DNA from: Escherichia coli
GTDB taxonomy: Bacteria; Pseudomonadota; Gammaproteobacteria; Enterobacterales; Enterobacteriaceae
NCBI RefSeq assembly: GCF_024502345.1
Contig: NZ_JALDNN010000001.1
Length of the DNA stretch: 64,000 nucleotides
Reading direction: 5' to 3' (one strand)
Shown here: positions 1-64,000 of the stretch, piece after piece
Layout of the letters: each line of letters opens with the position of its first letter
How positions within the stretch are numbered: the first letter of the stretch is position 1
The notes under the pieces: model-generated
Seen by the model: the letters and a program-made list of their open reading frames with translations, nothing else
Databases searched by the model: none
Told to the model about the DNA's origin: nothing
Translations under genes and position numbers: made by a program

Positions 1-19
1 TTTCAATACGTTGTGAATC

Positions 20-115
20 TCCAGGCCTGATAAGACGCGGTAAGCGTCGCATCAGGCATTGAGCACCGAATGCCGGATACGGCGTGAACGCCTTTTCCGG
101 CCACAACAGCCTTAG
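20..115. repeat. REP/BIME-type palindromic element
   Basis: Tandem GCCGGATG/CGTCGCATCAGGC-type palindromic units typical of enterobacterial REP sequences, downstream of nadR. Confidence 0.6.
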
Positions 116-250
116 TATCCGCAATTTCGTAGCGGGTCACCCGTGCAGGTTTTTTCAAACCTTGTTTAATCTCGACAGCCTCTTCCAGAGAGGTTTTCAA
201 CTCATCAAAAAACTTATTTTATACCTCGCCTTTGAGCCGTTTCATCGCGG

Positions 251-1483
251 TTATCTCTGCTCCCCCATCATCTCCCGCACCAGCTCCACGCAGCGCAGGA
301 AACGGCTGTCATAATCGTCCTCTTCAACCCGCACGAATTCGATATTGTTCTCTTCCAGCATCTCCACCAGCAAGTTCTGGAACTCTTTGCGATCCACCGA
401 ACTGCCGAGGCTGCGTAAACCATCCGCCACCCACGGCGTGTTGTTCTCCAGCAGGATCACCAGATCGAAACGGTATTCATCAATCAACGCCTGTACGAAC
501 GGATGCTCACGCCCTTCGTACTTTTTGCAGAACGCCTGGGTAGTGACAAAATCAGTGTCAATAAACGCCACTTTATTGGCATATTTCACTGCAAAATCAA
601 TGTATTGTGCGTGGCCCAGCGCGATTTTATCGTAATCGGAATACTGCAATGCGATCTCATCACCGCCGAGGTGTGAAAAGACATAATCGCGACCATATTC
701 CCACGCACTGGTGGTATTGAAGATATTGGCAAGTTTGTTTACCAGGGTGGATTTACCGCTCGACTCGCCACCAAGGATCGCCACGGTACGTACAAAGAAC
801 GGCTTCACTTCCGTAGGAATATATTCCCAGTAGCGGAACGGGTTTTCGCGGATCTGCGCACCGCTGATACTCATAAAGGTACGTTTCGGATCGACCAGCA
901 CCGTCTCGATCCCCAGATGTTCCATATACTGTGGCGCATCGGCTTCTTCCGAGGTGTAGATCAGGTCCGGCTGAATCCCCTTTTCAGCCATAAACTTTTT
1001 GATGCCGTTGCTCCACACATCCCAGCCGTGCGGATACGGCTCCATGCCCTCTTCGTTGAAAGCATGAATGCGAATATTTTTCTGATATTTAAAAGTTTGC
1101 AATAACCAGCGCAGACGATCCGGCACGGTCGGCTGCTGCGACATGGCACTGTCTTCGAACAACGCGCGGTCACGGGTATCGTCAAAACCCATAATGATAT
1201 GCAGCTCGTCAACCTGGCTACAGGCGCGCTGGATAAGGTAGATATGTCCGGTATGCAGTGGGTAGAACTTACCGAATACCACACCAATGGTTTTCTTCTG
1301 CCGGGGAAACTCAAGCCCCAAAAAACGGTGCAACGCCTCCAGCTTTTGCGCGCTGGGGCTTTTGATTTTGGCATTCAGTAACTGGCTTAAATACCCTTTG
1401 GTCATACCGCTGGCATCAGCTACCTGCTGTAGCGTGCAGCCCTGTTGCTTGATGGCAGTTTTCAGGTAATCAAATGACGACAT
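251..1483 (-). CDS. nadR: NadR: trifunctional NAD biosynthesis regulator / NMN adenylyltransferase / ribosylnicotinamide kinase
   Basis: ORF 251..1504; 410 aa from MSSFDYLKTAIKQQG matches remembered E. coli NadR; N-terminal HTH, P-loop GGESSGKST. Confidence 0.93.
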   Translation of the reverse strand: MSSFDYLKTAIKQQGCTLQQVADASGMTKGYLSQLLNAKIKSPSAQKLEALHRFLGLEFPRQKKTIGVVFGKFYPLHTGHIYLIQRACSQVDELHIIMGFDDTRDRALFEDSAMSQQPTVPDRLRWLLQTFKYQKNIRIHAFNEEGMEPYPHGWDVWSNGIKKFMAEKGIQPDLIYTSEEADAPQYMEHLGIETVLVDPKRTFMSISGAQIRENPFRYWEYIPTEVKPFFVRTVAILGGESSGKSTLVNKLANIFNTTSAWEYGRDYVFSHLGGDEIALQYSDYDKIALGHAQYIDFAVKYANKVAFIDTDFVTTQAFCKKYEGREHPFVQALIDEYRFDLVILLENNTPWVADGLRSLGSSVDRKEFQNLLVEMLEENNIEFVRVEEDDYDSRFLRCVELVREMMGEQR

Positions 1484-1503
1484 ATCTCCCTCCGTATTTC
1501 TCA

Positions 1504-2886
1504 TTATAAGTCGTCGAACACGCTAAGCGCGTCGGAGAGTTTTTTAACGCCAAAAATCTGCATCCCTTCCGGCGCTTTTTTCGGTACGTTAGCCGCCGGA
1601 ACAATCGCCCGGCGAAAACCGTGTTTCGCCGCTTCAGAGATTCGTTCCTGACCGCTGGGCACCGGGCGGATCTCCCCTGCCAGCCCGACTTCACCAAACA
1701 CCACCAGATCCTGCGGCAGCGGTCTGTCACGCAGGCTGGAAACCATCGCCAGCAGTAACGCTAAATCAGCGCTGGTTTCGGTCACCTTAACGCCGCCGAC
1801 CACGTTCACAAACACATCCTGATCGGCCATTTGCAGACCACCGTGACGGTGCAACACAGCCAGCAGGATTGCCAGACGGTTTTGTTCCAGCCCCACTGCC
1901 ACGCGGCGTGGGTTCGCCATCATCGAGTGATCGACCAGCGCCTGAATCTCCACCAGCAGTGGACGCGTTCCTTCCCATACCACCATCACTGAGCTACCGG
2001 AGGTCACTTCATCGCCGCGGCTTAAGAAAATTGCCGAAGGGTTGCTGACTTCACGCAGCCCCTGTTCGGTCATCGCGAAGACGCCCAGCTCATTCACCGC
2101 GCCGAAGCGGTTTTTATGGCTGCGCAAGGTGCGAAAACGGGAGTCGGCATCGCCATCCAAAAGCACCGAACAGTCGATACAGTGTTCCAGCACTTTCGGG
2201 CCAGCCAGCGAACCATCTTTGGTTACGTGCCCCACCATGACAATCGCCACACCGCGCGTTTTGGCGAAGCGTGTCAAATAAGCCGCTGTTTCACGCACCT
2301 GCGCCACGCTACCAGGCGATGACTGTACATCCGCCATATGCATCACCTGGATCGAGTCAATTACCATCAGCTTCGGTTGCTCTTCTTCGGCAATCAGGCA
2401 GATCTGTTCGATGCTGGTTTCCGACAACATATTGAGATTGTCAGTCGGCAGGCCAAGGCGATGAGCGCGCATTGCCACCTGTTGCAGCGACTCTTCGCCG
2501 GTGACATACAGCGTTTTCATCTGCTGGGCCAGTTTGCACAGCGTTTGCAGTAGCAGCGTGGATTTCCCCGCACCAGGGTTACCGCCAATCAGAATGGCAC
2601 TTCCTGGCACCACGCCGCCGCCTAGTACGCGGTCGAACTCTTTAAATCCGGTGGAAAAACGCGGCAGCTCTTCAAGGCTGATATCGGAGAGTTTCTGGAC
2701 TTTTGCCACCCCGGCGCTACCGGCATAGCCGCTGAGACGCTCGTTACGCGCCACCGTTGGCGACGCAGCAAGACGCACCTCGGTGATGGTGTTCCAGGCA
2801 TGACAGGCACTGCACTGCCCCTGCCAGCGCGGATAATCGGCCCCGCATTCATTACAAACAAAGGCGCGTTTTGGAGCTTTTGCCAC
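1504..2886 (-). CDS. radA: DNA repair protein RadA (Sms)
   Basis: ORF 1504..2934; 460 aa from GTG start (VAKAPKRAFVCNECG...), zinc finger CxxC-CxxC, Walker A GGNPGAGKST, Lon-like C-terminus. Confidence 0.92.
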   Translation of the reverse strand: MAKAPKRAFVCNECGADYPRWQGQCSACHAWNTITEVRLAASPTVARNERLSGYAGSAGVAKVQKLSDISLEELPRFSTGFKEFDRVLGGGVVPGSAILIGGNPGAGKSTLLLQTLCKLAQQMKTLYVTGEESLQQVAMRAHRLGLPTDNLNMLSETSIEQICLIAEEEQPKLMVIDSIQVMHMADVQSSPGSVAQVRETAAYLTRFAKTRGVAIVMVGHVTKDGSLAGPKVLEHCIDCSVLLDGDADSRFRTLRSHKNRFGAVNELGVFAMTEQGLREVSNPSAIFLSRGDEVTSGSSVMVVWEGTRPLLVEIQALVDHSMMANPRRVAVGLEQNRLAILLAVLHRHGGLQMADQDVFVNVVGGVKVTETSADLALLLAMVSSLRDRPLPQDLVVFGEVGLAGEIRPVPSGQERISEAAKHGFRRAIVPAANVPKKAPEGMQIFGVKKLSDALSVFDDL

Positions 2887-2934
2887 GGTGTACCTCGTTA
2901 ATGCTGTGCCGCCCGCAGGATGGCGGGCGAGCAA

Positions 2935-3903
2935 TTACTTCTGATTCAGGCTGCCTGAGAGGATGCAGAATACCCCCATCAGGTCAGCGTGACGGATGGT
3001 GACTTCCGCCTTTTCATTCACTTTTGGCTTGGCATGGTAGGCAATCCCCAGCCCTGCCGCTTTGATCATCGGCAGGTCATTGGCTCCATCGCCAATCGCC
3101 ACGGTCTGCGCCAGCGGGATTTCATACTCCTGCGCGAGGCGAGTCAGAGTTTTCGCTTTGTACTGCGCGTCTACGATGTCGCCGATCACATTGCCGGTAA
3201 ATTTACCGTCCATGATCTCCAGTTCATTGGCTACCACGGCTGTCAGGCGCAGCTTGTCGCGCAGGTATTCAGCAAAGAAAGTAAAGCCGCCGGAGGCAAT
3301 CGCCACTTTCCAGCCCAGCGTTTCCAGCTTGAGCACCAGTTGCGTTAAGCCTGGCATCAGCGGCAGATTTTCACGCACCTGTTGCAGAATATTGGCGTCA
3401 GCGCCTTTCAGCGCCGCCACACGGCTGCGCAGGCTGGCGGTAAAATCGAGTTCGCCGCGCATCGCCCGTTCGGTTACTTCCGCCACCATCTCGCCCGTTC
3501 CGGCCAGTTTGGCAATTTCATCAATACATTCAATCTGGATGGCGGTGGAATCCATGTCCATCACCAGCAAACCCGGCGTGCGCAGGTGCGGGATTTTCCC
3601 CAGCGGGGCGACATCCAGTTGCGCTTCATGGGCCAGGCGCGTAGCCCGTGCGGTGAGTGAACCTGCCAGACGAATCACCTGATAATCTTCCACGCACCAG
3701 GCGGCAACAATCACCATCGCCGCACCCAGTTTGCTCTGGTATTGGGTCAGACGCTGTTTATCCAGCCCACGACCATACAGCAGCCAGCCGCTACGACCTG
3801 CGTGGTAATCCAGTGGCATCACTTCATCACCACTTAATGAAAGAGGCAGACCCGGCCATAAAGAGACATCTTCAGGCAGGTCGCACCAGGTAATGTTAGG
3901 CAT
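2935..3903 (-). CDS. serB: Phosphoserine phosphatase
   Basis: 322 aa from MPNITWCDLPEDVSLW; HAD motif DMDSTAI; the longer ORF 2935..4041 is an upstream extension. Confidence 0.92.
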   Translation of the reverse strand: MPNITWCDLPEDVSLWPGLPLSLSGDEVMPLDYHAGRSGWLLYGRGLDKQRLTQYQSKLGAAMVIVAAWCVEDYQVIRLAGSLTARATRLAHEAQLDVAPLGKIPHLRTPGLLVMDMDSTAIQIECIDEIAKLAGTGEMVAEVTERAMRGELDFTASLRSRVAALKGADANILQQVRENLPLMPGLTQLVLKLETLGWKVAIASGGFTFFAEYLRDKLRLTAVVANELEIMDGKFTGNVIGDIVDAQYKAKTLTRLAQEYEIPLAQTVAIGDGANDLPMIKAAGLGIAYHAKPKVNEKAEVTIRHADLMGVFCILSGSLNQK

Positions 3904-4008
3904 TAAGGCTCCTGTAAAATCGTTCGAAGCAGGGAAAATAACGCATGAGGCTACCTTGTATCCATTGCTTCTGGCAACATTAAGTCTCAAATTTTCAAAG
4001 GGTGGAAG

Positions 4009-4653
4009 ATGGCTCGCACAAAACTGAAATTCCGGCTGCATCGGGCAGTGATTGTCCTGTTCTGTCTTGCCTTGTTAGTGGCGCTGATGCAGGGGGCGTC
4101 ATGGTTTAGTCAAAACCACCAGCGACAGCGTAATCCACAGCTGGAAGAACTGGCCCGCACCCTGGCGCGTCAGGTGACGCTGAACGTTGCACCGCTGATG
4201 CGTACCGACTCACCGGATGAAAAACGCATTCAGGCGATCCTCGATCAGTTAACGGATGAAAGCCGTATCCTCGACGCGGGTGTGTATGACGAACAAGGCG
4301 ATCTTATCGCACGTTCTGGCGAAAGCGTCGAAGTGCGCGACCGGCTGGCGCTCGACGGTAAAAAAGCGGGCGGTTATTTTAACCAGCAGATTGTCGAACC
4401 AATTGCCGGGAAAAACGGACCGCTCGGTTATCTGCGCCTGACGCTCGACACCCATACGCTCGCCACCGAAGCCCAACAGGTGGATAACACCACTAACATT
4501 TTACGCCTGATGTTGCTGCTCTCACTGGCAATCGGCGTAGTGCTGACCCGCACGCTGCTACAGGGTAAACGTACCCGCTGGCAGCAATCGCCCTTCCTGT
4601 TAACCGCCAGCAAACCGGTGCCGGAAGAGGAAGAAAGCGAGAAAAAAGAGTGA
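4009..4653 (+). CDS. ytjB: Membrane protein YtjB (Smp)
   Basis: 214 aa MARTKLKFRLHRAVIVLFCL..., N-terminal TM segment, conserved position between serB and lplA. Confidence 0.85.
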   Translation: MARTKLKFRLHRAVIVLFCLALLVALMQGASWFSQNHQRQRNPQLEELARTLARQVTLNVAPLMRTDSPDEKRIQAILDQLTDESRILDAGVYDEQGDLIARSGESVEVRDRLALDGKKAGGYFNQQIVEPIAGKNGPLGYLRLTLDTHTLATEAQQVDNTTNILRLMLLLSLAIGVVLTRTLLQGKRTRWQQSPFLLTASKPVPEEEESEKKE

Positions 4654-4680
4654 CCCATTACTACAAGAAAGGAAATCGTT

Positions 4681-5697
4681 ATGTCCACATTACGCCTGCT
4701 CATCTCTGACTCTTACGACCCGTGGTTTAACCTGGCGGTGGAAGAGTGTATTTTTCGCCAAATGCCCGCCACGCAGCGCGTTCTGTTTCTCTGGCGCAAT
4801 GCCGACACGGTAGTAATTGGTCGCGCGCAGAACCCGTGGAAAGAGTGTAATACCCGGCGGATGGAAGAAGATAACGTCCGCCTGGCGCGGCGCAGTAGCG
4901 GTGGCGGCGCGGTGTTCCACGATCTCGGCAATACCTGCTTTACCTTTATGGCTGGCAAGCCGGAGTACGATAAAACCATCTCCACGTCGATTGTGCTCAA
5001 TGCGCTGAACGCGCTCGGCGTCAGCGCCGAAGCGTCCGGACGTAACGATCTGGTGGTGAAAACCGCCGAAGGCGACCGCAAAGTCTCAGGATCGGCCTAT
5101 CGCGAAACCAAAGATCGTGGCTTCCACCACGGCACCTTGCTGCTCAATGCCGACCTTAGCCGCCTGGCAAACTATCTCAACCCAGATAAAAAGAAACTGG
5201 CGGCGAAAGGCATTACCTCAGTGCATTCCCGCGTGACCAACCTCACCGAGCTGCTGCCGGGGATCACCCATGAGCAGGTTTGCGAGGCCATAACCGAGGC
5301 CTTTTTCGCCCATTATGGCGAGCGCGTGGAAGCGGAAATCATCTCCCCGGACAAAACGCCAGACTTGCCAAACTTCGCCGAAACCTTTGCCCGCCAGAGT
5401 AGCTGGGAGTGGAACTTCGGTCAGGCTCCGGCATTCTCGCATCTGCTGGATGAACGCTTTAGCTGGGGCGGCGTGGAACTGCATTTCGACGTTGAAAAAG
5501 GCCATATCACCCGCGCCCAGGTGTTTACCGACAGCCTCAACCCCGCGCCGCTGGAAGGCCTCGCCGGGCGACTGCAAGGCTGCCTGTACCGCGCGGATAT
5601 GCTGCAACAAGAGTGCGAAGCGCTGTTGGTTGACTTCCCGGACCAGGAAAAAGAGCTACGGGAGTTGTCGACGTGGATAGCGGGGGCGGTAAGGTAA
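4681..5697 (+). CDS. lplA: Lipoate-protein ligase A
   Basis: 338 aa [22 protein letters not shown]... matches LplA. Confidence 0.93.
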
Positions 5698-5728
5698 CTC
5701 GCTGATTAAAATACCAAAGGAAGGGAAT

Positions 5729-5992
5729 ATGATCGATCTGGAAAACCAAGAGCGGGAGATTATCAATTTAATGTTAAGCCAGCGTATTTCCTGGCTAGCC
5801 GCCGTGCGTATCAGGCATAAATTATCGCTTGCTGAAGTAAGTAAAATGTTAGGTATCTCGATTAATTCTCTAAAATAGATCGAAAAGACGGAACGGTTTA
5901 GCTCAAACATCAAAAGCAAAATGGCAGAAATTTATGGTTGTCCACCAGAGTTGCTGATATGCCCTTCCTGGATGACGGCTGAACATAAATGA
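5729..5992 (+). pseudogene. XRE-like HTH reading frame interrupted by one in-frame TAG (MIDLENQEREIINLM...ISINSLK*IEKTERFSSNIKSKMAEIYGCPPELL)
   Basis: AGGAAG RBS then ATG at 5729; 49 codons, TAG, then 37 more in-frame codons with an HTH-like tail; occupies the lplA-deoD gap where I recall yjjJ in K-12. Confidence 0.35.
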
Positions 5993-6090
5993 ATAGATTC
6001 GTGAATAGATACTTGAATGTATTTTATTTTCTATCCATATGAAAAATAATAGTAAATCTATAAATCAGTTGCTATTGATGAATAGATACT

Positions 6091-6119
6091 AAAAAGCCGG
6101 AGCAGTCTCCCGCTCCGGC
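6091..6119 (-). terminator. Rho-independent terminator downstream of deoD
   Basis: GCCGGAGC / GCTCCGGC stem followed by a T-run on the minus strand, just past the deoD stop. Confidence 0.7.
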
Positions 6120-6152
6120 TTAACACAACAATCGTCTTTCAGCGAAACACAA

Positions 6153-6872
6153 TTACTCTTTATCGCCCAGCAGAACGGATTCCAGTGCGATTTTGATCAT
6201 GTCGTTGAAGGTGGTCTGACGCTCAGCGGCAGTGGTTTGCTCGTGAGTGCGGATGTGGTCAGACACGGTGCAGATGGTCAGGGCTTTCGCGCCAAACTCT
6301 GCAGCCACGCCGTAGATACCAGCCGCTTCCATTTCCACGCCGAGAATGCCGTATTTTTCCATCACGTCGAACATTTCGCCGTCCGGAGAGTAGAACAGGT
6401 CAGCGGAGAACAGGTTACCCACGCGAGCATCAACGCCCAGTGCTTTAGCCGCGTCTACCGCGTTACGCACCATGTCAAAGTCAGCGATAGCGGCAAAGTC
6501 ATGATCTTTAAAACGGATGCGGTTAACTTTGGAATCGGTGCAGGCACCCATACCGATAACGACGTCGCGCAGTTTTACGTGCGGCAGAACTGCGCCACAG
6601 GAACCCACGCGGATAATTTTCTTCACGCCGAAATCGGTGATCAGTTCTTTGGTGTAGATGGAGCAGGACGGGATACCCATACCGTGACCCATTACGGAAA
6701 TTTTGCGGCCTTTGTAAGTACCGGTGAAGCCCAGCATACCGCGAACGTTGTTCACTTCACGGGCATCTTCAAGGAAAGTTTCAGCAATATACTTCGCACG
6801 CAGCGGGTCGCCTGGCATCAAAACTACGTCAGCGAAATCGCCCATTTCTGCATTAATGTGTGGGGTAGCCAT
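6153..6872 (-). CDS. deoD: Purine nucleoside phosphorylase
   Basis: 239 aa [31 protein letters not shown]... matches DeoD. Confidence 0.95.
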
Positions 6873-6890
6873 TGTTTTATCCTTATCAAC

Positions 6891-6947
6891 ATGTTTTCAC
6901 CCTCTCCCTGTGGGAGAGGGCCGGGGTGAGGGCATCAAGCCGCACCC
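6891..6947. repeat. Intergenic stem-loop between deoB and deoD (CCCTCTCCC...GGGAGAGGG)
   Basis: Inverted repeat seen directly in the 79-bp deoB-deoD spacer. Confidence 0.4.
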
Positions 6948-6951
6948 ATTA

Positions 6952-8196
<1,245 letters not shown>

Positions 8197-8226
8197 TCAA
8201 ATTTAAATGATCAGATCAGTATACCG

Positions 8227-9549
8227 TTATTCGCTGATACGGCGATAGACAGTTGGTGTGCTTTCCGGTGCTTTATCGGCAAGTTTAATTGCCGCTTTCA
8301 CCGCTTTCGCCGCTTCCTGCCAGCTGTTTTCGTCTTTCGCGTGGATAACCGCCAGCGGACGCTGACCGTCTACCTGGTCGCCCAGACGCGCCATATCAGT
8401 AAAGCCGACGCTGTAATCGATGGTGTCAGATGCCTGACGGCGTCCACCGCCCATTGCAACCACTGCCATCCCCAGCGCGCGGGTATCCATTTCACTGACA
8501 AAACCTTCGGTATCAGCATAGACTGCTTTCGTCAGCATCGCTGTCGGCAGATACTTCGCGTAGTTCTCAACGAAGTCGGTCGGGCCTTTTTGTGCCGCTA
8601 CCATACGACCAAAGACTTCTGCCGCTTTACCGTTGTCCAGCACCGCCTGCAATTTCGCGCGCGCTTCGGCGTCATCTTTCGCCAGTTTGCCGGAGATCAG
8701 CATCTCCACGCACAGCGCCATCGTGACATCAAACAGACGCGGGTTACGATATTCACCCGTCAGGAACTGCACCGCTTCACGAACTTCAACCGCGTTACCT
8801 GCACTGGAGGCCAGCACCTGATTCATATCGGTGAGCAGCGCGGTGGTGCGCACGCCAGCGCCGTTAGCCACGCCAACAATCGCTTCGGCAAGGGCTTCAG
8901 AGAGTTCGTAGGTCGGCATAAACGCGCCGCTACCCACTTTCACGTCCATCACCAGCGCATCCAGACCTTCCGCAAGTTTCTTCGCCAGAATAGAGGCGGT
9001 GATCAGCGGGATGGAGTCCACGGTTGCGGTAATATCACGGGTCGCGTAGAAACGTTTATCCGCCGGAGCCAGTGAGCTGGTCTGACCGATAATCGCCACG
9101 CCGACGTCTTTAATAATTTCGCGGAAACGGTTGTCATCCGGGAAAATGTCGAAGCCAGGGATGGATTCCAGTTTGTCTAGCGTACCGCCAGTATGACCGA
9201 GGCCACGACCGGAGATCATCGGAATATAGCCGCCGCAGGCAGCGACCATCGGCCCCAACATCAGCGAAGTGACATCGCCGACGCCACCGGTGGAGTGTTT
9301 ATCAACAATCGGTCCATTCAGATGCAGGCTTTTCCAGTCGAGAACGGTTCCTGAATCTCGCATCGCCATGGTCAGCGAGACACGCTCAGGCATTGTCATA
9401 TCGTGGAAGAAAATGGTCATCGCGAGGGCGGCAATCTGCCCTTCGGAGATAGTGTTGTCGCGAATACCGTTGATAAAGAAACGAATTTCTTCATCGCTCA
9501 GCGCATGACCATCACGTTTTTTACGAATAATTTCTTGTGCGAGAAACAA
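8227..9549 (-). CDS. deoA: Thymidine phosphorylase
   Basis: 440 aa [31 protein letters not shown]... matches DeoA. Confidence 0.95.
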
Positions 9550-9574
9550 GGTAACCTCCCGAGGAAAAGAGTAT

Positions 9575-9672
9575 GAGGCGGCTTTTGCCGGATGCGTCTA
9601 CGCCTTATCCGGCCTACGGGTAGATACGTCTCGTAGGCCTGATAAGCGCAGCGCATCAGGCGTAAAGCATCT
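9575..9672. repeat. REP element between deoC and deoA
   Basis: GCCGGATGCG...CGCATCAGGCG palindromic units. Confidence 0.6.
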
Positions 9673-9675
9673 TAC

Positions 9676-10455
9676 TTAGTAGCTGCTGGCGCTCTTACCG
9701 TCGCCGTGGCCCAGCGCTTTCAGCAGGCTTGCCAGCAGGCTGGAAGCGCCAAAGCGGTAGTGACGCGCATCTGCCCAGTCAGCACCGAACAGTTCATCTG
9801 CGATGGCGAGATATTTCTGCGCATCTTCCGCAGTACGCACGCCGCCCGCCGGTTTGAAACCAACGTTTTTTTCTACGCCCATATCACGGATCACTTCCAT
9901 CATGATCCGCGCGCTTTCCGGCGTCGCGTTCACTGCCACTTTACCGGTAGAGGTTTTGATGAAGTCAGCACCCGCTTTGATGGAGATTTCAGACGCTTTG
10001 CGGATCAGCGCTTCGTCTTTCAGTTCGCCGGTTTCGATGATCACTTTCAGCAGTACATTCGCTGCCGCGCAAGCCTCTTTACAGGCTTTCACCAGGTCAA
10101 AACCAACCTGCTCGTTACCCGCCATCAGCGCGCGGTACGGGAACACAACGTCAACTTCATCAGCACCGTAGGCGATTGCCGCACGGGTTTCTGCCAGCGC
10201 GATTTCGATGTCGTCGTTACCGTGTGGGAAGTTGGTTACCGTAGCAATACGGATTTCCGGGGTGCCCTGCTCTTTCAGTGTCTTGCGAGCAATCGGGATA
10301 AAGCGAGGATAGATACAGATAGCGGCGGTATTGCCGACCGGCGTTTTGGCCTGATGACACAGGGCGATCACTTTCTCGTCGGTGTCGTCGTCATTCAGGG
10401 TGGTCAGGTCCATCAATTTCAGTGCACGCAGGCTGCTTGCTTTCAGATCAGTCAT
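9676..10455 (-). CDS. deoC: Deoxyribose-phosphate aldolase
   Basis: 259 aa from [19 protein letters not shown] with AGGAGA RBS; ORF 9676..10479 is an upstream extension. Confidence 0.95.
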
Positions 10456-10499
10456 TTCATTCTCCTGGCTTGTCGCCAATAAAATTCACCTTGCGAGTT

Positions 10500-10515
10500 T
10501 GTTAGTATTCTAACA
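10500..10515. promoter_or_regulatory. DeoR operator-like palindrome TGTTAGTATTCTAACA (deoP2-proximal)
   Basis: 16-bp palindrome ~45 bp upstream of the deoC ATG; matches remembered DeoR operator TGTTAGAA-TTCTAACA. Confidence 0.7.
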
Positions 10516-10519
10516 TCTA

Positions 10520-10620
10520 CTCCGCAACACACTTCGATACACATCACAATTAAGGAAATCTACTTACAAGTTTGCATCACTGTAATGCGATCTGGTTCAA
10601 ATAATTCACTTTCAAATGAA
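10520..10620 (-). promoter_or_regulatory. deoP2 region with CRP/CytR sites
   Basis: Reverse complement contains TTATTTGAACCAGATCGCATTACAGTGATGCAAACTTGTAAG, which matches the deoP2 tandem CRP region as I recall it. Confidence 0.55.
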
Positions 10621-10712
10621 TGCGTCAGTGGTGGCAAACGCATCAGGATCAAAGTGAACATCACGAAACTTCTTACAATGGCGCATCACCTTCGGCATAA
10701 AAGGAAAAGAAG

Positions 10713-12263
10713 ATGCCCACTTCTCATGAAAATGCACTGCAACAACGTTGCCAGCAAATTGTCACCAGCCCAGTGCTTAGCCCGGAGCAGAAGCGCCATT
10801 TTCTGGCACTGGAAGCAGAAAACAATCTGCCTTACCCACAGCTTCCTGCCGAAGCCCGCCGCGCGCTGGATGAAGGTGTAATCTGCGATATGTTTGAAGG
10901 TCATGCGCCGTACAAACCGCGCTATGTCTTACCCGATTACGCCCGTTTTCTGGCGAACGGTTCCGAATGGCTGGAGCTGGAAGGCGCGAAAGATCTTGAT
11001 GACGCACTCTCTCTGCTGACCATTCTTTACCACCACGTACCGTCGGTCACATCGATGCCGGTCTACCTGGGGCAACTGGATGCGTTGTTGCAACCGTATG
11101 TTAGAATTCTAACACAAGACGAGATCGATCTTCGAATAAAACGTTTCTGGCGTTACCTCGACAGAACCCTGCCAGACGCCTTTATGCACGCCAATATCGG
11201 CCCGTCTGATTCGCCTATTACCCGCGCGATCTTACGTGCAGACGCAGAGTTGAAGCAGGTTTCACCGAACCTGACCTTTATCTACGATCCTGAAATCACC
11301 CCTGATGACCTGCTGCTGGAAGTGGCGAAGAACATCTGTGAATGTAGCAAACCGCACATCGCCAACGGTCCGGTGCATGATAAAATTTTCACAAAAGGGG
11401 GCTACGGGATTGTGAGCTGTTACAACTCACTGCCGCTGGCTGGTGGTGGCAGCACGCTGGTACGCCTTAACCTGAAAGCCATTGCCGAGCGCAGCGAATC
11501 GCTGGATGACTTCTTTACGCGCACTCTACCGCACTACTGCCAGCAGCAGATCGCCATCATCGATGCGCGGTGTGAATTCCTCTATCAACAATCACACTTC
11601 TTTGAGAATAGCTTCCTGGTGAAAGAAGGGCTGATTAACCCTGAACGTTTTGTGCCAATGTTTGGCATGTATGGGCTGGCGGAAGCGGTTAACTTGCTGT
11701 GTGAGAAAGAAGGGATTGCCGCGCGCTACGGTAAAGAAGCCGCCGCAAATGAAGTGGGTTATCGCATCAGCGCGCAACTGGCGGAGTTTGTCGCCAATAC
11801 CCCCGTGAAATATGGCTGGCAAAAACGCGCCATGTTACACGCACAGTCGGGGATCAGTTCCGATATCGGCACCACGCCGGGCGCGCGTTTGCCGTATGGC
11901 GATGAGCCAGATCCGATCACCCATCTGCAAACTGTCGCCCCGCATCATGCTTATTATTATTCCGGCATCAGCGACATTCTGACGCTCGACGAAACCATCA
12001 AACGTAACCCGCAGGCACTGGTACAGCTTTGCCTCGGTGCCTTTAAAGCCGGAATGCGTGAATTTACTGCCAATGTCAGCGGTAACGATCTGGTTCGCGT
12101 TACCGGTTATATGGTGCGTTTGTCGGATTTAGAAAAATATCGCGCCGAAGGTTCACGCACCAACACCACCTGGCTGGGCGAAGAAGCCGCACGCAACACT
12201 CGTATTCTGGAACGCCAGCCGCGCGTGATAAGCCATGAACAGCAGATGCGCTTTAGTCAGTAA
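10713..12263 (+). CDS. yjjI: YjjI, putative glycyl-radical enzyme (C-terminal RVTGY motif), substrate unknown
   Basis: 516-aa ORF; glycine-radical-like motif RVTGYMV near the C-terminus; followed by an activase-like gene. Confidence 0.85.
11099..11114. promoter_or_regulatory. Second DeoR operator-like palindrome TGTTAGAATTCTAACA (deoP1 candidate)
   Basis: Perfect 16-bp palindrome exactly 599 bp from the proximal site, the operator spacing I recall for the deo operon; lies inside the yjjI coding sequence. Confidence 0.6.
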
Positions 12264-13098
12264 GATTATCCCCTTCTCCTGCGTTGACGGGCCAGGCAGT
12301 CGTCTGGCTCTGTTTTTGCAGGGCTGCAATCTGCGCTGCAAAAACTGTCACAATCCGTGGACGATGGGACGCTGCAATGATTGCGGAGAGTGCGTGCCAC
12401 AGTGTCCGCATCAGGCGTTGCAGATTGTTGACGGCAAAGTGCTGTGGAACGCTGTGGTCTGCGAGCAATGTGATACCTGCCTGAAGAGGTGTCCGCAACA
12501 TGCCACGCCAATGGCGCAATCCATGAGCGTGGATGAGGTGCTTAGCCATATCCGCAAAGCGGTGCTGTTTATTGAAGGGATAACGGTAAGCGGCGGCGAA
12601 GCCACGACCCAACTGTCGTTTGTAGTGGCGCTATTTACAGCCATCAAAAACGATCCGCAACTGCGCCACCTCACCTGCCTCGTGGACAGTAACGGTATGT
12701 TGAGCGAAACCGGCTGGGAAAAATTACTCCCGGTGTGCGACGGCGCGATGCTCGATCTCAAAGCGTGGGGGAGCGAATGTCATCAGCAATTAACCGGACG
12801 CGATAATCAGCAGATTAAGCGCAGCATCTGTTTGCTGGCAGAGCGCGGTAAGCTGGCGGAACTGCGTTTGCTGGTAATTCCAGACCAGGTGGATTATTTG
12901 CATCACATCGATGAGCTGGCGACGTTTATCAAGAGACTTGGCGATGTTCCGGTTCGCCTGAATGTGTTTCATGCCCACGGCGTGTATGGCGAGGCGCAAA
13001 GCTGGGCGAGCGCCACGCCGGAAGACGTTGAGCCGTTGGCTGATGCGTTAAAGGTGCGCGGGGTGAGCCGGTTGATATTTCCGGCGCTCTATTTGTGA
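12235..13098 (+). CDS. yjjW: YjjW, glycyl-radical enzyme activating enzyme (radical SAM)
   Basis: 287 aa; CxxxCxxC-type cysteine clusters ([20 protein letters not shown]), PFL-activase-like N-terminus [15 protein letters not shown]. Confidence 0.85.
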
Positions 13099-13099
13099 C

Positions 13100-13295
13100 A
13101 TGCCGGATACGGCCTACGGTTCGGCACAAACCTGTAGGCATGATAAGACGCGTCAAGCGTCGCATCAGGCATTGTGCGCCAACTGCCGGATGCGGCGTGA
13201 ACGCCTTATCCGGCCTACGGTTCGGCACAAACCTGTAGGCATGATAAGACGCGACAAGCGTCGCATCAGGCATTATGCGCCGACTGCCGGATGCT
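13100..13295. repeat. BIME cluster (several REP units)
   Basis: Repeated GCCGGATGCGGCGTGAACGCCTTATCCGGCCTACG and CGTCGCATCAGGCAT units. Confidence 0.7.
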
Positions 13296-13311
13296 GCCTA
13301 CGAAGGGCAAA

Positions 13312-14094
13312 CTACCCACGAACGTTAAACACCGCATACGTGTTATTAAGCAACACTTCGGCAATCTCATCCGCCGGTTCCCGGCGCAACTCGCAAAGCA
13401 CGTCAAACACCCGCGCAGCCTGTTCCGGGCGGTTAGGCTGCCCTTGAAAGCCGTTGAGCGGCATATCCGGCGCGTCGGTTTCCAGCAACAACGATGCCAG
13501 CGGTAATTTTGCGATGACATCGCGGGTTTTACTGGCGCGTGGATAGGTGATAGTACCGCCTACGCCGATTTTGTAGCCCAGCTGTACAAACCGCTCGGCC
13601 TGTTGCAGGCTGCCGGAAAAACCGTGAACCACGCCAGTGCGCGATAAATCGTGGCGTTTAAGATGCATCGCCAGTTTGTCGTGTGTGCGCCGTGAATGCA
13701 GGATCACCGGCAGATCGTAGCGTTTCGCCAGTTTCAGTTGTTCGTCGAGTAACCACTGCTGCCTCTCAAATTGCGGATCGTCGCCGAAGAGATCCAGACC
13801 GATCTCCCCCACCGCCACCACCTTCGCCGGACGCCTTTCCAGCGCCTGCTGTAGCTGATCAAGAGACACATCGCTATGTTTTTCCAACATCCCCGGATGC
13901 AACCCCAATGCGGCATACAGCGGTTGATATTTTTCCGCTAACGCCTGCACGCGGGCAAAATTTTCCGCCTCTGTCGCCGGAACAATGATCTTGCCTACAC
14001 CCGCTTGTGCCGCGCGTTGCAGGCTGGCCTCTTCATCGCCACTAAACGGCGGAAAATCAAAATGGCAGTGGGTGTCGATAAAACGGCAAATCAA
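13312..14094 (-). CDS. yjjV: TatD-family metal-dependent hydrolase / DNase
   Basis: 260 aa MICRFIDTHCHFDFPPF... TatD signature. Confidence 0.88.
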   Translation of the reverse strand: MICRFIDTHCHFDFPPFSGDEEASLQRAAQAGVGKIIVPATEAENFARVQALAEKYQPLYAALGLHPGMLEKHSDVSLDQLQQALERRPAKVVAVGEIGLDLFGDDPQFERQQWLLDEQLKLAKRYDLPVILHSRRTHDKLAMHLKRHDLSRTGVVHGFSGSLQQAERFVQLGYKIGVGGTITYPRASKTRDVIAKLPLASLLLETDAPDMPLNGFQGQPNRPEQAARVFDVLCELRREPADEIAEVLLNNTYAVFNVRG

Positions 14095-15200
14095 GCCAGA
14101 TCCTCATTGTTAAATGTCGGGTCGTTCGCCTGCGGAGCATCGCTCACTTCGGCAACCAGCGTATCGTTGGCGACTGGCGCAGGCGGAATAACAATCGATT
14201 CCGGCGTCACCACTGGCACCAGATGGCGGGTAAGCGGCGCTTTTTCAGTTAATAGCTTGCCAACCGTGGCGAGGAAATAACGACCGCATAAACGCCCAAG
14301 TTTATAGTCTTCACGCAGCGCCGGAATCCGACTGCCAAGCGCGATACTATGTAATGGCTTCGGCGGATAAATTTCGAATATCCGCAGCTTGCCCGGTGGT
14401 TTCTCAATAAATTGCTGAATGTCACGATAGCTGGTTTCATGATGCTGCACCAGATTGACCAGCGGCTGCAGGCTACTGTCACCCAGCCAGCGTTCCATGC
14501 GTTTGAACCACTGCGGCGTGTAGTACATTTGTGACGGCACAGTGCGGATGACGACCAACGTTTTAGCGCCCTGCCTTGCCGCCTCTTTAACCGGAATCGC
14601 ATCACTGATCCCGCCATCCAGGTAGTTAATGCCTTCCAGCGACACTCCGCTACGATAAAAGCCAGGTATCGCACTGGAGGCGCGAATCACATCCAGCCAG
14701 TTTTGTTTGGTTGGTAAAAAGTAATTCGGCGCGTAGTCATCCTGACGACAGGCGCACATATAAAACGATTTGCCGCTGTCAAACAACCGCGCGGCGGTAT
14801 CCATTTGCAACGGCATCTGGCTTGCGGTGGCCTCCACCAGCCAGTCGAGATCGATAAGATTTCCTCCACGGACAAAGCGCAATGGATCGAAAAATTCGCG
14901 TTTTGTGGTATAGCGCATGATGACTTTGCGCGCGTAACCGGGCTGATTGCAGATAAACGCCGAGAGGTTCTGCGCCCCGGCAGATGTGCCGAGATAAAGA
15001 TCGAAAGGATTAAACTGCGCGCGCATAAACTCATCCAGCACGCCAGCCGTGAAAATTCCACGCTGTCCGCCGCCTTCGCACACCAGAGCTATTCGTCCAG
15101 GCTGGAACGGCCTTAGCGACAACGGCGCAATATTACCCAGCGTTACAGGTATTCGCTGCCCCACCTCTGCCTTCCTGTTTTTGTTGTGAAAGAATGACAA
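14091..15200 (-). CDS. yjjU: Patatin-like phospholipase family protein
   Basis: GGGQRG and GTSAG patatin motifs; the true start may be an internal GTG near 15164. Confidence 0.85.
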   Translation of the reverse strand: MSFFHNKNRKAEVGQRIPVTLGNIAPLSLRPFQPGRIALVCEGGGQRGIFTAGVLDEFMRAQFNPFDLYLGTSAGAQNLSAFICNQPGYARKVIMRYTTKREFFDPLRFVRGGNLIDLDWLVEATASQMPLQMDTAARLFDSGKSFYMCACRQDDYAPNYFLPTKQNWLDVIRASSAIPGFYRSGVSLEGINYLDGGISDAIPVKEAARQGAKTLVVIRTVPSQMYYTPQWFKRMERWLGDSSLQPLVNLVQHHETSYRDIQQFIEKPPGKLRIFEIYPPKPLHSIALGSRIPALREDYKLGRLCGRYFLATVGKLLTEKAPLTRHLVPVVTPESIVIPPAPVANDTLVAEVSDAPQANDPTFNNEDLA

Positions 15201-15285
15201 AGTAACGCAATTTATTATTCGCTAAAACCGCAAAAGCCAGTCCGCTGGACTGGCTTTGGATAAAATTTTCTTAATGGTCTGAAAT

Positions 15286-15447
15286 CTAGGGTCGTTTTCG
15301 GCCCATGAACAAACTCACCAGGAACAGAATAATCCCGACGACAAAGACAATTTTAGCTGCGCCTGCAGCGGTACCGGCCAGACCACCAAACCCAAGTGCG
15401 GCGGCGATTAACGCGATAACCAGAAATATGATGCCCCAACGAAACAT
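15286..15447 (-). CDS. ytjA: Small membrane protein YtjA (DUF1328)
   Basis: 53 aa [22 protein letters not shown]... Confidence 0.8.
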
Positions 15448-15536
15448 AAGCGTCTCCTTTACCATAGTTAATGTCACCGCTTGATATGAGCGTGAAAATC
15501 ACTCAATGCGATATTTTTAGTGTGGTGCACATCGCG

Positions 15537-15558
15537 CCTCCCGACAAAGTTCGGGAGG
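15537..15558 (-). other. Stem-loop downstream of osmY (CCTCCCGA/TCGGGAGG)
   Basis: Perfect 8-bp inverted repeat; no clear T-run, so terminator status is uncertain. Confidence 0.4.
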
Positions 15559-15573
15559 ACGAATTACGACGAA

Positions 15574-16179
15574 TTACTTAGTTTTCAGATCATTTTTAAC
15601 GCTTTTCACACCATCTACCGCTTTGGCGATACTTTCAGCACGGTCACTTTGTGCCTGAGAATCTACGGTACCGAAGAGCTGAACCACGCCATCGGTGGTT
15701 TCAACTTTCACATGACGGGAAGGGACGATATCGTCCGCCAGCAGTTTGGCTTTGATTTCACTGGTGGTGGCGGTGTCACCCGCGTAGCCCTTCACCGAGC
15801 CTTCTTTAGCGTCGCGAACGTGCAGTTTGTCGCTGACAGAGGTCACCCCTTCAACGCCTTTCGCCACTTTTACTGCCTCTTCGGCCTGGGCCTGGCTTTC
15901 AACGAAACCGCTCAGGGTCACGACTTTTTGATCGGTTTTTACAGAGATATCGGTGCTCTTGATGTTGTCATGATCCACCAGGGCCGCCTTCACTTTCGCG
16001 GTGATGGCGCTGTCATCCATGAAATTACCGACTTTATTCATAGAGCTATCGACTTTTTGCCCTGCGCTTTCATTGGTAGTCTGCGCGTTGTTTTCCGCGT
16101 AGGCAGAGCCGGTCGCGACGGCAGAGGTCAACATTACAGCCAGCAGAGTTTTCGAAATCTTCAGTCTTGTCATAGTCAT
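15574..16179 (-). CDS. osmY: Osmotically inducible periplasmic protein OsmY (two BON domains)
   Basis: 201 aa from [28 protein letters not shown] (signal peptide). Confidence 0.93.
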
Positions 16180-16571
16180 CGATTTATTCCTGTATGTTTG
16201 CTCGTAATTTGAGCCTGGCAACACGAGGTTGCATTGCTGAATAGGGAGAGACTTCACCCTCTACAGAAGTCAATGGTCGCCATCACAAAAGCGATGAGTG
16301 ATAAATAACGACCATTACAGCCTCTGAATCAGTTATTAATATCGGTAGAATGACAATCGACGGCTTTAGATACTGATATCTACGCATTGAACGGTATTTA
16401 ACGCCGTCAGAAATGTCATCACTTTGTTAAATATAGATCACAATTTTGAAACCGCTCGTGATATCAGCGAAAACATAAGCAAAAGTGAATGTTTTAAGAA
16501 CATTCCGTAAGCGGCTAATAAGGAAGGGAAATTGACAGGGCGCAGCGGCTACCGCGCCCTGGAGGCAAGAA

Positions 16572-18158
16572 TTAATGCTCGCGGGTCTGGTGGAACTGAA
16601 CGTCCGGATAACGTTCCTGCGCCAGGCGCAGATTGACCATGCTGGTAGCGATGTAAGCGAGGTTATCGCCGCCATCAAGCGCCAGTTGGCTTTCGTTCTT
16701 ACGCTTGAACTCTTCGAATTTCTTCGCGTCCGCACATTCTACCCAGCGGGCAGTGGCAACGTTGACTGACTCATACACTGCTTCAACGTTGTATTCGCTC
16801 TTCAGGCGCGCTACAACCACATCAAACTGCAGCACACCAACTGCACCAACGATCAGGTCGTTGTTGGAGATCGGACGGAACACCTGCACCGCGCCCTCTT
16901 CGGAAAGCTGTACCAGCCCTTTGAGCAGCTGTTTTTGCTTCAGCGGATCTTTCAGGCGGATACGACGGAACAGTTCTGGTGCGAAGTTCGGAATACCGGT
17001 GAACTTCATCATCTCACCCTGGGTAAAGGTGTCGCCGATCTGAATGGTGCCGTGGTTGTGCAGGCCGAGGATATCGCCAGGATACGCTTCTTCAACGTGC
17101 GAACGGTCACCCGCCATAAAGGTCAGCGCGTCAGAGATCACCACGTCTTTCGCGGTGCGCACCTGGCGCAGCTTCATGCCTTTTTCATATTTACCGGATA
17201 CCACGCGCATAAACGCCACGCGGTCGCGGTGTTTCGGGTCCATGTTGGCCTGAATTTTAAATACGAAGCCGGTAAATTTGTCTTCGCTCGCTTGTACGGT
17301 ACGGGTATCAGTCTGACGCGGCATCGGCGCAGGTGCCCACTCCACCAGGCCATCCAACATATGATCGACGCCGAAGTTACCCAGCGCAGTACCGAAGAAT
17401 ACCGGAGTGATTTCGCCCGCAAGGAACAGCTCTTTGTCGAACTCGTTAGACGCGCCTTTAACCAGTTCCAGTTCGTCACGCAGCTGCTGTGCCAGATCTT
17501 CACCAACCGCAGCATCGAGATCCGGGTTATTCAGCCCTTTAACAATGCGGACTTCCTGAATGGTGTGCCCTTTACCGCTCTGATAGAGATAGGTTTCATC
17601 TTTATAAAGGTGGTAAACGCCTTTAAACAGCTTGCCGCAGCCAATCGGCCAGGTGATCGGCGCACAGCCGATTTTCAGCTCGTTCTCAACTTCATCGAGC
17701 AGTTCCATCGGGTCGCGGATATCACGGTCAAGTTTGTTCATAAAGGTGAGGATCGGCGTGTCGCGCAGACGGGTAACTTCCATCAGCTTACGGGTACGAT
17801 CTTCAACACCTTTTGCGGCGTCGATAACCATCAGGCAGCAGTCCACCGCCGTCAGGGTACGATAGGTATCTTCCGAGAAGTCTTCGTGCCCCGGGGTGTC
17901 TAGCAGGTTAACCAGGCAATCGTGATACGGAAACTGCATCACAGACGTAGTAATGGAGATCCCACGCTGCTTTTCCATCTCCATCCAGTCCGACTTAGCG
18001 TGCTGGTTGGAACCACGGCCTTTTACTGTACCAGCGGTCTGAATGGCCTGTCCGAACAGCAGCACCTTCTCGGTGATGGTAGTTTTACCGGCGTCCGGGT
18101 GAGAAATAATTGCAAAGGTTCTTCTTTTCGCTACCTCTGCGGCCAAAAGGCTTGTCAT
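16572..18158 (-). CDS. prfC: Peptide chain release factor 3 (RF3), with an N-terminus supplied by the adjacent prophage
   Basis: GTPase motifs [18 protein letters not shown]-terminus reads [15 protein letters not shown], differing from the ancestral [16 protein letters not shown] that survives as a fragment at 34906..34956. Confidence 0.9.
18098..18111. repeat. attL core: 14-bp direct repeat GGGTGAGAAATAAT inside the prfC 5' coding region
   Basis: Identical 14-mer recurs at 34892..34905; sequences outside the repeats together reconstruct an uninterrupted prfC 5' end. Confidence 0.7.
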
Positions 18159-18177
18159 AATTGTTGTCTCTTTGATT

Positions 18178-18295
18178 ATGTACAATCATATGTACAAAGA
18201 AAAATTCATGCCGCTGATTGTACATTTTGGAGGTATCAGAGCATAGCAGAACATGATCAGTAGGTGTATTTGTAGCCAAAGAACATTTGTACATG
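18178..18295. promoter_or_regulatory. Cluster of four (A/T)TGTACA(A/T) repeats, candidate integrase arm-type sites
   Basis: ATGTACAAT, ATGTACAAA, TTGTACATT, TTGTACATG just inside attL; a similar cluster sits beside int at 34670..34729. Confidence 0.45.
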
Positions 18296-18318
18296 CAGCA
18301 ATCTTTGTTCTATTGACA

Positions 18319-18362
18319 CTGTTTATTCATACAGTTAAAAATAACACTGTATACAAACACAG
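18319..18362. promoter_or_regulatory. Two tandem LexA (SOS) boxes, CTGT-N8-ACAG, around a TTGACA -35
   Basis: CTGTTTATTCATACAG (18319..18334) and CTGTATACAAACACAG (18347..18362), directly upstream of the dinI-like ATG. Confidence 0.75.
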
Positions 18363-18377
18363 TGTAGAGGGATTTTT

Positions 18378-18626
18378 ATGCGTATTGAGATCTGCATAGC
18401 CAAAGAGAAAATGACTAAAATGCCAAACGGTGCTGTGGATGCGTTAAAGGAAGAATTAACTCGACGCATCAGTAAGCGTTATGACGATGTAGAGGTGATC
18501 GTAAAAGCCACCAGCAACGATGGCCTTTCTGTTACGCGCACCGCCGATAAAGATTCAGCTAAAACTTTTGTTCAGGAAACTCTGAAAGATACCTGGGAGT
18601 CTGCTGACGAGTGGTTTGTTCACTAA
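18378..18626 (+). CDS. DinI-family damage-inducible protein
   Basis: 82 aa [12 protein letters not shown]...[10 protein letters not shown], resembles DinI; preceded by LexA boxes. Confidence 0.8.
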
Positions 18627-19052
18627 TTAACACGTAAAATCGGTAACGGCTGGAAATCATTCAATACTCGCACTATCGGAAGTTCACCAGCCAACCGCAG
18701 CACGTTCTTGCATACGACGTGTCTGCGGTTTTTCAACCATTCAGATACAGCACTCTCATCACATTCATTCTTCCGCATTAAAGTATATATGACCATATCA
18801 CCTTAATATTTTTCTTCTTCAGATAAAAATTGTTATCTATGTATACTTTTAAACCGAATCCGTGTAGAGTCTCTACCTAAGTTAGTTCGCAGCTACCCCT
18901 TCAGTTTGCGCCATTAACCTCCTGACTTTTGCCGCTATCTGTAAGCATTCCTGTATACCTGAAACTACAGGGTTCATCTACGAACTTTAAGAACACCCAG
19001 GATAAAAATTGTCAACTATATTATATATAACACCATACTAATTCGAGGCTAT

Positions 19053-19165
19053 ATGAACAGCATACTGATAATCACTTCACTACTTATCATATTCAGCATT
19101 TTTGGTCATGCTCTAATAAAATTAGGGATTGGCATATCCAATAACCCGGACAAAACCGATGTATA
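19053..19165 (+). CDS. Small hydrophobic ORF (~37 aa, [37 protein letters not shown])
   Basis: ATG with weak GAGG RBS; one predicted TM helix; too short for the ORF track. Confidence 0.25.
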
Positions 19166-19201
19166 AGTCAACATATCCTGAATCAGACATACAATATTGC
19201 A

Positions 19202-19468
19202 ATGAAAACCAATAATATTTTAAGGAATATCTTCATGAAATCAAAAGACACCCTAAAGTGGTTCCCTGCGCAGCTTCCTGAAGTCAGAATTATCCTGGGA
19301 GATGCTGTCGTGGAAGTAGCAAAACAGGGAAGACCTATCAATACCAGAACATTGCTTGATTACATTGAAGGAAACATAAAGAAAAAGTCATGGCTGGATA
19401 ACAAAGAATTATTACAAACAGCGATATCAGTTCTTAAAGACAACCAAAATTTAAATGGTAAAGTGTAA
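19202..19468 (+). CDS. ydfK: YdfK/YnaE-like prophage cold-shock protein
   Basis: ...MKSKDTLKWFPAQLPEVRIILGDAVVEVAKQGRPINTRTLLDYIEGNIKK... matches remembered YdfK/YnaE; the true start may be the internal MKSKDT. Confidence 0.7.
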   Translation: MKTNNILRNIFMKSKDTLKWFPAQLPEVRIILGDAVVEVAKQGRPINTRTLLDYIEGNIKKKSWLDNKELLQTAISVLKDNQNLNGKV

Positions 19469-19847
19469 TACCTCCCCTGAAAAATAATTTTTCAATGCAT
19501 TAAAAAAATATCAACAACTACGTTATTCCGCAACAACCTACTTTTTTTACCATTTTTCCACTTTAACAACATTTTGCTCCACTTTTCCACGACCAAACAA
19601 CTTAAAATCTGGTTAAAATAACATACAACACTATTATTCGTCTTCCTCGAGTCCGCCCGGAGTTCGAAAAACAAACCGAGTTAAAGCCATTTTTCAAAAA
19701 ATCGATTTTTGGTTACACCAAAATTACGGGACTGCATCCGAATTCGTTTATTTTCGAACGTATACATACAAATATGTACAATAATAAGCGAAATAATTTT
19801 TGGATATGCATTATGATATGTACACCAATTTCGTATAGAGTCTCACT

Positions 19848-20438
19848 ATGTCTCGAATTTTTGCTTACTGTCGGATATCAACGCTGGATCAGACCCCCGA
19901 AAATCAACGCCGGGAAATCGAAAGTGCAGGTTTTAAAATCAAACCTCAGCAAATAATCGAAGAACACATTAGCGGCTCAGCAGCAACCAGTGAGCGTCCT
20001 GGTTTTAACCGGTTGCTTGCTCGCCTGAAATGTGGTGATCAATTGATTGTGACAAAACTGGATCGCCTTGGTTGTAATGCAATGGATATCAGGAAAACAG
20101 TGGAACAACTGACCGAAACAGGTATCAGAGTGCATTGCTTAGCATTGGGGGGCATTGACCTGACCAGTCCAACAGGAAAAATGATGATGCAAGTAATTTC
20201 AGCAGTCGCTGAATTTGAACGAGACCTTTTACTTGAACGCACTCATTCCGGGATAGTAAGAGCCCGGGGCGCAGGGAAACGTTTTGGTCGACCACCTGTG
20301 TTAAATGAAGAACAGAAACAGGTGGTATTCGAACGAATTAAGTCAGGTGTAAGTATAAGTGCCATTGCCCGGGAATTCAAAACCTCGCGGCAAACCATTT
20401 TAAGAGCCAAAGCAAAACTTCAGACACCTGACATATAA
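19848..20438 (+). CDS. pin: Serine recombinase, DNA invertase (Pin/Gin/Hin family)
   Basis: [28 protein letters not shown]... resolvase catalytic domain plus C-terminal HTH. Confidence 0.9.
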
Positions 20439-20535
20439 AAAATAATCTCGGTGTGAGATGCTTTACGTCTTCCAAGCCCCCTTCCTTGCCGTAAATGGAA
20501 AGATACATCTAATTATAGAATTTATATGTTTTACC

Positions 20536-21117
20536 CTACGGCAGTGCTGGCCATTCAATATCCTGTGCAGTTGACGTATCAACACGGTTCAGCAATACCC
20601 GATACTTTTTCCATGCTTCCAGCAACGAGATTTCTTCCTCCGTTGCAATTTCCAGATCTGCAGCATCCTGAAGCGGCGCAATATGCTCACTGGCTACCTG
20701 CATCAGGTTGTTTTTTGTTTCTTCCGCCTCCCGGATCCGGAACAGTTTTTCTGCTTCCGTATCCTTCACCCAGGCTGTGCCGTTCCACTTCTGAAACTCC
20801 CCTTCCGGGGATAACCAAGTGACATTTTCCGGTAATGGGCCAAGTTCAGAAATAAATAACGCGTCGCCGGAAGCCACGTCATAGACGGTTTTACCCCGAT
20901 GGTCTTCAACGAGATGCCACGATGCCTCATCACTGTTGAAAACAGCCACAAAGCCAGCCGGAATATCTGGCGGTGCAATATCGGTACTGTTTGCTGGCAG
21001 ACCTGTATGAGGTGGAATATATGCATCACCTTCACCAATAAATTCATTAGTTCCGGCCAGCAGATTATAAATTGTTATGGTCCGTGGTTGTTCACTCATT
21101 CTGAAATCCATGTTCAC
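20536..21117 (-). CDS. tfa: Tail fibre assembly protein (Tfa)
   Basis: 193-aa ORF with Tfa-like sequence, immediately downstream of the tail-fibre-like ORF. Confidence 0.8.
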
Positions 21118-21119
21118 CT

Positions 21120-22022
21120 CTACTTAATATCAGAGACAGAATATTGTTTATTGAACGTATGGGTGTGAGCACCAATAACGATGCTACTTCCGTGGCTATG
21201 TGCGCCAGAGATGACATTACCTACGGGATTTTCTGGATTAATCCGGTGTATATGCGAACCAGGGCGAAACCGGTTATTAGCCTGATGTTGTATCAGTACA
21301 TCATCAGCCTGATGTTCAGGGTTAATACAGACCTGCCCGGAACGTGAGCAATACGTCCGATAATCGCCGCATCCAATATATTTAGTATCCGCATAACGGC
21401 AAACAGAATTACCCGGACAGTATGCATATGTGCCAAATACTGCCGACTGGCGGGATTGTGCGTATTCCCAGTTAATTGATTCTGTTTTTTTATTAAAGTT
21501 ATCCCATGCCTGCTTCATCTGCCGGGCAACACTTTCAAACGGCACCTGACCACATCCGGCTCCCATTGCAGGGAATACCACCGTTTTTATTTTCCTGTCT
21601 GTCGTTGCGTGTTTATTGTGCTGAAAGATGGCAAGCAGAGCGGCCCAGGTTGCGTTATATACAGCGTCTGTTCCGTCAATTGTCAGCGGAACACGCATTG
21701 TTGGCGCATGTACCAGCCAGGGATGATGATTATGCCCCGTTTCAATAACAAATGCAGAACCTACAGGCTGCTCGCCGAGATATTCACGAAGAATATGATT
21801 CTGAACGCGGGACTGTAACTGAGTACCGAAGAATGCGGTAATGGCGGCATCAACACCGCCATCCATCAGGCCGAAACTGTTTGCCGCACTTACCATGCAG
21901 TCAAATTCCCTGATTGTTTCAAATGGCTTTCCGACAATATTCACATTATCTGCATTTGCGAATACCCGCTTAAATGCTTCAGCCATTTCTGTTACTGGTG
22001 CAGAAAGAATGAGCGTAATCAT
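21120..22022 (-). CDS. Macro-domain-like protein with a Cys-rich, HxH-repeat C-terminus
   Basis: Motifs [30 protein letters not shown]...[21 protein letters not shown] resemble the macro (ADP-ribose binding) fold; C-terminus GAHSHG...GAHTHT resembles tail-fibre HxH repeats. Confidence 0.55.
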
Positions 22023-22170
22023 GCAAGCCTCACAATATAGTTAAATGCGATGTTTTTGACGGTGTTTTCCGCGTTACCAGCAGCGTTAACGGTGATGGTG
22101 TGTCCATGTGACCCTATCGCAACGGAGTGCGTATGAGCACCAATACCGACAGTATGCGCGTGTGCACCTG
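22019..22170 (-). pseudogene. C-terminal fragment of side tail fibre (Stf) protein
   Basis: ...[51 protein letters not shown]; canonical Stf C-terminal end; N-terminal part missing. Confidence 0.7.
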
Positions 22171-22204
22171 CAGATACTGCTGTAAAAACGCATGAAATGT
22201 GCCG

Positions 22205-22892
22205 ACTCGTTAGCGGCTTTTTCGATCTGGCAGGAGCCTTTGATTTTAGGCGTCGAGCCGCGAATGGATTTTGGCCATACAGAGCCCTCAATACGTTTAT
22301 CCCCCAGCAGGGTTGGCGAACCCTCTTTTTCAACATCCGGTTCGAACGAGGAAAGTTCGTCATAGCAGACCACATCCACGGATTTTTCACGGTAGTTTTT
22401 GGCGGCAGCGCCGCCCAGGCACCATAAACCGACGCCCGATGAAAAGCGTTTCAGCGTGAGGGTATTATCACGATGTTTACGACCCAGCCATGGGGAAAGG
22501 TCTTTCAGGCATGGCACGTCCCTAATCGTCGTCTCCACGTGAGACTTCATAAAATCTTCAGCGGCAGAATCCGTGGGCTGAAAAAGCAGACTGTTTCGGG
22601 ATTTATGCTCAATAAAATACCCGACCACCCCCAGCAACATCTTTGTATAGCCAACACGGGCAGATTTAATCAGATTAACTGTGCGGATCTGATCATTCCC
22701 CATACTGTTCATGATGGCGATCTGGAACGGCAGCGTTTTCCATTCGCCGTCACCGTATGAGGATTCTTTCGGCAGATAATAATACTGATCAGCCCATTCA
22801 ACTGCCGTCATCGGTACAACCCTGACCAGAGGCTGCAGCGCAACCGAAACGGCAGCCATCAGATTATTCAGTTGTTGCTCTGATATATTCAT
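22205..22892 (-). pseudogene. Terminase large subunit (lambda gpA-like), N-terminal fragment only
   Basis: MNISEQQLNNLMAAV...TAVEWADQYYYLPKESSYGDGEWKTLPFQ...[34 protein letters not shown] aligns with lambda A residues ~1-250, then the frame degenerates into the stf fragment. Confidence 0.8.
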
Positions 22893-23367
22893 CCAGCAAA
22901 TCCGGTAATTTATCCCCTGCCCGCGCACACTGATTTGCGCCCTTCGCAATAAGGGTTTTCAGATGGTCAAGATGACGTGGCGTTAAATCCGGGAACTGTC
23001 GCTGCATGGATAACGGAATAGAATCAAGCGTACTGGACAATGCCATCGCCAGCTTGCTGAGGGCGAAAACGCAGAAGTCTGAATCGATGAGCTTACCTTC
23101 GGTTACCTGATTTTTAAGTTTTTGAGCTACGGCCTGTTCTTCTGTCAGTTCAGCTCTGGCCCGAAGCAGCCTTTCCTCCAGATCGCCCCCGTCATCAGGT
23201 GTTCTATGATTGTGTTGTCGCCGCTCGCGATCTATCTCCAGTACAGTTTTAACGTCATAAAAAACTTCCCTCCCCCGACGCTCGACAGGAGGAACGCCCC
23301 ATTTATCAAATGCCTGAACAGAGATACCGATGGAGGAGGCCATATCACTTTTATTCAATAAAAAGGC
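22864..23367 (-). CDS. Terminase small subunit (lambda Nu1-like, NohA/NohQ-type)
   Basis: MAFLLNKSDMASSIGISVQAFDKWG...LPLSMQRQFPDL...LDEYI resembles Nu1. Confidence 0.8.
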   Translation of the reverse strand, partial: AFLLNKSDMASSIGISVQAFDKWGVPPVERRGREVFYDVKTVLEIDRERRQHNHRTPDDGGDLEERLLRARAELTEEQAVAQKLKNQVTEGKLIDSDFCVFALSKLAMALSSTLDSIPLSMQRQFPDLTPRHLDHLKTLIAKGANQCARAGDKLPDLLDEYIRATTE

Positions 23368-23797
23368 CATCTCCTCTCCATAAGTCATCGATAAAAAGCG
23401 ATACAACAACCATGTGTTTTTACAAAACCATTTGATATCATTTAATTTTTTCACATTAATGACATCAAAGCACATCGTAAGGTTGTTGTATTTATTTTAT
23501 TTTCACCTTACTTATCAATTAGATATACCAAACAATTAAACAACAACCACCCCCTCAAAAAATCTCATAAATAGCGAAAAACCGCGAGGTCGCCGCCCCG
23601 TAACCTGTCGGATCGCCGGAAAGGACCCACAAAATGATAATAATTATCATCTACATATCACAACGTGCGTGTACGCCATCAAACCACGTCAAATAATCAA
23701 TTATGACGCAGGTATCGTATTAATTGATCCGCATCAACTTAACGTAAAAACAACTTCAGACAATACAAATCAGCGACACAGAATACGGGACAACCTC

Positions 23798-23989
23798 ATG
23801 TCAACGAAGAACAGAACCCGCAGAACAACAACCCGCAACATCCGCTTTCCTAACCAAATGATTGAACAAATTAACATCGCTCTTGATCAAAAAGGGTCCG
23901 GGAATTTCTCAGCCTGGGTCATTGAAGCCTGCCGTCGGAGACTAACGTCAGAAAAGAGAGCATCTACATCAATCAAAAGTGATGAATAA
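23798..23989 (+). CDS. YlcI/YnfO-family small prophage protein (DUF3950-like)
   Basis: MSTKNRTRRTTTRNIRFPNQMIEQINIALDQKGSGNFSAWVIEACRRRL; divergent from Nu1 as in DLP12/Qin. Confidence 0.65.
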   Translation: MSTKNRTRRTTTRNIRFPNQMIEQINIALDQKGSGNFSAWVIEACRRRLTSEKRASTSIKSDE

Positions 23990-24242
23990 TGAATATCCCG
24001 GTTTCTTTACCTCCCCTCCCACCCCGCACAGGACTGGCGAACGTGTGGGACAAATATGTGAGTCATAAACGCCTTATCTTCAGAAATGCAGTTGGCATCC
24101 GAACAGGACGATATTGTAACTTCACCTAATTACGAGGCATTGCAGTAGTTGAATTGTAGTTCTGTATTAGCCTGACAGTGACAGAATGCGATATTGACTC
24201 TGTCACAGGTGAAATAGTTTGAATGGTTAGCAGTTATGGCGA

Positions 24243-24449
24243 TCAGTCAACCACCAGGGAATAATCCTTCGAATTCTTATCGTGCTTCACCAACGCTGCC
24301 TCAATTGCCCTGAATGCTTCCAGAGACACTTGATGTTCTATACATGCAATTACAACATCCGGATAACTCATAGAAATGGTGCTAGTGAGCATAGTTTTTA
24401 CACGGACCTGATCCAAGGATGAGTCATCAGTGTATTGATCTTTATGCAT
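24243..24449 (-). CDS. Hypothetical prophage protein
   Basis: 68-aa ORF in the position of ydfO-like genes; no motif recognised. Confidence 0.3.
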
Positions 24450-24744
24450 TTTGTCGCTCCATGCGTTTGCTCTTCACTTGCGGCTAAAAATATAACGTCA
24501 AATCACTCAGCATGAAAGTGTGAAAGTTTCAGCGCGTTTCCCTTACATAATCTGTCGTTTGTATTCTCTCCAGGCATACCGGAAAGACTAGGTATTGTCA
24601 CACAACCAATACCACCGACTATCGAGATTTATATCTATTCGGTAATGTTTAAATATAAAAAAACCCCGTAAAAACGAGGTTTATGGGTAAATTGTATTGT
24701 TGAATAGCATCTGATAAGAAATTGATGCTAATACTATAAACACA

Positions 24745-24918
24745 CTAGATTAAATCAATCTTGATATCATAGCTTTCAAGACCAGTCATTTTTTCCCGTG
24801 CAGTAAACTGGATACTGGTAACTTCTTTCCCGGTCTTTTTCTTAAGCTCAATAATTTTTTTTGTTATATATTCAGAAATATCTGCTTCTGTTTTTGTTTT
24901 TAACTCTTCAATGTTCAT
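24745..24918 (-). CDS. gnsB: GnsA/GnsB-family protein
   Basis: MNIEELKTKTEADISEYITKKIIELKKKTGKEVTSIQFTAREKMTGLESYDIKI resembles GnsB. Confidence 0.75.
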   Translation of the reverse strand: MNIEELKTKTEADISEYITKKIIELKKKTGKEVTSIQFTAREKMTGLESYDIKIDLI

Positions 24919-25090
24919 CATTTCCTCTTTTAGTCTGTTATGACTTTCCTGGTACACAGTAGTGTCAATTATATGGAGCAAACGTATAAAAGATAAGATG
25001 AAACATCGCAATAATCAACATACGACAGTCTAAATTTCGCACAAACAGATAAAGATGATTATCCTTTATTATCAAGGCATTAGAATGAAA

Positions 25091-25360
25091 TCAATTCAAG
25101 AGTCTCATTGCTGCTTCCAGAATTTCTTCTGAAGTTACATGTCGATCCGCTGCTACATAAATGACTTTATGATCTCCGGTCAGAGATGGAAACCCTGCAG
25201 CCATTACAGTGAGATGTGTTGTTTCGCCATTTGGATATTCACGCATGATGGTGTTAACTCCGGTCATCACTGGCACTACCATTGCTGGTTCAGAGTTAAA
25301 AAAAACTATTATTTTTTTCATGATGTTACCGTAATATGTGAGTATCCATCGACTAGACAC
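25091..25360 (-). CDS. Hypothetical prophage protein (ynfN position)
   Basis: ORF between the gnsB-like and csp-like genes; identity uncertain. Confidence 0.35.
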   Translation of the reverse strand: MSSRWILTYYGNIMKKIIVFFNSEPAMVVPVMTGVNTIMREYPNGETTHLTVMAAGFPSLTGDHKVIYVAADRHVTSEEILEAAMRLLN

Positions 25361-25592
25361 TAAGCAAAAAAGCTCCCGAAGGAGCCTTCATTTTCACTTT
25401 CTTAAATCTAACGACAGACGGCTAACATTTAAGTATTGTGAAATATTATCAAATGTAATCATCATTGATTTACAAAAGATACATTTTGCCCCGAAAGGAT
25501 TCCTGTCAGAAACATCAAAAGATGATGTTCTATACTGAGAACCATGGCAACACGGGCATCTAAAGTGAATATGGTTTGTAATATTTTCTACC

Positions 25593-25805
25593 TCAAAGTG
25601 CCACTACATGAACAGCCGCGGGGCCTTTAGGTCCGTTCTCAATACCAAATTCGACTTGCTGATTCTCAGTTAACGTTTTGAAATCGTTGCTCTGAATAGC
25701 TGAGAAATGGACAAACACATCTTTGCTACCATCTTTCGGCGTGATGAAACCAAAACCTTTTTCAGGGTTAAACCATTTCACTAAACCAGTCATTTTGTTA
25801 GACAT
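25593..25805 (-). CDS. cspI: Cold-shock protein (CspA family), prophage copy
   Basis: [38 protein letters not shown]... RNP1/RNP2 motifs; the paralog name is a guess from Qin gene order. Confidence 0.8.
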
Positions 25806-26174
25806 CATTATTACCTTTTGAAGAAGTGAGCCCTTGGGCAGAATGGTCCGAAAAAAAATATCAGAGAGAAAAACCAACAAGGAAATCTCAAGAGGTACAA
25901 ATAATAAAATTATAACAATGACTGCTTCAGATAATTTTGTAACAAACCAGAACACCATTAACGCATGATTAACCAACCATAGCAAGGATTACTTTTGTAA
26001 AGAAAAACACACGAATGAAACAATAGCTTTATTTATTAATAAAACGTGTCATTCTGTCTAATGACCTTTTATCTTACCCTTAAGATTTCAAGGATTTTGA
26101 CTCATGGAAGAGTCCTTTTTATTTAAATTTCACATTCAGCGCTAAAAATAATCCGATTTAATGTTAATCTACAT

Positions 26175-27196
<1,022 letters not shown>

Positions 27197-27301
27197 GGAT
27201 ATTTATCAGGATTTATCGGTTTCTGAACCCTGGATATGTTTATCTGTCCCGGCCTGTTGAATCAGGCGGGGAAAAGGTAAAGACAATCAAGAGGATTATT
27301 T

Positions 27302-27574
27302 ATGGACAATAACACCATTTCTCTACAGGAGTTGCTCGACTGCATTTCAAAGCTTCGGGATGATGTAAATGCCCTCACTGTTGCATTTTCATATTTGGCC
27401 TTATCAATTCCCAGAGAACAAATGCAACCAACACTGGCATCGCTCCTGCTTGAATCACGCAACCCCAAATGGTCCCAGGAACAACAAAATTCTTTCAAGT
27501 GGCTGGCGGCATTACTGGAAGAAAAATATGCTGGTAAAATTACCATTTCGGTGGAGTCTTCAGAGAATCAGTAA
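27302..27574 (+). CDS. Hypothetical 90-aa protein on the strand opposite to the lysis cassette
   Basis: ORF fills the gap between endolysin and ydfR-like gene; hydrophilic, helical-looking; no homolog recalled. Confidence 0.25.
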   Translation: MDNNTISLQELLDCISKLRDDVNALTVAFSYLALSIPREQMQPTLASLLLESRNPKWSQEQQNSFKWLAALLEEKYAGKITISVESSENQ

Positions 27575-27884
27575 TTCTTCCTGGTAGCTTTCCTTTGTAG
27601 GTTATCCACACATTCTGCGCCTCTAAAATTACGGGGCGCTTTTCCGGCGACTGCTCATCCCCTTCACATAACCCGGCTGCAACTTCCAGGAAGACCTGTC
27701 TGATGCTCCTTCTGGCTGCTGCCTCATAAAACTCCAGCGCGGCACCTTCAACACGGTCCAGCGAGATGTCCAGGTCAAAAATTTCACCGTCAAAGCGTTT
27801 TTTGTCCCTTAATGCTACAGTTACCGCAACTTTATTCTCAAAATTGCGGATCCCTTTCACAATCAGTTCATAGTTTTGTGTCAT
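27540..27884 (-). CDS. YdfR-like prophage protein (DUF1327)
   Basis: Sits between holin and endolysin as ydfR does in Qin. Confidence 0.6.
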   Translation of the reverse strand: MTQNYELIVKGIRNFENKVAVTVALRDKKRFDGEIFDLDISLDRVEGAALEFYEAAARRSIRQVFLEVAAGLCEGDEQSPEKRPVILEAQNVWITYKGKLPGRITDSLKTPPKW

Positions 27885-27888
27885 TGAA

Positions 27889-28104
27889 TTACTCTCCCCG
27901 TGCAACCTTACGCTTGTCTTCTTTAATCTTGAAATAAAGGTTTGTCAGGTACGTCAGCAAGCCAAATACCAGACTACCCAGCACACCGATTGCAGCCCAC
28001 TGTGACGGAGTTACTTTATCGAGTAACTGCAATGCCCAGAAACCAGCATTACCAGCCGATGTGCCATAGGCGATACCTGTTGTTAACTTATCCATTGATT
28101 TCAT
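27889..28104 (-). CDS. Holin (phage 21 S / EssQ-like)
   Basis: 71 aa with TM segments WALQLL...[15 protein letters not shown] and a charged C-terminus. Confidence 0.8.
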
Positions 28105-28322
28105 ATCCTCACCCCGATGTACACAGATGGTGCAATATGTTTGAAAAGATCGGAGTCTATGGGGTAGTTTTTATAGCAAACGTTGTTCTCAACGGCGCTA
28201 AAAAACAGACACATTAAAAATGTGGGTAATTATTTTAAAAGAAAATCATATATTAAATAATAATACGAGATATGTTTTCATATTTAGTGTACTGTATACG
28301 GCCATTTATACAGGAAAAGCCT

Positions 28323-28493
28323 ATGTCAGAACGTAAAGACTCAAAATCACGCCGTAATTATCTCGTTAAATGTTCCTGCCCAAACTGCACCCAAGAGTCA
28401 GAACACAGTTTTTCAAGAGTACAAAAAGGTGCCCTTTTGATCTGCCCTCATTGCAACAAAGTATTCCAGACAAATCTTAAAGCTGTAGCTTGA
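28323..28493 (+). CDS. Small zinc-ribbon protein (CxxC...CxxC)
   Basis: MSERKDSKSRRNYLVKCSCPNCTQESEHSFSRVQKGALLICPHCNKVF; AGGAAA RBS. Confidence 0.4.
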   Translation: MSERKDSKSRRNYLVKCSCPNCTQESEHSFSRVQKGALLICPHCNKVFQTNLKAVA

Positions 28494-28552
28494 TTGATTT
28501 TATTCGTAACAAGTATTTTTTATATTTTAATAACATATTTAAAGCAGATAAT

Positions 28553-28577
28553 AAAAAACCCGCCTGAGCGGGTTTAA
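28553..28577. terminator. Hairpin ACCCGC-CTGA-GCGGGT with flanking A/T runs
   Basis: Perfect 6-bp stem with T-run on the minus strand. Confidence 0.5.
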
Positions 28578-28856
28578 TATTGTGGTACTTTTTGTGGGAG
28601 TCATCCACTTACGCACTTTGTTTTGCTATGCCAGCAGTTAGCTTCTGCTGTAAAACTATTCATGCAGCAAACCTGCACTTCACCACAATGGTTAGCATAC
28701 TTTTCCTGATTAAGTTATTGCCAAATATGCTGGCCATTGTTTCATGTATTGGACCTCCTTACTCTTTATTAAAGAGATCCAATATTCACCACTCTGTCTG
28801 TATCTCCACTCAGGCATCAGCCTTCTTCGTTATCGTATACAGACAAACTATGAATT

Positions 28857-29072
28857 TTAATCAGTAATTATGACATTTGCTGCTGCAGGACCTTTAGCAC
28901 CACTCTCTACAGAGAAGGTAACCTTTTGACCTTCAAATAAGATTCGATAATTATCATTCTGAATCGCAGAAAAATGCACAAACACATCTTTACTACCATC
29001 AACAGGAGAAATAAAGCCAAAACCTTTATCAGCGTTAAACCATTTTACTAAACCAGTCATTTTATTTGACAT
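28857..29072 (-). CDS. cspB: Cold-shock protein (CspB-like)
   Basis: [38 protein letters not shown]... Confidence 0.85.
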
Positions 29073-29372
29073 TCTACATTCCTTAACTTGAGCCTTTCGG
29101 CATAAATGGCTTGTATAACAGAAACGACTTCGTACTTAATTGGAGAGACTCAAAGAAGGAATAAGTGAATAACACCTGAAATGAGAACTGCTTTAGTAAA
29201 CTACTTCGTATATCGTCTGTTCTTCAAACCGACGCAATCATTAACGCATAGTTGAACATATGAAGCAATGTTTATTTTAGACATCCAGCCATCTTCAACC
29301 CCATCAAAAAACTATAGCTTTCTTCAGGAACGTGTGTATAGTGCGCCAAGTTATCAGTATTAAGGAATTTTT

Positions 29373-29585
29373 TTGTCCCGTAAAATGACAGGAATTCTCA
29401 AAACCTTTGACGGCAAAAGCGGCAAAGGTCTTATAACCCCATCCGATGGTCGTATCGATGTCCAGCTTCATGTTTCAGCGCTCAATCTCCGCGATGCAGA
29501 AGAAATTACCACCGGATTACGCGTGGAATTTTGCCGGATAAATGGTCTGCGTGGACCATCAGCTGCCAATGTTTACCTTTCATGA
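29373..29585 (+). CDS. cspF: Cold-shock-like protein (CspF/CspH-like)
   Basis: [39 protein letters not shown]... Confidence 0.8.
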
Positions 29586-29880
29586 GCTATATTAAAGCTT
29601 TAACTTCAAGCCCCATCGAATCAAACATGGAGAGTTTTCATGAATAAACCCGTCTGTCTTGATGACTGGTTGATTGGCTTTAAAAGCTTATGCTGTACTT
29701 TGACCTTAATAGCTCTGCTAATAATGTAATAAGCAGACTCATTGTATCTATGGACATTGTACTGGAAGAAAACATTTTAAACATCAGGCAAAAAACAAAG
29801 TCACCCGATAAATAATAAGTAAACTAACATGAATCCCGTAATGAGATTCAACATCTCTATTACCCTATTTAAAGCACAAA

Positions 29881-29905
29881 AACCCGCTCATCAGCGGGTT
29901 TTCTA
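29881..29905. terminator. Candidate late-operon terminator (tR'-like) downstream of Q
   Basis: CCCGCT-CATC-AGCGGG stem with T-runs on both strands, ~110 bp past the Q stop. Confidence 0.5.
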
Positions 29906-30007
29906 CTTTTTCTTAACTTCGGGTATACAAAGCCCATCGTTGAAAAAATTTTATCCATATTTTTTGAAAAATGCAAGCATCACGTCGCCATCTTCGGCGA
30001 AAATCAC

Positions 30008-30760
30008 TTATCTCGTCACCTTTCTCAATTGTGCTTCAGCGTAAGATTCCTCCTGCCAGCACTTTGTAACCAGTTTATCAATGACATTTGCATATCCTTT
30101 ATACCACTGATAATCACTCAGGTCCGGTACCAGCTTCTGGACATGATGCCGCGCCAGTGTGGTTGGTAAACGACTAAACCGTTTTCCATTGCAACGCCCA
30201 CAAATCTTATAAACAGGTGTGCCATGAAGCCGGGTCCTTTTTTCATCCAAGACAATACCTTTACCCTTACACCCTCTGCACGCTGTGCTGACTTCTCCCT
30301 TACCATGGCAATGCTGACATAGTTCCTTCACCCACTCTTCTTTGATAACAGATTCCCCGCTTCTGGAGTGTTTCACCACTTCGCGCAATACATTATGAAA
30401 TCCAGTACCAGCACAATGCTCACAACGAGCCTTACTTGCCGCAGACCTGGAATAATCAGCAAAGGCAAAATTCACAAGGTAAGGAATAATCTGTAGCCGG
30501 GTTTCTTCACTCAATTTATTCAATGTCGGGTTATCCAGTGCCATCGCGTAATTGAGCAGACCTTCAATCGCAAACTGAGGATCCTGAACACCAACTTTTG
30601 CCAGGAATAAGGCAAACCCAAGCGGTGCTTTCGACTGCACCATCCCCTGCGCAGCCATCACATCCGTAATCGTTAAACCACCAGAGCCTGTCGCCGGTGC
30701 GTCATCACTCAATTTTGGAGATTTTGGGGAGTAATATTTTGGTAAGGCTTCAAGGTTCAT
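30008..30760 (-). CDS. Late-gene antiterminator Q (QuuQ/phage 82 Q-like)
   Basis: 250 aa with Cys clusters CEHCAGTG, CQHCHGKG, CRGCKGKG, CGRCNG. Confidence 0.8.
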   Translation of the reverse strand: MNLEALPKYYSPKSPKLSDDAPATGSGGLTITDVMAAQGMVQSKAPLGFALFLAKVGVQDPQFAIEGLLNYAMALDNPTLNKLSEETRLQIIPYLVNFAFADYSRSAASKARCEHCAGTGFHNVLREVVKHSRSGESVIKEEWVKELCQHCHGKGEVSTACRGCKGKGIVLDEKRTRLHGTPVYKICGRCNGKRFSRLPTTLARHHVQKLVPDLSDYQWYKGYANVIDKLVTKCWQEESYAEAQLRKVTR

Positions 30761-30820
30761 GCTCGTTCTCCACTTACGCCAGTACGCCTATTGCCAGCGC
30801 ACGATCGATAAAACGAAATA

Positions 30821-31171
30821 TCAGCTCCAGCTGGGAGCCATACTTCTCTTCAAATGCCACGGTAAACGCTGGTTAATATCGGCATTGTCCACATCCTCGA
30901 CGTCAGGAAGAGACACAAAGACGCCATTTGCAGACTGCGCCACAGCGTCAGCAATGAAGTGAGTGCCACCAGCACGTTGTAAAATCATTGCCCATCCCAG
31001 CGGGAAAATCTGATCGCCATCGGCACGAAGGCGGTTAAATAATGCGTTCTCTGTTACATCCAGCCACTCAGCAGCTTCAGCGTACCCCACCGGCAACGCC
31101 GCGATAGTTTTTCTGACAGCTTTCACGTACCACTCAGGCTGTTTTTCCACTTTCCAGTGATGATTACCCAC
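30821..31171 (-). CDS. Phage regulatory protein, CII-like; possibly truncated
   Basis: 116-aa ORF overlapping the Cro-like gene stop and ending 60 bp before Q; no replication genes in between. Confidence 0.4.
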   Translation of the reverse strand: MGNHHWKVEKQPEWYVKAVRKTIAALPVGYAEAAEWLDVTENALFNRLRADGDQIFPLGWAMILQRAGGTHFIADAVAQSANGVFVSLPDVEDVDNADINQRLPWHLKRSMAPSWS

Positions 31172-31424
31172 GGCTTACCTCCTGTTCCTGTGGTTTAAAC
31201 CCATTCTGGTTTTGGCTAGATTGAAAACGTGCCGGATAAAGAATCTGCATTTCGCTGATTTCACCCTTAAAAAAATTGGCCAGACGTTCTGCAAGATCGA
31301 TAGATGGAATTTGTTCCAGTCTTTCAATACGACTCAGCGTCGCTGGATTGACCTGAACGCCAGCAGCAACATGCTGCAAAGTAAATCCGTGCGCCTTACG
31401 CACATTCCGTAATGGTGATTGCAT
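31164..31424 (-). CDS. Cro/antirepressor-like HTH protein
   Basis: HTH GFTLQHVAAGVQVNPATLSRIE; divergent from the cI-like repressor. Confidence 0.6.
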   Translation of the reverse strand: MQSPLRNVRKAHGFTLQHVAAGVQVNPATLSRIERLEQIPSIDLAERLANFFKGEISEMQILYPARFQSSQNQNGFKPQEQEVSRG

Positions 31425-31521
31425 ATGACCTCCACATATTGCGTGATGAGCATATTATTTCACGCAAATATTTTGCGCAAGTTGATTTGCTTAACGCGCA
31501 ATAAAGAAATGTAATAAACGC

Positions 31522-32214
31522 ATGAACATAGGAAACCGAGTCAGACAACTTCGCCAAGCGAAGAACATGAAAATCGCCGATCTCGCTGAAGCAATAGGAG
31601 TGGATGCGGCGAATATCTCACGCCTGGAAACAGGTAAGCAGAAACAATTCACTGAACAAGCCCTGAGTAATATTGCCAGGAGCTTAGGTGTTGATATTGC
31701 TGATCTCTTTACCTCAGACTTCAAAAGTAATACTGTATGTAAAAACAGTGTTAGTGAGGATGTTGCGCAGGTGAAGGATGTATTCCGTATTGAAATGCTG
31801 GATGTCAGTGCCAGTGCGGGAAATGGCCTTATCCAGGGCGGTGATGTCATTGATGTGATTCATGCCATTGAATACAGAACTGATAATGCTGTATCGATGT
31901 TTGGCGGACGGCCAGCCAATCACATTAAAGTTATCAACGTTCGTGGGGACAGTATGTGTCCAACCATTGAGCCAGGAGATCTCATCTTCGTTGATGTCAG
32001 TATCAATCAGTTTGATGGAGATGGTATCTATGTATTTGGTTTTGATGATAAAATTTATGTCAAACGACTGCAAATGATACCTGACAAACTACTGGTGATT
32101 TCTGATAACCAGATTTACCGTGAATGGGGAATTACCAGCGAAAATGAACACCGGTTTATGGTCTTTGGAAAGGTCTTAATCAGCCAGTCACAAACCCTTA
32201 AGCGACACAATTAA
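31522..32214 (+). CDS. CI-like repressor (HTH plus S24 LexA-type peptidase domain)
   Basis: N-terminal HTH IADLAEAIGVDAANISRLE; C-terminal GDSMCPTIEPGDLIFVD...VKRL Ser/Lys dyad. Confidence 0.85.
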   Translation: MNIGNRVRQLRQAKNMKIADLAEAIGVDAANISRLETGKQKQFTEQALSNIARSLGVDIADLFTSDFKSNTVCKNSVSEDVAQVKDVFRIEMLDVSASAGNGLIQGGDVIDVIHAIEYRTDNAVSMFGGRPANHIKVINVRGDSMCPTIEPGDLIFVDVSINQFDGDGIYVFGFDDKIYVKRLQMIPDKLLVISDNQIYREWGITSENEHRFMVFGKVLISQSQTLKRHN

Positions 32215-32234
32215 CCCTTACCTCCTCATCAATT

Positions 32235-32256
32235 AGCCACCCAAAGGTGGCTTTTC
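32235..32256 (+). terminator. Rho-independent terminator after cI
   Basis: AGCCACC-CAAA-GGTGGCT stem followed by TTTT. Confidence 0.65.
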
Positions 32257-32649
32257 ATTACCCTTTAAATTGCATATCTCGCAACAAAAACACTTGCATA
32301 ATGCGCAACTTCATTTTATCTTTCTTTCCAGACAAACAAACAAGGTACTAACAAAATTTGGTTGTAACACGGCGTATGGCACATGCGTCGTTAGCGGTCT
32401 GGGGACGTTAAAGGGGACAATCCACTCCTTGCTCGGGCAAACAAACCAGGTAGCCGGAATGTGCAAGTCAATGATGATGCTGATAAGACGCCTAACCAGC
32501 GTGGCGATTCGGTTTGACGCCTGGGAAGAGACCAGGGTGCAACGATGAGGGCATTTATGGAGCCGCGACAAAGTGTGGTGCCGTAACTGGCTAAGTGCTC
32601 TCAGCGTTGTGGTAATCCGCGAAATGGCGCGGCGGTAAGTATGGCGGGG

Positions 32650-33255
32650 TTACTCTTTCCCCGTTGAGGACACCGGATTGTCAGGTTGACCATACGCCTG
32701 AGTGACAACAACCAGACGATTCAGGGCAGTATCATCCGCCTTTTCCGGTAACAGCCCATGCAGGTATACAAGTCCATCCCAGCGGCTGTTTTTTGGAATT
32801 GGCAGCATCGGCGCTACATAGGCCTGAAAAGCCTGGCCTGTACGTTTAGCTGCCACATGAAAGAGACGGTCAAAGTTGGTAGTGACCAATCGAAGGGCAC
32901 CCTCGCGGCTACGGGCTAAACGTAACAGCGCCGCCTGAGTATCAATAGCGCCCCTACGACGGAACTTTGGCTTAAGGGCTTTTTCCAACGCGCGTCGGAC
33001 GGCTATACGCTGCCCTGGTAAGCGCCGTTCCAGCAAATCTAATGTGCCGTCAAATTGCCCACGCTCGAAAACCTCACGCTCAATTTCTGAAAGTGTTGTT
33101 CCGTTCCTCTGGTAAATTAGTTCTACCAACCCTTTGAAACCAGGTAAACCAGCAGGGTAGGAAATGCCTGCTCCACAGAAGAACACAACGCGCCCTTCCT
33201 CGTGCGCCTGCAAAAGCTCATCAGGAATATCAGGGCCGTTGGTAATGAATTGCAT
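32650..33255 (-). CDS. SIR2-like domain protein (short, 201 aa)
   Basis: VVFFCGAGISYPAGLPGFKGL (Rossmann GAG), VTTNFDRLF, LVYLHGLL match SIR2_2-type motifs as I recall them. Confidence 0.55.
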   Translation of the reverse strand: MQFITNGPDIPDELLQAHEEGRVVFFCGAGISYPAGLPGFKGLVELIYQRNGTTLSEIEREVFERGQFDGTLDLLERRLPGQRIAVRRALEKALKPKFRRRGAIDTQAALLRLARSREGALRLVTTNFDRLFHVAAKRTGQAFQAYVAPMLPIPKNSRWDGLVYLHGLLPEKADDTALNRLVVVTQAYGQPDNPVSSTGKE

Positions 33256-33437
33256 TCCTTTTCCTCCTATCCAATGTGCACGTTCATTCGAGTAAATGAA
33301 GGCAAGGGGTTACATCTTATTATACCGACCGTGCAAATCCGGCTTCCTAGCAAGCTACTTTACTTGCCAACTCATAATGTCCGAACTCCGAACAAAGCGG
33401 ACTGCTAGATTTGATTGCGTTCTAGCTACGCAAAATA

Positions 33438-34661
33438 TCATTTCGAGCCTAAACGAGTACAAGTAACAATCGATTCAACTCTCTCCCACCATGCCTGGTA
33501 GGCTTTACGCTGTTCTTCTAGATAATCACTCTTGTCATAAACTTGCCATACACCTGGCAGTTTATGACCGAGCATTATTTCAGCAATATGAGGCGCAGTA
33601 AGATCAGAAAAGTTTGTTCGTGCTGTTCGTCTCAAATCATGAAGAGACCAATGAGGAAATTGATACCCCAAACGCCGCCATGCGTACTGCATTAAATTGT
33701 AAGGCAGCGACTGCAATGATGTCCGACCAACTGGTTCCCTGCTTCCTTCCTTAGTAAAAAGCATATCGGAACCGTTGTTCATAGAGATAACGTATTTTAT
33801 AAGCTCTTCAACCGGTTCAATAATGGGCCGCTTTAGCGGTTCGCCTGTTATATCCCCTGTCTTATGTCGTTCTGGTGGTACAGTCCATATTTTATTAATG
33901 AAATCAAAATCGTCCACCTTGGCAGTAATTAGCTCTGAACTACGGCAACCAAAATGCAGCAATAGTTTAATGAAGGCCCGGTATTTAGGAACCATTCGAG
34001 AACCATCGATCGCAGCATAAAGGATTTTAATTTCATCATGTGTCAGAAACCGTTTCTTCTGACCTTTACGGATATCCATATCTTTACCCGTGATATCCGA
34101 CAGCGGGCGAGTTTCAATGAGCTTTCTCTTATACGCCCAGACATGGGCCTGCTTTGCGTTAATTAGCAATCGGTCTGCTATTGCTGGAGTCTTAGTGCTA
34201 AGAGGCTCCAGGACTTCTAACCAATCATGCAATGTAGCTGCATCGTGAGGGATATTCCCGATTTTAGAGAACAGGTGCAGCTCAAACGAGCGGAGTATCT
34301 GTTCAGAACCTTTTTTATTTTTTACACAATATGCTTCATACCAAGCACGGATCACAGATTCTACCGTCATGGCTTCAGTAGCTTTACGTTTTTCTGCCAG
34401 CTTGACCAATCGTGGATTGCGGTTTGACTCGAGTTCACCACGAAGACGGATAACTTCTTCTCTGGCCTCTTTTAGTCCAGTTGCCGGGTAAGTTCCGATA
34501 TCAAGACGCTCACCTTTCCCCGCCCACTGATAACGATATTGGAACACTACGCGACCTTTCGGTGATACTCTAACAGACAGACCATCACGATCGGATTTAA
34601 CCAAAACCTTATCACGTTCCTTTCCAAGGACTGAACGCAACCACGCATCAGACAGCGCCAT
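33438..34661 (-). CDS. int: Tyrosine integrase, P4-type
   Basis: 407 aa; N-terminal DUF4102-like arm-binding region (MALSDAWLRSVLGK...GLSVRVSPKGRVVFQYRYQ), C-terminal catalytic region with HDLRRT...LGHK. Confidence 0.9.
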   Translation of the reverse strand: MALSDAWLRSVLGKERDKVLVKSDRDGLSVRVSPKGRVVFQYRYQWAGKGERLDIGTYPATGLKEAREEVIRLRGELESNRNPRLVKLAEKRKATEAMTVESVIRAWYEAYCVKNKKGSEQILRSFELHLFSKIGNIPHDAATLHDWLEVLEPLSTKTPAIADRLLINAKQAHVWAYKRKLIETRPLSDITGKDMDIRKGQKKRFLTHDEIKILYAAIDGSRMVPKYRAFIKLLLHFGCRSSELITAKVDDFDFINKIWTVPPERHKTGDITGEPLKRPIIEPVEELIKYVISMNNGSDMLFTKEGSREPVGRTSLQSLPYNLMQYAWRRLGYQFPHWSLHDLRRTARTNFSDLTAPHIAEIMLGHKLPGVWQVYDKSDYLEEQRKAYQAWWERVESIVTCTRLGSK

Positions 34662-34669
34662 TACTCACC

Positions 34670-34729
34670 TTGTACAAATAACAAAAAACCTCTGCTGTTT
34701 TGTACATTATGTACAAGCACATGTACAGA
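34670..34729. promoter_or_regulatory. Cluster of four (A/T)TGTACA(A/G) repeats beside int, candidate arm-type sites
   Basis: TTGTACAAA, TTGTACATT, ATGTACAAG, ATGTACAGA within 60 bp of the int start. Confidence 0.45.
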
Positions 34730-34884
34730 TTTTTGATGAAAGTAACCTGATCAATTTAAAGTTACATGAAAGAATTTTCAATCAAAGAAATCACATAACA
34801 TCATGTTATTAAATGAGTTATATAATTATCACTCAATTAATCGAAAGGATTTTGAAAGAGTAAAAGAGCTTTTATTTGGGCTTA

Positions 34885-34956
34885 ATTATTGGGGTGAGAA
34901 ATAATGGCAAAAGTGCGGCGCTTCGCCACCTCTTGCAAATAAGGAGACAACGTCAT
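34885..34956 (-). pseudogene. prfC: Displaced ancestral 5' end of prfC ([22 protein letters not shown] then stop)
   Basis: Reverse complement encodes the remembered K-12 RF3 N-terminus for 22 codons, then runs into island sequence and stops. Confidence 0.8.
34892..34905. repeat. attR core: second copy of GGGTGAGAAATAAT
   Basis: Identical to 18098..18111. Confidence 0.7.
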
Positions 34957-35046
34957 AATTCTTTCTTCTTGAGTAAGCGGCATCGCGCCGCGCTTGTTGA
35001 AAACGAAAAATTGCGGCTATTTTACCCATCAACGGGGGGGAGGCAA

Positions 35047-35724
35047 TCAGTGTTTACACAGGAGCTGCTCCAGTTCGTGCAACGAAGAAACGGTCCAGGT
35101 GGGTGCGATGCCTTCTGGTTGCTCGCGATGGTGCGCATTCAGCCAGCAGGTCGCAAGCCCGGCGTTGATGCCACCGAGAATATCGGACTCGGCAGTGTCG
35201 CCAACCATCAGCACGCGTGAACGGTCAGGATTGCCCGCCTGTTCCAGCGCATAATCGAAAATTTTCTTATTCGGTTTGGCAACGCCAACTTCTTCGGAAA
35301 TCACCAGCAAATCGAAGTAATCACGCAGGCCCGTGCGTTCCAGACGCACTTGCTGCAAGGCGCTAAAGCCGTTGGTGATGATGCCGATTTTGGCGTTGCC
35401 ACAAATGGCGTTAAGCAGAGAAACCGCGCCCGGCAGCGGCGTACAGATTTCCGCCATCGCATTAATAAAGGCTTCGTTGAGTTTACCTGGCTCGACGTTC
35501 AGCCGTTCGGCCCAGCTCTCAAACCGCCCGTGCTGAAGCTGTAATGAAGTGATCGCGCCGTTTTGATAATCCACCCACAGTGGCTTGTTAACGGCCTGAT
35601 AGTCCTGAAAATCTTCAGCGGTAAAGGTGACGCTGTAATCAAGAAACATCCGCTGCAGGCCGGTGAATGAGTCAAAGGTAAACAGCGTTTCATCGGCATC
35701 AAAGAAAATCCAGTCCCACTTCAT
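35047..35724 (-). CDS. yjjG: HAD-family pyrimidine 5'-nucleotidase YjjG
   Basis: 225 aa [15 protein letters not shown]... HAD motif I. Confidence 0.9.
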
Positions 35725-35738
35725 TATTCCACCTTGTA

Positions 35739-36185
35739 TTACATACTGATTGGCAACGCCATGATGATGGCGTCTTCGCGACCGTCCGTGGTGGGGTAGT
35801 AATTGCGGCGAATCGTCGCCTCGTTAAAGCCTAAACTTTCGTACAGGGCAATGGCGGCAGCATTTGAAGCACGGACTTCCAGCCATAGTGTCGCCACGCC
35901 GCGTTTTTCCAGTTCGTCGATCAGATGTTCCAGCAGCGCCCTTCCCAATCCCTGACGCTGATAGTCAGGATCGACCGCAATATTGAACAATGTAGCTTCA
36001 TCCAGCACCACTTGCGTAATCGCAAACGCCGCCATTTTGCCGTTTTGCGTTAACTGAAAGTTGAGATAACGCTCGCCCTGGTTGCTGGCAAACGTTTTTT
36101 CACTCCACGGAAAGGCGTGGGCGCGTTGTTCAATGTGGTAAGCCGCTGGTAAATCAGTCGTTTCGAGGGAAGAAATCGTGTTCAT
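35739..36185 (-). CDS. rimI: Ribosomal protein S18 alanine N-acetyltransferase
   Basis: 148 aa GNAT fold, matches RimI. Confidence 0.9.
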
Positions 36186-36567
36186 ATGTGCAAATTTGTT
36201 GCCATAACGCGGCGCGTGCCGTTGGGTTTGCCCGTAAATCGGTGAGCGCCGGTGATGCCACCTGAGCGCCTTCCAGTGATAGCGGTTCGTCAGTACCCAA
36301 CCGCCAGCTGTTGCAGCGACTGCCTTGCGGCAGCATCGCGATTTTTTCTGGCGTCAGTTGCAGCACTTGATCGGGGCTGACGGTTAATGCGCGCAGAACA
36401 TCGCTCACTAAAGGATCAGTCAGGGCGGGAAGATCGTTTGCCACCATCACCAGACGGACGTGTGCCGGGATCGCAATGGCAATCTCCCCCTGCAACGCGC
36501 CAGGGCGACGCAGCGACCACTGGGTAATGCCCAGTTGCTGTAACTGCCAGTCTCGTCGGGATGTCAT
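36154..36567 (-). CDS. holD: DNA polymerase III psi subunit
   Basis: 137 aa MTSRRDWQLQQLGITQW... Confidence 0.9.
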   Translation of the reverse strand: MTSRRDWQLQQLGITQWSLRRPGALQGEIAIAIPAHVRLVMVANDLPALTDPLVSDVLRALTVSPDQVLQLTPEKIAMLPQGSRCNSWRLGTDEPLSLEGAQVASPALTDLRANPTARAALWQQICTYEHDFFPRND

Positions 36568-36669
36568 AGCGAATCGCTCCTGTTGTCAGGGGCGCAAATA
36601 TAGCAAATTCGTCGATACCGCGCCAACATATGGCTATAATCGCCGCCAGTATCAATTGAGGAGCATTCC

Positions 36670-37701
36670 ATGTCTGCATTTACCCCGGCAAGTGAAGTCT
36701 TGCTGCGTCACAGTGATGATTTCGAACAAAGCCGTATTCTGTTTGCCGGAGACTTACAGGATGACCTGCCCGCGCGTTTAGATACCGCGGCCAGCCGTGC
36801 TCATACCCAGCAATTCCACCACTGGCAGGTGTTAAGCCGCCAGATGGGGGATAACGCCCGTTTTAGTCTGGTCGCCACGGCGGATGACGTCGCAGATTGC
36901 GATACGCTGATTTACTACTGGCCGAAGAACAAACCGGAAGCCCAGTTCCAGTTGATGAATTTACTTTCTCTGCTGCCGGTGGGGACGGATATTTTTGTCG
37001 TTGGCGAGAACCGCAGCGGCGTGCGCAGCGCCGAGCAGATGCTGGCAGATTATGCGCCGTTGAATAAAGTCGACAGCGCTCGTCGCTGTGGACTCTATTT
37101 TGGTCGTCTGGAAAAACAGCCAGTATTTGATGCGGATAAATTCTGGGGCGAATACAGCGTCGATGGCCTGACGGTCAAAACGCTGCCTGGCGTGTTTAGC
37201 CGCGACGGTCTGGATGTCGGTAGCCAGTTGCTGCTCTCGACGTTAACTCCGCACACGAAAGGTAAAGTGCTGGATGTCGGCTGTGGCGCGGGTGTGCTTT
37301 CAGTTGCCTTTGCGCGCCATTCGCCGAAAATTCGTCTCACCTTGTGCGATGTCTCTGCCCCGGCGGTAGAAGCCAGCCGCGCAACACTTGCGGCCAACGG
37401 TGTTGAAGGTGAAATCTTTGCCAGCAACGTCTTTTCCGAGGTGAAAGGTCGTTTTGATATGATCATCTCCAACCCGCCGTTCCACGATGGGATGCAAACC
37501 AGCCTGGATGCGGCGCAAACGCTGATTCGCGGCGCGGTGCGTCATCTTAATAGCGGCGGCGAGCTGCGAATTGTAGCGAACGCCTTCCTGCCTTACCCGG
37601 ACGTGCTGGATGAGACATTTGGCTTCCATGAAGTTATCGCGCAAACCGGGCGCTTCAAGGTGTATCGCGCCATTATGACCCGCCAGGCGAAGAAAGGTTA
37701 A
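36670..37701 (+). CDS. rsmC: 16S rRNA m2G1207 methyltransferase
   Basis: 343 aa; SAM-binding [11 protein letters not shown] and NPPFH motif. Confidence 0.92.
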
Positions 37702-37709
37702 TTATCTCG

Positions 37710-37850
<141 letters not shown>

Positions 37851-37968
37851 TCCTGATGGACATTTTTCCAGCAATTACACATCAGGCGATAATTAACTAT
37901 TGACGAAAAGCTGAAAACCACTAGAATGCGCCTCCGTGGTAGCAATTCTTTTTAAGAATTGATGGTAT

Positions 37969-38055
37969 GCGAAGGTGGCGGAATTGGTAGACGCGCTAGC
38001 TTCAGGTGTTAGTGTCCTTACGGACGTGGGGGTTCAAGTCCCCCCCCTCGCACCA
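37969..38055 (+). tRNA. leuQ: tRNA-Leu (anticodon CAG), copy 1
   Basis: GCGAAGGTGGCGGAATTGGTAGACGCGCTAGCTTCAGGTG...CTCGCACCA with long variable arm and CCA end; paralog name by position. Confidence 0.9.
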
Positions 38056-38083
38056 AAAACCACGTTGATATTGCTCGCACTGG

Positions 38084-38170
38084 GCGAAGGTGGCGGAATT
38101 GGTAGACGCGCTAGCTTCAGGTGTTAGTGTTCTTACGGACGTGGGGGTTCAAGTCCCCCCCCTCGCACCA
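38084..38170 (+). tRNA. leuP: tRNA-Leu (CAG), copy 2, with one variant base in the variable arm
   Basis: Same as copy 1 except GTGTTCTTACGG instead of GTGTCCTTACGG. Confidence 0.85.
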
Positions 38171-38204
38171 AACGAGGCGATATCAAAAAAAGTAAGATGA
38201 CTGT

Positions 38205-38291
38205 GCGAAGGTGGCGGAATTGGTAGACGCGCTAGCTTCAGGTGTTAGTGTCCTTACGGACGTGGGGGTTCAAGTCCCCCCCCTCGCACCA
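38205..38291 (+). tRNA. leuV: tRNA-Leu (CAG), copy 3
   Basis: Identical to copy 1. Confidence 0.9.
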
Positions 38292-38329
38292 ATTATCTTT
38301 ACTTCCTTTCTTGTTTCTTCCCTGTTTTG

Positions 38330-38566
38330 TCATCCCTGATTCAAATTCATTATCATCAGCATGATGCCAGCAATAAGCGCCAGGCACGATGGTAGCAAAA
38401 TGTAATGCCGCAACTGTTTGTGATACAGCATCACCGGCGTCAATACTAATCCCATCAGAATTACAATCCGCCACTGATCCGGCGATAAATCCGCATACAT
38501 CAGCCCTGCAATCAGCAATCCCGGCAGCAACACTCCCCAGCCACTGCCCAGCGTACGTTGCAACAT
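38330..38566 (-). CDS. yjjZ: Small membrane protein YjjZ
   Basis: 78 aa from MLQRTLGSGWGVLLPGLLIAGLMY... Confidence 0.7.
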   Translation of the reverse strand: MLQRTLGSGWGVLLPGLLIAGLMYADLSPDQWRIVILMGLVLTPVMLYHKQLRHYILLPSCLALIAGIMLMIMNLNQG

Positions 38567-38706
38567 GGTTTCATCTCTTTCATTGATAATGATAACCAAT
38601 ATCATATGATAATTCTTATCATTTGCAAGCCAGAGAAATCCCTTGCTATCGGGTAAACCTATCGCTAGGATTAGCAATCATTATCATTTAGATTACTATC
38701 CCGATT

Positions 38707-39495
38707 ATGGCCTATCGTTCCGCACCGCTCTATGAAGATGTCATCTGGCGAACACATCTCCAGCCGCAGGATGCTGGGCTTGCACAAGCCGTACGGGCGA
38801 TGATCGCCAAACATCGTGAACATTTGCTCGAGTTTATCCGCCTGGATGAACCCGCTCCGCTTAACGCCATGACGCTGGCGCAATGGTCATCACCGAATGC
38901 GCTAAGTTCTCTACTGGCGGTCTATTCCGATCATATCTATCGCAACCAACCAACGATGATCCGCGAGAACAAACCGCTGATCTCACTATGGGCACAATGG
39001 TATATCGGCCTGATGGTGCCACCATTAATGCTGGCGCTACTGACGCAGGAAAAGGCATTAGATGTGTCGCCGGAACATTTCCATGCTGAGTTTCACGAAA
39101 CCGGACGCGTCGCCTGTTTCTGGGTCGATGTGTGTGAAGATAAAAACGCAACACCACATTCGCCGCAGCATCGAATGGAAACGTTAATCAGCCAGGCGCT
39201 GGTTCCGGTTGTGCAAGCACTAGAAGCGACCGGAGAGATCAACGGCAAACTTATCTGGAGTAATACCGGTTATTTGATCAACTGGTATCTCACTGAGATG
39301 AAGCAACTGCTCGGCGAGGCTACTGTTGAATCGCTGCGTCATGCCCTCTTTTTTGAGAAAACGCTCACGAACGGTGAAGATAATCCACTCTGGCGTACCG
39401 TGGTGCTACGCGACGGCCTGCTGGTGCGCCGCACTTGCTGCCAGCGTTATCGCTTACCGGATGTGCAGCAATGTGGCGATTGTACGCTGAAATGA
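38707..39495 (+). CDS. fhuF: Ferric-siderophore reductase FhuF (2Fe-2S)
   Basis: 262 aa; C-terminal CCQRYRLPDVQQCGDC cluster. Confidence 0.9.
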   Translation: MAYRSAPLYEDVIWRTHLQPQDAGLAQAVRAMIAKHREHLLEFIRLDEPAPLNAMTLAQWSSPNALSSLLAVYSDHIYRNQPTMIRENKPLISLWAQWYIGLMVPPLMLALLTQEKALDVSPEHFHAEFHETGRVACFWVDVCEDKNATPHSPQHRMETLISQALVPVVQALEATGEINGKLIWSNTGYLINWYLTEMKQLLGEATVESLRHALFFEKTLTNGEDNPLWRTVVLRDGLLVRRTCCQRYRLPDVQQCGDCTLK

Positions 39496-39532
39496 AAGCA
39501 CTGCCGGGGAAGTAAACCCGGCATCATGCGGA

Positions 39533-40210
39533 TTAATAGGGATGCAACACATTACTTGTTTCGCAATGCCGCATACATAACAGAATATCTGCGGCCTCCA
39601 ACAACCCTGCGTCAGAACTGACGCCCAGTTTCGACATCACATTAAATTTATGTGCACGGATCGTTTTGATATTGCGTTTAAGCTGCTCGGCAATTTGTGT
39701 CATTGAGTAGCCACGCGACATAAAGCGCAATATTTCTCTCTCCGTCGGGCTTAACGTCCGGCTTTGGTTAATGTACCACTGATTGTTCAGTCGGTCGGTC
39801 GCCTGACGTACACCATTTAATGACAAAAAGAGTTCCTGATGAAAAATCTCCAGCGTTGACGCTTTACTTAATACACCGTCCAGCGGTGATGGCGACAATG
39901 AACCAATCAGCCGAGCTTCAATATCATCATCCGCAATAACTAAACGCCGGGTACGCGGAAACTTAATCGCCAGTTCAGTCAGGCAAGATAATCCCTCTCT
40001 GCGCTCACTTCTCATGGCAGAAAAAGAAAAAATGACCGCCGCAAACGAGATCCGCGACATGGCATCCTGAAATGACTCCTGACTGGTATAGGTATGGAGC
40101 TTATAAGGGTTGCCCGCAAACTTTCTGAATAAACTCTCAATACCGATACTACTCATGACGCATTTTTCTATGAGTGCGACATTTCTCTTCTTAATTCGGC
40201 AGTGTTCCAT
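39533..40210 (-). CDS. bglJ: LuxR/FixJ-family transcriptional regulator BglJ
   Basis: 225 aa; C-terminal LuxR HTH ([25 protein letters not shown]...). Confidence 0.88.
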
Positions 40211-40371
40211 TCTGCGGCATCTCCATAAACAGAAGGCAAGTTAAGTTCTCTTGCACCCTGCGCGCTATTTATCCATGCATACATTTCAGCGTTGCTGTGA
40301 ATTGCCAGTCGACGCATCGCACTGTTTTTTTGGGCGCTGATAGTTTTATTACTTTTCTTAAGCAATGAAGC

Positions 40372-41592
40372 TGTAGATTCAATTGGTCAACGCAACAGTT
40401 ATGTGAAAACATGGGGTTGCGGAGGTTTTTTGAATGAGACGAACATTTACAGCAGAGGAAAAAGCCTCTGTTTTTGAACTATGGAAGAACGGAACAGGCT
40501 TCAGTGAAATAGCGAATATCCTGGGTTCAAAACCCGGAACGATCTTCACTATGTTAAGGGATACTGGCGGCATAAAACCCCATGAGCGTAAGCGGGCTGT
40601 AGCTCACCTGACACTGTCTGAGCGCGAGGAGATACGAGCTGGTTTGTCAGCCAAAATGAGCATTCGTGCGATAGCTACTGCGCTGAATCGCAGTCCTTCG
40701 ACGATCTCACGTGAAGTTCAGCGTAATCGGGGCAGACGCTATTACAAAGCTGTTGATGCTAATAACCGAGCCAACAGAATGGCGAAAAGGCCAAAACCGT
40801 GCTTACTGGATCAAAATTTACCATTGCGAAAGCTTGTTCTGGAAAAGCTGGAGATGAAATGGTCTCCAGAGCAAATATCAGGATGGTTAAGGCGAACAAA
40901 ACCACGTCAAAAAACGCTGCGAATATCACCTGAGACAATTTATAAAACGCTGTACTTTCGTAGCCGTGAAGCGCTACACCACCTGAATATACAGCATCTG
41001 CGACGGTCGCATAGCCTTCGCCATGGCAGGCGTCATACCCGCAAAGGCGAAAGAGGTACGATTAACATAGTGAACGGAACACCAATTCACGAACGTTCCC
41101 GAAATATCGATAACAGACGCTCTCTGGGGCATTGGGAGGGCGATTTAGTCTCAGGTACAAAAAACTCTCATATAGCCACACTTGTAGACCGAAAATCACG
41201 TTATACGATCATCCTTAGACTCAGGGGCAAAGATTCTGTCTCAGTAAATCAGGCTCTTACCGACAAATTCCTGAGTTTACCGTCAGAACTCAGAAAATCA
41301 CTGACATGGGACAGAGGAATGGAACTGGCCAGACATCTAGAATTTACTGTCAGCACCGGCGTTAAAGTTTACTTCTGCGATCCTCAGAGTCCTTGGCAGC
41401 GGGGAACAAATGAGAACACAAATGGGCTAATTCGGCAGTACTTTCCTAAAAAGACATGTCTTGCCCAATATACTCAACATGAACTAGATCTGGTTGCTGC
41501 TCAGCTAAACAACAGACCGAGAAAGACACTGAAGTTCAAAACACCGAAAGAGATAATTGAAAGGGGTGTTGCATTGACAGATTGAATCTACA
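40372..41592 (+). mobile_element. IS30 insertion sequence (1221 bp)
   Basis: Terminal inverted repeats TGTAGATTCAATTGGTCAACGCAACAG / ...GTTGCATTGACAGATTGAATCTACA; candidate 2-bp target duplication GC. Confidence 0.9.
40434..41585 (+). CDS. insI: IS30 transposase
   Basis: 383 aa [31 protein letters not shown]...; length and sequence match IS30 Tnp. Confidence 0.92.
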
Positions 41593-42736
41593 GCTATCTG
41601 GTTGATGCCCCATCCTTTACCTAGTAGCCGCAGTACCTTGCGCTCTGAAAGAGTGAGAATGACGGAGCGATAGCTAAAATCATGAGTTTCAGTCATTGCC
41701 GGGGAGGTCAGCATGGTGCTGATACGCTCTGCGTGCGTATTGCCGGAACGTACGGTCTTGACCAGATTCTCAATGGGTTCAACATCAGACAATAACGTCG
41801 CCGTAGGGCACATGAGTAATTCTACTGCCTGGGAATACCAGGAGCGTGACACCATGAAAACCCAGTGAATTTCCCGATATTGTGAGATTAAAGAATAATA
41901 ATGTTCACAAACAGAACGTGGATCTTCACTTTCACCGGCTAAATCAGCAATGACTAATCCGGAACGACGTAATTGTAATAAGGTAAGGTTCTCCGCAGAG
42001 GCGCTGGATATTATTTCATATTCAGGGAAGTGAGTCCTCATGACCTCTTTTAACCCTGCTTGCATAACAGGTATTTTACTGATAACAATTCCATTTTTGC
42101 AGCATCCTGGCAACATATTTCCTCCACATCCACTGTCTAAAAATTATGATGGTTTATTCAGGATATTCATTCCTTAAATGTTTCCAGCAAATTAATAGAT
42201 TAAGCGAATAAATTATCCTTAGCATTCACTTTCATATCAGCATACTCCTGCTGCACAACAACTCCACTGCATGTGTCAGAAGGTTAGCATCAAATGATAA
42301 CCTGGTGAAATAGCCTGGAGACATTTAAAATATCTACATTAAGTTGTTAGGGATACTTAATGAAAAACAGAAATCACATTCATTTAATTTATAATTAAAT
42401 GATATCCCTTCCCGCAGAATGCGGGAATCACACAATCAATATTTATTCAATAAAATCTGATGATTTTAACTTGTTAACACTAAAAAACGCGCCCAGCTAT
42501 CTATTATCCTGACCCGTAAAGGCTAAAACAATAAATTCATTATAGTGATAATATTCATGTGATAGTTTGTTTGCGGCGAGAGATAATTCGCTTTTTATCA
42601 CCGAGCTTGTCCCGATAACCAGGATTAATCAGCGCAATTTTGATCTTAACCTACCGCAAAACAACCGTGCTTCATGATACAAATGGATTCTCATTATCTG
42701 AACAATACGCAGCACGTCTATGACAAAGGGCGAGTT

Positions 42737-43507
42737 ATGCAAACTGAGCAACAGCGAGCCGTAACACGGCTTTGTATCCAGTGTGGATTATTTCTTTTGC
42801 AACATGGTGCGGAAAGCGCGTTGGTTGATGAGCTTTCCTCACGACTGGGTCGGGCGCTGGGAATGGACAGTGTCGAAAGTTCTATCTCTTCGAACGCCAT
42901 AGTGCTGACAACTATTAAAGATGGGCAATGCCTGACATCGACACGTAAAAATCACGATCGCGGCATTAATATGCATGTGGTGACTGAAGTCCAGCACATT
43001 GTGATTCTTGCGGAGCATCATCTGCTGGATTACAAAGGCGTAGAGAAACGATTTAGCCAAATTCAGCCATTACGTTACCCAAGATGGCTGGTAGCCTTAA
43101 TGGTTGGCCTTTCTTGCGCCTGTTTCTGTAAACTCAGTAACGGTGGCTGGGATGGTGCCGTCATCACCTTCTTTGCCAGTACGACCGCGATGTATATCCG
43201 CCAGCTGCTGGCACAACGTCATCTTCATCCACAGATCAACTTTTGCCTTACCGCTTTCGCCGCCACCACCATTTCCGGATTGCTTTTGCAACTCCCCACT
43301 TTCAGCAATACCCCCACCATTGCGATGGCCGCCAGCGTTCTGCTGCTGGTGCCGGGCTTTCCGTTGATTAATGCCGTCGCCGATATGTTTAAAGGCCACA
43401 TCAATACCGGACTGGCACGCTGGGCGATCGCCAGTCTGCTGACACTGGCTACCTGCGTCGGCGTAGTGATGGCACTGACGATTTGGGGTCTACGCGGATG
43501 GGTGTGA
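42737..43507 (+). CDS. yjjP: Inner-membrane protein YjjP (ThrE-family exporter subunit)
   Basis: 256 aa from [24 protein letters not shown]... Confidence 0.85.
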
Positions 43508-43971
43508 TCGAATTTCTGTTAGCGTTGGCGCAGGATATGATCCTCGCCGCCATTCCTGCGGTCGGCTTTGCGATGGTGTTCAACGTTCCCGTGCGGGCGT
43601 TACGCTGGTGTGCGCTGCTTGGCTCGATAGGTCATGGTTCCCGAATGATCTTGATGACCAGCGGGTTGAATATTGAGTGGTCAACCTTTATGGCTTCGAT
43701 GCTGGTCGGTACCATTGGTATTCAATGGTCGCGCTGGTATCTGGCGCATCCGAAAGTGTTTACCGTGGCGGCCGTTATCCCTATGTTCCCGGGCATATCG
43801 GCTTATACCGCAATGATTTCGGCGGTAAAAATCAGCCAGTTAGGTTACAGCGAACCGTTGATGATTACCCTGTTAACCAACTTTCTTACAGCTTCATCGA
43901 TTGTTGGTGCGTTATCCATCGGTCTTTCCATTCCTGGATTATGGTTGTACCGCAAGCGCCCTCGCGTATAA
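43483..43971 (+). CDS. yjjB: Inner-membrane protein YjjB (partner of YjjP)
   Basis: Hydrophobic ~157-aa ORF overlapping the yjjP stop. Confidence 0.85.
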
Positions 43972-44077
43972 AATTGCCTCGCTTAAGCACACGGATGAGA
44001 GACAGCCTCCTCTCCTCCGTGTGTTACTATAAAAGTTATCTCCCTTCTCGTTCATCGTTCCATATTTGAGAAACAGT

Positions 44078-44617
44078 ATGTCTTCCAGAGTTTTGACCCC
44101 GGACGTCGTTGGTATTGACGCCCTGGTACACGATCACCAAACCGTTCTGGCAAAAGCTGAAGGCGGTGTGGTTGCCGTATTTGCTAACAATGCCCCGGCG
44201 TTTTATGCCGTCACGCCTGCACGCCTGGCTGAACTGCTGGCGCTGGAAGAAAAGCTGGCGCGTCCGGGAAGCGATGTCGATCTGGACGATCAACTCTATC
44301 AGGAACCGCAAGCCGCTCCCGTTGCTGTACCCATGGGGAAATTCGCCATGTATCCGGACTGGCAACCCGATGCCGACTTTATCCGCCTGGCGGCGCTATG
44401 GGGCGTGGCGCTAAGAGAGCCGGTGACCACCGAAGAACTGGCCTCATTCATTGCCTACTGGCAGGCGGAAGGTAAAGTCTTTCACCATGTGCAGTGGCAA
44501 CAAAAACTGGCGCGCAGCCTGCAAATCGGTCGTGCCAGCAACGGCGGACTGCCGAAACGAGATGTGAATACGGTCAGCGAACCTGACAGCCAAATTCCAC
44601 CAGGATTCAGAGGGTAA
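44078..44617 (+). CDS. dnaT: Primosomal protein DnaT
   Basis: 179 aa [21 protein letters not shown]... Confidence 0.92.
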
Positions 44618-44619
44618 CG

Positions 44620-45357
44620 ATGAAAAACGTTGGCGACCTGATGCAACGCCTGCAAAAAATGATGCCTGCCCATATCAAACCTGCATTCAAAACGGGTGAA
44701 GAGCTACTGGCCTGGCAGAAAGAACAAGGGGCGATCCGCTCCGCCGCTCTCGAACGTGAAAATCGGGCGATGAAAATGCAGCGCACCTTTAACCGCTCCG
44801 GTATTCGTCCACTGCATCAGAACTGCTCCTTTGAGAACTATCGCGTTGAGTGTGAAGGGCAGATGAATGCGTTAAGCAAAGCGCGCCAGTATGTTGAAGA
44901 ATTTGACGGCAACATCGCCAGCTTCATCTTTTCTGGCAAGCCAGGAACCGGTAAAAACCATCTGGCGGCGGCAATCTGCAACGAGCTGCTGCTACGCGGT
45001 AAATCCGTATTGATCATCACCGTGGCCGATATTATGTCGGCGATGAAAGATACCTTCAGGAATAGCGGAACCAGCGAAGAACAACTGCTTAACGATCTGA
45101 GCAACGTTGATCTGCTGGTGATCGATGAGATCGGCGTGCAGACCGAATCGAAATACGAAAAAGTGATCATCAACCAGATCGTCGATCGCCGCTCTTCTTC
45201 CAAACGCCCAACCGGGATGCTGACCAACAGTAATATGGAAGAGATGACCAAGTTGCTGGGCGAACGCGTGATGGACCGTATGCGCCTGGGTAACAGTTTG
45301 TGGGTGATCTTCAACTGGGATAGCTACCGTAGCCGTGTAACAGGTAAAGAGTATTAA
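44620..45357 (+). CDS. dnaC: Helicase loader DnaC
   Basis: 245 aa; Walker A GKPGTGKNHLAAAI. Confidence 0.93.
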   Translation: MKNVGDLMQRLQKMMPAHIKPAFKTGEELLAWQKEQGAIRSAALERENRAMKMQRTFNRSGIRPLHQNCSFENYRVECEGQMNALSKARQYVEEFDGNIASFIFSGKPGTGKNHLAAAICNELLLRGKSVLIITVADIMSAMKDTFRNSGTSEEQLLNDLSNVDLLVIDEIGVQTESKYEKVIINQIVDRRSSSKRPTGMLTNSNMEEMTKLLGERVMDRMRLGNSLWVIFNWDSYRSRVTGKEY

Positions 45358-45402
45358 TCCCCGTTTCTGGCGGTATACTGCGACACAATTCCACCTTGAG
45401 TA

Positions 45403-45900
45403 ATGATGATGAAAACTGTTAAACATCTTCTGTGCTGTGCCATTGCCGCCAGCGCATTAATTTCCACCGGGGTGCATGCTGCGTCCTGGAAAGATGCGCT
45501 CTCCAGCGCCGCCAGCGAACTTGGCAACCAAAACAGCACGACACAGGAAGGCGGTTGGTCGCTCGCGTCATTAACTAACTTGCTTAGCAGCGGAAACCAG
45601 GCCTTAAGCGCAGATAACATGAACAATGCCGCAGGCATTCTGCAATACTGCGCGAAGCAAAAGCTGGCGTCGGTAACCGATGCCGAAAACATCAAGAACC
45701 AGGTGCTGGAAAAGCTGGGCCTGAACAGTGAAGAGCAAAAAGAAGACACCAACTATCTGGACGGTATTCAGGGTTTGCTGAAAACCAAAGATGGTCAGCA
45801 ACTCAATCTGGATAACATCGGAACGACTCCGCTGGCAGAAAAGGTGAAAACCAAAGCCTGCGATCTGGTGTTAAAGCAGGGGCTGAACTTCATTTCCTGA
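45403..45900 (+). CDS. yjjA: Periplasmic protein YjjA (signal peptide)
   Basis: MMKTVKHLLCCAIAASALISTGVHA signal sequence. Confidence 0.8.
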   Translation: MMMKTVKHLLCCAIAASALISTGVHAASWKDALSSAASELGNQNSTTQEGGWSLASLTNLLSSGNQALSADNMNNAAGILQYCAKQKLASVTDAENIKNQVLEKLGLNSEEQKEDTNYLDGIQGLLKTKDGQQLNLDNIGTTPLAEKVKTKACDLVLKQGLNFIS

Positions 45901-46153
45901 ACCGCGAAACGCCGCGTTTTAGCTGTTACCCGGCTGACGCGGCTCTCTCCTGCCCTTTTCCCTGCTCCTGGACGGTTTTCCCCCTGTTACACGGGAAGCG
46001 ACCGCGATCAAAAAAGTCTGTTTATAAACTAATTCCTAACAACATCGCATTTTTTTGACACTAGAATTGCAGCAATATGGCGACGCCATTACATTGTGCT
46101 TCTCAAAAAGCTTAAACGTTGGCTAAACGGCCCGGTTTAGTGAGGATCGCCCG

Positions 46154-48445
46154 TTGTCAGAACTACTCTCTTTCGCCCTTTTTCTCGCCTCTGTGCTGAT
46201 TTACGCATGGAAAGCGGGACGTAACACCTGGTGGTTTGCAGCCACGTTAACGGTGCTGGGGCTATTTGTCGTTTTAAATATCACCCTGTTTGCCAGCGAC
46301 TATTTTACTGGCGATGGTATTAACGACGCGGTTCTCTATACCTTAACCAACAGCCTGACCGGTGCTGGCGTCAGCAAATACATTTTGCCGGGTATCGGCA
46401 TTGTGCTGGGGCTGACAGCGGTGTTCGGTGCGCTGGGCTGGATCCTGCGCCGTCGTCGCCATCATCCGCACCATTTTGGTTACAGCCTGCTGGCGCTCTT
46501 ACTGGCGCTGGGTTCGGTGGACGCCAGCCCGGCATTTCGTCAGATAACGGAACTGGTGAAATCCCAGTCACGCGACGGCGACCCGGACTTTGCGGCTTAT
46601 TATAAAGAGCCGTCGAAAACTATCCCTGACCCGAAACTCAACCTGGTTTATATCTACGGCGAAAGTCTCGAGCGGACCTATTTTGATAACGAGGCTTTCC
46701 CGGATCTCACGCCTGAACTGGGCGCGTTGAAAAATGAAGGCCTGGATTTCAGCCACACGCAGCAGCTGCCGGGAACAGATTACACGATTGCGGGCATGGT
46801 GGCTTCTCAGTGCGGCATACCGCTGTTTGCCCCCTTTGAAGGCAACGCCTCCGCCTCTGTCTCCAGCTTCTTCCCGCAGAACATCTGTCTGGGAGATATC
46901 CTGAAAAACTCGGGTTATCAGAACTATTTCGTGCAGGGCGCGAATCTGCGTTTTGCCGGGAAAGATGTGTTCCTGAAGTCGCATGGCTTCGACCACTTAT
47001 ACGGCTCAGAAGAGCTGAAAAGCGTGGTAGCCGACCCGCACTATCGCAACGACTGGGGATTCTACGACGATACCGTTCTCGATGAAGCGTGGAAAAAGTT
47101 TGAAGAGCTTTCCCGCTCAGGTCAGCGATTCTCACTGTTTACCCTGACAGTCGATACCCATCACCCGGATGGTTTTATCTCTCGTACCTGTAACCGCAAA
47201 AAATATGATTTTGACGGTAAACCGAATCAGTCATTCAGCGCGGTAAGTTGCAGCCAGGAGAATATCGCGACGTTTATCAACAAAATCAAAGCGTCACCGT
47301 GGTTTAAAGATACTGTCATCGTCGTCTCTTCTGACCATTTAGCGATGAACAACACGGCGTGGAAATACCTCAATAAGCAGGATCGCAATAACCTGTTTTT
47401 TGTCATTCGTGGCGACAAGCCGCAGCAAGAGACGCTGGCAGTGAAGCGTAACACGATGGATAACGGCGCGACGGTGCTGGACATTCTCGGTGGCGATAAC
47501 TATCTCGGACTTGGTCGTAGCAGTTTATCCGGGCAGTCGATGTCGGAAATCTTCCTCAATATCAAAGAGAAAACATTGGCGTGGAAGCCAGATATCATCC
47601 GCCTGTGGAAATTCCCTAAAGAGATGAAAGAGTTCACCATCGACCAGCAGAAAAACATGATTGCCTTCTCGGGTAGCCATTTCCGTTTGCCGCTGCTGTT
47701 GCGGGTTTCAGACAAACGCGTGGAACCGCTGCCGGAAAGCGAATACTCAGCACCGCTGCGTTTCCAGCTGGCCGATTTCGCTCCACGAGACAATTTCGTC
47801 TGGGTTGACCGTTGCTACAAGATGGCACAACTCTGGGCTCCGGAACTGGCACTTTCCACCGACTGGTGTGTCTCGCAAGGGCAGCTTGGCGGTCAGCAAA
47901 TTGTTCAGCATGTTGACAAAACAACATGGAAGAGCAAGACGGCATTTAAAGATACGGTCATCGACATGGCGCGTTACAAAGGCAATGTCGATACGCTGAA
48001 GATTGTTGATAACGATATTCGCTACAAAGCCGACAGTTTCATCTTTAACGTCGCCGGTGCGCCAGAAGAGGTGAAACAGTTTAGCGGGATTTCCCGTCCG
48101 GAGTCGTGGGGCCGCTGGTCCAACGCGCAGCTGGGCGATGAAGTAAAAATCGAGTACAAGCATCCGCTGCCGAAGAAATTTGACCTGGTGATTACCGCCA
48201 AAGCATACGGCAATAACGCCAGCCGTCCTATTCCGGTACGCGTAGGCAATGAAGAACAAACTCTTGTGCTGGGCAATGAAGTGACCACCACCACACTGCA
48301 TTTCGATAACCCAACCGATGCCGACACACTGGTAATTGTGCCGCCGGAACCTGTCTCAACCAACGAAGGGAATATCCTCGGACACTCGCCGCGTAAGCTC
48401 GGGATCGGCATGGTGGAAATTAAAGTGGTAGAACGTGAAGGGTAA
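46154..48445 (+). CDS. opgB: Phosphoglycerol transferase I (OPG biosynthesis)
   Basis: 763 aa ([20 protein letters not shown]...); probable TTG start; sulfatase-like domain. Confidence 0.92.
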
Positions 48446-48582
48446 TTCCTGACTGATGTGTAGGTCGCATAGGGTGCGACCTACACACCTTCTCCGGCTT
48501 ACAACACATTATTAAGAAACCAAAAAAACAGCGCCCAACACTTCCCCGGACGCTGCATGGCAACTTTAATAATCTCGCCTTA

Positions 48583-49605
48583 TCAGAAAGTAATTACGCC
48601 TTTAATTAACTCACGATTGTTAATCACATCGCGCTCGTAGGTTTCTGCCAGCGTGGCGAACGGATAGCGATGGGTTAACATCATGTCAGCAGTGATTTTT
48701 CCTTCCGCCATCAGTCGACCGACTTTAGCAAAATCTTCCGGCGTGGCGTTGCGGCTACCCATCATCGTCGTTTCTTTTTTATGGAATTCAGGATCGGAGA
48801 ACTGCAACTCTCCTTTAAACAGGCCGACAAATACCACCGTGCCGCCGTGACGAATCAGATTCACGGTGTTATTCATCGCATGTTGATTACCTGTCGCGTC
48901 GATCACTTTCTGCGCCAGCCAACCACCAAACTGCGCCCGCAGCTGCGCGTCAAAATCTTCGGCTGATGGGTCCAGCACGGGCAACTCCAGACGCGTTGCC
49001 ACATGTTCACGGCGCGCCGGACTGGTATCCGCCACCACCACCTGTGCGCCATCAGCTTTAGCGATTGCCGCCGCGCCCAGACCGATTGGCCCCGCCCCGA
49101 CCACCAGCACCTGCTCGCCGGGAGCAATGGCTGCGCGACGCACCGCATGAGCGCTAATAGCGAAAGGTTCAATCAATGCGGCCGCCTGCGGGTCAATACC
49201 GTCTGCGGGCAAAATGTTCGCCACCGGCACGCTCAAATACTCACTAAAACCGCCATCCTGATGCACGCCGATGACTGAAATTTTTTCACAGCAATTGGTA
49301 CGCCCGCTTTTACACGCCGGGCATTGCTGACAGGCAACATAAGGGATCACAGCAACTTGCTGACCATTTTTAAGATCAGCAATATTTTTACCCAGCCCAA
49401 CAATCTCCCCACATATTTCATGGCCTAAAACCCGTGGATAACTAAAAAATGGTTGATTTCCACCCCAGGCATGAATATCGGTACCGCAAATCCCGACAGA
49501 CTTAATTTTTATTAATGCTTCATTGTCACCCGGAATAGGTATCTCACGTTGTTTCCAGACTAATTCTTTCGGCTGCTGGCAAATTAAAACATTCATCGTA
49601 GACAT
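48583..49605 (-). CDS. lgoD: L-galactonate 5-dehydrogenase (Zn-dependent alcohol dehydrogenase family)
   Basis: 340 aa from MSTMNVLICQQ; GHEICGEIVG zinc motif, GAGPIGLG NAD motif. Confidence 0.9.
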   Translation of the reverse strand: MSTMNVLICQQPKELVWKQREIPIPGDNEALIKIKSVGICGTDIHAWGGNQPFFSYPRVLGHEICGEIVGLGKNIADLKNGQQVAVIPYVACQQCPACKSGRTNCCEKISVIGVHQDGGFSEYLSVPVANILPADGIDPQAAALIEPFAISAHAVRRAAIAPGEQVLVVGAGPIGLGAAAIAKADGAQVVVADTSPARREHVATRLELPVLDPSAEDFDAQLRAQFGGWLAQKVIDATGNQHAMNNTVNLIRHGGTVVFVGLFKGELQFSDPEFHKKETTMMGSRNATPEDFAKVGRLMAEGKITADMMLTHRYPFATLAETYERDVINNRELIKGVITF

Positions 49606-49743
49606 GATTCGGCTCTCCATTTTTTGTTGCCTTAGATATCAATGAAAATGAAAAATGGCAGCGGAACGGAAAATCTGTTTTGTGAAAACACACGCATAAA
49701 AATGTTTTAAATCGGGTTTTAATGGACTCACAAGGAGGAAAAT

Positions 49744-50658
49744 ATGAGTCGTTCACAAAATTTACGCCACAATGTGATTAACCAGGTCATTGATGATATG
49801 GCGCGGGGTCATATCCCTTCCCCGCTTCCATCGCAAAGTGCGCTGGCGGAAATGTACAACATCAGCCGCACTACAGTGCGTCATATTCTCAGCCACTTAC
49901 GCGAATGCGGCGTCTTAACGCAGGTTGGAAACGACTATGTTATTGCGCGTAAACCTGACCATGATGACGGTTTCGCCTGTACTACCGCTTCAATGAGTGA
50001 ACAAAACAAAGTGTTTGAGCAGGCTTTTTTCACGATGATAAACCAGCGTCAGTTACGCCCTGGGGAAACTTTTTCTGAACTACAACTGGCTCGGGCCGCG
50101 GGTGTCAGCCCGGTGGTTGTAAGAGAATATCTTTTAAAATTCGGCCGTTATAATCTTATTCAAAGCGAAAAGCGCGGCCAGTGGAGCATGAAGCAATTCG
50201 ATCAATCCTACGCCGAGCAGCTGTTTGAGCTACGCGAAATGCTCGAAACACATTCACTTCAGCACTTTCTCAACCTGCCTGATCATGATCCCCGCTGGCT
50301 GCAGGCGAAAACCATGCTCGAACGTCATCGGCTACTGCGTGACAACATAGGCAATAGCTTTCGCATGTTCTCGCAACTTGACAGAGATTTTCACTCCTTA
50401 CTGCTTTCAGCTGCCGACAATATCTTTTTTGATCAATCGCTTGAGATCATCTCAGTCATCTTTCATTTTCACTATCAATGGGACGAAAGCGATCTTAAAC
50501 AGCGCAATATCATTGCCGTCGATGAGCATATGACCATTCTCAGCGCTCTGATTTGCCGCAGTGACCTTGATGCCACCCTTGCGCTCCGTAACCATTTGAA
50601 TTCAGCTAAACAATCAATGATTCGATCCATTAATGAGAACACGCGTTATGCTCATTAA
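49744..50658 (+). CDS. lgoR: GntR-family regulator of L-galactonate utilisation
   Basis: 304 aa, N-terminal GntR HTH. Confidence 0.85.
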   Translation: MSRSQNLRHNVINQVIDDMARGHIPSPLPSQSALAEMYNISRTTVRHILSHLRECGVLTQVGNDYVIARKPDHDDGFACTTASMSEQNKVFEQAFFTMINQRQLRPGETFSELQLARAAGVSPVVVREYLLKFGRYNLIQSEKRGQWSMKQFDQSYAEQLFELREMLETHSLQHFLNLPDHDPRWLQAKTMLERHRLLRDNIGNSFRMFSQLDRDFHSLLLSAADNIFFDQSLEIISVIFHFHYQWDESDLKQRNIIAVDEHMTILSALICRSDLDATLALRNHLNSAKQSMIRSINENTRYAH

Positions 50659-50872
50659 GTACGGATTAAAAACAGCAAACTATTAGCGGGTGCACGGTTT
50701 TATCAAAAGATAAATACCGGGAAATTCCCGCTTACCTATGCTCACAATCAGTCGACTAAAAATGTTTTTGTGAGCGGTAGTAAAGTCCTAAAACTTTAAC
50801 CTGCCGTTAATGTCAACCTTGCGTAATGCACAATTACGTAAACAATTAAAATTATAAATACAGGAGTCCGGC

Positions 50873-52234
50873 GTGGAAAAAGAAAATATCACCCTCGATC
50901 CGCGTTCTTCATTTACTCCATCTTCGTCGGCAGATATTCCCGTGCCACCAGATGGATTAGTTCAACGCAGTACCCGAATTAAACGCATTCAAACCACCGC
51001 CATGTTGTTATTATTTTTTGCGGCGGTAATCAATTATCTCGACCGCAGTTCGCTGTCGGTAGCAAATTTAACGATTCGTGAAGAATTGGGATTAAGTGCC
51101 ACCGAAATCGGCGCTTTGCTCTCCGTGTTTTCACTCGCTTACGGCATTGCGCAACTTCCTTGCGGCCCACTATTGGATCGTAAAGGCCCACGCCTGATGC
51201 TGGGACTGGGGATGTTCTTCTGGTCACTGTTCCAGGCCATGTCTGGCATGGTGCACAGCTTTACGCAGTTCGTGTTGGTGCGTATCGGTATGGGGATTGG
51301 TGAAGCGCCGATGAACCCATGCGGTGTAAAAGTCATTAACGACTGGTTCAACATCAAAGAGCGCGGACGCCCGATGGGCTTCTTCAACGCAGCTTCTACC
51401 ATTGGCGTTGCCGTAAGCCCACCGATTCTGGCGGCGATGATGCTGGTGATGGGCTGGCGCGGGATGTTTATTACCATTGGTGTACTGGGGATTTTTCTCG
51501 CCATCGGCTGGTATATGCTCTATCGCAACCGCGAGCACGTAGAACTGACTGCCGTTGAACAAGCTTATCTCAATGCAGGTAGCGTCAATGCCCGCCGAGA
51601 TCCGCTCAGTTTTGCCGAATGGCGCAGCCTGTTCCGTAACCGCACAATGTGGGGAATGATGCTCGGATTCAGTGGCATCAACTACACTGCGTGGCTGTAT
51701 CTGGCCTGGCTTCCTGGTTACCTGCAAACAGCCTATAACCTGGATTTAAAAAGCACAGGGTTGATGGCGGCTATCCCTTTCCTGTTTGGGGCTGCCGGGA
51801 TGCTGGTCAACGGTTACGTTACTGACTGGCTGGTCAAAGGGGGAATGGCTCCGATTAAAAGCCGTAAGATCTGCATTATTGCCGGGATGTTCTGTTCTGC
51901 CGCCTTTACGCTGATAGTACCACAAGCGACAACATCCATGATGGCGGTTCTGCTGATTGGCATGGCACTGTTCTGTATTCACTTTGCCGGAACATCCTGC
52001 TGGGGCTTGATCCACGTCGCAGTTGCTTCTCGCATGACTGCGTCGGTGGGCAGTATCCAGAACTTTGCCAGCTTCATCTGCGCCTCTTTCGCGCCGATCA
52101 TTACTGGTTTTATTGTTGATACAACCCACTCATTCCGTCTGGCACTAATCATTTGCGGTTGCGTCACCGCAGCGGGAGCACTGGCGTACATCTTCCTGGT
52201 TCGTCAGCCGATCAACGACCCGCGTAAAGATTAA
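50873..52234 (+). CDS. lgoT: MFS L-galactonate transporter
   Basis: 453 aa, 12-TM MFS with typical D-R-x-G-P-R loop. Confidence 0.88.
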   Translation: MEKENITLDPRSSFTPSSSADIPVPPDGLVQRSTRIKRIQTTAMLLLFFAAVINYLDRSSLSVANLTIREELGLSATEIGALLSVFSLAYGIAQLPCGPLLDRKGPRLMLGLGMFFWSLFQAMSGMVHSFTQFVLVRIGMGIGEAPMNPCGVKVINDWFNIKERGRPMGFFNAASTIGVAVSPPILAAMMLVMGWRGMFITIGVLGIFLAIGWYMLYRNREHVELTAVEQAYLNAGSVNARRDPLSFAEWRSLFRNRTMWGMMLGFSGINYTAWLYLAWLPGYLQTAYNLDLKSTGLMAAIPFLFGAAGMLVNGYVTDWLVKGGMAPIKSRKICIIAGMFCSAAFTLIVPQATTSMMAVLLIGMALFCIHFAGTSCWGLIHVAVASRMTASVGSIQNFASFICASFAPIITGFIVDTTHSFRLALIICGCVTAAGALAYIFLVRQPINDPRKD

Positions 52235-52282
52235 ACTCCCTATGCCCGATAACATTTTGCTTATCGGGCATTTTTATGGCGA

Positions 52283-53947
52283 TTAAAACGTTTCCCAGTT
52301 CTCCCCGCTATCTGCCACTGCCATTTTACGCGGCGTAGCTGGCGTCACGGTTTTTACCACAGCCGATGTTTCACGCTGCTGTTGCTGCTGTTGCTGAATC
52401 CGGAACACTGCCACAGCTTCGGTCAGGCGACTGGCCTGCTCTTCCAGCGCGGCGGCGGCAGCGGCAGACTCTTCCACCAGCGCGGCGTTCTGTTGAGTTA
52501 CCCGGTCCATCTCAGCAACCGCTAAGCCAACCTGATCGATACCACGGCTCTGCTCATCAGAAGCAGAAGCTATTTCGCCCATAATGTCCGTCACGCGGGT
52601 CACGGCGCTGACAATCTCCGCCATTGTTTCCCCGGCGCTTTCGACCAGCGTAGAGCCAACATCCACTTTCCCCACCGAGTCTTCAATCAGGCTTTTAATT
52701 TCACGAGCCGCCTGGGCGCTACGCTGGGCCAGATTACGCACTTCTCCCGCAACCACCGCAAAACCACGTCCTTGCTCACCCGCACGCGCAGCCTCAACCG
52801 CCGCGTTCAAAGCCAGAATATTGGTCTGGAAGGCAATGCCGTCAATTACGCTGATAATATCGGCGATTTTCTGCGAACTAGTGGAGATATCGCGCATAGT
52901 CTGCACCACGTTATCCACCACTTTGCCGCCGCGTTGCGCCGTTTCAGAAGCACTTAACGCCAGGTGGCTGGCCTGGCGCGCATTCTCGGCGTTCTGTTTC
53001 ACCGTTGCGGTCAGTTGCTCCATGCTGGCTGCCGTCTCTTCCAGCGAAGCGGCCTGTTGCTCGGTGCGCGAAGAGAGATCGTTATTACCGGTAGCGATTT
53101 CGCTGGCACCGCTATAGATGGCATTGGCCCCGTTGCGCACATCACCGACGGTACGCATCAGTTCTCCCTGCATATGGCGCAAACTCTCTGCCAGTTGCCC
53201 CATCTCATTAGAGCCATCCACCTCAATCGGTTTCACCAGATCGCCGCCTGCAATATGACGGATGCTGTCAATCAGGCGATTCATTGGCGCTACCAGCGAG
53301 GCTTTAATACCGAACCAGACGGCGAAGATGACCGCCAGTACGACGATCATCACGCCCACCAGAATCCACATCGCCTGGCTGTAGGAGGCATTGTTATCGC
53401 TGACGGCGATATCATAGAGCCGATCGTTTTGCTCCATGTAAGCCACATACTGCTTCTCGAAACCGTCTTGATATCCCTGGGTCGGCTGATCAAAGAACTC
53501 GTTGATTTTGCCTGCACCTAACAGTTGGATCAGCTCCGCCAGCGCATTGTGATAAATATCGTAATTACGTTTGCTCTCTGCCGCTGCGGCGGTGCTCTGA
53601 CGCGGGTCACGCGGCAACGCTTCGTAATCCACCCAGTTTTTTTCCGCCTGTTTCAACGAAATACTGGCACTCTGCATCAGCTCAGCAACGGTTGAACCGC
53701 TACCAATATTATTCTGATCCATCATGTAGCGGATACCCGCGCGGTTGAGGGTGTTACGCGTCTGCAACAACGCGACCCAGCTGCCATTCAGCGTGGATTG
53801 CTGCTGGCGAATGGTTTGTAAAACAGTGAAATTTTCTTTGTCATTCTTTAAGGCATTAAAGAACAGACCGCCTGATGTCAGTTGTAAAAGGCCAAAAACG
53901 GCCAAAACCAGCAGTAAGCTGGTCACGATCTTGATACGTTTTAACAT
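52283..53947 (-). CDS. tsr: Serine chemoreceptor Tsr (methyl-accepting chemotaxis protein I)
   Basis: 554 aa [19 protein letters not shown]...; HAMP and MCP signalling domains, C-terminal NWETF pentapeptide. Confidence 0.93.
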
Positions 53948-54065
53948 GGTTTCTCTTTCCTGTGGACCGATGCAAGATTTTCGGCCTGGAAAGCAAAAAC
54001 TTTATGAAAAGGTGTAACCCGCCATCCATGGAAAAACCAGGCGCTGGTTATCAGATACTAAAAAG

Positions 54066-54512
54066 TTATTCATTATCGCCCGGGATGTCTTCTTGTCGGG
54101 AATTGCCCAGAGCAATAAATTCCTCTAACAGATGGGTTAACTGTTGCATTTTCTCGGCAGTAAACTGAGCTTCAATCTGCCGATAGGCTTCTTCAATCTG
54201 TGTCTGAGCGCGGTTATACAGCGCCTGCCCCTCTTTGGTCAGCGAGATATAGAGCTTCCGCTGATCATTGATCGGCTTTAATCGCAACACTAAACCGTCG
54301 CGTTCCATCCGCGTGAGGATCCCGGTCAGGCTTGGGCGCAAAATGCAGGCGCGATACGCCAGATCGTGAAAATCCATTGATGGGCTTTCCGCCAGAATAC
54401 GCACGATGCGCCACTGTTGCTCAGTCAAATTATGCCGTTTAACGATTGGGCGAAAATAACTCATCGCCGCTTCTCGCGCCTGGAGCAACGCAATGGTTAG
54501 TGAGTCGTGCAT
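54066..54512 (-). CDS. hpaR: MarR-family repressor of homoprotocatechuate degradation
   Basis: MHDSLTIALLQAREAAMSYFRPIVKRHNLTEQQWRIVRIL... MarR HTH; divergent from hpaG. Confidence 0.8.
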   Translation of the reverse strand: MHDSLTIALLQAREAAMSYFRPIVKRHNLTEQQWRIVRILAESPSMDFHDLAYRACILRPSLTGILTRMERDGLVLRLKPINDQRKLYISLTKEGQALYNRAQTQIEEAYRQIEAQFTAEKMQQLTHLLEEFIALGNSRQEDIPGDNE

Positions 54513-54783
54513 TATCTTTCCCCTGAAAAATTCAAAATCATTAATATAGAAACAATTAATCATCACGTTACCGGGACTGCGCTGCCCCTGCAATTCCTGA
54601 TTTTATCAAAATTGATGATATTTTATTAACTTACTGATATTTAATATTTTATTATCTTTATATGTAAATAGTTTGTTAATTAGATCACATTTATATCACT
54701 TACTTTTGCCAAACTACGCAATCGGGAATAAAAGTAATCATTAACATATTAATGATTAAGATGATCGAATCCGAGGAGTGGTA

Positions 54784-56073
54784 ATGAAAGGCACTATCTT
54801 CGCCGTAGCGTTGAACCATCGCAGCCAACTTGATGCCTGGCAGGAAGCGTTCCAGCAATCTCCCTACAAAGCCCCGCCTAAAACTGCGGTCTGGTTTATT
54901 AAACCGCGCAATACGGTGATTGGTTGCGGTGAACCGATTCCCTTTCCACAGGGTGAAAAGGTACTGAGCGGTGCGACAGTTGCGCTGATTGTGGGAAAAA
55001 CGGCGACGAAAGTACGTGAAGAAGATGCGGCAGAGTACATCGCCGGATATGCGCTGGCTAACGACGTCAGCCTGCCGGAAGAGAGCTTTTACCGCCCGGC
55101 AATCAAAGCAAAATGTCGTGATGGATTCTGCCCCATTGGCGAAACCGTGGCTCTCAGCAATGTCGATAATCTGACTATCTATACCGAGATCAACGGGCGT
55201 CCTGCCGATCACTGGAATACCGCCGATTTACAACGTAACGCCGCACAGCTGCTGAGCGCCCTGAGCGAATTCGCCACGCTGAACCCAGGCGACGCCATTT
55301 TGCTTGGCACACCACAAACCCGCGTGGACATTCAACCCGGCGATCGCGTTCGTGTTCTCGCAGAAGGTTTCCCGCCGCTGGAAAATCCGGTAGTGGACGA
55401 ACGTGAAGTGACCACGCGTAAAACCTTCCCAACGCAGCCACACCCGCACGGCACGCTGTTTGCCCTCGGCCTGAACTACGCCGACCACGCCAGTGAACTG
55501 GAATTTAAGCCACCGGAAGAGCCGTTGGTGTTTCTGAAAGCGCCGAATACCCTCACGGGCGATAACCAGACCTCCGTGCGCCCGAACAACATCGAGTACA
55601 TGCACTACGAAGCGGAGCTGGTGGTAGTTATTGGCAAGCAGGCTCGTAACGTCAGCGAAGCCGATGCCATGGATTATGTCGCGGGCTACACCGTGTGTAA
55701 CGACTACGCCATTCGCGACTATCTGGAAAACTACTACCGCCCTAACCTGCGGGTCAAAAGCCGCGACGGACTGACGCCGATGCTTTCAACCATCGTGCCG
55801 AAAGAGGCGATCCCGGACCCGCATAATCTGACCCTTCGCACCTTCGTCAACGGCGAGTTACGCCAGCAAGGCACCACCGCCGATCTGATCTTCAGCGTGC
55901 CCTTCCTGATCGCCTACTTAAGCGAATTTATGACCCTGAATCCGGGCGACATGATCGCCACCGGCACACCAAAAGGCTTATCTGACGTGGTGCCTGGCGA
56001 TGAAGTAGTGGTGGAAGTAGAAGGCGTGGGCCGCCTGGTGAACCGAATTGTGAGTGAGGAAACAGCGAAATGA
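54784..56073 (+). CDS. hpaG: Bifunctional OPET decarboxylase / HHDD isomerase (FAH family)
   Basis: ~429 aa, two tandem FAH-like halves. Confidence 0.85.
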   Translation: MKGTIFAVALNHRSQLDAWQEAFQQSPYKAPPKTAVWFIKPRNTVIGCGEPIPFPQGEKVLSGATVALIVGKTATKVREEDAAEYIAGYALANDVSLPEESFYRPAIKAKCRDGFCPIGETVALSNVDNLTIYTEINGRPADHWNTADLQRNAAQLLSALSEFATLNPGDAILLGTPQTRVDIQPGDRVRVLAEGFPPLENPVVDEREVTTRKTFPTQPHPHGTLFALGLNYADHASELEFKPPEEPLVFLKAPNTLTGDNQTSVRPNNIEYMHYEAELVVVIGKQARNVSEADAMDYVAGYTVCNDYAIRDYLENYYRPNLRVKSRDGLTPMLSTIVPKEAIPDPHNLTLRTFVNGELRQQGTTADLIFSVPFLIAYLSEFMTLNPGDMIATGTPKGLSDVVPGDEVVVEVEGVGRLVNRIVSEETAK

Positions 56074-57536
56074 AAAAAGTAAATCATTGGATCAACGGCA
56101 AAAATGTTGCAGGTAACGACTACTTCCAGACCACCAATCCGGCAACCGGTGAAGTGCTGGCGGATGTGGCCTCTGGCGGTGAAGCGGAGATCAATCAGGC
56201 GGTAGCGGCAGCGAAAGAGGCGTTCCCGAAATGGGCCAATCTGCCGATGAAAGAGCGTGCGCGCCTGATGCGCCGTCTGGGCGATCTGATCGACCAGAAC
56301 GTGCCTGAGATCGCCGCGATGGAAACCGCGGACACGGGCCTGCCGATCCATCAGACCAAAAACATGTTGATCCCACGCGCTTCTCACAACTTTGAATTTT
56401 TCGCGGAAGTCTGCCAGCAGATGAACGGCAAGACCTATCCGGTTGACGACAAGATGCTCAACTACACGCTGGTGCAGCCGGTAGGCGTTTGTGCACTGGT
56501 GTCGCCGTGGAACGTGCCGTTTATGACCGCCACATGGAAGGTCGCGCCGTGTCTTGCGCTGGGCAATACCGCGGTGCTGAAGATGTCGGAACTCTCCCCG
56601 CTGACCGCTGACCGCCTGGGTGAGCTGGCGCTGGAAGCCGGTATTCCGGCGGGCGTGCTGAACGTGGTACAGGGCTACGGCGCAACCGCAGGGGATGCGC
56701 TGGTTCGTCATCATGACGTACGTGCCGTGTCGTTCACCGGCGGTACGGCCACCGGGCGCAACATCATGAAAAACGCCGGGCTGAAAAAATACTCCATGGA
56801 ACTGGGCGGTAAATCGCCGGTGCTGATTTTTGAAGATGCCGATATTGAACGCGCGCTGGACGCTGCCCTGTTCACCATCTTCTCAATCAACGGCGAACGC
56901 TGCACCGCCGGTTCGCGCATTTTTATTCAACAGAGCATCTATCCAGAATTCGTTAAACGCTTTGCCGAACGCGCCAACCGTCTGCGCGTGGGCGATCCGA
57001 CCGATCCGAATACCCAGGTTGGGGCGCTTATCAGCCAGCAGCACTGGGAAAAAGTCTCCGGCTATATCCGTCTCGGCATTGAAGAAGGCGCCACCCTGCT
57101 GGCGGGCGGCCCGGATAAACCGTCTGACCTGCCTGCACACCTGAAAGGCGGCAACTTCCTGCGCCCAACGGTGCTGGCGGACGTAGATAACCGTATGCGC
57201 GTTGCCCAGGAAGAGATTTTCGGGCCGGTCGCCTGCCTGCTGCCGTTTAAAGATGAAGCCGAAGGCTTACGCCTGGCAAACGACGTGGAGTACGGCCTCG
57301 CGTCGTACATCTGGACGCAGGATGTCAGCAAAGTGTTACGCCTGGCGCGTGGCATTGAAGCAGGCATGGTGTTCGTCAACACCCAGAACGTGCGTGACCT
57401 GCGCCAGCCATTTGGCGGCGTAAAAGCCTCCGGCACCGGGCGTGAAGGCGGTGAGTACAGCTTCGAAGTGTTCGCGGAAATGAAGAACGTCTGCATTTCC
57501 ATGGGCGACCATCCAATTCCGAAATGGGGAGTCTGA
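56070..57536 (+). CDS. hpaE: 5-carboxymethyl-2-hydroxymuconate semialdehyde dehydrogenase
   Basis: 488 aa aldehyde dehydrogenase with catalytic Cys (GERCTAGSR). Confidence 0.88.
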   Translation: MKKVNHWINGKNVAGNDYFQTTNPATGEVLADVASGGEAEINQAVAAAKEAFPKWANLPMKERARLMRRLGDLIDQNVPEIAAMETADTGLPIHQTKNMLIPRASHNFEFFAEVCQQMNGKTYPVDDKMLNYTLVQPVGVCALVSPWNVPFMTATWKVAPCLALGNTAVLKMSELSPLTADRLGELALEAGIPAGVLNVVQGYGATAGDALVRHHDVRAVSFTGGTATGRNIMKNAGLKKYSMELGGKSPVLIFEDADIERALDAALFTIFSINGERCTAGSRIFIQQSIYPEFVKRFAERANRLRVGDPTDPNTQVGALISQQHWEKVSGYIRLGIEEGATLLAGGPDKPSDLPAHLKGGNFLRPTVLADVDNRMRVAQEEIFGPVACLLPFKDEAEGLRLANDVEYGLASYIWTQDVSKVLRLARGIEAGMVFVNTQNVRDLRQPFGGVKASGTGREGGEYSFEVFAEMKNVCISMGDHPIPKWGV

Positions 57537-57537
57537 T

Positions 57538-58389
57538 ATGGGTAAGTTAGCGTTAGCCGCCAAGATCACGCACGTACCGTCGATGTATCTCTCTGAACTG
57601 CCAGGGAAAAACCACGGTTGCCGCCAGGGCGCGATCGACGGGCATAAAGAGATCAGCAAGCGTTGCCGGGAAATGGGCGTCGATACCATTATCGTTTTCG
57701 ACACCCACTGGCTGGTCAACAGTGCTTATCACATCAACTGTGCAGACCATTTTGAAGGCGTCTACACCAGTAACGAACTGCCGCATTTTATTCGTGACAT
57801 GACCTACAACTACGAGGGCAACCCGGAGTTGGGGCAGCTTATTGCCGATGAAGCCTTAAAGCTCGGCGTGCGGGCGAAAGCGCACAACATTCCCAGCCTC
57901 AAACTGGAGTACGGCACGCTGGTACCGATGCGCTACATGAATGAAGACAAGCGCTTCAAAGTGGTCTCCATTTCGGCTTTCTGCACGGTTCACGATTTTG
58001 CCGACAGCCGCAAGCTGGGCGAAGCGATTCTGAAAGCGATCGAACAGTACGACGGCACCGTGGCGGTCCTTGCCAGCGGTTCGTTATCGCACCGCTTTAT
58101 TGACGATCAGCGTGCAGAAGAAGGGATGAACAGCTACACCCGCGAGTTCGACCGTCAGATGGACGAGCGCGTGGTGAAGTTGTGGCGCGAAGGCCAGTTC
58201 AAAGAGTTCTGCAATATGCTGCCGGAGTACGCCGACTACTGCTACGGCGAAGGCAATATGCACGACACGGTGATGCTGCTGGGGATGCTCGGCTGGGATA
58301 AATACGACGGCAAGGTGGAGTTTATCACCGAGCTATTCCCAAGCTCTGGCACCGGTCAGGTTAACGCTGTTTTCCCGCTTCCCGCGTAA
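57538..58389 (+). CDS. hpaD: Homoprotocatechuate (3,4-dihydroxyphenylacetate) 2,3-dioxygenase
   Basis: 283 aa extradiol dioxygenase-like. Confidence 0.85.
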   Translation: MGKLALAAKITHVPSMYLSELPGKNHGCRQGAIDGHKEISKRCREMGVDTIIVFDTHWLVNSAYHINCADHFEGVYTSNELPHFIRDMTYNYEGNPELGQLIADEALKLGVRAKAHNIPSLKLEYGTLVPMRYMNEDKRFKVVSISAFCTVHDFADSRKLGEAILKAIEQYDGTVAVLASGSLSHRFIDDQRAEEGMNSYTREFDRQMDERVVKLWREGQFKEFCNMLPEYADYCYGEGNMHDTVMLLGMLGWDKYDGKVEFITELFPSSGTGQVNAVFPLPA

Positions 58390-58398
58390 GGACGTTTT

Positions 58399-58779
58399 AT
58401 GCCGCACTTTATCGTTGAATGCAGTGACAACATCCGCGAAGAAGCCGACCTGCCGGGGTTGTTCGCCAAAGTGAATCCGACGCTGGCAGCCACGGGTATT
58501 TTTCCGCTGGCGGGTATTCGCAGCCGCGTGCATTGGGTCGATACCTGGCAGATGGCCGACGGGCAGCGTGATTATGCCTTCGTGCATATGACGTTGAAAA
58601 TCGGCGCAGGTCGCAGCCTGGAAAGCCGTCAGCAGGCGGGTGAAATGCTGTTTGAACTGATTAAAACGCACTTCGCCGCCCTGATGGAGAGCCGCCTGCT
58701 GGCGTTGTCGTTTGAGATTGAAGAGCTGCATCCGACGCTGAATTTTAAACAAAACAACGTGCACGCATTGTTTAAGTAG
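58399..58779 (+). CDS. hpaF: 5-carboxymethyl-2-hydroxymuconate isomerase
   Basis: 126 aa [18 protein letters not shown]... Confidence 0.85.
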
Positions 58780-58789
58780 CGCGCAGATT

Positions 58790-58875
58790 GCCCGGTGGCG
58801 CTGCGCTTACCGGGCCTACAAAACCCCAAACCGTACACCGTAGGCCGGATAAGGCGCAGCCGCATCCGGCAATGC
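58790..58875. repeat. REP element
   Basis: GCCGGATGCGGCTGCGCCTTATCCGGCCTACG units. Confidence 0.6.
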
Positions 58876-58889
58876 CACAGGATATCGCT

Positions 58890-59693
58890 ATGTTCGATAA
58901 ACATACCCACACCCTGATCGCCCAGCGTCTGGATCAGGCAGAAAAACAGCGCGAACAGATCCGCGCGATCTCACTGGATTACCCGGAGATCACCATCGAA
59001 GACGCTTACGCGGTGCAGCGCGAATGGGTTCGCCTGAAAATCGCCGAAGGTCGCACGCTGAAAGGCCACAAAATCGGCCTGACCTCGAAAGCGATGCAGG
59101 CAAGCTCGCAGATCAGCGAACCGGATTACGGCGCGCTGCTGGATGACATGTTCTTCCACGATGGCAGCGATATCCCGACCGATCGCTTTATCGTGCCGCG
59201 CATTGAAGTGGAGCTGGCTTTCGTGCTGGCAAAACCGCTGCGTGGGCCAAACTGCACGCTGTTCGACGTCTACAACGCCACGGACTACGTGATCCCGGCG
59301 CTGGAGCTGATCGACGCTCGCTGCCACAACATCGATCCGGAAACCCAGCGCCCGCGCAAAGTGTTCGACACCATTTCTGATAACGCCGCCAACGCCGGGG
59401 TGATCCTCGGTGGTCGTCAGATCAAACCAGACGAACTGGATCTGCGTTGGATCTCCGCCCTGATGTATCGCAATGGCGTGATTGAAGAAACCGGCGTCGC
59501 CGCTGGCGTGCTGAATCATCCGGCAAACGGCGTGGCCTGGCTGGCGAACAAACTCGCACCGTATGACGTACAACTGGAAGCCGGGCAAATCATTCTCGGT
59601 GGTTCGTTCACCCGCCCGGTTCCGGCGCGTAAGGGCGACACCTTCCACGTCGATTACGGCAACATGGGTTCCATTAGCTGCCGCTTTGTTTAA
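58890..59693 (+). CDS. hpaH: 2-oxo-hept-4-ene-1,7-dioate hydratase
   Basis: 267 aa from [19 protein letters not shown]... Confidence 0.85.
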
Positions 59694-59703
59694 GGAGAGA
59701 ACG

Positions 59704-60492
59704 ATGGAAAACAGCTTTAAAGCGGCGCTGAAAGCAGGCCGTCCGCAGATCGGATTATGGCTGGGGCTGAGTAGCAGCTACAGCGCAGAGTTACTGGCCG
59801 GAGCAGGATTCGACTGGTTGTTGATCGACGGTGAGCACGCGCCGAATAACGTGCAAACCGTGCTCACCCAGCTACAGGCGATTGCGCCCTACCCCAGCCA
59901 GCCGGTAGTACGTCCGTCGTGGAACGATCCGGTGCAAATCAAACAACTGCTGGACGTCGGCACACAAACCTTGCTGGTGCCGATGGTACAAAACGCTGAC
60001 GAAGCCCGTGAAGCGGTACGCGCCACCCGTTATCCCCCCGCCGGTATTCGCGGTGTGGGCAGTGCGCTGGCCCGCGCCTCGCGCTGGAATCGTATTCCTG
60101 ATTACCTGCAAAAAGCCAACGATCAAATGTGCGTGCTGGTGCAGATCGAAACGCGTGAGGCAATGAAGAACTTACCGCAGATTCTGGACGTGGAAGGAGT
60201 CGACGGCGTGTTTATCGGCCCGGCGGATCTGAGCGCCGATATGGGTTATGCCGGTAATCCGCAGCACCCGGAAGTACAGGCCGCCATTGAGCAGGCGATC
60301 GTGCAGATCCGCGAAGCGGGCAAAGCGCCGGGGATCCTGATCGCCAATGAGCAACTGGCAAAACGCTATCTGGAACTGGGCGCGCTGTTTGTCGCCGTCG
60401 GCGTTGACACCACCCTGCTCGCCCGCGCCGCCGAAGCGCTGGCAGCACGGTTTGGCGCGCAGGCTACAGCGATTAAGCCCGGCGTGTATTAA
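59704..60492 (+). CDS. hpaI: 2,4-dihydroxyhept-2-ene-1,7-dioate aldolase
   Basis: 262 aa from [20 protein letters not shown]... Confidence 0.85.
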
Positions 60493-60499
60493 TGTCGAA

Positions 60500-60640
60500 T
60501 GCGTTGCGCTTATCCGGCCTACACGCGCACCAAATCGTAGGCCTGATAAGGCGTTACGCCGCATCCGGCAAAAAGCCGTACCAAATCGCGGACCGGATAA
60601 GGCGTTTACGCCGCATCCGCCATAAACCTTGTCGTACCCT
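60500..60640. repeat. BIME/REP elements
   Basis: Three GCCGGATAAGGCG/GCATCCGGC-type units. Confidence 0.6.
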
Positions 60641-60666
60641 ACAAAAATCCCATTAGAGGAAGAAAA

Positions 60667-62043
60667 ATGAGCGACACCTCACCTGCCATACCGGAGAGTA
60701 TCGATCCGGCGAATCAGCATAAAGCGCTGACTGCCGGACAACAGGCGGTTATTAAGAAGCTATTTCGCCGCCTGATCGTCTTTCTGTTCGTGCTGTTTAT
60801 CTTCTCGTTCCTTGATCGCATCAACATTGGTTTTGCCGGACTAACTATGGGACGCGACCTCGGTCTGAGCGCCACCATGTTTGGCCTCGCTACCACCCTG
60901 TTCTACGCCGCTTATGTCATCTTCGGCATTCCCAGCAACATTATGCTGAGTATTGTCGGTGCGCGGCGCTGGATCGCCACCATCATGGTGCTTTGGGGCA
61001 TCGCCTCTACTGCCACCATGTTTGCCACTGGCCCCACCAGCTTATACATACTGCGTATACTGGTTGGCATTACCGAAGCCGGCTTTCTGCCTGGCATTCT
61101 GCTCTATTTAACCTTCTGGTTTCCGGCCTATTTCCGCGCCCGTGCCAACGCCTTGTTTATGGTGGCAATGCCGGTAACGACAGCGTTGGGATCGATCGTT
61201 TCCGGCTACATTTTGTCGCTGGATGGCGTAATGGCATTAAAAGGCTGGCAGTGGCTGTTTTTGCTGGAAGGCTTCCCGTCGGTATTACTCGGCGTCATGG
61301 TATGGTTCTGGCTTGATGACTCACCGGACAAAGCTAACTGGCTGACGAAAGAAGACAAAAAATGCCTGCAAGAGATGATGGATAATGATCGTCTGACGCT
61401 GGTTCAGCCAGAGGGAGCCATCAGCCACCACGCTATGCAACAACGCAGCATGTGGCGGGAGATCTTCACTCCGGTGGTGATGATGTATACCCTGGCGTAT
61501 TTCTGCCTGACCAACACACTTAGTGCGATCAGCATCTGGACACCGCAGATCCTGCAAAGCTTCAATCAGGGCAGCAGTAATATCACCATCGGTCTGCTGG
61601 CCGCCGTACCGCAGATTTGTACCATTCTCGGGATGGTCTACTGGAGCCGTCACTCAGATCGCTGCCAGGAACGAAGGCATCACACCGCCCTTCCTTATTT
61701 GTTCGCTGCCGCTGGTTGGTTACTGGCTTCGGCAACTGATCACAACATGATCCAGATGCTGGGGATCATTATGGCTTCGACCGGATCATTCAGCGCAATG
61801 GCGATTTTCTGGACAACACCGGATCAGTCCATCAGCCTGCGGGCACGAGCGATCGGTATTGCGGTGATCAACGCCACTGGCAACATTGGTTCAGCATTAA
61901 GTCCGTTTATGATCGGCTGGTTGAAAGATCTGACCGGCAGCTTTAACAGTGGATTGTGGTTTGTTGCCGCGCTGCTGGTGATTGGTGCAGGGATTATCTG
62001 GGCAATTCCAATGCAGTCCTCCCGTCCGCGAGCGACCCCGTAA
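60667..62043 (+). CDS. hpaX: 4-hydroxyphenylacetate permease (MFS)
   Basis: 458 aa, 12 predicted TM helices. Confidence 0.85.
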   Translation: MSDTSPAIPESIDPANQHKALTAGQQAVIKKLFRRLIVFLFVLFIFSFLDRINIGFAGLTMGRDLGLSATMFGLATTLFYAAYVIFGIPSNIMLSIVGARRWIATIMVLWGIASTATMFATGPTSLYILRILVGITEAGFLPGILLYLTFWFPAYFRARANALFMVAMPVTTALGSIVSGYILSLDGVMALKGWQWLFLLEGFPSVLLGVMVWFWLDDSPDKANWLTKEDKKCLQEMMDNDRLTLVQPEGAISHHAMQQRSMWREIFTPVVMMYTLAYFCLTNTLSAISIWTPQILQSFNQGSSNITIGLLAAVPQICTILGMVYWSRHSDRCQERRHHTALPYLFAAAGWLLASATDHNMIQMLGIIMASTGSFSAMAIFWTTPDQSISLRARAIGIAVINATGNIGSALSPFMIGWLKDLTGSFNSGLWFVAALLVIGAGIIWAIPMQSSRPRATP

Positions 62044-62052
62044 GGAACGACG

Positions 62053-62943
62053 ATGTGTGACCGTCAGATTGCCAATATTGATATCAGCAAAGAGTACGAT
62101 GAAAGCCTGGGCACGGACGATGTGCATTATCAGTCGTTCGCCCGCATGGCGGCATTTTTTGGCCGCCATATGCTGCCACATCGCCACGAACAGTACTTTC
62201 AGATGCATTTCCTCAATAGCGGACAGATTGAGCTACAGCTTGACGATCATCGCTACTCGGTGGAAGCGCCCCTGTTTGTCCTGACGCCGCCGTCAGTACC
62301 TCATGCGTTTATTACGGAGTCTGACGCCGACGGTCATGTGTTGACGGTACGGGAAGATCTGATCTGGCCCCTGCTGGAAGTTCTTTATCCAGGCACTCGG
62401 GAAACCTTCGGCCTGCCGGGGATTTGCCTGTCACTGGCAGATAAACCCGACGAACTGGCGGCGCTGGAACACTATTGGCAACTGATAGAGCGGGAATCGG
62501 TGGAACAACTGCCTGGACGGGAACACACCCTGACGTTACTGGCACAGGCAGTGTTCACCCTACTGCTGCGTAACGCAAAACTCGACGATCATGCCACCAG
62601 CGGAATGCGCGGAGAATTAAAACTGTTCCAGCGTTTTAATATGCTGATTGAAAGCCATTTTCATCAGCACTGGACAGTACCGGATTACGCTAACGAACTG
62701 CATATCACCGAATCACGCCTCACGGACATCTGCCGCCGCTTTGCCAACCGTCCGCCAAAACGGTTGATTTTCGACAGGCAGCTGCGAGAAGCCAAACGGC
62801 TGCTGCTGTTTTCTGATAACGCCGTGAACAATATTGCCTGGCAACTCGGTTTTAAGGATCCGGCTTATTTTGCGCGCTTTTTTAATCGCTTAGTCGGTTG
62901 CTCGCCCAGTGCTTATCGTGCCAAAAAAGTACCTGTGACGTGA
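62053..62943 (+). CDS. hpaA: AraC/XylS-family activator of hpaBC
   Basis: 296 aa; C-terminal AraC HTH. Confidence 0.85.
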   Translation: MCDRQIANIDISKEYDESLGTDDVHYQSFARMAAFFGRHMLPHRHEQYFQMHFLNSGQIELQLDDHRYSVEAPLFVLTPPSVPHAFITESDADGHVLTVREDLIWPLLEVLYPGTRETFGLPGICLSLADKPDELAALEHYWQLIERESVEQLPGREHTLTLLAQAVFTLLLRNAKLDDHATSGMRGELKLFQRFNMLIESHFHQHWTVPDYANELHITESRLTDICRRFANRPPKRLIFDRQLREAKRLLLFSDNAVNNIAWQLGFKDPAYFARFFNRLVGCSPSAYRAKKVPVT

Positions 62944-63193
62944 AAATCCCTTAGCCTTAACGGGAAACCAGGCACCACCTGCTATTCCCCTTTCTCCGCC
63001 TGGAGCAAGGGGATTTAGTAACGTTAAAAATAGCTAAAAGCGACCTCGATCACAAAACCGTACCCGACCTGAAAAGTACCAGCCATTGTCCCAAAAGTCT
63101 CTTCCCGTAATCGCCCCTGCAAGCTTCAATTGAATAACAAAAACAACACACAAAATTAACAATCGTATTCCGATTAATACTGTAGAGGTCGAC

Positions 63194-64000
63194 ATGAAAC
63201 CAGAAGATTTCCGCGCCAGTACCCAACGTCCGTTCACCGGGGAAGAGTATCTGAAAAGCCTGCAGGATGGTCGCGAGATCTATATCTATGGCGAGCGAGT
63301 GAAAGACGTCACCACTCATCCGGCATTTCGTAATGCGGCAGCGTCTGTTGCCCAACTGTACGACGCGCTACACAAACCGGAGATGCAGGACTCTCTGTGC
63401 TGGAACACCGACACCGGTAGCGGCGGCTATACCCATAAATTCTTCCGCGTGGCGAAAAGTGCCGACGACCTGCGCCAGCAACGCGACGCCATCGCTGAGT
63501 GGTCACGCCTGAGCTATGGCTGGATGGGCCGCACCCCAGACTACAAAGCCGCTTTCGGTTGCGCACTGGGCGCGAATCCGGGCTTTTACGGTCAGTTCGA
63601 GCAGAACGCCCGTAACTGGTATACCCGTATTCAGGAAACTGGCCTCTACTTTAACCACGCGATTGTTAACCCACCGATCGATCGTCATTTGCCGACCGAT
63701 AAAGTAAAAGACGTTTACATCAAGCTGGAAAAAGAGACTGACGCCGGGATTATCGTCAGCGGTGCGAAAGTGGTTGCCACCAACTCGGCGCTGACTCACT
63801 ACAACATGATTGGCTTCGGCTCGGCACAAGTAATGGGCGAAAACCCGGACTTCGCACTGATGTTCGTTGCGCCAATGGATGCCGATGGCGTGAAATTAAT
63901 CTCCCGCGCCTCTTATGAGATGGTCGCGGGTGCTACCGGCTCGCCGTACGACTACCCGCTCTCCAGCCGCTTCGATGAGAACGATGCAATCCTGGTGATG
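63194..64000 (+). CDS. hpaB: 4-hydroxyphenylacetate 3-monooxygenase oxygenase component, 5' partial (runs off the window)
   Basis: MKPEDFRASTQRPFTGEEYLKSLQDGREIYIYGERVKDVTTHPAFRNAA...; open to window end. Confidence 0.85.
   Translation, partial: MKPEDFRASTQRPFTGEEYLKSLQDGREIYIYGERVKDVTTHPAFRNAAASVAQLYDALHKPEMQDSLCWNTDTGSGGYTHKFFRVAKSADDLRQQRDAIAEWSRLSYGWMGRTPDYKAAFGCALGANPGFYGQFEQNARNWYTRIQETGLYFNHAIVNPPIDRHLPTDKVKDVYIKLEKETDAGIIVSGAKVVATNSALTHYNMIGFGSAQVMGENPDFALMFVAPMDADGVKLISRASYEMVAGATGSPYDYPLSSRFDENDAILVM

Follow-up and report, generated by a model that had tools for sequence, protein, structure and literature searches.

In this stretch of an Escherichia coli chromosome, the gap between lplA and deoD appears to be a site from which hipH (yjjJ) has been replaced, where the gene now present has been disabled by an amber codon and where a cluster of short repeats would be the orphaned 5' array of the missing hipH; we regard this overall explanation as quite probable. 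In the lineage behind the window, by which we mean the whole stretch of 64,000 nucleotides that was analysed, the hipH open reading frame (ORF) would have been swapped for an unrelated 286-bp segment carrying a gene on the opposite strand, here called HTH87, which a CAG to TAG change at codon 50 would then have disabled. HipH, a HipA-like toxin kinase, is proposed to bind the repeats through its N-terminal helix-turn-helix (HTH) and to repress its own promoter, with two to three copies in a 12-nt tandem at the hipH start codon and one distal copy flanking that promoter; the window strain would be left with an array that has no gene to control. Within the window itself we find nothing new in operation, and its odd frame is an annotated and common nonsense allele. 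What is new is an apparently undescribed cis-element of hipH, deeply conserved from Escherichia to Rhodanobacter. As a 9-nt word held at fixed geometry before hipH, it provides a cheap and testable hypothesis, namely that HipH represses itself via its N-terminal HTH.

The window is of the Escherichia/Shigella chromosome type, with serB, ytjB, lplA, the gap, deoD, deoB and deoA in that order. The gap extends for 455 bp between the stop of lplA (lipoate-protein ligase; 4681..5697, plus strand), which forms its left boundary, and the stop-side end of deoD (purine nucleoside phosphorylase; 6153..6872, minus strand), which forms its right boundary at 6153. A purine-rich, Shine-Dalgarno-like run, AAAGGAAGGGAA (5716..5727, plus strand), lies directly 5' of the ATG of HTH87, an XRE/HTH_3 gene of 87 codons plus TGA (5729..5992, plus strand) that is a pseudogene in the window and contains a single in-frame TAG, at codon 50 (5876..5878, plus strand), in the predicted recognition helix. 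No terminator was found between lplA and this frame, and HTH87 is probably co-transcribed with lplA, since the lplA stop is only 31 nt away. The segment that stands in place of the hipH ORF covers 5698..5983 (286 bp, no strand assigned). It is followed by a vestigial hipH start codon on the minus strand (5984..5986, reading CAT on the plus strand), where homology to the deoD-hipH intergenic region of K-12-type genomes starts.

Counted from this vestigial ATG and read on the minus strand, two proximal copies of the motif ATCTATTCA lie at -12 (5990..5998) and -24 (6002..6010), followed at -36 by a degenerate third proximal copy, ATACATTCA, with two mismatches (6014..6022; TGAATGTAT on the plus strand). 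A 56-nt spacer (6023..6078, minus strand) then separates the proximal copies from a distal ATCTATTCA at -101 (6079..6087, minus strand), whose offset from the first proximal copy is 65 nt, and the intrinsic terminator of deoD lies beyond it (6094..6121, minus strand). The plus-strand form TGAATAGAT is the complement of ATCTATTCA, which is the motif on the hipH sense strand, and in the 64-kb window it occurs exactly at these three sites only, all inside 98 bp. The degenerate copy is a further unit of the 12-nt tandem, and some other strains have it in exact form. For its last two codons and its TGA stop, HTH87 uses sequence of the hipH leader and of the first repeat. A search of the gap for known RNAs (Rfam, E<=1) gave just one spurious snoRNA match, below threshold; HipA_C-like sequence was found neither in 5698..6152 nor elsewhere in the window, and the 64-kb window holds no HipH homologue. 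The original prediction had described about 450 bp at a place where K-12 has yjjJ, an XRE-like frame of about 87 codons broken by a single TAG at 5876..5878, and three repeat copies; the K-12 gene, the gap and the frame are all as it described, and the three copies are exact, with the second and third having been placed one base off.

Genomes of the K-12 type carry the order lplA-hipH-deoD, in which hipH is 1329-1332 bp long and on the strand opposite to lplA. Homology between that allele and the short one, as we call the form seen in the window, spans 5984..6152 and stops exactly at the hipH start codon. Relative to the hipH/yjjJ locus of E. coli K-12 (PMC8262856), the window represents the same slot and keeps the deoD-proximal intergenic sequence, the array and the hipH start triplet, whereas the hipH ORF is absent and 286 bp of unrelated sequence with an opposite-strand gene is found instead. 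On neither strand does this 286-bp segment resemble hipH in DNA or protein, which argues for substitution by foreign or unrelated sequence and against a deletion derivative. An origin of the short allele through internal deletion or inversion of hipH was considered and rejected, with blastn (word size 7), blastp and tblastn against four hipH genes returning chance matches only. Raised divergence of the flanks, which would have hinted at a recent import of one of the alleles, was likewise not seen: lplA and deoD are only 1-2% apart between the two classes, no more than they are between two short-allele strains.

Of the two occupants hipH is likely to be the older, because hipH-deoD adjacency reaches the Erwiniaceae, and from its distribution the lplA-deoD gap appears to be the ancestral home of hipH. 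An HTH87 ortholog occupies the same site in a second genus, implying that the replacement is old or was transferred. Both the direction of the change, probably from hipH to HTH87, and its age are read from these distributions.

The comparison of strains with and without yjjJ that had been suggested with the original prediction was carried out on 5426 complete E. coli genomes. Full-length hipH is present in 1346 and the short allele (at least 80% coverage) in 4057, with zero overlap between the classes. Three quarters of the complete genomes are thus without hipH at this site, and caution is advised in letting hipH phenotypes from K-12 speak for E. coli generally. The short allele is a common and already annotated polymorphism, in which a small accessory XRE gene fills the hipH slot in about 75% of genomes. 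When its copies are divided by exact 30-mers centred on codon 50, 1690 genomes have TAG and 2034 have CAG, so that the same ORF free of the TAG, which was also to be looked for, is widespread. In O157:H7, ATCC 8739, CE10, MP1 and others, annotation treats the CAG copy as an intact gene for an 87-aa 'helix-turn-helix domain-containing protein', and the closest match to the window's gap among the complete E. coli genomes is 98.7% identical. A different arrangement is seen in E. coli WB61 (H98, NZ_CP020025.1 673687-673826), where hipH is represented by its first 140 nt only, annotated 'transcriptional regulator'; possibly this is yet another allele, in which hipH has been cut down to its HTH.

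When the TAG is translated as Gln, the HTH87 product passes the Pfam model PF01381 HTH_3 (28.5 bits against a gathering score of 23, E=1.5e-6, residues 23-76), and because the TAG falls within this match the whole-domain ORF is interrupted in the window. Position 50 is Q or R in the intact 87-aa homologues that occur in E. coli, Shigella flexneri, E. marmotae and other Escherichia species. Pairwise dN/dS among the intact alleles is about 0.11-0.3, from small counts, with a higher value on the branch of SCPM-O-B-8794, and intact HTH87 is, to judge by these ratios, a real gene under purifying selection. The nearest described proteins are WP_000566150.1 and WP_000566145.1 (E. coli O157:H7, CE10 and others), which are encoded by the orthologous 87-aa gene at the same site and share 97-98% identity with the window frame when that is translated through its TAG; their genes are intact, with CAG at codon 50, whereas the window has TAG together with L16 and F57. 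The idea of a decayed regulator, put forward with the original prediction, is upheld by the existence of intact 87-aa homologues.

An exhaustive profile search for HTH87 over 1.8 billion cluster representatives returned only Escherichia, one 43%-identical 87-aa ortholog and generic XRE matches, and among GTDB species representatives only two Escherichia loci were found, which suggests a tiny family, essentially confined to Escherichia and one other enterobacterial genus. NCBIfam has no specific subfamily for it. The 43%-identical ortholog (P0079, locus L003, Logan DRR526040) is intact, has lplA and deoD as its neighbours and is oriented as in the window; LplA of the organism that carries it shares 88% identity with the window LplA. 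Of the array, this locus (L003:864-1371) retains only the remnant TGAACAGAC, and the remaining gap is taken up by REP-like palindromes.

In size and in consisting of a single HTH_3 domain, HTH87 resembles the small repressors of the XRE or Cro/C1 type such as CylR2 (PDB 1utx/2xiu), with a weak profile match to CylR2 (E=0.006). A role as a HipB antitoxin was considered and dismissed: BLASTP against K-12 HipB gave no alignment at E<=100, no NCBIfam HipB model matched, and an operon partnership of the HipB type is at odds with the mutual exclusion of HTH87 and hipH at the locus. For P0096, one of the few distant relatives of HTH87 (L025:1337-2315; E about 1e-3), a HigB_toxin gene is found two genes upstream; this hints weakly at an antitoxin origin of the XRE lineage to which HTH87 belongs, and at E about 1e-3 it is not informative.

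The amber codon itself appears to be a recent lesion. Codon 50 is CAG (Gln) or CGN (Arg) in all intact homologues and a stop at that position is conserved in none, and the amber allele is set apart from its closest intact relative by CAG>TAG and L57F. The 49-aa truncated products in the protein database share the L16 background without exception, which speaks for the amber allele having arisen once. The TAG cuts the protein within the recognition helix, and PGAP annotates the TAG copy as 'pseudogene, internal stop'; the copy in the window is, on the sequence comparison, a recent loss-of-function pseudogene produced by a single CAG>TAG change and not a suppressor-dependent gene. The original prediction had allowed for a small gene readable only in an amber-suppressor background, and a functional TAG, whether through suppression or programmed read-through, could draw on the frame past the TAG, which is still open and unchanged but for F57, and on the fact that a supE-type suppressor would insert the ancestral Gln. 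We give this next to no credence: an open frame after the TAG is what a young nonsense mutation would leave, the codon is sense in the intact homologues, the TAG sits on a single haplotype, other strains inactivate HTH87 differently, and nothing in the sequence suggests a recoding signal. Programmed UAG recoding as such was rejected, the in-frame UAG not being conserved among homologues, which have Q or R, and the TAG being confined to the one haplotype. In E. coli MS20675 (L020, NZ_CP082056.1 5068203-5069444) the same gene has been independently inactivated by a frameshift, and one 12-nt repeat unit has been lost. The 30-mer of the TAG allele also occurs at three places on plasmid records, which suggests captured chromosomal segments or assembly artefacts.

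While HTH87 accounts for the frame, it does not appear to account for the repeats, whose distribution follows hipH. At K-12-type loci, ATCTATTCA starts at -12, -24, -36 and -101 from the hipH ATG, and the array precedes hipH in nine of nine loci, from Enterobacterales to Xanthomonadales, that were picked by similarity of the protein and not by the motif. Synteny of deoD and hipH is shared by Citrobacter freundii, Salmonella enterica, Kosakonia cowanii, Cedecea davisae, Erwinia tasmaniensis and one further genus; in all six loci the distal ATCTATTCA is exact and lies at about -100, and two to three proximal copies (at most one mismatch) form a 12-nt tandem from about -36 to -10, within intergenic sequence that is otherwise not alignable. 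In the Xanthomonadales, the hipH loci of Luteibacter pinisoli (L146:1412-1500) and Rhodanobacter sp. Si-c (L147:1412-1500) read ATCTATTCAagtATCTATTCAtgcATG, with the ATCTATTCA pair set directly against the ATG, and in each a distal copy precedes the first copy of the pair by exactly 65 nt; their neighbour genes are unrelated, with no deoD or lplA nearby. The window conforms to this pattern, having at least two ATCTATTCA at a 12-nt period that end within about 3 nt of the hipH ATG and the same 65-nt offset from distal to first proximal copy as E. coli of the K-12 type, Salmonella, Luteibacter and Rhodanobacter. A scan of metagenome contigs was made in the other direction, starting from the motif. 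Among the 120 loci listed, 26 have a HipH homologue just downstream in the same orientation, with 35-95% identity and a locus GC of 43-67%; two are the E. coli short allele, and those of the remainder that were inspected, about 30, are simple repeats or isolated chance matches.

From this distribution we take the repeats for the 5' array that hipH has left behind, and judge it probable that they are the operator of HipH itself, with ATCTATTCAagtATCTATTCA as a candidate target sequence. A factor encoded by hipH is the easiest reading because the motif follows hipH across orders, from 43 to 67% GC and through unrelated neighbourhoods. The N-terminal HTH is also the most conserved part of HipH, its mean pairwise identity being 67% against 54%, and contains the near-invariant motifs SQAT(F/L)SR and ARAT. 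That the repeats might be the operator of the 87-aa HTH protein itself, as the original prediction had proposed for its decayed regulator, seems distinctly improbable. HTH87 adjoins the array and has its stop codon inside the first repeat, and in both alleles an HTH protein is encoded beside the array; yet the array is downstream of HTH87 rather than at its promoter, its register is fixed to the opposite-strand hipH ATG, it accompanies hipH in all of the protein-chosen loci, including those of the Xanthomonadales where no relative of HTH87 was found, the intact ortholog at L003 has no exact or one-mismatch copy of the motif, and the short alleles of E1V33, SCPM-O-B-8794 and MS20675 are missing one repeat unit. 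The operator-like character of the repeats stands, but they would belong to the absent hipH, whose start codon on the opposite strand sets their position.

Autoregulation of hipH through the array would have a model in the HipB operators of hipBA. HipB-type operators are TATCC-N8-GGATA inverted repeats, and the HTH of HipB binds several of them in the hipBA promoter. As proposed for hipH, a Hip-kinase gene is there preceded by several short operator copies near the promoter and an own HTH is encoded. The two systems differ in that the HTH of hipH is fused to the kinase while that of hipBA is HipB, and in that the hipH sites are direct repeats of 12-nt period plus a distal copy, whereas those of HipB are inverted repeats.

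HipH has been described as a HipA-family kinase with an N-terminal HTH that 'may bind DNA', and its control was given as unknown (Gerdes et al. 2021, PMC8262856). Cyclic di-GMP acts through the native promoter to raise hipH transcription, and both toxicity and nucleoid localisation depend on the HTH (PMC11452175). A rather unlikely account of the array, to which we would nonetheless give some weight, is that it is bound by another host repressor or acts at the RNA level, controlling translation from the hipH mRNA leader. ChIP-exo of tagged YjjJ in K-12 found zero binding sites (PMC8464067); of all the evidence this weighs most heavily against binding of the array by HipH, although expression or tagging may explain it. 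Reg-Seq placed two repressor sites in the yjjJ promoter, one for MarA and one unidentified (PMC7567609), the latter also fitting a HipH operator, and the tandem copies abut the hipH ATG, leaving no Shine-Dalgarno sequence. Against this account, a host factor or leader element would have to accompany hipH through all of the backgrounds listed above, and the distal copy, 65 nt upstream of the tandem and right after the deoD terminator in Enterobacterales, is probably outside the hipH mRNA. In some distant homologues, whose sequences were read by eye, the pair also lies between TTGAC(A/T) and a TTCAAT hexamer that is -10-like.

Binding by HipH, the reading that we prefer, would place the promoter between the proximal and distal copies, and in hipH-bearing genomes the 56-nt spacer may perhaps hold it. 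A scan for sigma-70 consensus sequences, directed at a hipH promoter and at an antisense one in the window, found none on the window minus strand or at the K-12-type and Salmonella loci and one in the further genus. In the window the 56-nt length of the spacer is kept, while its sequence is not alignable to the promoter region of the hipH allele. A full-text literature search for the 9-mer returned only primer and shRNA coincidences and no paper on a HipH operator, and a search by sequence found no solved HipH structure.

In the short alleles the array shows signs of being a relic. The -36 copy varies among strains, as TGAATGGAT, TGAATGTAT or TGAATAGAT, the distal copy of the MP1 short allele is mutated, one 12-nt unit has been lost in those of Escherichia sp. 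E1V33, SCPM-O-B-8794 and MS20675, and the L003 locus keeps a vestige; for the remaining copies, divergence within E. coli is too shallow to read constraint. It is improbable, in our estimation, that the dimorphism of hipH and HTH87 is instead a maintained alternative, in which the array geometry (-12, -24, -101 and the 56-nt spacer) has been kept because it is still used. The array could then be bound by HTH87 or another factor, or a vestigial promoter could drive antisense transcription into HTH87 and lplA, and HTH87 might confer antitoxin-like 'immunity' against HipH-type kinases that are acquired in trans.

Two further differences from K-12-type genomes are seen next to the gap. The protein identity between the window LplA (4681-5697) and that of the K-12 type (L002:655-1671) is just 97.6%, and several of the substitutions in the window lplA are clustered in the final 35 nt before the stop codon. 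On the other side, the deoB-deoD spacer (6873-6951) exceeds that of the K-12-type locus by 23 nt and contains a GC-rich palindromic element, ccctctccctgtgggagagggccggggtgagggc.

Follow-up and report, generated by a model that had tools for sequence, protein, structure and literature searches.

DeoR operators of the Escherichia coli deo operon and the embedding of two of them in the divergent gene yjjI

Since the 1980s, the DNA loops formed at the deo operators O1, O2 and O_E have served as a standard illustration of action at a distance, and the operators and tandem promoters of this operon, as well as the 16-bp palindrome and the figure of 279 bp for O_E, reportedly go back to the work of Dandanell and Hammer in 1985 and of Valentin-Hansen and colleagues in 1986. 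The window analysed here, a 64-kb stretch of an E. coli genome (64,000 nucleotides of contig NZ_JALDNN010000001.1), contains two such palindromes, one next to deoC and the other within the coding sequence of the neighboring gene. The question raised by this locus is whether these palindromes are indeed the operators of the deo operon, and what it may entail for the neighboring gene to harbor regulatory DNA of an operon to which it does not belong.

The region corresponds to the yjjI/deoC divergent pair of E. coli. The first gene of deoCABD, deoC, encodes deoxyribose-phosphate aldolase and occupies positions 9676-10455 on the minus strand (PF01791, E = 5e-49; RefSeq annotation), while yjjI, at 10713-12263 on the plus strand, encodes a YjjI-family glycyl radical enzyme of 516 codons (PF11230, E = 4e-220; RefSeq annotation) and is followed by yjjW, which encodes a radical-SAM activase. 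The two genes are separated by 257 bp, and the arrangement agrees with the order annotated in K-12, yjjI, deoC and deoA. No promoter or operator features are annotated in the yjjI-deoC region of the K-12 RefSeq record. When 5,426 complete genomes of E. coli were compared, 5,423 matched the 1.3-kb segment that surrounds the sites, with 95-99.8% identity and with yjjI and deoC as the annotated genes; the three remaining genomes lack the yjjI-deoC region, and three of 5,426 matching places were on plasmid records. This strain and K-12 MG1655 differ at 5 of 1,301 positions, and the operators are identical in both.

Direct reading of the window places the two 16-mers exactly where the preliminary description had put them, with a start-to-start distance of 599 bp. 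The first one, at 10500-10515 (minus strand), reads TGTTAGTATTCTAACA as written in the window and TGTTAGAATACTAACA on the deo strand, and is located 45 bp upstream of deoC (4617263-4617278 in K-12). The second one, at 11099-11114 (minus strand; K-12 4616664-4616679), is the perfect palindrome TGTTAGAATTCTAACA, which we take to be the published deo operator sequence, and it coincides with codons 129-134 of yjjI (TAT GTT AGA ATT CTA ACA, YVRILT), an internal location that follows from the intergenic region being just 257 bp long. A literature search with the 16-bp operator sequence returned unrelated primer matches only. With deoC transcribed leftward (ATG at 10455) and yjjI rightward (start at 10713), the palindrome nearer to deoC is O2 and the farther one O1. 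This orientation and the published spacing of the two operators (given as about 600 or as 599 bp) bear out the names used in the preliminary description.

We considered whether the palindromes might be chance occurrences or a generic repeat with no regulatory role. When up to one mismatch was allowed, O1 and O2 were the sole matches in the 64-kb window, against an analytic expectation of about 0.0007 such sites per window and a mean of 0.01 matches in dinucleotide-preserving shuffles, none of which (0/100) contained two. Two matches did turn up in 3 of 100 shuffles when three mismatches were tolerated, which is what can be said for chance; the positions of the sites are, however, conserved in the 74 loci described below, and the remaining weak matches in the window have other explanations, so that we give this reading a negligible probability and regard it as effectively refuted. 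Among those weak operator-like matches are three, at 38007, 38122 and 38243, that fall in three tandem tRNA-Leu(CAG) genes (37969-38291) and derive from the sequence TGTTAGTG(T/C)CCTTACG common to these tRNA genes.

A search of the window for sequences related to the palindrome revealed a third site that had been overlooked in the preliminary description. This element, TGATAAAATTTTCACA, lies at 11378-11393 (minus strand; K-12 4616385-4616400) within yjjI codons 222-227, shares 12 of 16 positions with O1, and is separated by exactly 279 bp from O1, on the side away from deoC, and by 878 bp from O2. These distances fit the position of O_E, reported about 300 bp further upstream (PMC8053113), and the range of looping in this system, which is said to act "up to 900 bp naturally" (PMC4217526). 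Taken together, we consider it very probable that the palindrome next to deoC is the DeoR operator O2 of E. coli deoCABD and the one within yjjI is O1, O_E being a weaker third operator.

The properties of DeoR binding, looping and the tandem promoters are taken here from previous reports. DeoR is described as binding the single operators O1 and O2, which are about 600 bp apart and associated with one tandem promoter each; loops between all three deo sites have been seen by electron microscopy, and in vivo measurements of looping have been made with cloned deoO1 and deoO2, with about 72% looping predicted at the natural spacing and tolerance up to about 5 kb (PMC8053113, where the work on the deo operator system of Dandanell et al., 1987 and Amouyal et al., 1989 is cited). 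Promoters deoP1 and deoP2 have been described as lying 599 bp apart and being locked by one DeoR loop (PMC3334521), and DeoR binding, looping and their relief by deoxyribose-5-phosphate are covered in several reports (PMC8053113, PMC3258297, PMC4217526). The locus differs in no respect of kind from the regulatory region of deoCABD so described: the place and the neighboring genes are the same, O1 and O2 are separated by 599 bp and O_E follows after another 279 bp, and upstream of deoC both palindromes coincide in part with hexamers that resemble a -10 element. The earlier interpretation is thus supported, in the sense that this is the classical DeoR operator set of the deo operon; the finding is correct, and already known.

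What the sequence adds is the imprint that these elements have left on their host gene. Relatives of YjjI were collected with one genome per species and irrespective of the presence of operators; 80 loci were taken in among the matches listed, with 215 further yjjI loci left out, and they cover Escherichia, Citrobacter, Salmonella, Enterobacter, Lelliottia, Kosakonia, Kluyvera and others, out to Hafnia, Edwardsiella and Proteus. The gene deoC is divergent and adjacent in all of the 80 except four Proteus loci and two with incomplete upstream flanks, and conservation was evaluated in the 74 ungapped deoC-adjacent loci, ranging from Escherichia to Hafnia and Edwardsiella. All 74 have O1 at position +386 of the coding sequence and O_E at +665, with nearly invariant sequences, and an O2-like site in the intergenic region. 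Mean pairwise identity at third codon positions was 0.987 for O1 and 0.956 for O_E, while the value for the whole gene was 0.532; among 495 six-codon windows ranked by silent-site conservation, O1 came first and O_E third, the second-ranking window overlapping O1. The columns of the predicted deoP1 -10 hexamer showed pairwise identities of 0.95-1.00. Such purifying selection on silent positions constitutes strong evolutionary evidence that the in-gene sites are functional as DNA elements. Within E. coli, the three cores were intact in the most divergent genome to emerge from the comparison with the O1 30-mer, which has 29 differences in 1,428 bp, and exact counts of 30-mers were non-discriminating, being dominated by the flanks and by a private SNP in the control.

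Conservation extends to a block upstream of O1 (11129-11152, minus strand; yjjI codons 139-147), where the window of codons 141-146 reaches a third-position identity of 0.905 against the gene mean of 0.532. This block contains the rare codons CGA141 and ATA142, which belong to a wider cluster: five of the eight rare Arg, Leu and Ile codons of yjjI (AGA131, CTA133, CGA141, ATA142 and AGA151) are found in the 21 codons from 131 to 151 (11103-11165). The block probably represents the -35 region of deoP1 together with its A/T-rich upstream part, and the rare-codon cluster appears to have been imposed by O1 and this upstream region of the promoter.

The conservation of silent sites in codons 129-147 and 222-227 might instead stem from a constraint intrinsic to yjjI, such as a rare-codon pause or mRNA structure. 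The clustering of rare codons at codons 131-151 could be read in that way, and the residues KRFW of the upstream block are conserved in the Proteus protein too. In Proteus, however, the protein is kept but the rare codons are absent and the nucleotide sequence is different. Besides, the extent of the conserved blocks is, to the base, that of a palindrome that matches O2 and of its 12/16 relative at the distance known from the literature, and in vivo work with cloned deoO1 and deoO2 has demonstrated DeoR looping between them (PMC8053113). For these reasons we regard an intrinsic constraint as highly improbable, and favor selection on the deo regulatory elements.

The Proteus loci provide the corresponding contrast. 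In the four of them, with no deoC within 3 kb, the codons at the position of O1 encode YVG(E/N/S)LT and those at the position of O_E encode QDAVFG; no operator is present at either of the two positions and the silent positions vary. The contrast between deoC-adjacent and non-adjacent loci amounts in effect to a single phylogenetic comparison, Proteus being the one clade involved. A further silent-site island was observed in the deoC-adjacent genera at 11595-11612 (yjjI codons 295-300, TTCTTTGAGAATAGCTTC), with a third-position identity of 0.857. It is located about 210 bp beyond O_E and bears no likeness to the DeoR palindrome, and Proteus differs there in both protein (FFKQSF instead of FFENSF) and nucleotides.

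The distance between O1 and O2 is less strictly maintained than the sites themselves. It ranges from 567 to 675 bp across genera, with a mode of 601: Trabulsiella and Pluralibacter have 567-568 bp, most genera 589-604, one Citrobacter 612, Hafnia 626 and Edwardsiella 675, exactly 599 bp being a property of Escherichia and Salmonella. Conservation of an exact spacing or of helical phasing was therefore rejected, the fractional turns being spread between 0 and 0.95. This variability agrees with the tolerance of DeoR looping up to about 5 kb (PMC8053113). The distance from O1 to O_E, on the other hand, is constant at 279 bp for the sole reason that this span consists of 93 codons without insertions or deletions. 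In Hafnia and Edwardsiella, the intergenic region between yjjI and deoC is much longer (457-473 bp) and the O2-like sites are weaker (11-12 of 16 positions).

With respect to the promoters, O1 and O2 present on the deo strand the same extended -10 element, TGT-TAGAAT, in identical register. The hexamer TAGAAT preceded by TGT, at 10507-10512 (minus strand), is the predicted -10 of deoP2, and the one at 11106-11111 (minus strand), also preceded by TGT, that of deoP1, so that the two promoters would be 599 bp apart as well, whatever start is chosen. Placing the exact starts, which we infer by a rule of about 7 nt downstream of the -10 hexamer, deoP2 would start around 10500, with a leader of 45 nt to the deoC ATG, and deoP1 around 11099, with a leader of approximately 644 nt to deoC. 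The assignment of both -10 elements is based on the extended -10 as read by eye; a strict sigma-70 scan for -35 and -10 consensus called neither P1 nor P2 on the deo strand, and for deoP1 no hexamer qualified convincingly as a -35 element. If transcription from deoP2 starts at 10500, its promoter-proximal CRP site, TGTGATGTGTATCGAA (10533-10548, minus strand), would be centred at -40.5, in agreement with what we take to be the published architecture of this promoter. That site is one base away from TGTGATGTATATCGAA, the motif assigned to the yjjI/deoC CRP ChIP-seq peak in enterotoxigenic E. coli (PMC4287617).

Given that the intergenic region comprises only 257 bp, anything located 599 bp upstream of O2 must fall within yjjI. 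The proposal that deoP1 lies inside the divergent gene gains support from this fact and from the published spacing of the promoters. The further suggestion that transcription from P1 runs antisense to the first 400 nt or so of yjjI is supported likewise, in that the predicted start at about 11099 would make the transcript complementary to nucleotides 1 to about 387 of the gene.

The combined information is consistent with a mechanism in which O2 would overlap the -10 element of the CRP/CytR-controlled promoter deoP2, directly upstream of deoC, and O1 that of the upstream promoter deoP1. Multimeric DeoR would bridge the operators pairwise, looping out 599, 279 and 878 bp, and these loops would occlude both -10 elements at once until the inducer deoxyribose-5-phosphate frees DeoR. 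Active P1 would then give rise to a transcript of about 644 nt up to deoC, antisense to the promoter region of yjjI and to the beginning of the gene as indicated above.

One could also imagine that a small protein is encoded in the P1 leader, on the strand opposite to yjjI, and that P1 is so distant for that reason. An open reading frame of 76 aa (11007-10777) is indeed present on the deo strand in the window. It is, nevertheless, open in just 12 of the 74 loci, the identity across genera is 48% for its translation but 88% for YjjI in this segment, and yjjI codons 22-98 show no excess of silent-site conservation in the 74 loci. A conserved antisense small ORF was thus rejected as a candidate element, and there is next to no likelihood that it accounts for the position of P1.

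Binding of CRP within yjjI has also been reported. In ETEC strain H10407, CRP ChIP-seq yielded a peak inside the gene, at a distance of 544 bp from the one in the yjjI/deoC intergenic region. To this in-gene peak the authors assigned the motif CGTACCGTCGGTCACA, at 11036-11051 (PMC4287617). In our window it falls about 30 bp or less from O1. The motif was rejected as a conserved element, being a poor CRP site with a silent-site rank of 473 of 495, and the peak could reflect an indirect crosslink through the DeoR loop between O1 and O2.

Sequences with promoter features are present in the sense orientation of yjjI as well. Because O1 is a perfect palindrome, its yjjI-sense strand also presents an extended -10, TGTTAGAAT, at 11099-11107. 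The consensus scan called a promoter-like TCGCCA-16-TAAAAT with an upstream TG on the plus strand at 11359-11386, overlapping O_E. These plus-strand sites may be internal sense promoters of yjjI that DeoR could occlude, or a coincidence.

Embedded operators are not exclusive of this system, as the auxiliary operator O2 of lac is located inside lacZ and the gal operator O_I inside galE. In lac and gal, as in deo, an auxiliary operator within a coding sequence loops with a promoter-proximal one; the embedded operator of the former two, however, belongs to a gene that is itself part of the regulated operon, whereas in deo two operators and a promoter lie in an unrelated divergent gene. It is this location of the promoter, inside a divergently transcribed gene, that makes the deoP1 transcript antisense to yjjI, unlike what happens in lac or gal. 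To our knowledge, the three-operator, double-loop arrangement has been described for deo alone. Other genes named as DeoR targets, nupG and tsx, share with deo the repressor and the inducer (PMC3258297).

This peculiarity leads to the possibility that the distal elements O1, O_E and deoP1 serve yjjI, mainly or in addition to deo, and take part in the control of the FNR-activated pair yjjI-yjjW, be it through DeoR bound inside yjjI, through an O1-O2 loop enclosing the yjjI promoter, or through head-on transcription from P1. The O1-O2 loop encloses the promoter region of yjjI and an FNR ChIP peak, which presumably maps near position 10620 of the window if the offset between U00096.2 and U00096.3 is, as we assume, 1,977 bp. 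The coordinate of the peak in U00096.2 is 4,615,181, and yjjI has been shown to be directly activated by FNR (PMC3688515). In addition, deoP1 is oriented head-on to yjjI, and the adjacency of yjjI and deoC is co-conserved with the embedded operators over many genera. Nonetheless, the documented role in deo repression fully accounts for conservation of the operators, adjacency could have been frozen simply by the overlap of regulatory elements with the gene, and the open-access papers found to mention yjjI discuss no link between this gene and DeoR or P1. We therefore consider a function of the distal sites in yjjI control unlikely. It is equally doubtful, on the basis of geometry and conservation, that the embedding is more than a historical accident and that DeoR looping or P1 antisense transcription may render yjjI-yjjW responsive to deoxyribose-5-phosphate. 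If that were the case, YjjI, an orphan glycyl radical enzyme, would be coupled to the availability of deoxynucleosides, which would hint at a role in the anaerobic catabolism of (deoxy)nucleosides or pentoses, and the retention of the yjjI-deoC pair and its in-gene operators from Escherichia to Edwardsiella would be explained.

Considered as regulatory elements of deo, O1, O_E and deoP1 represent a natural example of dual coding, with two operators and a promoter maintained inside a host gene in about 20 genera. Their imprint on that gene comprises near-complete silent-site conservation, the clustering of rare codons and also the identity of certain amino acids. The locus could consequently be used as a positive control for methods that seek regulatory elements within coding sequences, and its geometry predicts a testable interaction between deo induction and the uncharacterised YjjI that is not discussed in the open literature searched.

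With regard to variation between strains, position 11130 is C in this strain and G in K-12, which changes yjjI codon 140 from Val in K-12 to Leu, while in most other genera this codon is Ile (ATT). This position belongs to the spacer or -35 region of deoP1, so that the variant might alter the strength of P1 between strains.

Follow-up and report, generated by a model that had tools for sequence, protein, structure and literature searches.

The window, a stretch of 64,000 nucleotides from Escherichia coli, carries two genes on the plus strand next to the deo operon: yjjI (10713..12263), a 516-amino-acid open reading frame for a glycyl radical enzyme of the YjjI family, and yjjW (12235..13098; 287 amino acids), encoding a glycyl-radical-enzyme activase of the YjjW family and overlapping the 3′ end of yjjI by 29 nt. 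They form a two-gene operon consisting of a glycyl radical enzyme and its dedicated radical-SAM activase. The divergent neighbour on the minus strand is deoC (9676..10455), first gene of deoCABD, recognized from the start of its reading frame (MTDLKASS) and from the RefSeq annotation. An earlier sequence-only reading had placed the pair beside deo; its coordinates were exact, deoC is divergent and DeoR operators were found. The E. coli RefSeq annotation lists the same genes at this locus, and at least 80% of the stretch, measured as DNA coverage, is found in 5422 of 5426 complete E. coli genomes. The pair is an object already known, and both family names come from the E. coli K-12 proteins.

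Upstream of yjjI, the aligned sequences share a block reading CTACAAT or CTACACT, which includes the predicted −10 hexamer TACAAT (10674..10679, plus strand). The transcription start that this hexamer predicts lies about 41 bp downstream of the centre of a predicted FNR box (10639..10652, plus strand), of which the promoter-proximal half ATCAA (10648-10652) alone matches and is conserved; of the 11 enterobacterial upstream sequences aligned, 10 keep GGATCAA. A full FNR consensus was not found upstream of yjjI, where the half-site alone is conserved, and the one match with no more than two mismatches (10534-10547) was rejected as an FNR site because it is the CRP site of deoP2, which has also been mapped by CRP ChIP (PMC4287617). 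FNR binding by ChIP and FNR-dependent expression have been reported for yjjI, whose transcription start was listed there as not known (PMC3688515); the gene also belongs to the FNR-activated class (PMC2634741) and is induced anaerobically in Yersinia intermedia (PMC3792023).

Three DeoR operators are interleaved with these elements. O2, at deoP2 (10500..10515; TGTTAGTATTCTAACA), has one mismatch to the 16-bp palindrome and its position is conserved in loci carrying deo. O1, at deoP1 (11099..11114), is the perfect palindrome TGTTAGAATTCTAACA and falls within codons 129-134 of yjjI (Y V R I L T), and O_E (11378..11393; TGATAAAATTTTCACA), read from the sequence, also falls inside yjjI and is found at the same position in loci L023 and L078. 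The spacings of 599 bp between O2 and O1 and 279 bp between O1 and O_E agree with the published deo operator geometry. Two of the three operators, O1 and O_E, and with them deoP1, are contained in the yjjI coding sequence, while the O2-O1 loop encloses the yjjI promoter. The DeoR O2-O1-O_E loop of E. coli takes in both this promoter and the 5′ coding region of yjjI, and DeoR, CytR and CRP probably also affect yjjI expression. O1 is conserved only where deo adjoins yjjI: it is kept with zero to two mismatches in all 72 loci in which adjacency is indicated by other evidence (69 with deoC detected beside yjjI and three with a truncated or fragmented upstream flank), and is absent from all eight Proteus and Providencia loci without deo. 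Because two operators and deoP1 lie within yjjI, part of the deo adjacency signal is regulatory overlap and not evidence of a shared function.

YjjI scores 787 bits against TIGR04040 (curated cut-off 498) and 732 bits against PF11230 (cut-off 23). These two families and TIGR04041, which covers YjjW, are curated families of unknown function; NCBIfam labels both TIGR models 'hypoth_equivalog', and the K-12 RefSeq product name of YjjI is 'DUF3029 domain-containing protein'. We found no solved structure of YjjI, and no substrate assignment in the openly searchable literature, with subscription-only papers lying outside the search. A single-sequence search of the PDB returned no relative, and a profile search gave just marginal matches to PFL, YbiW and NrdD, which we used solely to align the Cys and Gly loops. 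The sequence-only description of the pair as uncharacterized thus stands; as far as we know, every other glycyl radical enzyme of E. coli K-12 has had its reaction assigned, leaving YjjI as the last.

The C-terminal RVTGY motif, noticed earlier from the letters alone, lies at residues R462-V463-T464-G465-Y466 (12096..12110, plus strand, in the translation of 12081-12125) and aligns with RVSGY of PFL in the profile alignment; R462 and the radical site G465 are invariant among 23 homologs. The second element is the Cys loop S235-C236-Y237-N238 (11415..11426, plus strand), identified by conservation and profile alignment, in which YGIVSCYN of YjjI is aligned to YAIACCVS of PFL so that the putative thiyl-radical residue C236 corresponds to PFL C419. 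C236 is the sole invariant Cys in the 23 homologs, which reach down to 29% identity, and C236 and G465 are the only invariant radical residues of YjjI. A confident AlphaFold model has the ten-stranded alpha/beta barrel of the glycyl-radical/ribonucleotide-reductase superfamily, and the three structures that match it best are class III ribonucleotide reductases.

YjjW scores 393 bits against TIGR04041 (cut-off 250) and also matches TIGR02494; its next best matches are eliminase-type activases, with the models for the HypD (141 bits), sulfopropanediol dehydratase and CutC activases leading among those outside its own family. The radical-SAM [4Fe-4S] motif C31-x3-C35-x2-C38 (GCNLRCKNC; 12325..12348, plus strand) is followed by two ferredoxin-type CX2CX2CX3C motifs in codons 47-86 (12373..12492, plus strand), the auxiliary-cluster cysteines being C47/50/53/57 and C76/79/82/86. 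Pfam agrees with the radical-SAM activase with Cys clusters that had been proposed, matching Radical_SAM, Fer4_12 and Fer4 dicluster domains, with Fer4_9, Fer4_7 and Fer4 at residues 44-90; the activases of actinobacterial and archaeal YjjI homologs gave no Fer4 matches. An activase adjoins YjjI in 40 of 48 lineages, and in every Enterobacterales locus that reaches past the yjjI 3′ end (79 of 80, the exception being L018, which is truncated at that point). The assignment of the pair as a glycyl radical enzyme and its activase is supported by the family models, the invariant Gly and Cys, the predicted fold and the activase pairing.

YjjI belongs to a small, distinct branch of the superfamily whose structure is intermediate between class III ribonucleotide reductases and PFL-like enzymes. 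With the class III reductase NrdD it shares 13-18% sequence identity and is about 200 residues shorter. Reduction by NrdD needs a bottom-face catalytic Cys (C175 in E. coli, C79 in T4); this second Cys is missing from YjjI, where the aligned segment APYxPRYxLPDY is Cys-free. The Cys loop reads SCYN in YjjI as against GCRS in E. coli NrdD, the C-terminal Zn ribbon is absent, with a single Cys in the last 80 residues, and E. coli YjjI has no ATP-cone or NRDD Pfam match at E ≤0.1. Unlike NrdG, YjjW has a ferredoxin insert with two clusters, and it reaches just 49.6 to 65 bits against the NrdG models, below their cut-offs of 126-131. The glycyl-radical 1,2-eliminases (PflD, YbiW, glycerol/propanediol dehydratase, CutC, HypD and IslA) are far longer, about 765-850 residues against about 516, and E. 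coli YjjI has no Pfam match to PF02901. YjjI has Asn238 where their GCxE loop, at the second residue past the Cys, carries the general-base Glu; this Asn is at least 90% conserved in the 23 homologs, whereas the two auxiliary [4Fe-4S] motifs of their activases are present in YjjW too. PflD and YbiW have reportedly been assigned of late as sugar-phosphate dehydratases. In the PDB the two are entered as probable dehydratases (8yjo and 8yjn). The Cys loop and RVxGY motif of pyruvate formate-lyase (PflB/TdcE) align with those of YjjI in the profile alignment, and E. coli has both enzymes under FNR control as anaerobic functions; however, the Cys418-Cys419 pair of PFL becomes S235-C236, PflA is without a ferredoxin insert, unlike an activase of the YjjW type, and YjjI has no PFL-like CoA or pyruvate context.

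Gene neighbourhoods were surveyed across 48 lineages; a scan of genome contigs gave Enterobacterales only, and the distant contexts come from exact-protein look-ups and one metagenome scan. Outside the Enterobacterales, a Bmp protein, an IU-nucleoside hydrolase or a purine nucleoside phosphorylase (PNP) lies within 7 kb of the pair in 18 of 47 lineages, on the same strand in 16, and in 17 of the 38 lineages whose flanks span at least 6 kb. Under an assumed 3% background this is an enrichment with P = 2e-16, to be read with a sample that leans towards relatives of one query (P0137) and lineages that are not phylogenetically independent. In Clostridia and other anaerobes, genes for a Bmp-type nucleoside ABC transporter, nucleoside hydrolase, PNP and ribokinase cluster with the pair on one strand, ribokinase being found near the pair in six lineages overall. 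The neighbour families were confirmed by Pfam and NCBIfam, with ribokinase and the PNPs above curated cut-offs. YjjI proteins of the linked lineages are just 38-69% identical and their gene order is variable. Among enterobacteria, Kluyvera and its relatives carry an insertion of a CNT nucleoside transporter after yjjW, and deo adjoins the pair in Enterobacteriaceae, Hafnia and Edwardsiella. Proteus has the pair at the same chromosomal site but lacks deo there, which makes the adjacency an indel, and deoC was not found beside the pair outside the Enterobacterales. No nucleoside gene was found nearby in 29 of the 47 non-enterobacterial lineages, many of them on short contigs, and loci without this context include archaeal, actinobacterial, Proteus and Providencia ones. 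The surveyed neighbourhoods contain no constant extra enzyme travelling with YjjI; M20 hydrolases, GATase1-like, PRAI-like, sulfatase, ADP-ribosylglycohydrolase, HhH-GPD and toxin-antitoxin genes occur sporadically. The earlier hint of a link to nucleoside catabolism is therefore strengthened by independent neighbourhoods outside the Enterobacterales, while the deo adjacency on which it was built is in part regulatory overlap.

We lean towards the view that YjjI is an FNR-induced glycyl radical enzyme acting on a nucleoside or nucleoside-cleavage product, most likely on its ribosyl moiety, by a redox-neutral elimination. Under anoxia FNR would turn on the yjjI-yjjW operon, YjjW would cleave SAM and take a hydrogen from G465, and the radical would move from G465 to C236, whose thiyl form would take a hydrogen from the substrate. 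The reaction would be that of a dehydratase or lyase, resembling the first half of the ribonucleotide reductase reaction. Since YjjI is without a second redox Cys, a redox-neutral radical elimination is favoured over a net reduction, and this is the weakest step of the argument. The gene context narrows the candidates to common nucleosides, ribose, ribose 1-/5-phosphate, deoxyribose phosphates and free bases. Identifying the substrate would extend the glycyl radical superfamily by a new type of reaction, and could bring to light an anaerobic step by which gut bacteria, Enterobacteriaceae and Clostridia alike, use nucleosides. We give only a small chance to a more specific form, in which YjjI performs just the first half of ribonucleotide reductase chemistry and converts a ribosyl substrate (a ribonucleoside, ribose or ribose phosphate) to a 2-deoxy-3-keto sugar with no external reductant: Cys236 would abstract the 3′-hydrogen, the 2′-hydroxyl would leave as water and the hydrogen would be returned. 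If true, this would be a new glycyl radical enzyme class and an unrecognized anaerobic route of nucleoside-pentose breakdown, wired in enterobacteria to the deo operon.

The nucleoside link could also hold with ribose not being the target, YjjI acting instead on a base, a modified nucleoside or some other compound that the same transporters import, for example in anaerobic cleavage of a purine or pyrimidine ring or in removal of a 2′-substituent. The nucleoside operons with the pair already encode every standard step, their ribokinase, hydrolase and phosphorylase handling ribose fully, and a chemically inert step would be a more plausible reason for radical chemistry; deaminase-family amidohydrolases in three lineages and M20 hydrolases in two likewise point to base chemistry. 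However, no base-degradation pathway genes regularly accompany the pair, the ribose ring is the site of action of the nearest structural relatives and the E. coli pair adjoins the sugar-handling deo genes, which leaves this alternative conceivable though unlikely.

It is quite improbable that the nucleoside and deo associations are accidents of position or regulation and that YjjI serves another anaerobic process, such as nitrogen or respiratory metabolism. In expression data from E. coli and Salmonella yjjI co-clusters with narGHJI (PMC3228777), and it has been grouped with respiration genes (PMC6643234); the Proteus pair at the same site without deo and the many lineages lacking nucleoside context would also fit. 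Yet co-expression with nar is explained by shared FNR control, none of the 48 lineages has nar, nir or nrf neighbours, and the nucleoside link recurs in varied gene orders among the divergent lineages described above. Nitrogen metabolism as the primary role of YjjI (PMC3228777) was rejected on the first two of these grounds.

Very doubtful, in our judgement, is a minimal class III-type reductase that would turn ribosyl into deoxyribosyl compounds with formate or another reductant. The structural matches to class III enzymes invite this idea, as do weak NRDD Pfam matches in many YjjI homologs, the divergent deoC, whose product consumes deoxyribose 5-phosphate, and a class II ribonucleotide reductase directly upstream of the pair in one locus. 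Against it stand the single invariant Cys and the Cys-free counterpart of the NrdD C175 region, the missing ATP cone and Zn ribbon, a ferredoxin-containing activase of the eliminase type and not NrdG-like, and non-enterobacterial operons without deoC. Strict anaerobiosis prevents the growth of E. coli nrdD mutants, and YjjI is therefore no replacement for NrdD.

Both genes are under strong purifying selection, with dN/dS of 0.04-0.05 over the whole of yjjI, at saturated dS, and 0.08-0.09 for yjjW. A view of the E. coli pair as a silent or decaying remnant, retained only for the embedded deoP1, O1 and O_E, is effectively refuted by these values, for although the deo regulatory DNA would alone select for keeping that stretch of yjjI, yjjW is constrained with no deo sites, the frames are intact at DNA-coverage level in 5422 of 5426 E. 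coli genomes, the catalytic residues are invariant and the genes are transcribed and FNR-regulated. The operators within yjjI provide a clean natural example of a coding sequence constrained by the regulatory DNA of its neighbour.

The genes of the pair are already known and annotated, and functionally orphan. yjjI (10713..12263, plus strand) encodes 516 aa and yjjW (12235..13098, plus strand) 287 aa, the two ORFs overlapping by 29 nt on the same strand. The stretch shares 99% identity with many complete E. coli genomes, where yjjI, yjjW and deoC are annotated, and at least 80% of it was found in 5422 of 5426 complete E. coli genomes. K-12 RefSeq still lists the two proteins as "DUF3029 domain-containing protein YjjI" and "putative glycyl-radical enzyme activating enzyme YjjW". 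YjjI matches TIGR04040 with 787 bits (cut-off 498) and PF11230 with 732 bits, and YjjW matches TIGR04041 with 393 bits (cut-off 250); both TIGR models are of the NCBIfam type "hypoth_equivalog", i.e., models without known function. No substrate assignment for YjjI was found in the searchable literature, which leaves subscription-only papers outside, and together with the type of both models this bears out the sequence-only reading that the pair is uncharacterised. The family is small: of 1.84 billion cluster representatives scanned exhaustively with HMMER, 543 were relatives, many of them fragments. An activase gene adjoins yjjI in 40 of 48 sampled YjjI lineages and in 79 of 80 Enterobacterales loci, i.e., every one that continues beyond the 3′ end of yjjI (the remaining compared locus, L018, ends there).

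YjjI and YjjW are almost certainly a true glycyl radical enzyme and its activase, radical formation itself being predicted. The RVTGY motif, noticed earlier as glycine-radical-like, occupies YjjI residues 462–466 (translation of 12081-12125). Among 23 full-length members aligned, with identity down to 29%, 15 columns are invariant, including R462, C236 and G465; the radical glycine is thus missing from none of them. C236 is the sole invariant Cys and lies in a V-S-C-Y-N loop. When the YjjI profile was compared with PDB sequences, RVTGY paired with RVSGY of pyruvate formate-lyase (PFL) and YGIVSCYN with YAIACCVS of the same enzyme, so C236 corresponds to the thiyl-radical Cys C419 of PFL. According to translation and Pfam, YjjW carries a radical-SAM motif (C31-x3-C35-x2-C38) and two ferredoxin-type CX2CX2CX3C motifs (C47–C57 and C76–C86), which with the TIGR04041 match substantiates its reading as a radical-SAM activase with Cys clusters.

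Structural comparison places YjjI beside the class III ribonucleotide reductases (RNRs), minus the reductase features, a placement that is new here. The values were 30.5, 28.0 and 27.7 for class III RNRs (9d3x, 4u3e and 8p23), 27.6 for PflD, 26.3 for IslA, 25.9 for CutC, 25.3 for PFL and 15–22 for class I and II RNRs; hhalign of the YjjI family against E. coli NrdD gave 89% probability over 406 columns. YjjI fits none of the characterised classes (NrdD, 1,2-eliminases, PFL). Unlike NrdD, it has no ATP cone, Zn ribbon or conserved second Cys, the bottom-face Cys segment of NrdD pairs with a Cys-free APYxPRYxLPDY, and its activase is not NrdG-like. YjjW is instead of the ferredoxin-containing activase type of the 1,2-eliminases, whereas YjjI differs from these enzymes in having Asn238 in place of the Glu two residues after the Cys, and E. 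coli YjjI has no PF02901 match. At the Cys-Cys position of PFL it has Ser-Cys. YjjI homologs have weak precomputed matches to both NRDD and PFL-like Pfam models. On the three comparisons above, YjjI is a compact branch of its own, about 500 residues in length. In the actinobacterial and archaeal homolog loci (L081 and L092), the paired activases are about 250 aa without ferredoxin-domain matches, so not every family member is paired with an activase that has the auxiliary-cluster insert of YjjW.

Because the genome scan yielded Enterobacterales only, distant homologs were looked up singly and in a single metagenome scan, for which distant members supplied the profile. ORFs were called, YjjI proteins were grouped at 70% identity into 48 lineages, and neighbours within 7 kb were clustered. 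The families found most often beside YjjI, apart from the activase, were a double-domain ABC ATPase (21/48 lineages), BPD_transp_2 permeases (14/48), a Bmp/PnrA-type nucleoside-binding lipoprotein (13/48), IU-nucleoside hydrolase (IUNH; 9/48), a LacI-type regulator (7/48), PfkB kinase (6/48), PNP_UDP_1 phosphorylase (5/48) and a deaminase-type amidohydrolase (3/48). Pfam upheld these labels, and in NCBIfam the representative of the PfkB kinases scored as ribokinase (TIGR02152), while the phosphorylases scored as purine nucleoside phosphorylases (PNP), in every case above the curated cut-off. The arrangements are operon-like and varied: IUNH-Bmp-ABC-perm-perm-YjjI-activase, YjjI-activase-Bmp-ABC-perm-perm-amidohydrolase-PNP, LacI-YjjI-activase-amidohydrolase-IUNH-ABC, and IUNH-(ADP-ribosylglycohydrolase)-PfkB-PNP-(sulfatase)-YjjI-activase-MFS-Bmp-ABC. 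With Enterobacterales left out, Bmp, IUNH or PNP lies within 7 kb of YjjI in 18 of 47 lineages, on the same strand in 16 of the 18; when the count is limited to lineages whose flank is 6 kb or longer, it is 17 of 38. An assumed, generous 3% background gives a binomial P of about 2e-16, a value that ignores shared ancestry and comes from a sample biased to query relatives. The nucleoside-linked YjjI proteins share only 38–69% identity with one another, and most homologs with a name in this part of the family come from Clostridia, along with Atribacteria. This independent, recurrent association of the pair with nucleoside uptake and cleavage operons is new here. The survey of yjjI orthologs that the sequence-only reading had proposed thus found such neighbours repeatedly, not in all lineages, and the hinted link to nucleoside catabolism is supported; with the ORFs, motifs, family matches and deo context, the overall observation is confirmed. 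No constant additional enzyme accompanies the pair among the sampled lineages. In a Clostridia-like locus (L103 13083-14456 and the next ORF), a PALP (PLP-dependent) enzyme and then a second activase-family gene follow just downstream of the YjjI operon, and in another (L119 6585-9014) a class II (B12-dependent) RNR lies directly upstream of YjjI.

A role of YjjI-YjjW in nucleoside catabolism is therefore probable, and the operon association turns an orphan pair into a testable case. The fold, the catalytic residues (Gly and Cys), a dedicated activase, purifying selection and, from published work, FNR control are taken as shown; the mechanism itself is proposed. YjjW would generate a radical on G465, which would be relayed to C236; C236 could then abstract hydrogen from a nucleoside-derived substrate, and a redox-neutral elimination on the ribosyl diol might follow, akin to what RNRs do in the first half of their reaction. 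Such ribosyl elimination chemistry is a tentative and on balance doubtful proposal. An alternative target, the base or a modified nucleoside, would share the same operon association. YjjI may otherwise be a minimal reductase, as its structural proximity to class III RNRs could suggest; elimination is favoured over this because YjjI lacks a second redox-active Cys and YjjW is like the activases of eliminases. An unrelated anaerobic role would be in keeping with an archaeal locus, an actinobacterial locus, Proteus, Providencia and others, where nucleoside neighbours are missing and unrelated genes occur, and with the reported co-expression with nar genes; the recurrent operons elsewhere speak for nucleosides. 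Direct FNR binding and FNR-dependent anaerobic activation were reported for yjjI (PMC3688515), both genes fall in an FNR-activated class (PMC2634741), both are induced anaerobically in Yersinia intermedia (PMC3792023), and co-expression of yjjI with nar genes led to a speculative "nitrogen metabolism" role (PMC3228777). That the pair is a relic agrees poorly with the strong purifying selection on both genes (dN/dS 0.04–0.05 for yjjI and 0.08–0.09 for yjjW against Salmonella, Citrobacter and Kluyvera, with dS saturated).

In the aligned enterobacterial spacers (region 10639-10679), a conserved ATCAA lies about 22 nt upstream of a conserved TACAAT. The former (10648-10652, within GGATCAA) is a predicted half FNR box and the latter (10674-10679, within CTACAAT) the predicted −10 of the yjjI promoter. 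The half box is about 41 bp upstream of the predicted start point, a spacing like that of class II FNR promoters; a full FNR consensus was not found upstream of yjjI, only this half-site. CRP ChIP peaks have been reported in the yjjI/deoC spacer and within yjjI (PMC4287617).

Two copies of the 16-bp DeoR palindrome were found in the window, O2 (10500-10515, one mismatch) and a perfect O1 (11099-11114) within yjjI, where a degenerate third copy, O_E (TGATAAAATTTTCACA, 11378-11393), is also found. The spacings are 599 bp (O2-O1) and 279 bp (O1-O_E), which match those published for the deo operon. Given these positions and spacings, deoP1, O1 and O_E are embedded on the opposite strand in the first 230 codons of yjjI, and the O2-O1 loop encloses the predicted promoter and start codon of yjjI. 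As the deoP2 CRP/CytR sites are also about 100 bp away from this promoter, DeoR, CytR and CRP may co-control yjjI. Transcripts from deoP1 would run antisense to the yjjI mRNA over its first ~400 nt. yjjI reads O1 as Tyr-Val-Arg(AGA)-Ile-Leu(CTA)-Thr, codons that fall where the 23-member alignment varies in length and is poorly conserved. Among the 80 Enterobacterales loci compared, O1 is present with 0–2 mismatches at the same codon position in 72 of 72 loci for which evidence other than O1 indicates deo adjacency (in 69 of them deoC was detected next to yjjI, and in 3 the upstream flank is truncated or fragmented) and missing in 8 of 8 Proteus and Providencia loci without deo. The location of the deo operators and deoP1 within yjjI, co-varying with deo adjacency, is also new here.

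In Proteus, nadR-radA-serB-smp is followed directly by yjjI-yjjW (locus L070 of Proteus cibi, 5279-9771). In the window the same four genes lie at 257-4611, and smp and yjjI are about 6 kb apart, with the stretch from the lplA side to deoCABD between them. The lplA-to-deoC block, and with it the adjacency of deo to yjjI, is thus an indel at a chromosomal site that is itself conserved. On the other side, a CNT-type nucleoside transporter gene directly follows yjjW in Kluyvera, Trabulsiella and related genera, whereas the E. coli yjjW-yjjV gap holds REP elements only. These are two tandem REP/BIME-like copies of about 95 nt (13102-13297; 93% identical, 101-bp spacing), which explains why the BLAST query hit each E. 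coli genome at a median of 37 places. In Kluyvera ascorbata (L046 12381-13658) the gap contains a gene for a 425-aa CNT-family (NupC-type) transporter, convergent with yjjW, and a CNT gene occupies the same gap in further compared loci (L029, L044, L047, L049, L052-L055, L058, L060, L063, L077 and L078).

Follow-up and report, generated by a model that had tools for sequence, protein, structure and literature searches.

The prfC locus of the Escherichia coli DNA analysed here (a 64-kb stretch, hereafter the window) raises the question of how a gene can be entered within its 5′ coding region by a prophage and still present an unbroken reading frame. On the minus strand, positions 16572–18158 translate into an RF3 of 528 amino acids, which matches the TIGR00503 prfC model at 1087 bits (cut-off 467). 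This frame is a hybrid: its body, from the core of the insertion site onward, is chromosomal, and its first 16 codons, ATG included (18111–18158, minus strand), come from the element, are fused in frame at the core, and are identical to the core-adjacent sequence in the attP of phage cdtI. Beyond the first 7–8 residues, the product differs from K-12 RF3 by a single E/Q polymorphism. The native start is stranded beside yjjG at the far end of the element (34882–34956, minus strand), where the translation is the K-12 RF3 N-terminus cut after codon 22 and followed by NN and a stop; in relatives, RefSeq labels the equivalent stretch as a partial "hypothetical protein, missing C-terminus." An earlier note on this DNA had read the two ends in this way, with the K-12 N-terminus orphaned next to yjjG and the functional prfC start encoded by island DNA, and both readings hold.

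The two ends share a 14-bp identity, GGGTGAGAAATAAT, of which the window contains exactly two copies, at 18097–18110 (attL core) and 34892–34905 (attR core); even with one mismatch tolerated, none of 100 dinucleotide shuffles contained two matches. It spans native prfC codons I18-I19-S20-H21-P22 (IISHP). The earlier note had placed such a direct repeat at about codons 18–22, and its two copies, this location and the coordinates of the second copy stand, but the first copy lies one base to the left of the 18098–18111 given there. The exact repeat cannot be extended, and an imperfect similarity runs on for about 28 bp on the prfC-5′ side. GenBank LC727881 annotates the same 14 bp as a "duplication due to insertion," as do the records of Stx1a/Stx2c phages (LC7278xx) for their insertion duplication. 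Inward of the cores lie a P′ arm, which also forms a divergent intergenic region (18159–18377), and a P arm (34662–34891). Seven of the nine WTGTACAW matches of the window fall in these arms, four in P′ (18178–18294), which are candidate arm-type Int sites, and three in P (34670–34716). The P′ arm also carries two LexA-box consensus sites (18319–18334 and 18347–18362) and promoter candidates, among them a plus-strand promoter for the DinI-like gene (TTGACA-18-AAAAAT, 18313–18342).

As far as sequence comparison can tell, the anatomy of these sites is that of a recombined attachment site. With the empty site of K-12 BW2952 as attB and the attP of the circular phage cdtI genome, a four-way comparison fits a site-specific insertion: in attL, the left side is that of attB and the right side that of attP, and in attR the two sources are exchanged. 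The cdtI attP itself consists of an int-side arm, nearly identical to the P arm (few mismatches over the 75 bp compared), the same 14 bp, and an arm encoding the phage-borne RF3 start. Uninterrupted yjjG-prfC junctions, whose existence the earlier note had left to comparison with other genomes, are found in about 4,700 of 5,426 complete E. coli genomes. Aligned to the window, these genomes lose the match exactly at 34892 on the right; on the left, where the likeness of the phage copy to the native prfC 5′ end carries the alignment just past the core, they do so at 18119 or 18138. Counted junction by junction, the phage-prfC and int-yjjG junctions each occur in 699 of the 5,426 genomes (∼13%); by these counts, the hybrid N-terminus is no more frequent than the element. 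The reading in which the repeat is coincidental, MTSLLAAE is an allelic RF3 N-terminus and the phage genes arrived by another route has in its favor the shortness of the repeat, the only such point found; set against the shuffles, it is moreover refuted by the junction counts, by the coincidence of the empty-site breakpoints with the repeat, and by a free-phage attP that joins both arms at the same 14 bp, and we consider it vanishingly improbable.

We favor instead, with a probability of about 0.93, a history in which a lambdoid prophage with an integrase of the cdtI/Stx1a/Stx2c type integrated in prfC and later decayed by deletion. A temperate phage carrying this int/attP module would have used its tyrosine integrase, the presumed catalyst, to recombine attP with the 14-bp segment at codons 18–22, where the GTPase G1 motif begins. 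The prfC-side phage arm supplies a ribosome-binding-site-like stretch, an ATG and 16 codons fused in frame to the body of prfC, and the lysogen would thus make a full-length RF3, changed only in its first 7–8 residues and one residue shorter, while the native start region (promoter, ribosome-binding site and 22 codons) is shifted to the far end, next to yjjG. Three later internal deletions would have reduced a prophage of ∼45–50 kb to 16.8 kb, leaving int, cI, a cro-like gene, Q, lysis genes, the terminase small subunit and cargo genes.

Does the borrowed start serve as a start? The phage-borne and native codons for EVAKRRTFA differ at eight bases, all eight synonymous, and none of 200,000 random sets of eight substitutions in these codons was fully synonymous, which argues that the segment was kept as RF3 coding sequence. 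The same pattern could, however, have arisen if the phage had captured the prfC 5′ end of another bacterium, with no ongoing selection in the phage. The earlier note had proposed that the element rebuilds the 5′ end of prfC and presumably its promoter; the first part stands, whereas for the second the phage arm offers only weak sigma-70 matches on the prfC strand, the best candidates scoring 8/12 and none reaching at least 9/12, and its similarity to the native promoter region is marginal (p ∼0.03). The native promoter-like site (TTGCCT-16-TAAAAT, 35019–35046, minus strand), which presumably works as a promoter, remains beside the orphaned start, from where it is now directed across the P arm at int, with no terminator-like site found in between. 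Integration could accordingly be real and yet silence prfC, the frame being restored on paper only and promoterless lysogens being RF3-deficient, a state tolerated by E. coli. The displacement of the native promoter-like and ribosome-binding sites and the lack of a stronger site upstream of the hybrid start speak for this possibility, as do two publications: Ogura et al. 2007 (PMC2323221) state that transcription and translation of prfC in such lysogens are not known and that prfC is non-essential, and Bobay et al. 2013 list prfC among the genes "disrupted" by prophages. On the other hand, eight synonymous changes out of eight and the retained start-codon context AATTATGAC are hard to explain for an arm that is never translated; the hybrid frame is unbroken in every lysogen inspected and is named prfC by RefSeq in the four examined; and a weak −10 candidate on the prfC strand, TACAAT (18222–18217), is co-linear with the native TAAAAT, at equal distance from the ATG. 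We thus regard silencing as unlikely, and the hybrid prfC as presumably expressed.

The element between the cores, with a GC content of 37–47% against 51–57% in the flanks, has the gene content of a decayed lambdoid prophage, and all gene classes listed in the earlier note (int, cI, cro, Q, lysis, terminase fragments, tail-fibre fragments and pin) are present, the terminase as a small subunit plus a large-subunit fragment and the tail-fibre part as one fragment plus tfa. From attL onward, it carries on the plus strand a DinI-like cargo gene (18378–18626; NCBIfam DinI, E 3e−20; phrog_189, E 4e−31; so annotated by RefSeq in relatives), the small cargo genes ynfT and ydfK (19053–19468, with ydfK at 19235–19468), located with the help of the RefSeq annotations of 2013C-4974 and Z0117EC0005, and an intact pin-type serine DNA invertase of 196 aa (19848–20438; phrog_125, E 5e−68, and NCBIfam invertase-family matches). 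There follow on the minus strand the tail fibre assembly gene tfa (20536–21117; phrog_105, E 5e−99), inside which an Rfam IS009 match falls (20570–20768), a gene for a 300-aa macro-domain protein (21120–22022; best NCBIfam ADP-ribose-binding E 8e−14; phrog_2613, E 1e−148), which strain 06-00048 has in the same setting as WP_000631342.1, the last ∼55 codons of a tail-fibre gene (22019–22184; phrog_295, C-terminus), the N-terminal ∼236 codons of the terminase large subunit (22183–22892; phrog_15 and phrog_4145, E 1e−125 to 1e−127; terL is intact in Z0117EC0005) and an apparently intact terminase small subunit (22864–23370; phrog_57, E 7e−58; a 507-bp gene in Z0117EC0005).

A Qin-like cargo block (23795–25805), identified by NCBIfam YlcI/YnfO and Csp matches and RefSeq mapping, comprises ylcI (plus strand), gnsB (24745–24918, minus), ynfN (25091–25321, minus), ymcF and cspI (25593–25805, minus). 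It is followed by a minus-strand lysis cassette (26175–28104) with an Rz spanin (26175–26666; phrog_312), an endolysin (26663–27196; phrog_7), a ydfR-like gene (27540–27905; phrog_406) and a class II holin (27889–28104; phrog_9876/phrog_20), the lysis genes being named rzpQ, rrrQ and essQ by RefSeq in relatives. More cargo with NCBIfam matches (28272–29585) consists of ynfU (plus), cspB (28857–29072, minus) and cspF (29373–29585, plus); Rfam cspA thermoregulator matches cover cspI (25566–25963) and cspB (28794–29233). The regulatory end holds, on the minus strand, an intact late antiterminator Q of 250 aa (30008–30760; phrog_127, E 2e−108), a DUF968 C-terminal stub joined to the N-terminal ∼103 codons of ymfL (30774–31171; NCBIfam YmfL, E 3e−31, profile positions 2–90 of 143) and a Cro-like helix-turn-helix regulator (31164–31424; phrog_3/phrog_8; an HTH protein in relatives), divergent from an intact plus-strand CI-type repressor with HTH and S24 LexA-like peptidase domains (31522–32214; phrog_4, E 3e−62; phrog_6201, CI-like; S24/UmuD-type matches). 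The minus strand then encodes the N-terminal 189 residues of the SIR2-type defence protein Dsr1 (32650–33255; NCBIfam, E 3e−99; PADLOC, E 5e−119), whose matches do not go beyond position 189 of profiles 1263 and 1275 positions long, and an intact 407-aa tyrosine integrase of the cdtI/Stx1a/Stx2c-phage type (33438–34661; phrog_1, E 5e−75), whose homologues combine Pfam PF13356, PF22022 and PF00589.

Alignment with less-decayed relatives maps three deletions and bears out the view of the earlier note that this is a prophage remnant. The first, at ∼22183/22184, has removed the head and tail genes and joins the terL N-terminus to the tail-fibre C-terminus (the 06-00048 alignment ends at 22184, and that of Z0117EC0005 resumes at 22183). 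The second, at ∼30862–30864 between ymfL and DUF968, has removed replication and nin-region genes, ∼5.3 kb of 2013C-4974 being missing there. The third, at ∼32707–32709, runs from upstream of cI into dsr1 and has taken the early-left genes including xis, of which Z0117EC0005 has a homologue at 94% identity and the window none. These losses make the element defective: it is probably a prophage that cannot excise, its mobility presumably gone. The remnant might conversely still move as a satellite, excised and packaged by a co-resident lambdoid helper, as it keeps int, cI, Q, the lysis genes and terS intact, both att sites and probably cos. Yet it would have to do so with no xis homologue, replication genes or structural genes; its three junctions cut through genes (terL/stf, ymfL/DUF968 and dsr1) and have the appearance of haphazard decay, not of a minimal element by design; and the related remnants examined have different deletion patterns. 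The exact remnant is moreover found in none of the 5,426 complete genomes (best single-place coverage 76%), which speaks against its spread. We hold continued mobility to be very improbable and retain the reading of a defective prophage, the order and timing of whose deletions we infer from relatives because no complete E. coli genome of the collection contains the exact remnant.

The replacement of the prfC N-terminus is supported but already known, having been described in 2007: in the Stx1 phage of O103, Ogura et al. 2007 (PMC2323221) reported the same replacement, which costs prfC its native promoter and ribosome-binding site. The prfC-integrating Stx1a/Stx2c phages of CC119 (PMC10132054) agree with this arrangement, and the Cdt-I phage (AB285204) is given as prfC-integrating where PMC8138268 cites Asakura et al. 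2007. The int-attP region is 94–99.7% identical to that of 33 sequenced phages, including cdtI (96.1%), Stx2c_JNE082796 (99.7%), Ayreon (host K-12) and Stx1a/Stx2c phages. The element shares with the cdtI, Stx1, Stx1a/Stx2c and Ayreon phages the duplication, the phage-borne RF3 start and the DinI-like gene beside attL. Unlike these phages, it is a 16.8-kb remnant with three deletions and without xis, stx or cdt, and it has a Qin-like late region (csp genes, gnsB, ydfK), pin, the macro-domain gene and a truncated dsr1. An integrase 85% identical to that of the element likewise adjoins yjjG-rimI-holD in Salmonella enterica.

The 5′ end of prfC is also the insertion site of the SXT/R391 ICEs (Hochhut and Waldor 1999), whose 17-bp attP consensus ATcATcTCtCACCCtGA (PMC9058013) overlies the reverse complement of the core plus three bases (ATTATTTCTCACCCGGA in E. 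coli). One classification of tyrosine recombinases places IntSXT and the cdtI-phage Int in the same cluster (PMC8138268); IntSXT was not recognized among the best 120 homologues of the Int of the element. SXT/R391 elements are ∼100 kb long and conjugative, with tra, setCD and an almost invariant Int, whereas the element has phage genes only. The logic of a substitute gene end that keeps the frame open is shared with dusA-specific integrative elements, for which published work has shown a new promoter and an altered N-terminus, although integrases and target differ. The e14 element and phage 21 reportedly insert inside a conserved coding gene, icd, and likewise keep its frame open with an element-borne gene end; they replace the 3′ end rather than the 5′ end, and consequently need supply no promoter. 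The K-12 cryptic prophages Qin, Rac and e14 resemble the element as deletion-decayed lambdoid prophages that keep int, regulators, lysis genes, cargo of the csp/ydfK/gnsB type and a pin-type invertase, but integration site and integrase differ, the prfC site of K-12 being empty. Qin names (essQ, rrrQ, rzpQ, cspI, cspB, cspF, ydfK and ynfN) are those given by RefSeq to the homologous genes in relatives.

A string search of the window finds exactly two copies of the 14-bp sequence GGGTGAGAAATAAT, at 18097–18110 and 34892–34905; the earlier note had placed the second copy exactly and the first one base too high. With one mismatch tolerated, two matches were obtained in 0 of 100 dinucleotide shuffles. 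This duplication, which lies within prfC codons 18–22, borders both attL and attR (the prfC-side and yjjG-side junctions of the element), and GC content is 37–47% between the repeats versus 51–57% outside. We compared these two junctions with the empty chromosomal site attB, taken from K-12 BW2952, and with the free-phage site attP, taken from the circular cdtI phage genome. attL corresponds to attB on its left and to attP on its right, attR corresponds to attP on its left and to attB on its right, and attB and attP have in common the 14-bp identity, with imperfect similarity beyond it on the prfC-5′ side only. In the free cdtI genome, both arms adjoin each other as attP. Such a four-site pattern is the textbook signature that site-specific insertion is expected to leave, and GenBank entry LC727881 labels precisely these 14 bp as a “duplication due to insertion.”

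The hybrid attL junction was found in 699 of 5,426 complete E. coli genomes and the int–yjjG attR junction likewise in 699, or ~13% in each case, with UTI89 among the lysogens. Essentially all other genomes, about 4,700, have an uninterrupted yjjG–prfC junction and provide, along with the K-12 attB, the empty site that the earlier note had expected to exist elsewhere. There is no excess of the MTSLLAAE start of RF3 over the element, the two junctions being equally numerous (699 genomes each). When empty sites are aligned to the window, the right break falls exactly at 34892 and the left one at 18119–18138, a few bases past the core (the 14-bp repeat), because attB and attP retain residual similarity there. 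A coincidental repeat, which would leave prfC without the role of integration target, was rejected, as both the four-site comparison and the genome-wide junction counts fit insertion. The exact remnant was not found in the 5,426 genomes, none of which covered at least 80% of it in one place (best coverage, 76%).

The intact tyrosine integrase (407 aa), last gene of the element in window order, contains arm-binding, core-binding, and catalytic domains. The DNA of the int–attP region is 94–99.7% identical to that of 33 sequenced phages, including the Cdt-I phage, Ayreon (host K-12), and Stx1a- and Stx2c-converting phages (96.1% to cdtI and 99.7% to Stx2c_JNE082796), and the integrase protein is 97–99% identical to those of Stx phages. 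An 85%-identical integrase in Salmonella enterica also lies at prfC, adjoining yjjG-rimI-holD, and no integrase of 60–90% identity was found among sequenced phages. Homologs of ~51–52% identity in Shewanella and Pseudomonas occupy other loci, pnp-nlpI and an opuA-type operon, so that prfC targeting is confined to a narrower clade. These comparisons support the view that the element is one more decayed member of the prfC-integrating lambdoid prophages that share the int-att module of cdtI, Stx1a, and Stx2c phages. Its integrase would catalyze the integration, with strand exchange falling within the 14-bp identity. In a motif scan, seven of the nine palindromic WTGTACAW motifs of the 64-kb window clustered in the two att arms, four at 18178–18294 and three at 34670–34716; they are probably arm-type Int sites of this integrase family, for which they make good candidates.

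As the earlier note had described, the body of prfC lies to the left of the first repeat, the reverse complement to the right of the second repeat encodes the K-12 RF3 start, and the functional start is provided by island DNA. The prfC body is on the minus strand, as is the K-12 start, which is broken after codon 22, and the ATG and N-terminal codons of the island are joined to the body in frame. The resulting hybrid prfC (ATG at 18158 to 16572, minus strand) encodes an RF3 of 528 aa. This protein has a score of 1087 bits with TIGR00503, the curated prfC model (cut-off 467), and differs from K-12 RF3, outside the first 7–8 residues, by a single E/Q polymorphism. The prfC-side arm supplies AAAGAGACAACAATT-ATG and 16 codons, and the start-codon context AATTATGAC is identical in the hybrid and native genes. 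Most informative is a comparison of codons: in those for EVAKRRTFA, the phage-borne and native versions show eight base differences spread over six codons (GTA/GTG, AAA/AAG, AGA/CGC twice, ACC/ACT, and GCA/GCC), all of which are synonymous, while none of 200,000 random sets of eight substitutions was fully synonymous. The arm was therefore maintained as an RF3 coding sequence; this upkeep could have taken place in the phage, or in another bacterium whose prfC 5′ end was captured. With respect to annotation, prfC is intact here and should not be called disrupted, and the 24-codon stub beside yjjG is the displaced start of the native gene. Bobay et al. (2013) counted prfC among the genes “disrupted” by prophages, a term that is too strong for prfC given that the hybrid open reading frame is intact.

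The observation of the insertion site is thus confirmed and its interpretation as integration is supported by the sequence comparisons; the promoter of hybrid prfC is still only presumed. The native promoter-like site TTGCCT-16-TAAAAT (35046–35019, minus strand) remains with the stub. A sigma-70 scan of the prfC strand of the phage arm detected no site matching at least 9 of 12 positions, and a relaxed scan returned only 8/12 candidates, none convincing as a prfC promoter. The spacing between a −10-like TACAAT at 18222–18217 and the ATG is close to that of the native TAAAAT, and this hexamer falls within the sole local similarity between the phage-arm and native upstream regions, a marginal one (p about 0.03 by shuffling). 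We consider a putative element-borne promoter for hybrid prfC likely. On the other side of the element, the displaced native promoter, together with read-through from yjjG, would now be directed into int by way of the 24-codon stub and of the P arm (the int-side arm, 34662–34891). No terminator-like site was detected between the native promoter-like site and int, so that transcription from the host may drive int in lysogens.

Two perfect sites of the LexA-box consensus CTGT-N8-ACAG, at 18319–18334 and 18347–18362, overlap the promoter of the divergent DinI-like gene (plus-strand TTGACA-18-AAAAAT) or lie immediately downstream of it, which would imply SOS control of this cargo gene. They are located ~160–200 bp upstream of the start of hybrid prfC, which is on the opposite strand. 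The whole window contains four CTGT-N8-ACAG matches against 0.6 expected; a third, CTGTATGTAAAAACAG, is found at 31733–31748, inside the coding sequence of the CI repressor. A broader scenario, which we consider unlikely, is that integration exchanges promoters: RF3 would be expressed from a weak one lying among the TGTACA arm sites, ~160–200 bp from the two LexA boxes of the DinI-like gene, and the displaced native prfC/yjjG transcription would enter int. If it were true, RF3 dosage, hence the fidelity of translation termination, and the level of Int would be coupled to the state of the prophage or of the SOS response wherever the junction is present (~13% of complete E. coli genomes, including UTI89 and several STEC lineages).

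Integration at prfC is well documented. A Stx1 phage was found in prfC of an O103 strain (Ogura et al. 2007; PMC2323221), reviews list prfC as a Stx-phage site, and it is the site of Stx1a and Stx2c phages in CC119 (PMC10132054). [quoted passage not shown] A classification of tyrosine recombinases groups the Int of the cdtI phage with IntSXT in a single, prfC-targeting subgroup (PMC8138268). No Vibrio or SXT-named protein was present among the best 120 integrase homologs listed, down to ~50% identity, and near-identity (~99%) to IntSXT is therefore very unlikely. SXT/R391 elements have a backbone with tra genes, setCD, and oriT, whereas we found no transfer gene between the repeats, where all larger ORFs are phage or cargo genes; a reading of the element as an ICE was rejected. 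Like SXT at prfC and the dusA islands, the element brings its own start codon, with N-terminal codons that continue in frame into the target gene, the replacement of promoter and N-terminus by SXT being known from its mention in a citing paper. What is seen here is thus already known as regards the site, the duplicated 14 bp, the replaced N-terminus, and the SXT parallel, the biology having been in the literature since 1999 for SXT and 2007 for the Stx1 and Cdt-I phages, and the present finding matters mainly for annotation.

Alignment with less decayed prophages at the same site (2013C-4974, Z0117EC0005, MS7163, and 06-00048) placed three deletion junctions. At about 22183/22184, the terminase large subunit runs into the tail-fiber C-terminus, with the loss of every head and tail gene; at about 30862–30864, ymfL abuts DUF968, the replication and nin genes having been lost; at about 32707–32709, sequence from upstream of cI is fused to dsr1, with the loss of the early-left genes. 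For the excisionase of this phage family (cdtI orf34, phrog_1553), a copy with 94% identity is present in Z0117EC0005 and no homolog was found in the window, so this is a defective prophage, very probably unable to excise. With xis, replication, and structural genes absent, induction, excision, and particle formation are all predicted to be lost, and the 16.8 kb between the repeats is best described as a dead prophage. A designed satellite was rejected, since the xis, replication, and head and tail modules have been deleted. Other decayed relatives that we examined display deletion patterns different from that of the window, as expected under independent decay.

The phage genes listed in the earlier note (int, cI, cro, Q, lysis genes, terminase and tail-fiber fragments, and pin) were all recovered between the repeats. 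In window order, the element begins with the DinI-like gene, ynfT, ydfK, and a pin-type invertase, followed by tfa, a macro-domain protein, and a 55-codon tail-fiber C-terminal stub, then by the terminase genes, the large subunit reduced to an N-terminal fragment of 236 codons and the small subunit. Next come ylcI, gnsB, ynfN, and cspI; Rz, endolysin, a ydfR-like gene, and holin; ynfU, cspB, and cspF; Q, a DUF968 stub, and a ymfL fragment; a cro-like regulator and the CI repressor; and the first 189 residues only of the Dsr1 defense protein (a 1,263-position protein), which precedes int. For every surviving module, the lambdoid order int-(xis)-cI/cro-replication-Q-lysis-terminase-head-tail-tail fiber is preserved. 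In a PADLOC scan, the truncated Dsr1 protein was matched by two Dsr1 models and gave weak SIR2/ThsA hits; the five other proteins scanned had no match. The slot between int and the early-left genes (32650–33255, minus strand) holds an anti-phage gene that differs among prfC prophages, with Dsr1, another SIR2 protein, a CHAT-domain protein, or a dCTP deaminase as occupants and a 710-aa unknown protein in cdtI; it looks like a defense-gene hotspot.

The macro-domain gene (21120–22022, minus strand; 300 aa, ADP-ribose-binding type) lies between the tail-fiber gene and tfa, a slot expected for a tail-fiber tip or a cargo gene. The C-terminal ~100 residues of its product carry a His-rich GAHSHG...GAHTHT motif that resembles the tail-fiber C-terminus, and in PHROGs the protein belongs to a family of unknown function, with a second match to a “tail protein” family. 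The stf-macro-tfa-pin arrangement is also present in 98 complete E. coli genomes. Rfam hits that exceeded the gathering score were obtained for IS009 inside tfa (20570–20768, minus strand) and for cspA-type thermoregulator leaders upstream of prophage cspI and cspB (25566–25963 and 28794–29233, both minus strand), as well as, in the chromosome left of the element, for two REP-derived naRNA4 elements (24–102 and 13137–13215, both minus strand). In the right flank, three tandem tRNA-Leu(CAG) genes of the leuV/P/Q cluster (37969–38291, plus strand) lie 3 kb from attR; the target of this prophage family is the prfC coding sequence and not these nearby tRNA genes. Further on, an IS30 copy at ~40350–41600 (transposase ORF 40434–41585, plus strand) disrupts a response-regulator gene of the LuxR type that sits just upstream of bglJ, at the yjjQ position; this insertion is common to only a couple of the complete genomes listed, most of which align across it in two pieces.

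Follow-up and report, generated by a model that had tools for sequence, protein, structure and literature searches.

TGTACA-centred repeats at both ends of a prfC-integrated prophage remnant of Escherichia coli are very probably arm-type sites of its integrase

The 64-kb stretch of E. coli DNA analysed here (the window) contains a 16.8-kb lambdoid prophage remnant inserted in the 5' end of prfC, and raises the question of which protein reads the TGTACA-centred repeats clustered near its two extremities, and whether the remnant can still leave the chromosome. The initial annotation had counted four copies per cluster, located both clusters just inside the ends of the element, one of them next to int, and read them as arm-type integrase sites that might keep the module competent for excision. 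Counts and locations proved right: the copies span 18179-18293 and 34671-34727, the ends are fixed by a duplicated core (Table 1), and the right cluster begins 9 nt upstream of the start codon of int with site s5, which touches the ribosome-binding site of that gene. The core GGGTGAGAAATAAT corresponds to the codons for ..FAIISHP of release factor 3 (RF3) and contains no TGTACA. As seen from the cores and from the translation of the hybrid PrfC, the element integrated in the 5' end of prfC and restored the reading frame, and the displaced native 5' end matches the annotated prfC of E. coli genomes without the element. This int module occurs in about 13% of complete E. coli genomes.

Table 1. 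Coordinates of the features discussed, in positions of the window; s1 to s8 are the TGTACA-centred sites, with the first position of the hexamer
Feature	Position	Strand	TGTACA start	Description
Hybrid prfC, 528 aa	16572-18158	minus		First codons supplied by the prophage (translation)
Core (crossover) copy	18097-18110			Duplicated GGGTGAGAAATAAT; junction with intact prfC body
s1	18178-18186	+	18179	ATGTACAAT; first of the int-distal 12-bp-phased pair
s2	18190-18198	+	18191	ATGTACAAA; second of the int-distal phased pair
s3	18217-18225	minus	18219	ATGTACAAT on minus strand; inverted relative to s1 and s2
s4	18286-18294	minus	18288	ATGTACAAA on minus strand; outermost int-distal site
cI-upstream segment	32350-32709			100% identical to DNA just upstream of cI in phage cdtI
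SIR2 gene fragment	32650-33255			Abuts the cI-upstream segment
Tyrosine integrase (int), 407 aa	33438-34661	minus		Apparently intact; start codon 34659-34661
s5	34670-34678	minus	34671	TTGTACAA; inverted, int-proximal
s6	34699-34707	minus	34701	ATGTACAAA on minus strand
s7	34709-34717	+	34710	ATGTACAAG; first of the int-proximal 12-bp-phased pair
s8	34721-34729	+	34722	ATGTACAGA; second of the int-proximal pair, 165 bp from core
TGAAAG repeat (x4)	within 34738-34858	+		Starts 34738, 34768, 34843, 34854; between TGTACA sites and core
Core copy, int side	34892-34905			Duplicated GGGTGAGAAATAAT; followed by the displaced native prfC 5' end
Displaced native prfC 5' end	34906-34953	minus		Encodes the native N-terminus

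The integrase has the architecture of a protein that contacts two kinds of DNA site. Its N-terminus matches Arm-DNA-bind_3 (PF13356, DUF4102; residues 3-87, E 8e-16) and is followed by Phage_int_M (PF22022) and Phage_integrase (PF00589); in an alignment of 23 sequences, R240, K267, R344, H366 and Y375 occupy invariant columns, and the column of H341 is nearly so. With its DUF4102 domain and catalytic R-K-H-R-H-Y residues, it belongs to the SXT cluster; the integrases of phage cdtI and of SXT have been grouped in one cluster of the IntSXT subgroup (PMC8138268). The protein shares 97% identity with a 407-aa cluster of 2139 member sequences. Its best matches among solved structures, 3JTZ and 3JU0, are isolated arm-binding domains, and its AlphaFold model places strands at residues 28-32, 38-46 and 49-57, followed by a helix. 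The gene is transcribed away from the neighbouring att junction, and the 230 bp between its start codon and the core hold all four right sites.

The repeats are unrelated to the core and lie in both arms, away from the crossover: 69-197 bp inside the core on the left and 165-221 bp on the right. Each arm has one tandem pair in the same orientation with 12-bp phasing (s1-s2 and s7-s8), the other four sites being inverted singles, and s1 lies 20 nt upstream of the start codon of the element-borne prfC. The extended site is asymmetric (ATGTACAA in six of the eight, TTGTACAA in s5 and ATGTACAG in s8), and the family consensus in the prfC/int-sense orientation is (G/T)TGTACA(T/A)A. Since both regions are AT-rich (32-36% GC) and TACAAT is similar to a -10 hexamer, such clusters could be thought to reflect chance in AT-rich intergenic DNA or overlapping promoter hexamers. 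The total number of TGTACA in the window is indeed ordinary (14 observed, 10.8 expected); what is unusual is the clustering, with eight of the 14 in the two arms (four sites in 141 bp on the left, four in 74 bp on the right). The comparison with background that the initial annotation had proposed is clear-cut: at least four sites were reached in none of 20,000 dinucleotide-preserving shuffles of either arm, and the other AT-rich tiles of the window contain just 0.39 TGTACA per kb, a rate at which the Poisson probability is ~4e-7 for the left cluster and ~3e-8 for the right one. Moreover, the spacing of the sites does not suit a -35/-10 pair and promoter scanning does not rise above shuffled expectation.

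Comparison with related integrases closes the case against coincidence. Among 76 independent loci encoding an Int 43-99% identical to that of the window, the 120 bp upstream of int contain 155 TGTACA (17 per kb), as compared with 154 (0.126 per kb) in the other 1.225 Mb, a 135-fold enrichment. A GTACA-N7-GTACA pair occurs upstream of int in 66 of these loci and only six times elsewhere. The layout is fixed as well, a 12-bp-phased pair being accompanied by an inverted site near the start codon; most relatives keep an s5-like site around -15 to -20 relative to the ATG, and s6 does not vary within the group formed by E. coli, Salmonella, Pantoea and Trabulsiella. An alignment of 38 distinct int-side arms reveals a footprint: identity to the window is 99.2% over the 24 TGTACA columns (18 invariant), versus 78.7% over the other 206 arm columns (14 invariant). 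The shuffles, the enrichment across loci and this footprint already refute the chance reading, which we consider practically nil. On the other side of the element, the block after s3 is kept in a fossil arm (locus L091), and mosaic boundaries of related phages (Ayreon and L179) lie just beyond s4. The phased pair of the second arm is also found in the diverged elements L217/L218, L215/L216, L238 and L200, 17-21 nt upstream of the element-borne prfC start in L218, L238 and L200 and ~8 nt upstream in L216.

The motif has changed in a concerted manner in several lineages. All copies are replaced by TGTCCAT in L154, L163, L172 and Klebsiella phage 5 LV-2017, by GGTGTAAAT in L144 and L148, and by GGTACAAAT in L119, L153 and L157, and the arrangement of a pair plus an inverted site survives each of these switches. 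In the record of Klebsiella phage 5 LV-2017, the int-side arm is present and a second arm was not recognisable at the other end. The switches are tracked by Int residues 29, 41, 52 and 54, which sit on the beta-strands of the N-terminal domain in the AlphaFold model: Q41 is found in nearly every GTACA-type locus (except L119 and L153, which carry the GTACAAAT variant and have Y40/S41), W29, F41, K52 and T54 in all four GTCCA loci, and N29 with M41 in the GGTGTAAAT loci. This covariation comprises only three or four independent lineage switches, and shared ancestry could explain part of it. The same prfC core lies 220-260 bp upstream of int in 38 of the 76 relatives, and about half of the TGTACA-type relatives are not located at prfC; the motif therefore follows the integrase rather than the target or the host. 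Conversely, where prfC is the target of an Int with 32% identity (L190/L191), both arms carry another motif, GGGKGCCAT. Taken together, enrichment, footprint, concerted switches, other targets and this other Int indicate a motif that selection maintains and that is particular to this lineage of integrases. It is retained from Acinetobacter to Burkholderiales and Alphaproteobacteria. A scan of viral contigs by Int alignment returned only copies 97-100% identical, uninformative on divergence, and looking for small islands by means of 15-mer repeats spanning int yielded chance matches only.

We conclude that the eight TGTACA-centred sites are very probably arm-type binding sites of a heterobivalent tyrosine integrase. 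This reading, put forward by the initial annotation, is now strongly supported by comparative data, and is the best one because it accounts for the local clustering, the arm domain of Int, the conserved layout in both arms and the joint change of motif and residues. Excisionases also bind tandem direct repeats in att arms, and a conserved excisionase family travels with this integrase in its relatives, so that such a recombination directionality factor, or another accessory protein, could be proposed as the ligand in place of Int. We regard this as very unlikely, since the motif is present in both arms and its switches follow residues of the Int N-terminal domain, and since the integrative and conjugative element (ICE) R997 described below combines the same motif and a conserved Int N-terminal domain with an unrelated Xis. 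A better candidate for excisionase binding is the TGAAAG repeat, which occurs in one arm only, in the stretch that separates the TGTACA sites from the core; its four copies are all on one strand, in blocks conserved in the 38-sequence alignment, and may represent excisionase or host-factor sites.

An equally improbable view is that the repeats play no part in recombination and serve as operators, a transcription factor of the host or the phage controlling int and the rebuilt prfC through them. In favour of this view, TGTACA is palindromic and sites lie directly upstream of the two start codons, those of int and of the element-borne prfC. However, the extended site lacks symmetry, what is conserved is a 12-bp-phased direct repeat and not an inverted one, and the palindrome is broken in the lineages with TGTCCAT. 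The taxonomic breadth of the motif argues against a single host factor, and elements of Klebsiella and Serratia, hosts near to E. coli, have another motif together with another Int N-terminal domain.

If the repeats are arm-type sites, the C-terminal domains of Int would act at the core, within the ..FAIISHP codons of prfC, while the three-stranded beta-sheet of the N-terminal Arm-DNA-bind_3 domain would insert into the TGTACA sites of both arms; by bridging arms to core, Int would build the intasome. By analogy with IntS of KplE1, Int bound on the s5 side probably represses int too. The analysis shows where the sites lie, that they are enriched and conserved, that the motif changes in concert and that int and the cores are intact. 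Binding by Int, its role in recombination and autoregulation are what we infer, and for autoregulation the argument is one of analogy because the int promoter is not convincingly placed: promoter scans yielded no convincing candidate for int or the hybrid prfC, only the dinI promoter with a LexA box, and the one int candidate (34781-34753, 9 of 12 matches) is weak and no better than in shuffled sequences. A scan of both arms with the IHF consensus gave a single one-mismatch match, at 34827, and nothing convincing. The eight arm sites outnumber the four arm-binding domains of one tetramer. Lambda likewise has surplus arm sites, five in number and used differentially.

Arm-type sites are the expected kind of feature in a lambda-like integration module, and are ordinary in themselves. 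As with the lambda sites P1, P2 and P'1-P'3, a heterobivalent tyrosine integrase is associated with a short motif unrelated to the core and repeated in both attP arms, with tandem copies about one helical turn apart, copies in both orientations and about five conserved positions, the same number as in the TGTACA family. The motif itself differs, being centred on TGTACA, whereas lambda has its own consensus, C/AAGTCACTAT. In addition, attP is larger here (~430 bp), int is transcribed away from att and not towards it, and the arm-binding domain belongs to another Pfam family (PF13356/DUF4102), which has an extra strand and helix (PMC8138268). A further parallel is the IntS/TorI module of prophage KplE1, with those of HK620 and Sf6, where the integrase gene has its own promoter region inside the adjacent att arm, as would be the case here. 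Arm-type sites cover this region in KplE1, and int is repressed by its own product (PMC2951348). KplE1 targets the tRNA gene argW and uses another motif, and the Sf6 Int is only ~22% identical to that of the window. The dusA-specific integrases of genomic islands and prophages differ in their target gene (PMC8409611).

Another comparison is with the SXT/R391 ICEs, whose IntSXT targets the 5' end of prfC, the element supplying a replacement N-terminus (PMC8409611), and has the same DUF4102 arm-binding domain. ICE R997, an SXT/R391 element that we found in a plasmid collection, encodes an Int 38.5% identical overall in which S29, Q41, R52 and D54 are conserved. Its attP contains three phased pairs of GTGTACAAA with 12/13-bp phasing, a count reached in none of 20,000 shuffles; one pair precedes the start of the ICE-borne prfC by ~18 nt, and another lies on the opposite side of the core, ~150-165 bp away, a distance similar to that of the int-proximal pair of the window. 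In contrast to the prophage remnant, xis lies between attP and int in this ICE, int is transcribed towards attP, and Xis is unrelated. Two further candidates for SXT-type ICEs, L113 (Shewanella) and L118 (Morganella), look like prophages and were rejected as such.

The value of the observation lies in this generality, the same motif and geometry accompanying integrases of 38-99% identity in elements that range from E. coli Stx and CDT phages to ICE R997. It is tempting to suggest an arm-site 'code', in which tandem pairs of (G/T)TGTACA(T/A)A with 12-bp phasing, set at fixed positions in either arm, would be read by beta-sheet residues 29, 41, 52 and 54; with one pair always abutting the start of the element's prfC and one site abutting the start of int, occupancy by Int might couple recombination to the expression of int and release factor 3. 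In this full form the proposal is tentative, and we would put its chances at slightly below even. Such a code may be common to Stx and CDT phages, many proteobacterial prophages and the SXT/R391 resistance ICEs. It may also be undescribed for the SXT cluster of DUF4102 integrases and nearer relatives: our literature search found no binding or recombination experiment on this integrase or its close relatives, and nothing relevant on the motif in connection with attP, arm-type sites or SXT, the older SXT papers lying outside its coverage. If confirmed, it would allow attP, attL and attR of these elements to be delimited by a simple sequence signature, and would offer candidate residues of specificity through which the arm-binding domain might be re-targeted, together with a testable link between integrase occupancy and the expression of int and the rebuilt prfC.

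The proposal that the remnant may still be excision-competent is only half borne out, and we consider such competence doubtful. What speaks for it is that int is intact, that cores and arms are present on both sides, and that none of the eight sites differs from its counterpart in phages cdtI and Ayreon, the distal arm being moreover 100% identical to that of phage PhiR63_1. Phages cdtI and Ayreon and the Stx1a/Stx2c phages integrate at prfC (PMC8138268, PMC10132054); their integrases are 95-99% identical to that of the window, with all eight sites unchanged in attP, and the intact attP of cdtI, Ayreon and 2H10 shows the same layout of four sites, core and four sites. Unlike the remnant, these phages are complete, and cdtI has an annotated excisionase; in the relatives, xis lies between int and cI. 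By tblastn, excisionases from cdtI, Pantoea (L008), Xenorhabdus (L009), L093 and L091 gave no match in the window better than E 0.6, and no element-encoded recombination directionality factor was recognised there. The interval that holds xis in the relatives is deleted, as seen from the cI-upstream segment of the window, which equals the DNA located just upstream of cI in cdtI; the deletion has fused the SIR2 fragment directly to the cI-upstream region. With the excisionase gene missing, excision would therefore require an excisionase in trans or be very inefficient. The gene content and sites thus point to a remnant that Int could recognise and whose efficient unaided excision is unlikely; unless the excisionase is provided by a related phage, the remnant is probably locked in place.

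Two further TGTACA, at 19775 and 19819 upstream of a pin-like invertase gene, were considered as a possible fossil arm. We treat this third cluster as a coincidence, because both hexamers are changed in the counterpart in phage Tritos (to TGCACA and TGAACA) despite flanks that are 94% identical.

The TGTACA clusters belong to a 16.8-kb lambdoid prophage remnant lying inside the 5' end of prfC. The element's cargo includes dinI with a LexA box, a pin-like invertase, tail-fibre assembly and terminase fragments, Q, a cI-like repressor and a SIR2 fragment. Its int and attP are also present in phages cdtI, Ayreon and 2H10 and in Stx1a/Stx2c phages, and 697 of 5,426 complete E. coli genomes contain at least 80% of an int-plus-arm query. 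The circular phage genomes have an attP made up of int, four sites, core and four sites. This agrees with the reconstruction from the window, in which the order and orientation are s5-, s6-, s7+, s8+, core, s1+, s2+, s3-, s4- (s1 to s4 forming the int-distal arm and s5 to s8 the int-proximal arm).

Features of the prophage remnant and of its predicted attachment region (window coordinates)
Feature	Position	Strand or orientation	Remarks
Intact prfC	16572-18158	minus	first codons phage-supplied
Core copies	18097-18110 and 34892-34905		14-bp identity GGGTGAGAAATAAT; covers codons ..AIISHP
Left-group TGTACA (starts)	18179, 18191, 18219, 18288	s1+, s2+, s3-, s4-	
dinI-family gene	18313-18626		sigma-70-like promoter; LexA box CTGTATACAAACACAG at 18345-18364
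Macro-domain protein gene	21120-22022		among tail and terminase fragments
Truncated SIR2-like (Dsr1-type defence) gene	32650-33255		adjoins int
Integrase gene (407 aa)	33438-34661	minus	Arm-DNA-bind_3, Phage_int_M and Phage_integrase; catalytic residues present
Right-group TGTACA (starts)	34671, 34701, 34710, 34722	s5-, s6-, s7+, s8+	
TGAAAG repeat, four copies (span 34738-34858)	34738, 34768, 34843, 34854	one strand	between TGTACA sites and core
Displaced native prfC start	34906-34953		

TGTACA as such is unremarkable in the window (14 occurrences in 64 kb, 10.8 expected); eight of the 14 fall in two tight groups of four, at densities of four sites per 141 bp on the left and four per 74 bp on the right. 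The initial annotation had pointed to four-copy clusters at both ends of the element, and these are borne out: none of 20,000 dinucleotide-preserving shuffles reached at least four sites in either arm. Nor is a comparable density, which would have spoken against the initial reading, general in unrelated AT-rich DNA, because AT-rich tiles elsewhere in the window hold only 0.39 TGTACA per kb, a rate at which the Poisson probability of the clusters is about 4e-7 (left) and 3e-8 (right). The extended site is asymmetric, reading ATGTACAA in six of the eight sites, with s5 (TTGTACAA) and s8 (ATGTACAG) deviating. Sites s1-s2 and s7-s8 form tandem pairs with 12-bp phasing, both in the same orientation. 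Two further TGTACA, at 19774-19824 upstream of the gene for the pin-like serine invertase (19848-20438), are probably coincidental, as the homologous stretch in phage Tritos does not conserve them.

Diverged relatives were collected, as close ones differ too little to tell us anything. All four int-side sites and their spacing are kept, amid diverged intervening DNA, in relatives from Salmonella (integrase 85% identical), Pantoea stewartii (83%) and a metagenome (78%); a Xenorhabdus relative (64%) has four int-side sites with a different spacing. When 38 distinct int-side arms were aligned, the 24 hexamer columns were 99.2% identical to the window, 18 of them being invariant, as compared with 78.7% identity and 14 invariant columns among the 206 others. 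A scan of one genome per species yielded 80 loci with integrases 43-99% identical, 76 of which were analysed. Within each locus (up to 21 kb), clusters of at least three TGTACA occur only in the 120 bp preceding int. The motif enrichment that had been suggested as a check, run here against the rest of the relatives' loci, amounts to 135-fold: the 76 pooled loci contain 155 TGTACA (17 per kb) in this int-upstream interval and 154 in 1.225 Mb elsewhere (0.126 per kb).

On the int-sense strand, the conserved pair reads TGTACATAnnn(G)TGTACATAA, about 55-75 nt upstream of the ATG, and a conserved inverted site, TTATGTACA(C/A), lies about 15-20 nt upstream of that codon. The pair pattern precedes int in 66 of the 76 loci, with only six occurrences elsewhere, and an unbiased search for the best repeat in 12-bp register finds the TGTACA pair in nearly every locus. 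The distance from core to int start is 220-260 bp in all 38 prfC-targeting relatives (integrases 43-99% identical), a constancy that suggests tight geometric constraints on the arm. The TGAAAG blocks are likewise conserved in Salmonella, Pantoea and Trabulsiella relatives, and this repeat is a candidate excisionase or host-factor site.

The best-supported reading is that the two TGTACA clusters are arm-type sites, and at the level of sequence they agree with every criterion for that class. They would work like the arm-type sites of lambda: the N-terminal domains of Int would bind them as its C-terminal domains act on the core, with intasome assembly resulting from this dual contact. On the int side, all four sites fall within the stretch that separates the core from the int start codon, and s5 abuts the int ribosome-binding site; through this arrangement, Int occupancy would also repress int itself, by analogy with IntS of KplE1, a model for integrase self-repression (PMC2951348). 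A scan for an int promoter placed no convincing candidate.

A host factor or an effect of the target site could also be invoked behind the motif, but both are argued against by the way in which it goes with the integrase. Certain lineages have altered all copies together while keeping the layout, giving TGTCCAT in Budvicia, Serratia PL17 and Klebsiella phage 5 LV-2017, GGTGTAAAT in two MAGs and GGTACAAAT in three loci. These concerted switches go along with residues of the N-terminal arm-binding domain (Arm-DNA-bind_3, DUF4102). Q41 is found in nearly all GTACA-type loci, the exceptions being two integrase loci with the GTACAAAT variant (L119 and L153), which have Y40/S41; W29, F41, K52 and T54 occur in four of four GTCCA loci, and N29 with M41 in the GGTGTAAAT loci. 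AlphaFold modelling (pLDDT about 80-87 over residues 30-60) places the motif-tracking residues on three consecutive strands (28-32, 38-46 and 49-57); the beta-sheet equivalent to these strands touches arm DNA in lambda Int and Tn916 Int. The arm-binding fold is common to these integrases (PMC8138268).

A target-site effect is further opposed by the fact that only 38 of the 76 loci are at prfC and the remainder, with other targets, yet retain the motif. L190/L191, a prfC-targeting prophage on viral contig 3300038708_000015, has the same prfC core and a DUF4102 integrase 32% identical to that of the window, but the repeat in both of its arms, GGGKGCCAT, differs from TGTACA. This prophage represents a natural specificity control. 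Taken together, this evidence against a host factor or a target-site effect is supportive rather than decisive, because independent switches are few.

For the int-distal arm, diverged elements on viral contigs have a 12-bp-phased pair ahead of the start codon of the element-borne prfC, at 17-21 nt in three of them (L217/L218, L238 and L200) and about 8 nt in a fourth (L215/L216), as compared with 20 nt in the window. Homology among related E. coli phages ends just past s4, which puts the outer boundary of attP near 18294-18320, for a length of about 430 bp. Fossil arms, consisting of a prfC 5' fragment with a phased GTACA-type pair ahead of it, were found past the int-side core in L091 (2560-3010), L106 (about 5600), L174 (about 9680) and L190 (downstream of the core), that of L106 carrying the motif variant of its own lineage. 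They fit remains of an earlier element's arm after serial or tandem integration at prfC, as known for SXT/R391 (PMC5812530). The block TTGTACATTTTGGAGGTATCAGAGCATAGCAGAAC, from s3 onward (18215-18250), is kept in the fossil arm of L091, whose integrase is 57% identical. A promoter that the element supplies to the rebuilt prfC may lie in this block, although 18215-18250 contains no match to a promoter consensus.

The cdtI phage integrase and IntSXT form one prfC-targeting cluster (PMC8138268). The integrase of R997, an SXT/R391 ICE, is 38.5% identical overall to that of the window, with the N-terminal domain conserved, including S29, Q41, R52 and D54. In the circular record of R997, the attP interval between setR and xis contains six GTACAAA in three phased pairs of the unit GTGTACAAA, all on one strand, a count matched in none of 20,000 shuffles. 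Pair 1 precedes the ICE-borne prfC start by about 18 nt, pair 2 lies about 150-165 bp across the core, matching s8 of the window at 165 bp, and pair 3 about 390 bp out. Arm-type sites are to be expected in this known kind of system. In the literature searched, which did not include the founding SXT papers, the family-wide code and its occurrence in an SXT/R391 element are apparently undescribed.

The suggestion that the module may still be excision-competent holds in part. The integrase gene, the two cores and the eight sites are all intact, without any difference from those of complete phages. The excisionase family of cdtI orf34 accompanies the window-type integrase in relatives, but a tblastn search of the window for a xis homologue, with cdtI orf34 and its homologues from four relatives' loci (L008, L009, L091 and L093) as queries, gave no match better than E 0.6. 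Window positions 32350-32709 are identical to the segment that directly precedes cI in cdtI; the interval in which relatives carry xis has therefore been deleted. With xis absent, unaided excision of the remnant is predicted to be unlikely.

The dinI-family gene directly outside s4 is an SOS-controlled accessory gene at the end of the prophage, and the slot adjacent to int varies among related E. coli prophages, being occupied by SIR2/Dsr1, a CHAT-domain protein or cdtI orf33.

Follow-up and report, generated by a model that had tools for sequence, protein, structure and literature searches.

The window analysed here, a 64,000-nucleotide stretch of Escherichia coli DNA, contains a 16.8-kb prophage remnant integrated in the 5′ end of prfC, the gene for release factor RF3. 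Comparison with PhiR63_1 shows that it is what remains of a PhiR63_1/cdtI-like lambdoid phage. The remnant retains int, cI with an S24 domain, cro, Q, the lysis genes and Nu1, together with a truncated terminase, a tail-fibre assembly gene, a Pin-type invertase and ydfK/ynaE-like, ynaM-like and dinI-like genes; head and tail genes are absent. An earlier note on this DNA had placed the dinI-like gene at the prophage end, and it is in fact the last prophage gene, at attR. The features of the locus are as follows:

16572-18158, minus strand: prfC (release factor RF3), 528 codons with a rebuilt 5′ end, from the open reading frame and alignment with K-12
18097-18110: attR core GGGTGAGAAATAAT, annotated as the insertion duplication in Stx2c_PV98-693
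18097-34897: prophage remnant, 16.8 kb
18111-18158, minus strand: phage-derived prfC codons 1-16, identical in free cdtI and PhiR63_1
18178-85, 18190-97, 18218-25 and 18287-94: four TTGTACAT repeats in the P′ arm, probable integrase arm-type sites
18313-18318, plus strand: -35 hexamer TTGACA of the predicted dinI-like promoter (10/12, the top promoter match in the region)
18317-18336: LexA box 1, CACTGTTTATTCATACAGTT, filling the -35/-10 spacer (22.8 bits)
18336-18342, plus strand: predicted -10 element (TAAAAAT), either TAAAAA with a 17-bp spacer or AAAAAT with an 18-bp spacer
18345-18364: LexA box 2, CACTGTATACAAACACAGTG, over the predicted transcription start (18.9 bits)
18367-18371, plus strand: ribosome-binding site GAGGG, read directly, 6 nt ahead of the ATG
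18378-18626, plus strand: dinI-like gene of 82 amino acids (ATG at 18378, stop codon ending at 18626), Pfam DinI, PHROG 189
18627-18733, plus strand: 3′ UTR closed by an intrinsic terminator (hairpin at 18693-18730 and T run at 18729-18733), the right edge of the cassette
34884-34897: attL core, the same 14-mer, read in the sequence

Phage cdtI and the chromosome diverge exactly at the attR core. The phage supplies prfC codons 1-16 plus everything upstream, and its version of the prfC 5′ end is ~80% similar to the native K-12 one and shorter by one codon. An identical prfC junction is annotated by RefSeq as intact prfC (WP_000202563.1). The ATG of prfC (18158, minus strand) and the dinI-like gene diverge across a 219-bp spacer, so that the rebuilt and divergent prfC start described earlier is confirmed, with phage codons 1-16 in place of the native ones. 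SXT/R391 integrative conjugative elements are unrelated to the cassette and relevant only to the rebuilt prfC; they are said, from the work of Hochhut and Waldor in 1999, to supply a replacement prfC 5′ end. The Stx2c and Stx1a phages found by alignment also sit in prfC. The idea that they occupy other attachment sites and merely share the spacer was rejected, as the alignment shows prfC integration, and prfC is a documented integration site of Stx1a and Stx2c phages (PMC10132054) as well as of SXT/R391 elements (PMC2791158).

The earlier note had also described a control region of ~220 bp facing prfC. A spacer of that size exists, at 219 bp, but it consists mostly of repeats that are best read as the P′ arm of attP. 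Besides the four repeats listed above, a further 3-4 lie at 34670-34728, directly upstream of int (ATG near 34661-34662), and of the 10 TTGTACAW matches in the 64-kb window 8 fall in the two clusters (on the int side at 34670-34716). The integrase carries an Arm-DNA-binding domain (PF13356), and the TTGTACA(T/A) repeats probably serve this enzyme as arm-type sites within a long attP. A gap of 19 bp separates the right-hand set from the dinI -35, and the left-hand set lies 8-66 bp upstream of the int start, a layout that suggests an attP of ~420 bp and possible autoregulation by Int.

Several other observations concern the remnant itself. The terminase large subunit is cut down to its ATPase domain (22086-22949), and a 300-residue Macro-domain open reading frame (21120-22022) adjoins the tail-fibre assembly gene. 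Between cI and int, a 201-residue open reading frame (32650-33255, minus strand) has a weak SIR2-like match (PF13289, E 1.6e-6) and could be a defence-gene fragment in a region unlike PhiR63_1. After the dinI cassette come a YnaM-like hydrophobic peptide of 37 residues (19053-19166, plus strand; PF23676, E 5e-27), a YdfK/YnaE-like cold-shock-associated protein (19202-19468, plus strand) and a Pin/Hin-type serine invertase (19848-20438, plus strand).

That the 82-residue product belongs to the DinI family, as was claimed earlier, is well supported. It matches Pfam PF06183 over profile positions 1-63 of 63 with 70.8 bits, the cut-off being 24.2 (E 1.2e-19), and PHROG 189 ('RecA filament binding protein DinI') with E 4e-31. 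A phmmer comparison with the DinI structures PDB 1GHH/7YWA aligned residues 1-81 to 1-79 (E 8e-13), so that ~80 residues can be aligned end to end, the acidic C-terminal helix included. Over its full length the protein shares 46% identity with K-12 DinI, and the C-terminal TWESADxWFV is conserved. In RefSeq it appears as 'DinI-like family protein' (WP_001217539.1); phages cdtI and 2H10 have the identical protein annotated, and copies with 96-99% identity are annotated in VT1-Sakai, mEp460, CP-1639 and many Stx phages. By analogy with E. coli DinI, the protein would bind RecA filaments and modulate their co-protease activity.

Two palindromes precede this gene, CTGTTTATTCATACAG at 18319-18334 and CTGTATACAAACACAG at 18347-18362, and both, as read in the sequence, are exact matches to CTGT-N8-ACAG, just as the earlier note had reported. 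Its statement that the boxes bracket the -35 has to be corrected, however: both lie downstream of the -35, and it is the -10 that they flank. Box 1 is situated between TTGACA and the predicted -10, and box 2 covers the predicted transcription start (~18348-18350), so that both overlap the only good promoter predicted in the region. Their centres are 28 bp, or 2.7 helical turns, apart, a spacing that does not suggest cooperative LexA binding. The boxes were scored with a symmetrised weight matrix built from 24 E. coli operator sequences known from the literature, which is our own reconstruction and not the published (heterology-index) matrix. The training operators scored 12.7-27.1 bits (median 19.9) and the maximum over 20 shuffled windows was 16.3; boxes 1 and 2, with their AT-rich interiors, reached 22.8 and 18.9 bits, which is within the range of the training operators and above the shuffle maximum. 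The 64-kb window contains four CTGT-N8-ACAG sites against 0.61 expected (~6-fold; at least four were found in 0 of 100 shuffles), and two of the four are the boxes discussed here. The matrix scoring proposed in the earlier note thus gave operator-like values, and its view of an SOS-regulated gene with tandem LexA boxes gains computational support from the scores, the promoter overlap and the conserved half-sites. From these features and from the related systems we infer binding of LexA to both boxes and induction of the dinI-like gene by DNA damage. In the literature searched, direct LexA-binding, start-site or induction data for this cassette were not found; what turned up concerned chromosomal dinI and cases from Salmonella, Klebsiella and Serratia. 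The operators are annotated in none of the records examined.

The pattern of variation points in the same direction. Mean pairwise diversity among 41 unique cassette variants was as follows:

Box 1 half-sites: 0.017
Box 2 half-sites: 0.000
Third codon positions: 0.093
N8 interiors: 0.13 and 0.064
Between the boxes: 0.10
Leader: 0.117
3′ UTR: 0.098

The CTGT/ACAG arms of these 41 variants are far less variable than synonymous sites, and the operator form is retained even in a variant with CTGG-N8-ACAG as box 1 and in one with a rewritten box 2 interior. Conservation of the operators in related loci is therefore beyond the neutral level and, judging by this comparison, the LexA half-sites of the cassette are under selective conservation.

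The gene, its promoter and its terminator form a unit with sharp edges. We examined 85 related loci from IMG/VR for the boundaries of this unit. Upstream, the sequences belong to at least five unrelated classes, and similarity between cassettes in unrelated contexts starts exactly at the -35, which makes 18313 the left edge. Downstream contexts are many and diverge just after the terminator hairpin and its TTTTT. The 3′ UTR is ~105 nt long, with the terminator ~70 nt past the stop codon and a U tail of 5 nt; the fold z-score of the terminator region is -3.8, and 5 of the 13 stem pairs show compensatory (double) changes among the variants. A simple terminator scan missed this structure because of a stem mismatch and a 9-nt loop, and it was folding and covariation that recovered it. 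Since the unit from -35 to terminator has its own promoter, has its edges where synteny between phages breaks, and is found in many unrelated phage contexts, the cassette at 18313-18733 can be regarded, on these boundaries, as a monocistronic 'moron'.

Such cassettes are very common. Among 5,426 complete E. coli genomes, 5,246 contain sequences with at least 80% identity to a query that also included ~60 bp of prfC; the median is 2 copies and the maximum 9. The cassette is also present in many Stx- and CDT-converting phages. The dinI-like gene is an ordinary, familiar kind of phage cargo, widely annotated in hundreds of genomes; what we did not find described is the two-operator variant of its promoter and the exact boundaries of the cassette. 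It could be argued that the cassette is a relic, its host prophage being a decayed 16.8-kb remnant. Against this stand an identical copy in PhiR63_1, a record deposited as a complete genome, and a 99.6% identical copy in phage 2H10.

Comparison with known dinI systems shows what is shared and what is particular to this cassette. Ten homologues were scored, nine phage genes and chromosomal K-12 dinI, and nine of them have a strong LexA box 13-19 nt ahead of the start codon (PhiR12_2, BP-4795, three Klebsiella phages, mEp237, Gifsy-1, SEN34 and K-12 dinI); the remaining one, from Yersinia phage YeP3, has no LexA box. In distant homologues a single box overlaps a TATACT -10, whereas the two-box promoter is confined to an E. 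coli att-proximal clade consisting of this window, PhiR12_2 and, in a weaker form, BP-4795, whose versions of the two boxes score 14.1 and 16.0 bits. E. coli dinI (b1061; PDB 1GHH, 7YWA), whose LexA-regulated product modulates RecA filaments, is of the same Pfam family and length, with 46% identity and a shared C-terminal helix, and likewise has a LexA operator just upstream of its start codon. Yet it has one operator, on the -10 (22.1 bits), where the cassette has two strong ones flanking the -10, and, unlike it, the cassette is mobile phage cargo with its own terminator.

The dinI homologues of the Salmonella prophages Gifsy-1, -2 and -3 are likewise prophage-borne with a LexA box upstream, and those of Gifsy-1 and Gifsy-2 have been shown experimentally to be LexA-controlled and damage-induced (PMC3121763; PMC8072944, Table 1). 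They are 42% identical to the cassette protein and have one box, 19 nt ahead of the ATG; the Gifsy gene heads an operon with an antirepressor and irsA after the replication genes, whereas the cassette is monocistronic and lies at the att end. The position of the cassette, after the tail-fibre genes, in opposite orientation and adjoining att, is shared by the dinI-like genes of PhiKO2, Serratia OS31, VT1-Sakai, cdtI, mEp460, CP-1639 and BP-4795. With a 96-100% identical protein in cdtI, VT1-Sakai and mEp460, the E. coli phages carry essentially the same cassette. A LexA box upstream of tail-downstream phage dinI-like genes has been noted in print (PMC7556043), and a report cited there describes the PhiKO2 homologue as LexA-regulated. 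Finally, the Tum antirepressor of coliphage 186 is LexA-controlled and has a DinI-like C-terminal half (PMC3121763); Tum has 146 residues with an N-terminal antirepressor half, which is absent from the cassette protein.

Taken with the relatives just described, these features lead us to regard the locus as a monocistronic, LexA-repressed moron at attR of a lambdoid prophage, encoding a DinI-type RecA-binding product, with a probability of roughly 0.85. Several other explanations have to be weighed against it. The palindromes might be chance or relic sequences without present function, and the host prophage is indeed defective, its head and tail genes deleted and its terminase truncated; but the count of four palindromes against 0.61 expected, the matrix scores above every shuffle and the half-sites, which do not vary over many independent contexts, among them phage records that were deposited as complete genomes, make this extremely unlikely. 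Nor do we give much more than nominal credence to an arrangement of the Gifsy type, in which the dinI homologue would be the first gene of a LexA-controlled operon and the key product a small antirepressor that induces the prophage. The precedent is the dinI-antirepressor-irsA operon of Gifsy-1, -2 and -3 (PMC3121763), and PHROG 189 aligns the dinI-like protein to the C-terminal half of its 151-position profile, although this half-profile alignment may reflect Tum-like antirepressor-DinI fusions. In our locus, however, a covarying terminator stands ~70 nt past the dinI-like stop codon and contexts diverge right after it, no plus-strand open reading frame of at least 30 residues with a plausible start lies between 18627 and 19052, and the next genes in phage cdtI are cdtCBA on the opposite strand. 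The prophage repressor (31522-32214), presumably self-cleaving, has an intact S24 self-cleavage domain, which fits induction of the lambda type; an operon of the Gifsy type goes with a non-cleavable repressor. With the terminator after dinI, no downstream open reading frame and such a repressor, an antirepressor operon was rejected.

A bifunctional transcript deserves consideration as well. The Klebsiella dinI mRNA is processed into DinR, a repressor of ftsZ, and the authors of that work leave open whether other species do likewise (PMC10907235). The main output of the cassette would then be an Hfq-dependent small RNA processed from the 3′ part of the transcript, for which the long 3′ UTR (~105 nt), its stable structure (z-score -3.8) and the terminator within the cassette would be suitable. 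We consider this improbable: 3′ UTR diversity (0.098) is about that of third codon positions (0.093), with no sign of extra constraint or of a conserved seed; pairing with the translation-initiation region of E. coli ftsZ is not significantly better than for shuffles (p ~0.07) and leaves the ribosome-binding site uncovered; the U tail of the terminator is only 5 nt; and an Rfam scan of 18100-19900 gave no family at threshold on the dinI-like strand. The sole result of the scan was a sub-threshold match to the Shigella small RNA CssrB (RF02799) at 18696-18833 on the minus strand, which scored 24 bits where the gathering score is 76. The shared dinI terminator hairpin, when read on the opposite strand, alone accounts for this match. 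In Shigella, CssrB may be convergent to a dinI-like cassette.

The proximity of the operators to prfC raises the question of whether they act in both directions. Integration has left the native prfC promoter at attL, 16.8 kb off and pointing into the prophage towards int, so that transcription of prfC must come from phage DNA lying to the right of 18158. At attL itself (34884-35040) this promoter and the first 16 native codons form a short open reading frame on the same strand as int, and host prfC transcription could run into int. If the operators also gated a leftward promoter feeding the rebuilt prfC, RF3 would be SOS-responsive in lysogens. A weak leftward extended -10, TGTTATTTT (18346-18338), does lie between the boxes, and the exact prfC junction is found in 644 of 5,426 complete E. 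coli genomes. However, the -35 of this candidate is poor and its leader would be 170 nt long; TTTTCT-17-CATAAT, which ends at 18175, and TGcTATGCT, which ends at 18240, are equally weak leftward candidates that lie nearer prfC and do not overlap the operators; and a simple scan for leftward promoters of at least 9/12 found none. Footprinting was impossible at 18159-18312, as this stretch is invariant among prfC-type phages. The two-box promoter also exists in cassettes far from prfC, so the operators evolved for dinI rather than for prfC, and repression of a housekeeping translation factor during normal growth seems costly. The earlier suggestion that prophage-borne operators lie close to wherever RF3 is now transcribed from therefore holds as regards geometric proximity, but no good leftward promoter overlapping the operators was found. 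We judge it very unlikely that the operators gate prfC, and just as unlikely that part of prfC transcription starts at the extended -10 between the boxes and makes RF3 SOS-dependent in lysogens. Were it so, the amount of RF3 in the cell, together with termination and the quality control of translation, would be SOS-dependent in ~12% of sequenced E. coli; the link to prfC would matter only if transcription were found to start at the operators.

For the LexA-repressed moron that we favour, the following mechanism can be proposed. In undamaged cells, LexA dimers on both operators, one in the -35/-10 spacer and the other at the start, would block a strong sigma-70 promoter. Upon DNA damage, RecA filaments would promote self-cleavage of LexA and the dinI-like promoter would fire, giving a transcript of ~385 nt that stops at the cassette's own terminator. 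The 82-residue protein, by analogy with E. coli DinI, would bind RecA-ssDNA filaments through its acidic C-terminal helix, stabilizing them and limiting some co-protease reactions. In this way the prophage might tune the depth or timing of the SOS response and, possibly, the cleavage of its own CI. With two strong operators, repression is predicted to be tighter, and induction later, than in chromosomal dinI. Several extra copies of an SOS-induced RecA modulator per cell could shift the depth and duration of the SOS response, and such a shift could affect toxin-phage induction and mutagenesis. Non-polar deletions of the Gifsy dinI homologues, on the other hand, had no measurable effect on induction (PMC3121763). 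The practical value of the cassette lies mainly in annotation.

A separate observation concerns the repressor gene. The top-scoring LexA box of the whole window, TACTGTATGTAAAAACAGTG (31731-31750, 23.1 bits), is located within the cI-like open reading frame (31522-32214, plus strand), which encodes an S24-type repressor, at the position of a variable linker (NTVCKNS). The form CTGT-N8-(A/C)CAG is kept in cI homologues from SfII, Stx2a_1447, Salmonella F1055, Klebsiella P7641 and Escherichia phage Flotzy, whose proteins are 67-97% identical and in which the linker around the box diverges. No description of a LexA box within cI was found in the literature searched, and this box may be more novel than the dinI-like cassette itself. 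TTTACC-17-TACTGT, a weak promoter on the plus strand, may overlap the box, and an in-frame GTG after GAGGA follows. The outcome might be a C-terminal fragment of the repressor under LexA control, or else a transcript that is internal or antisense.
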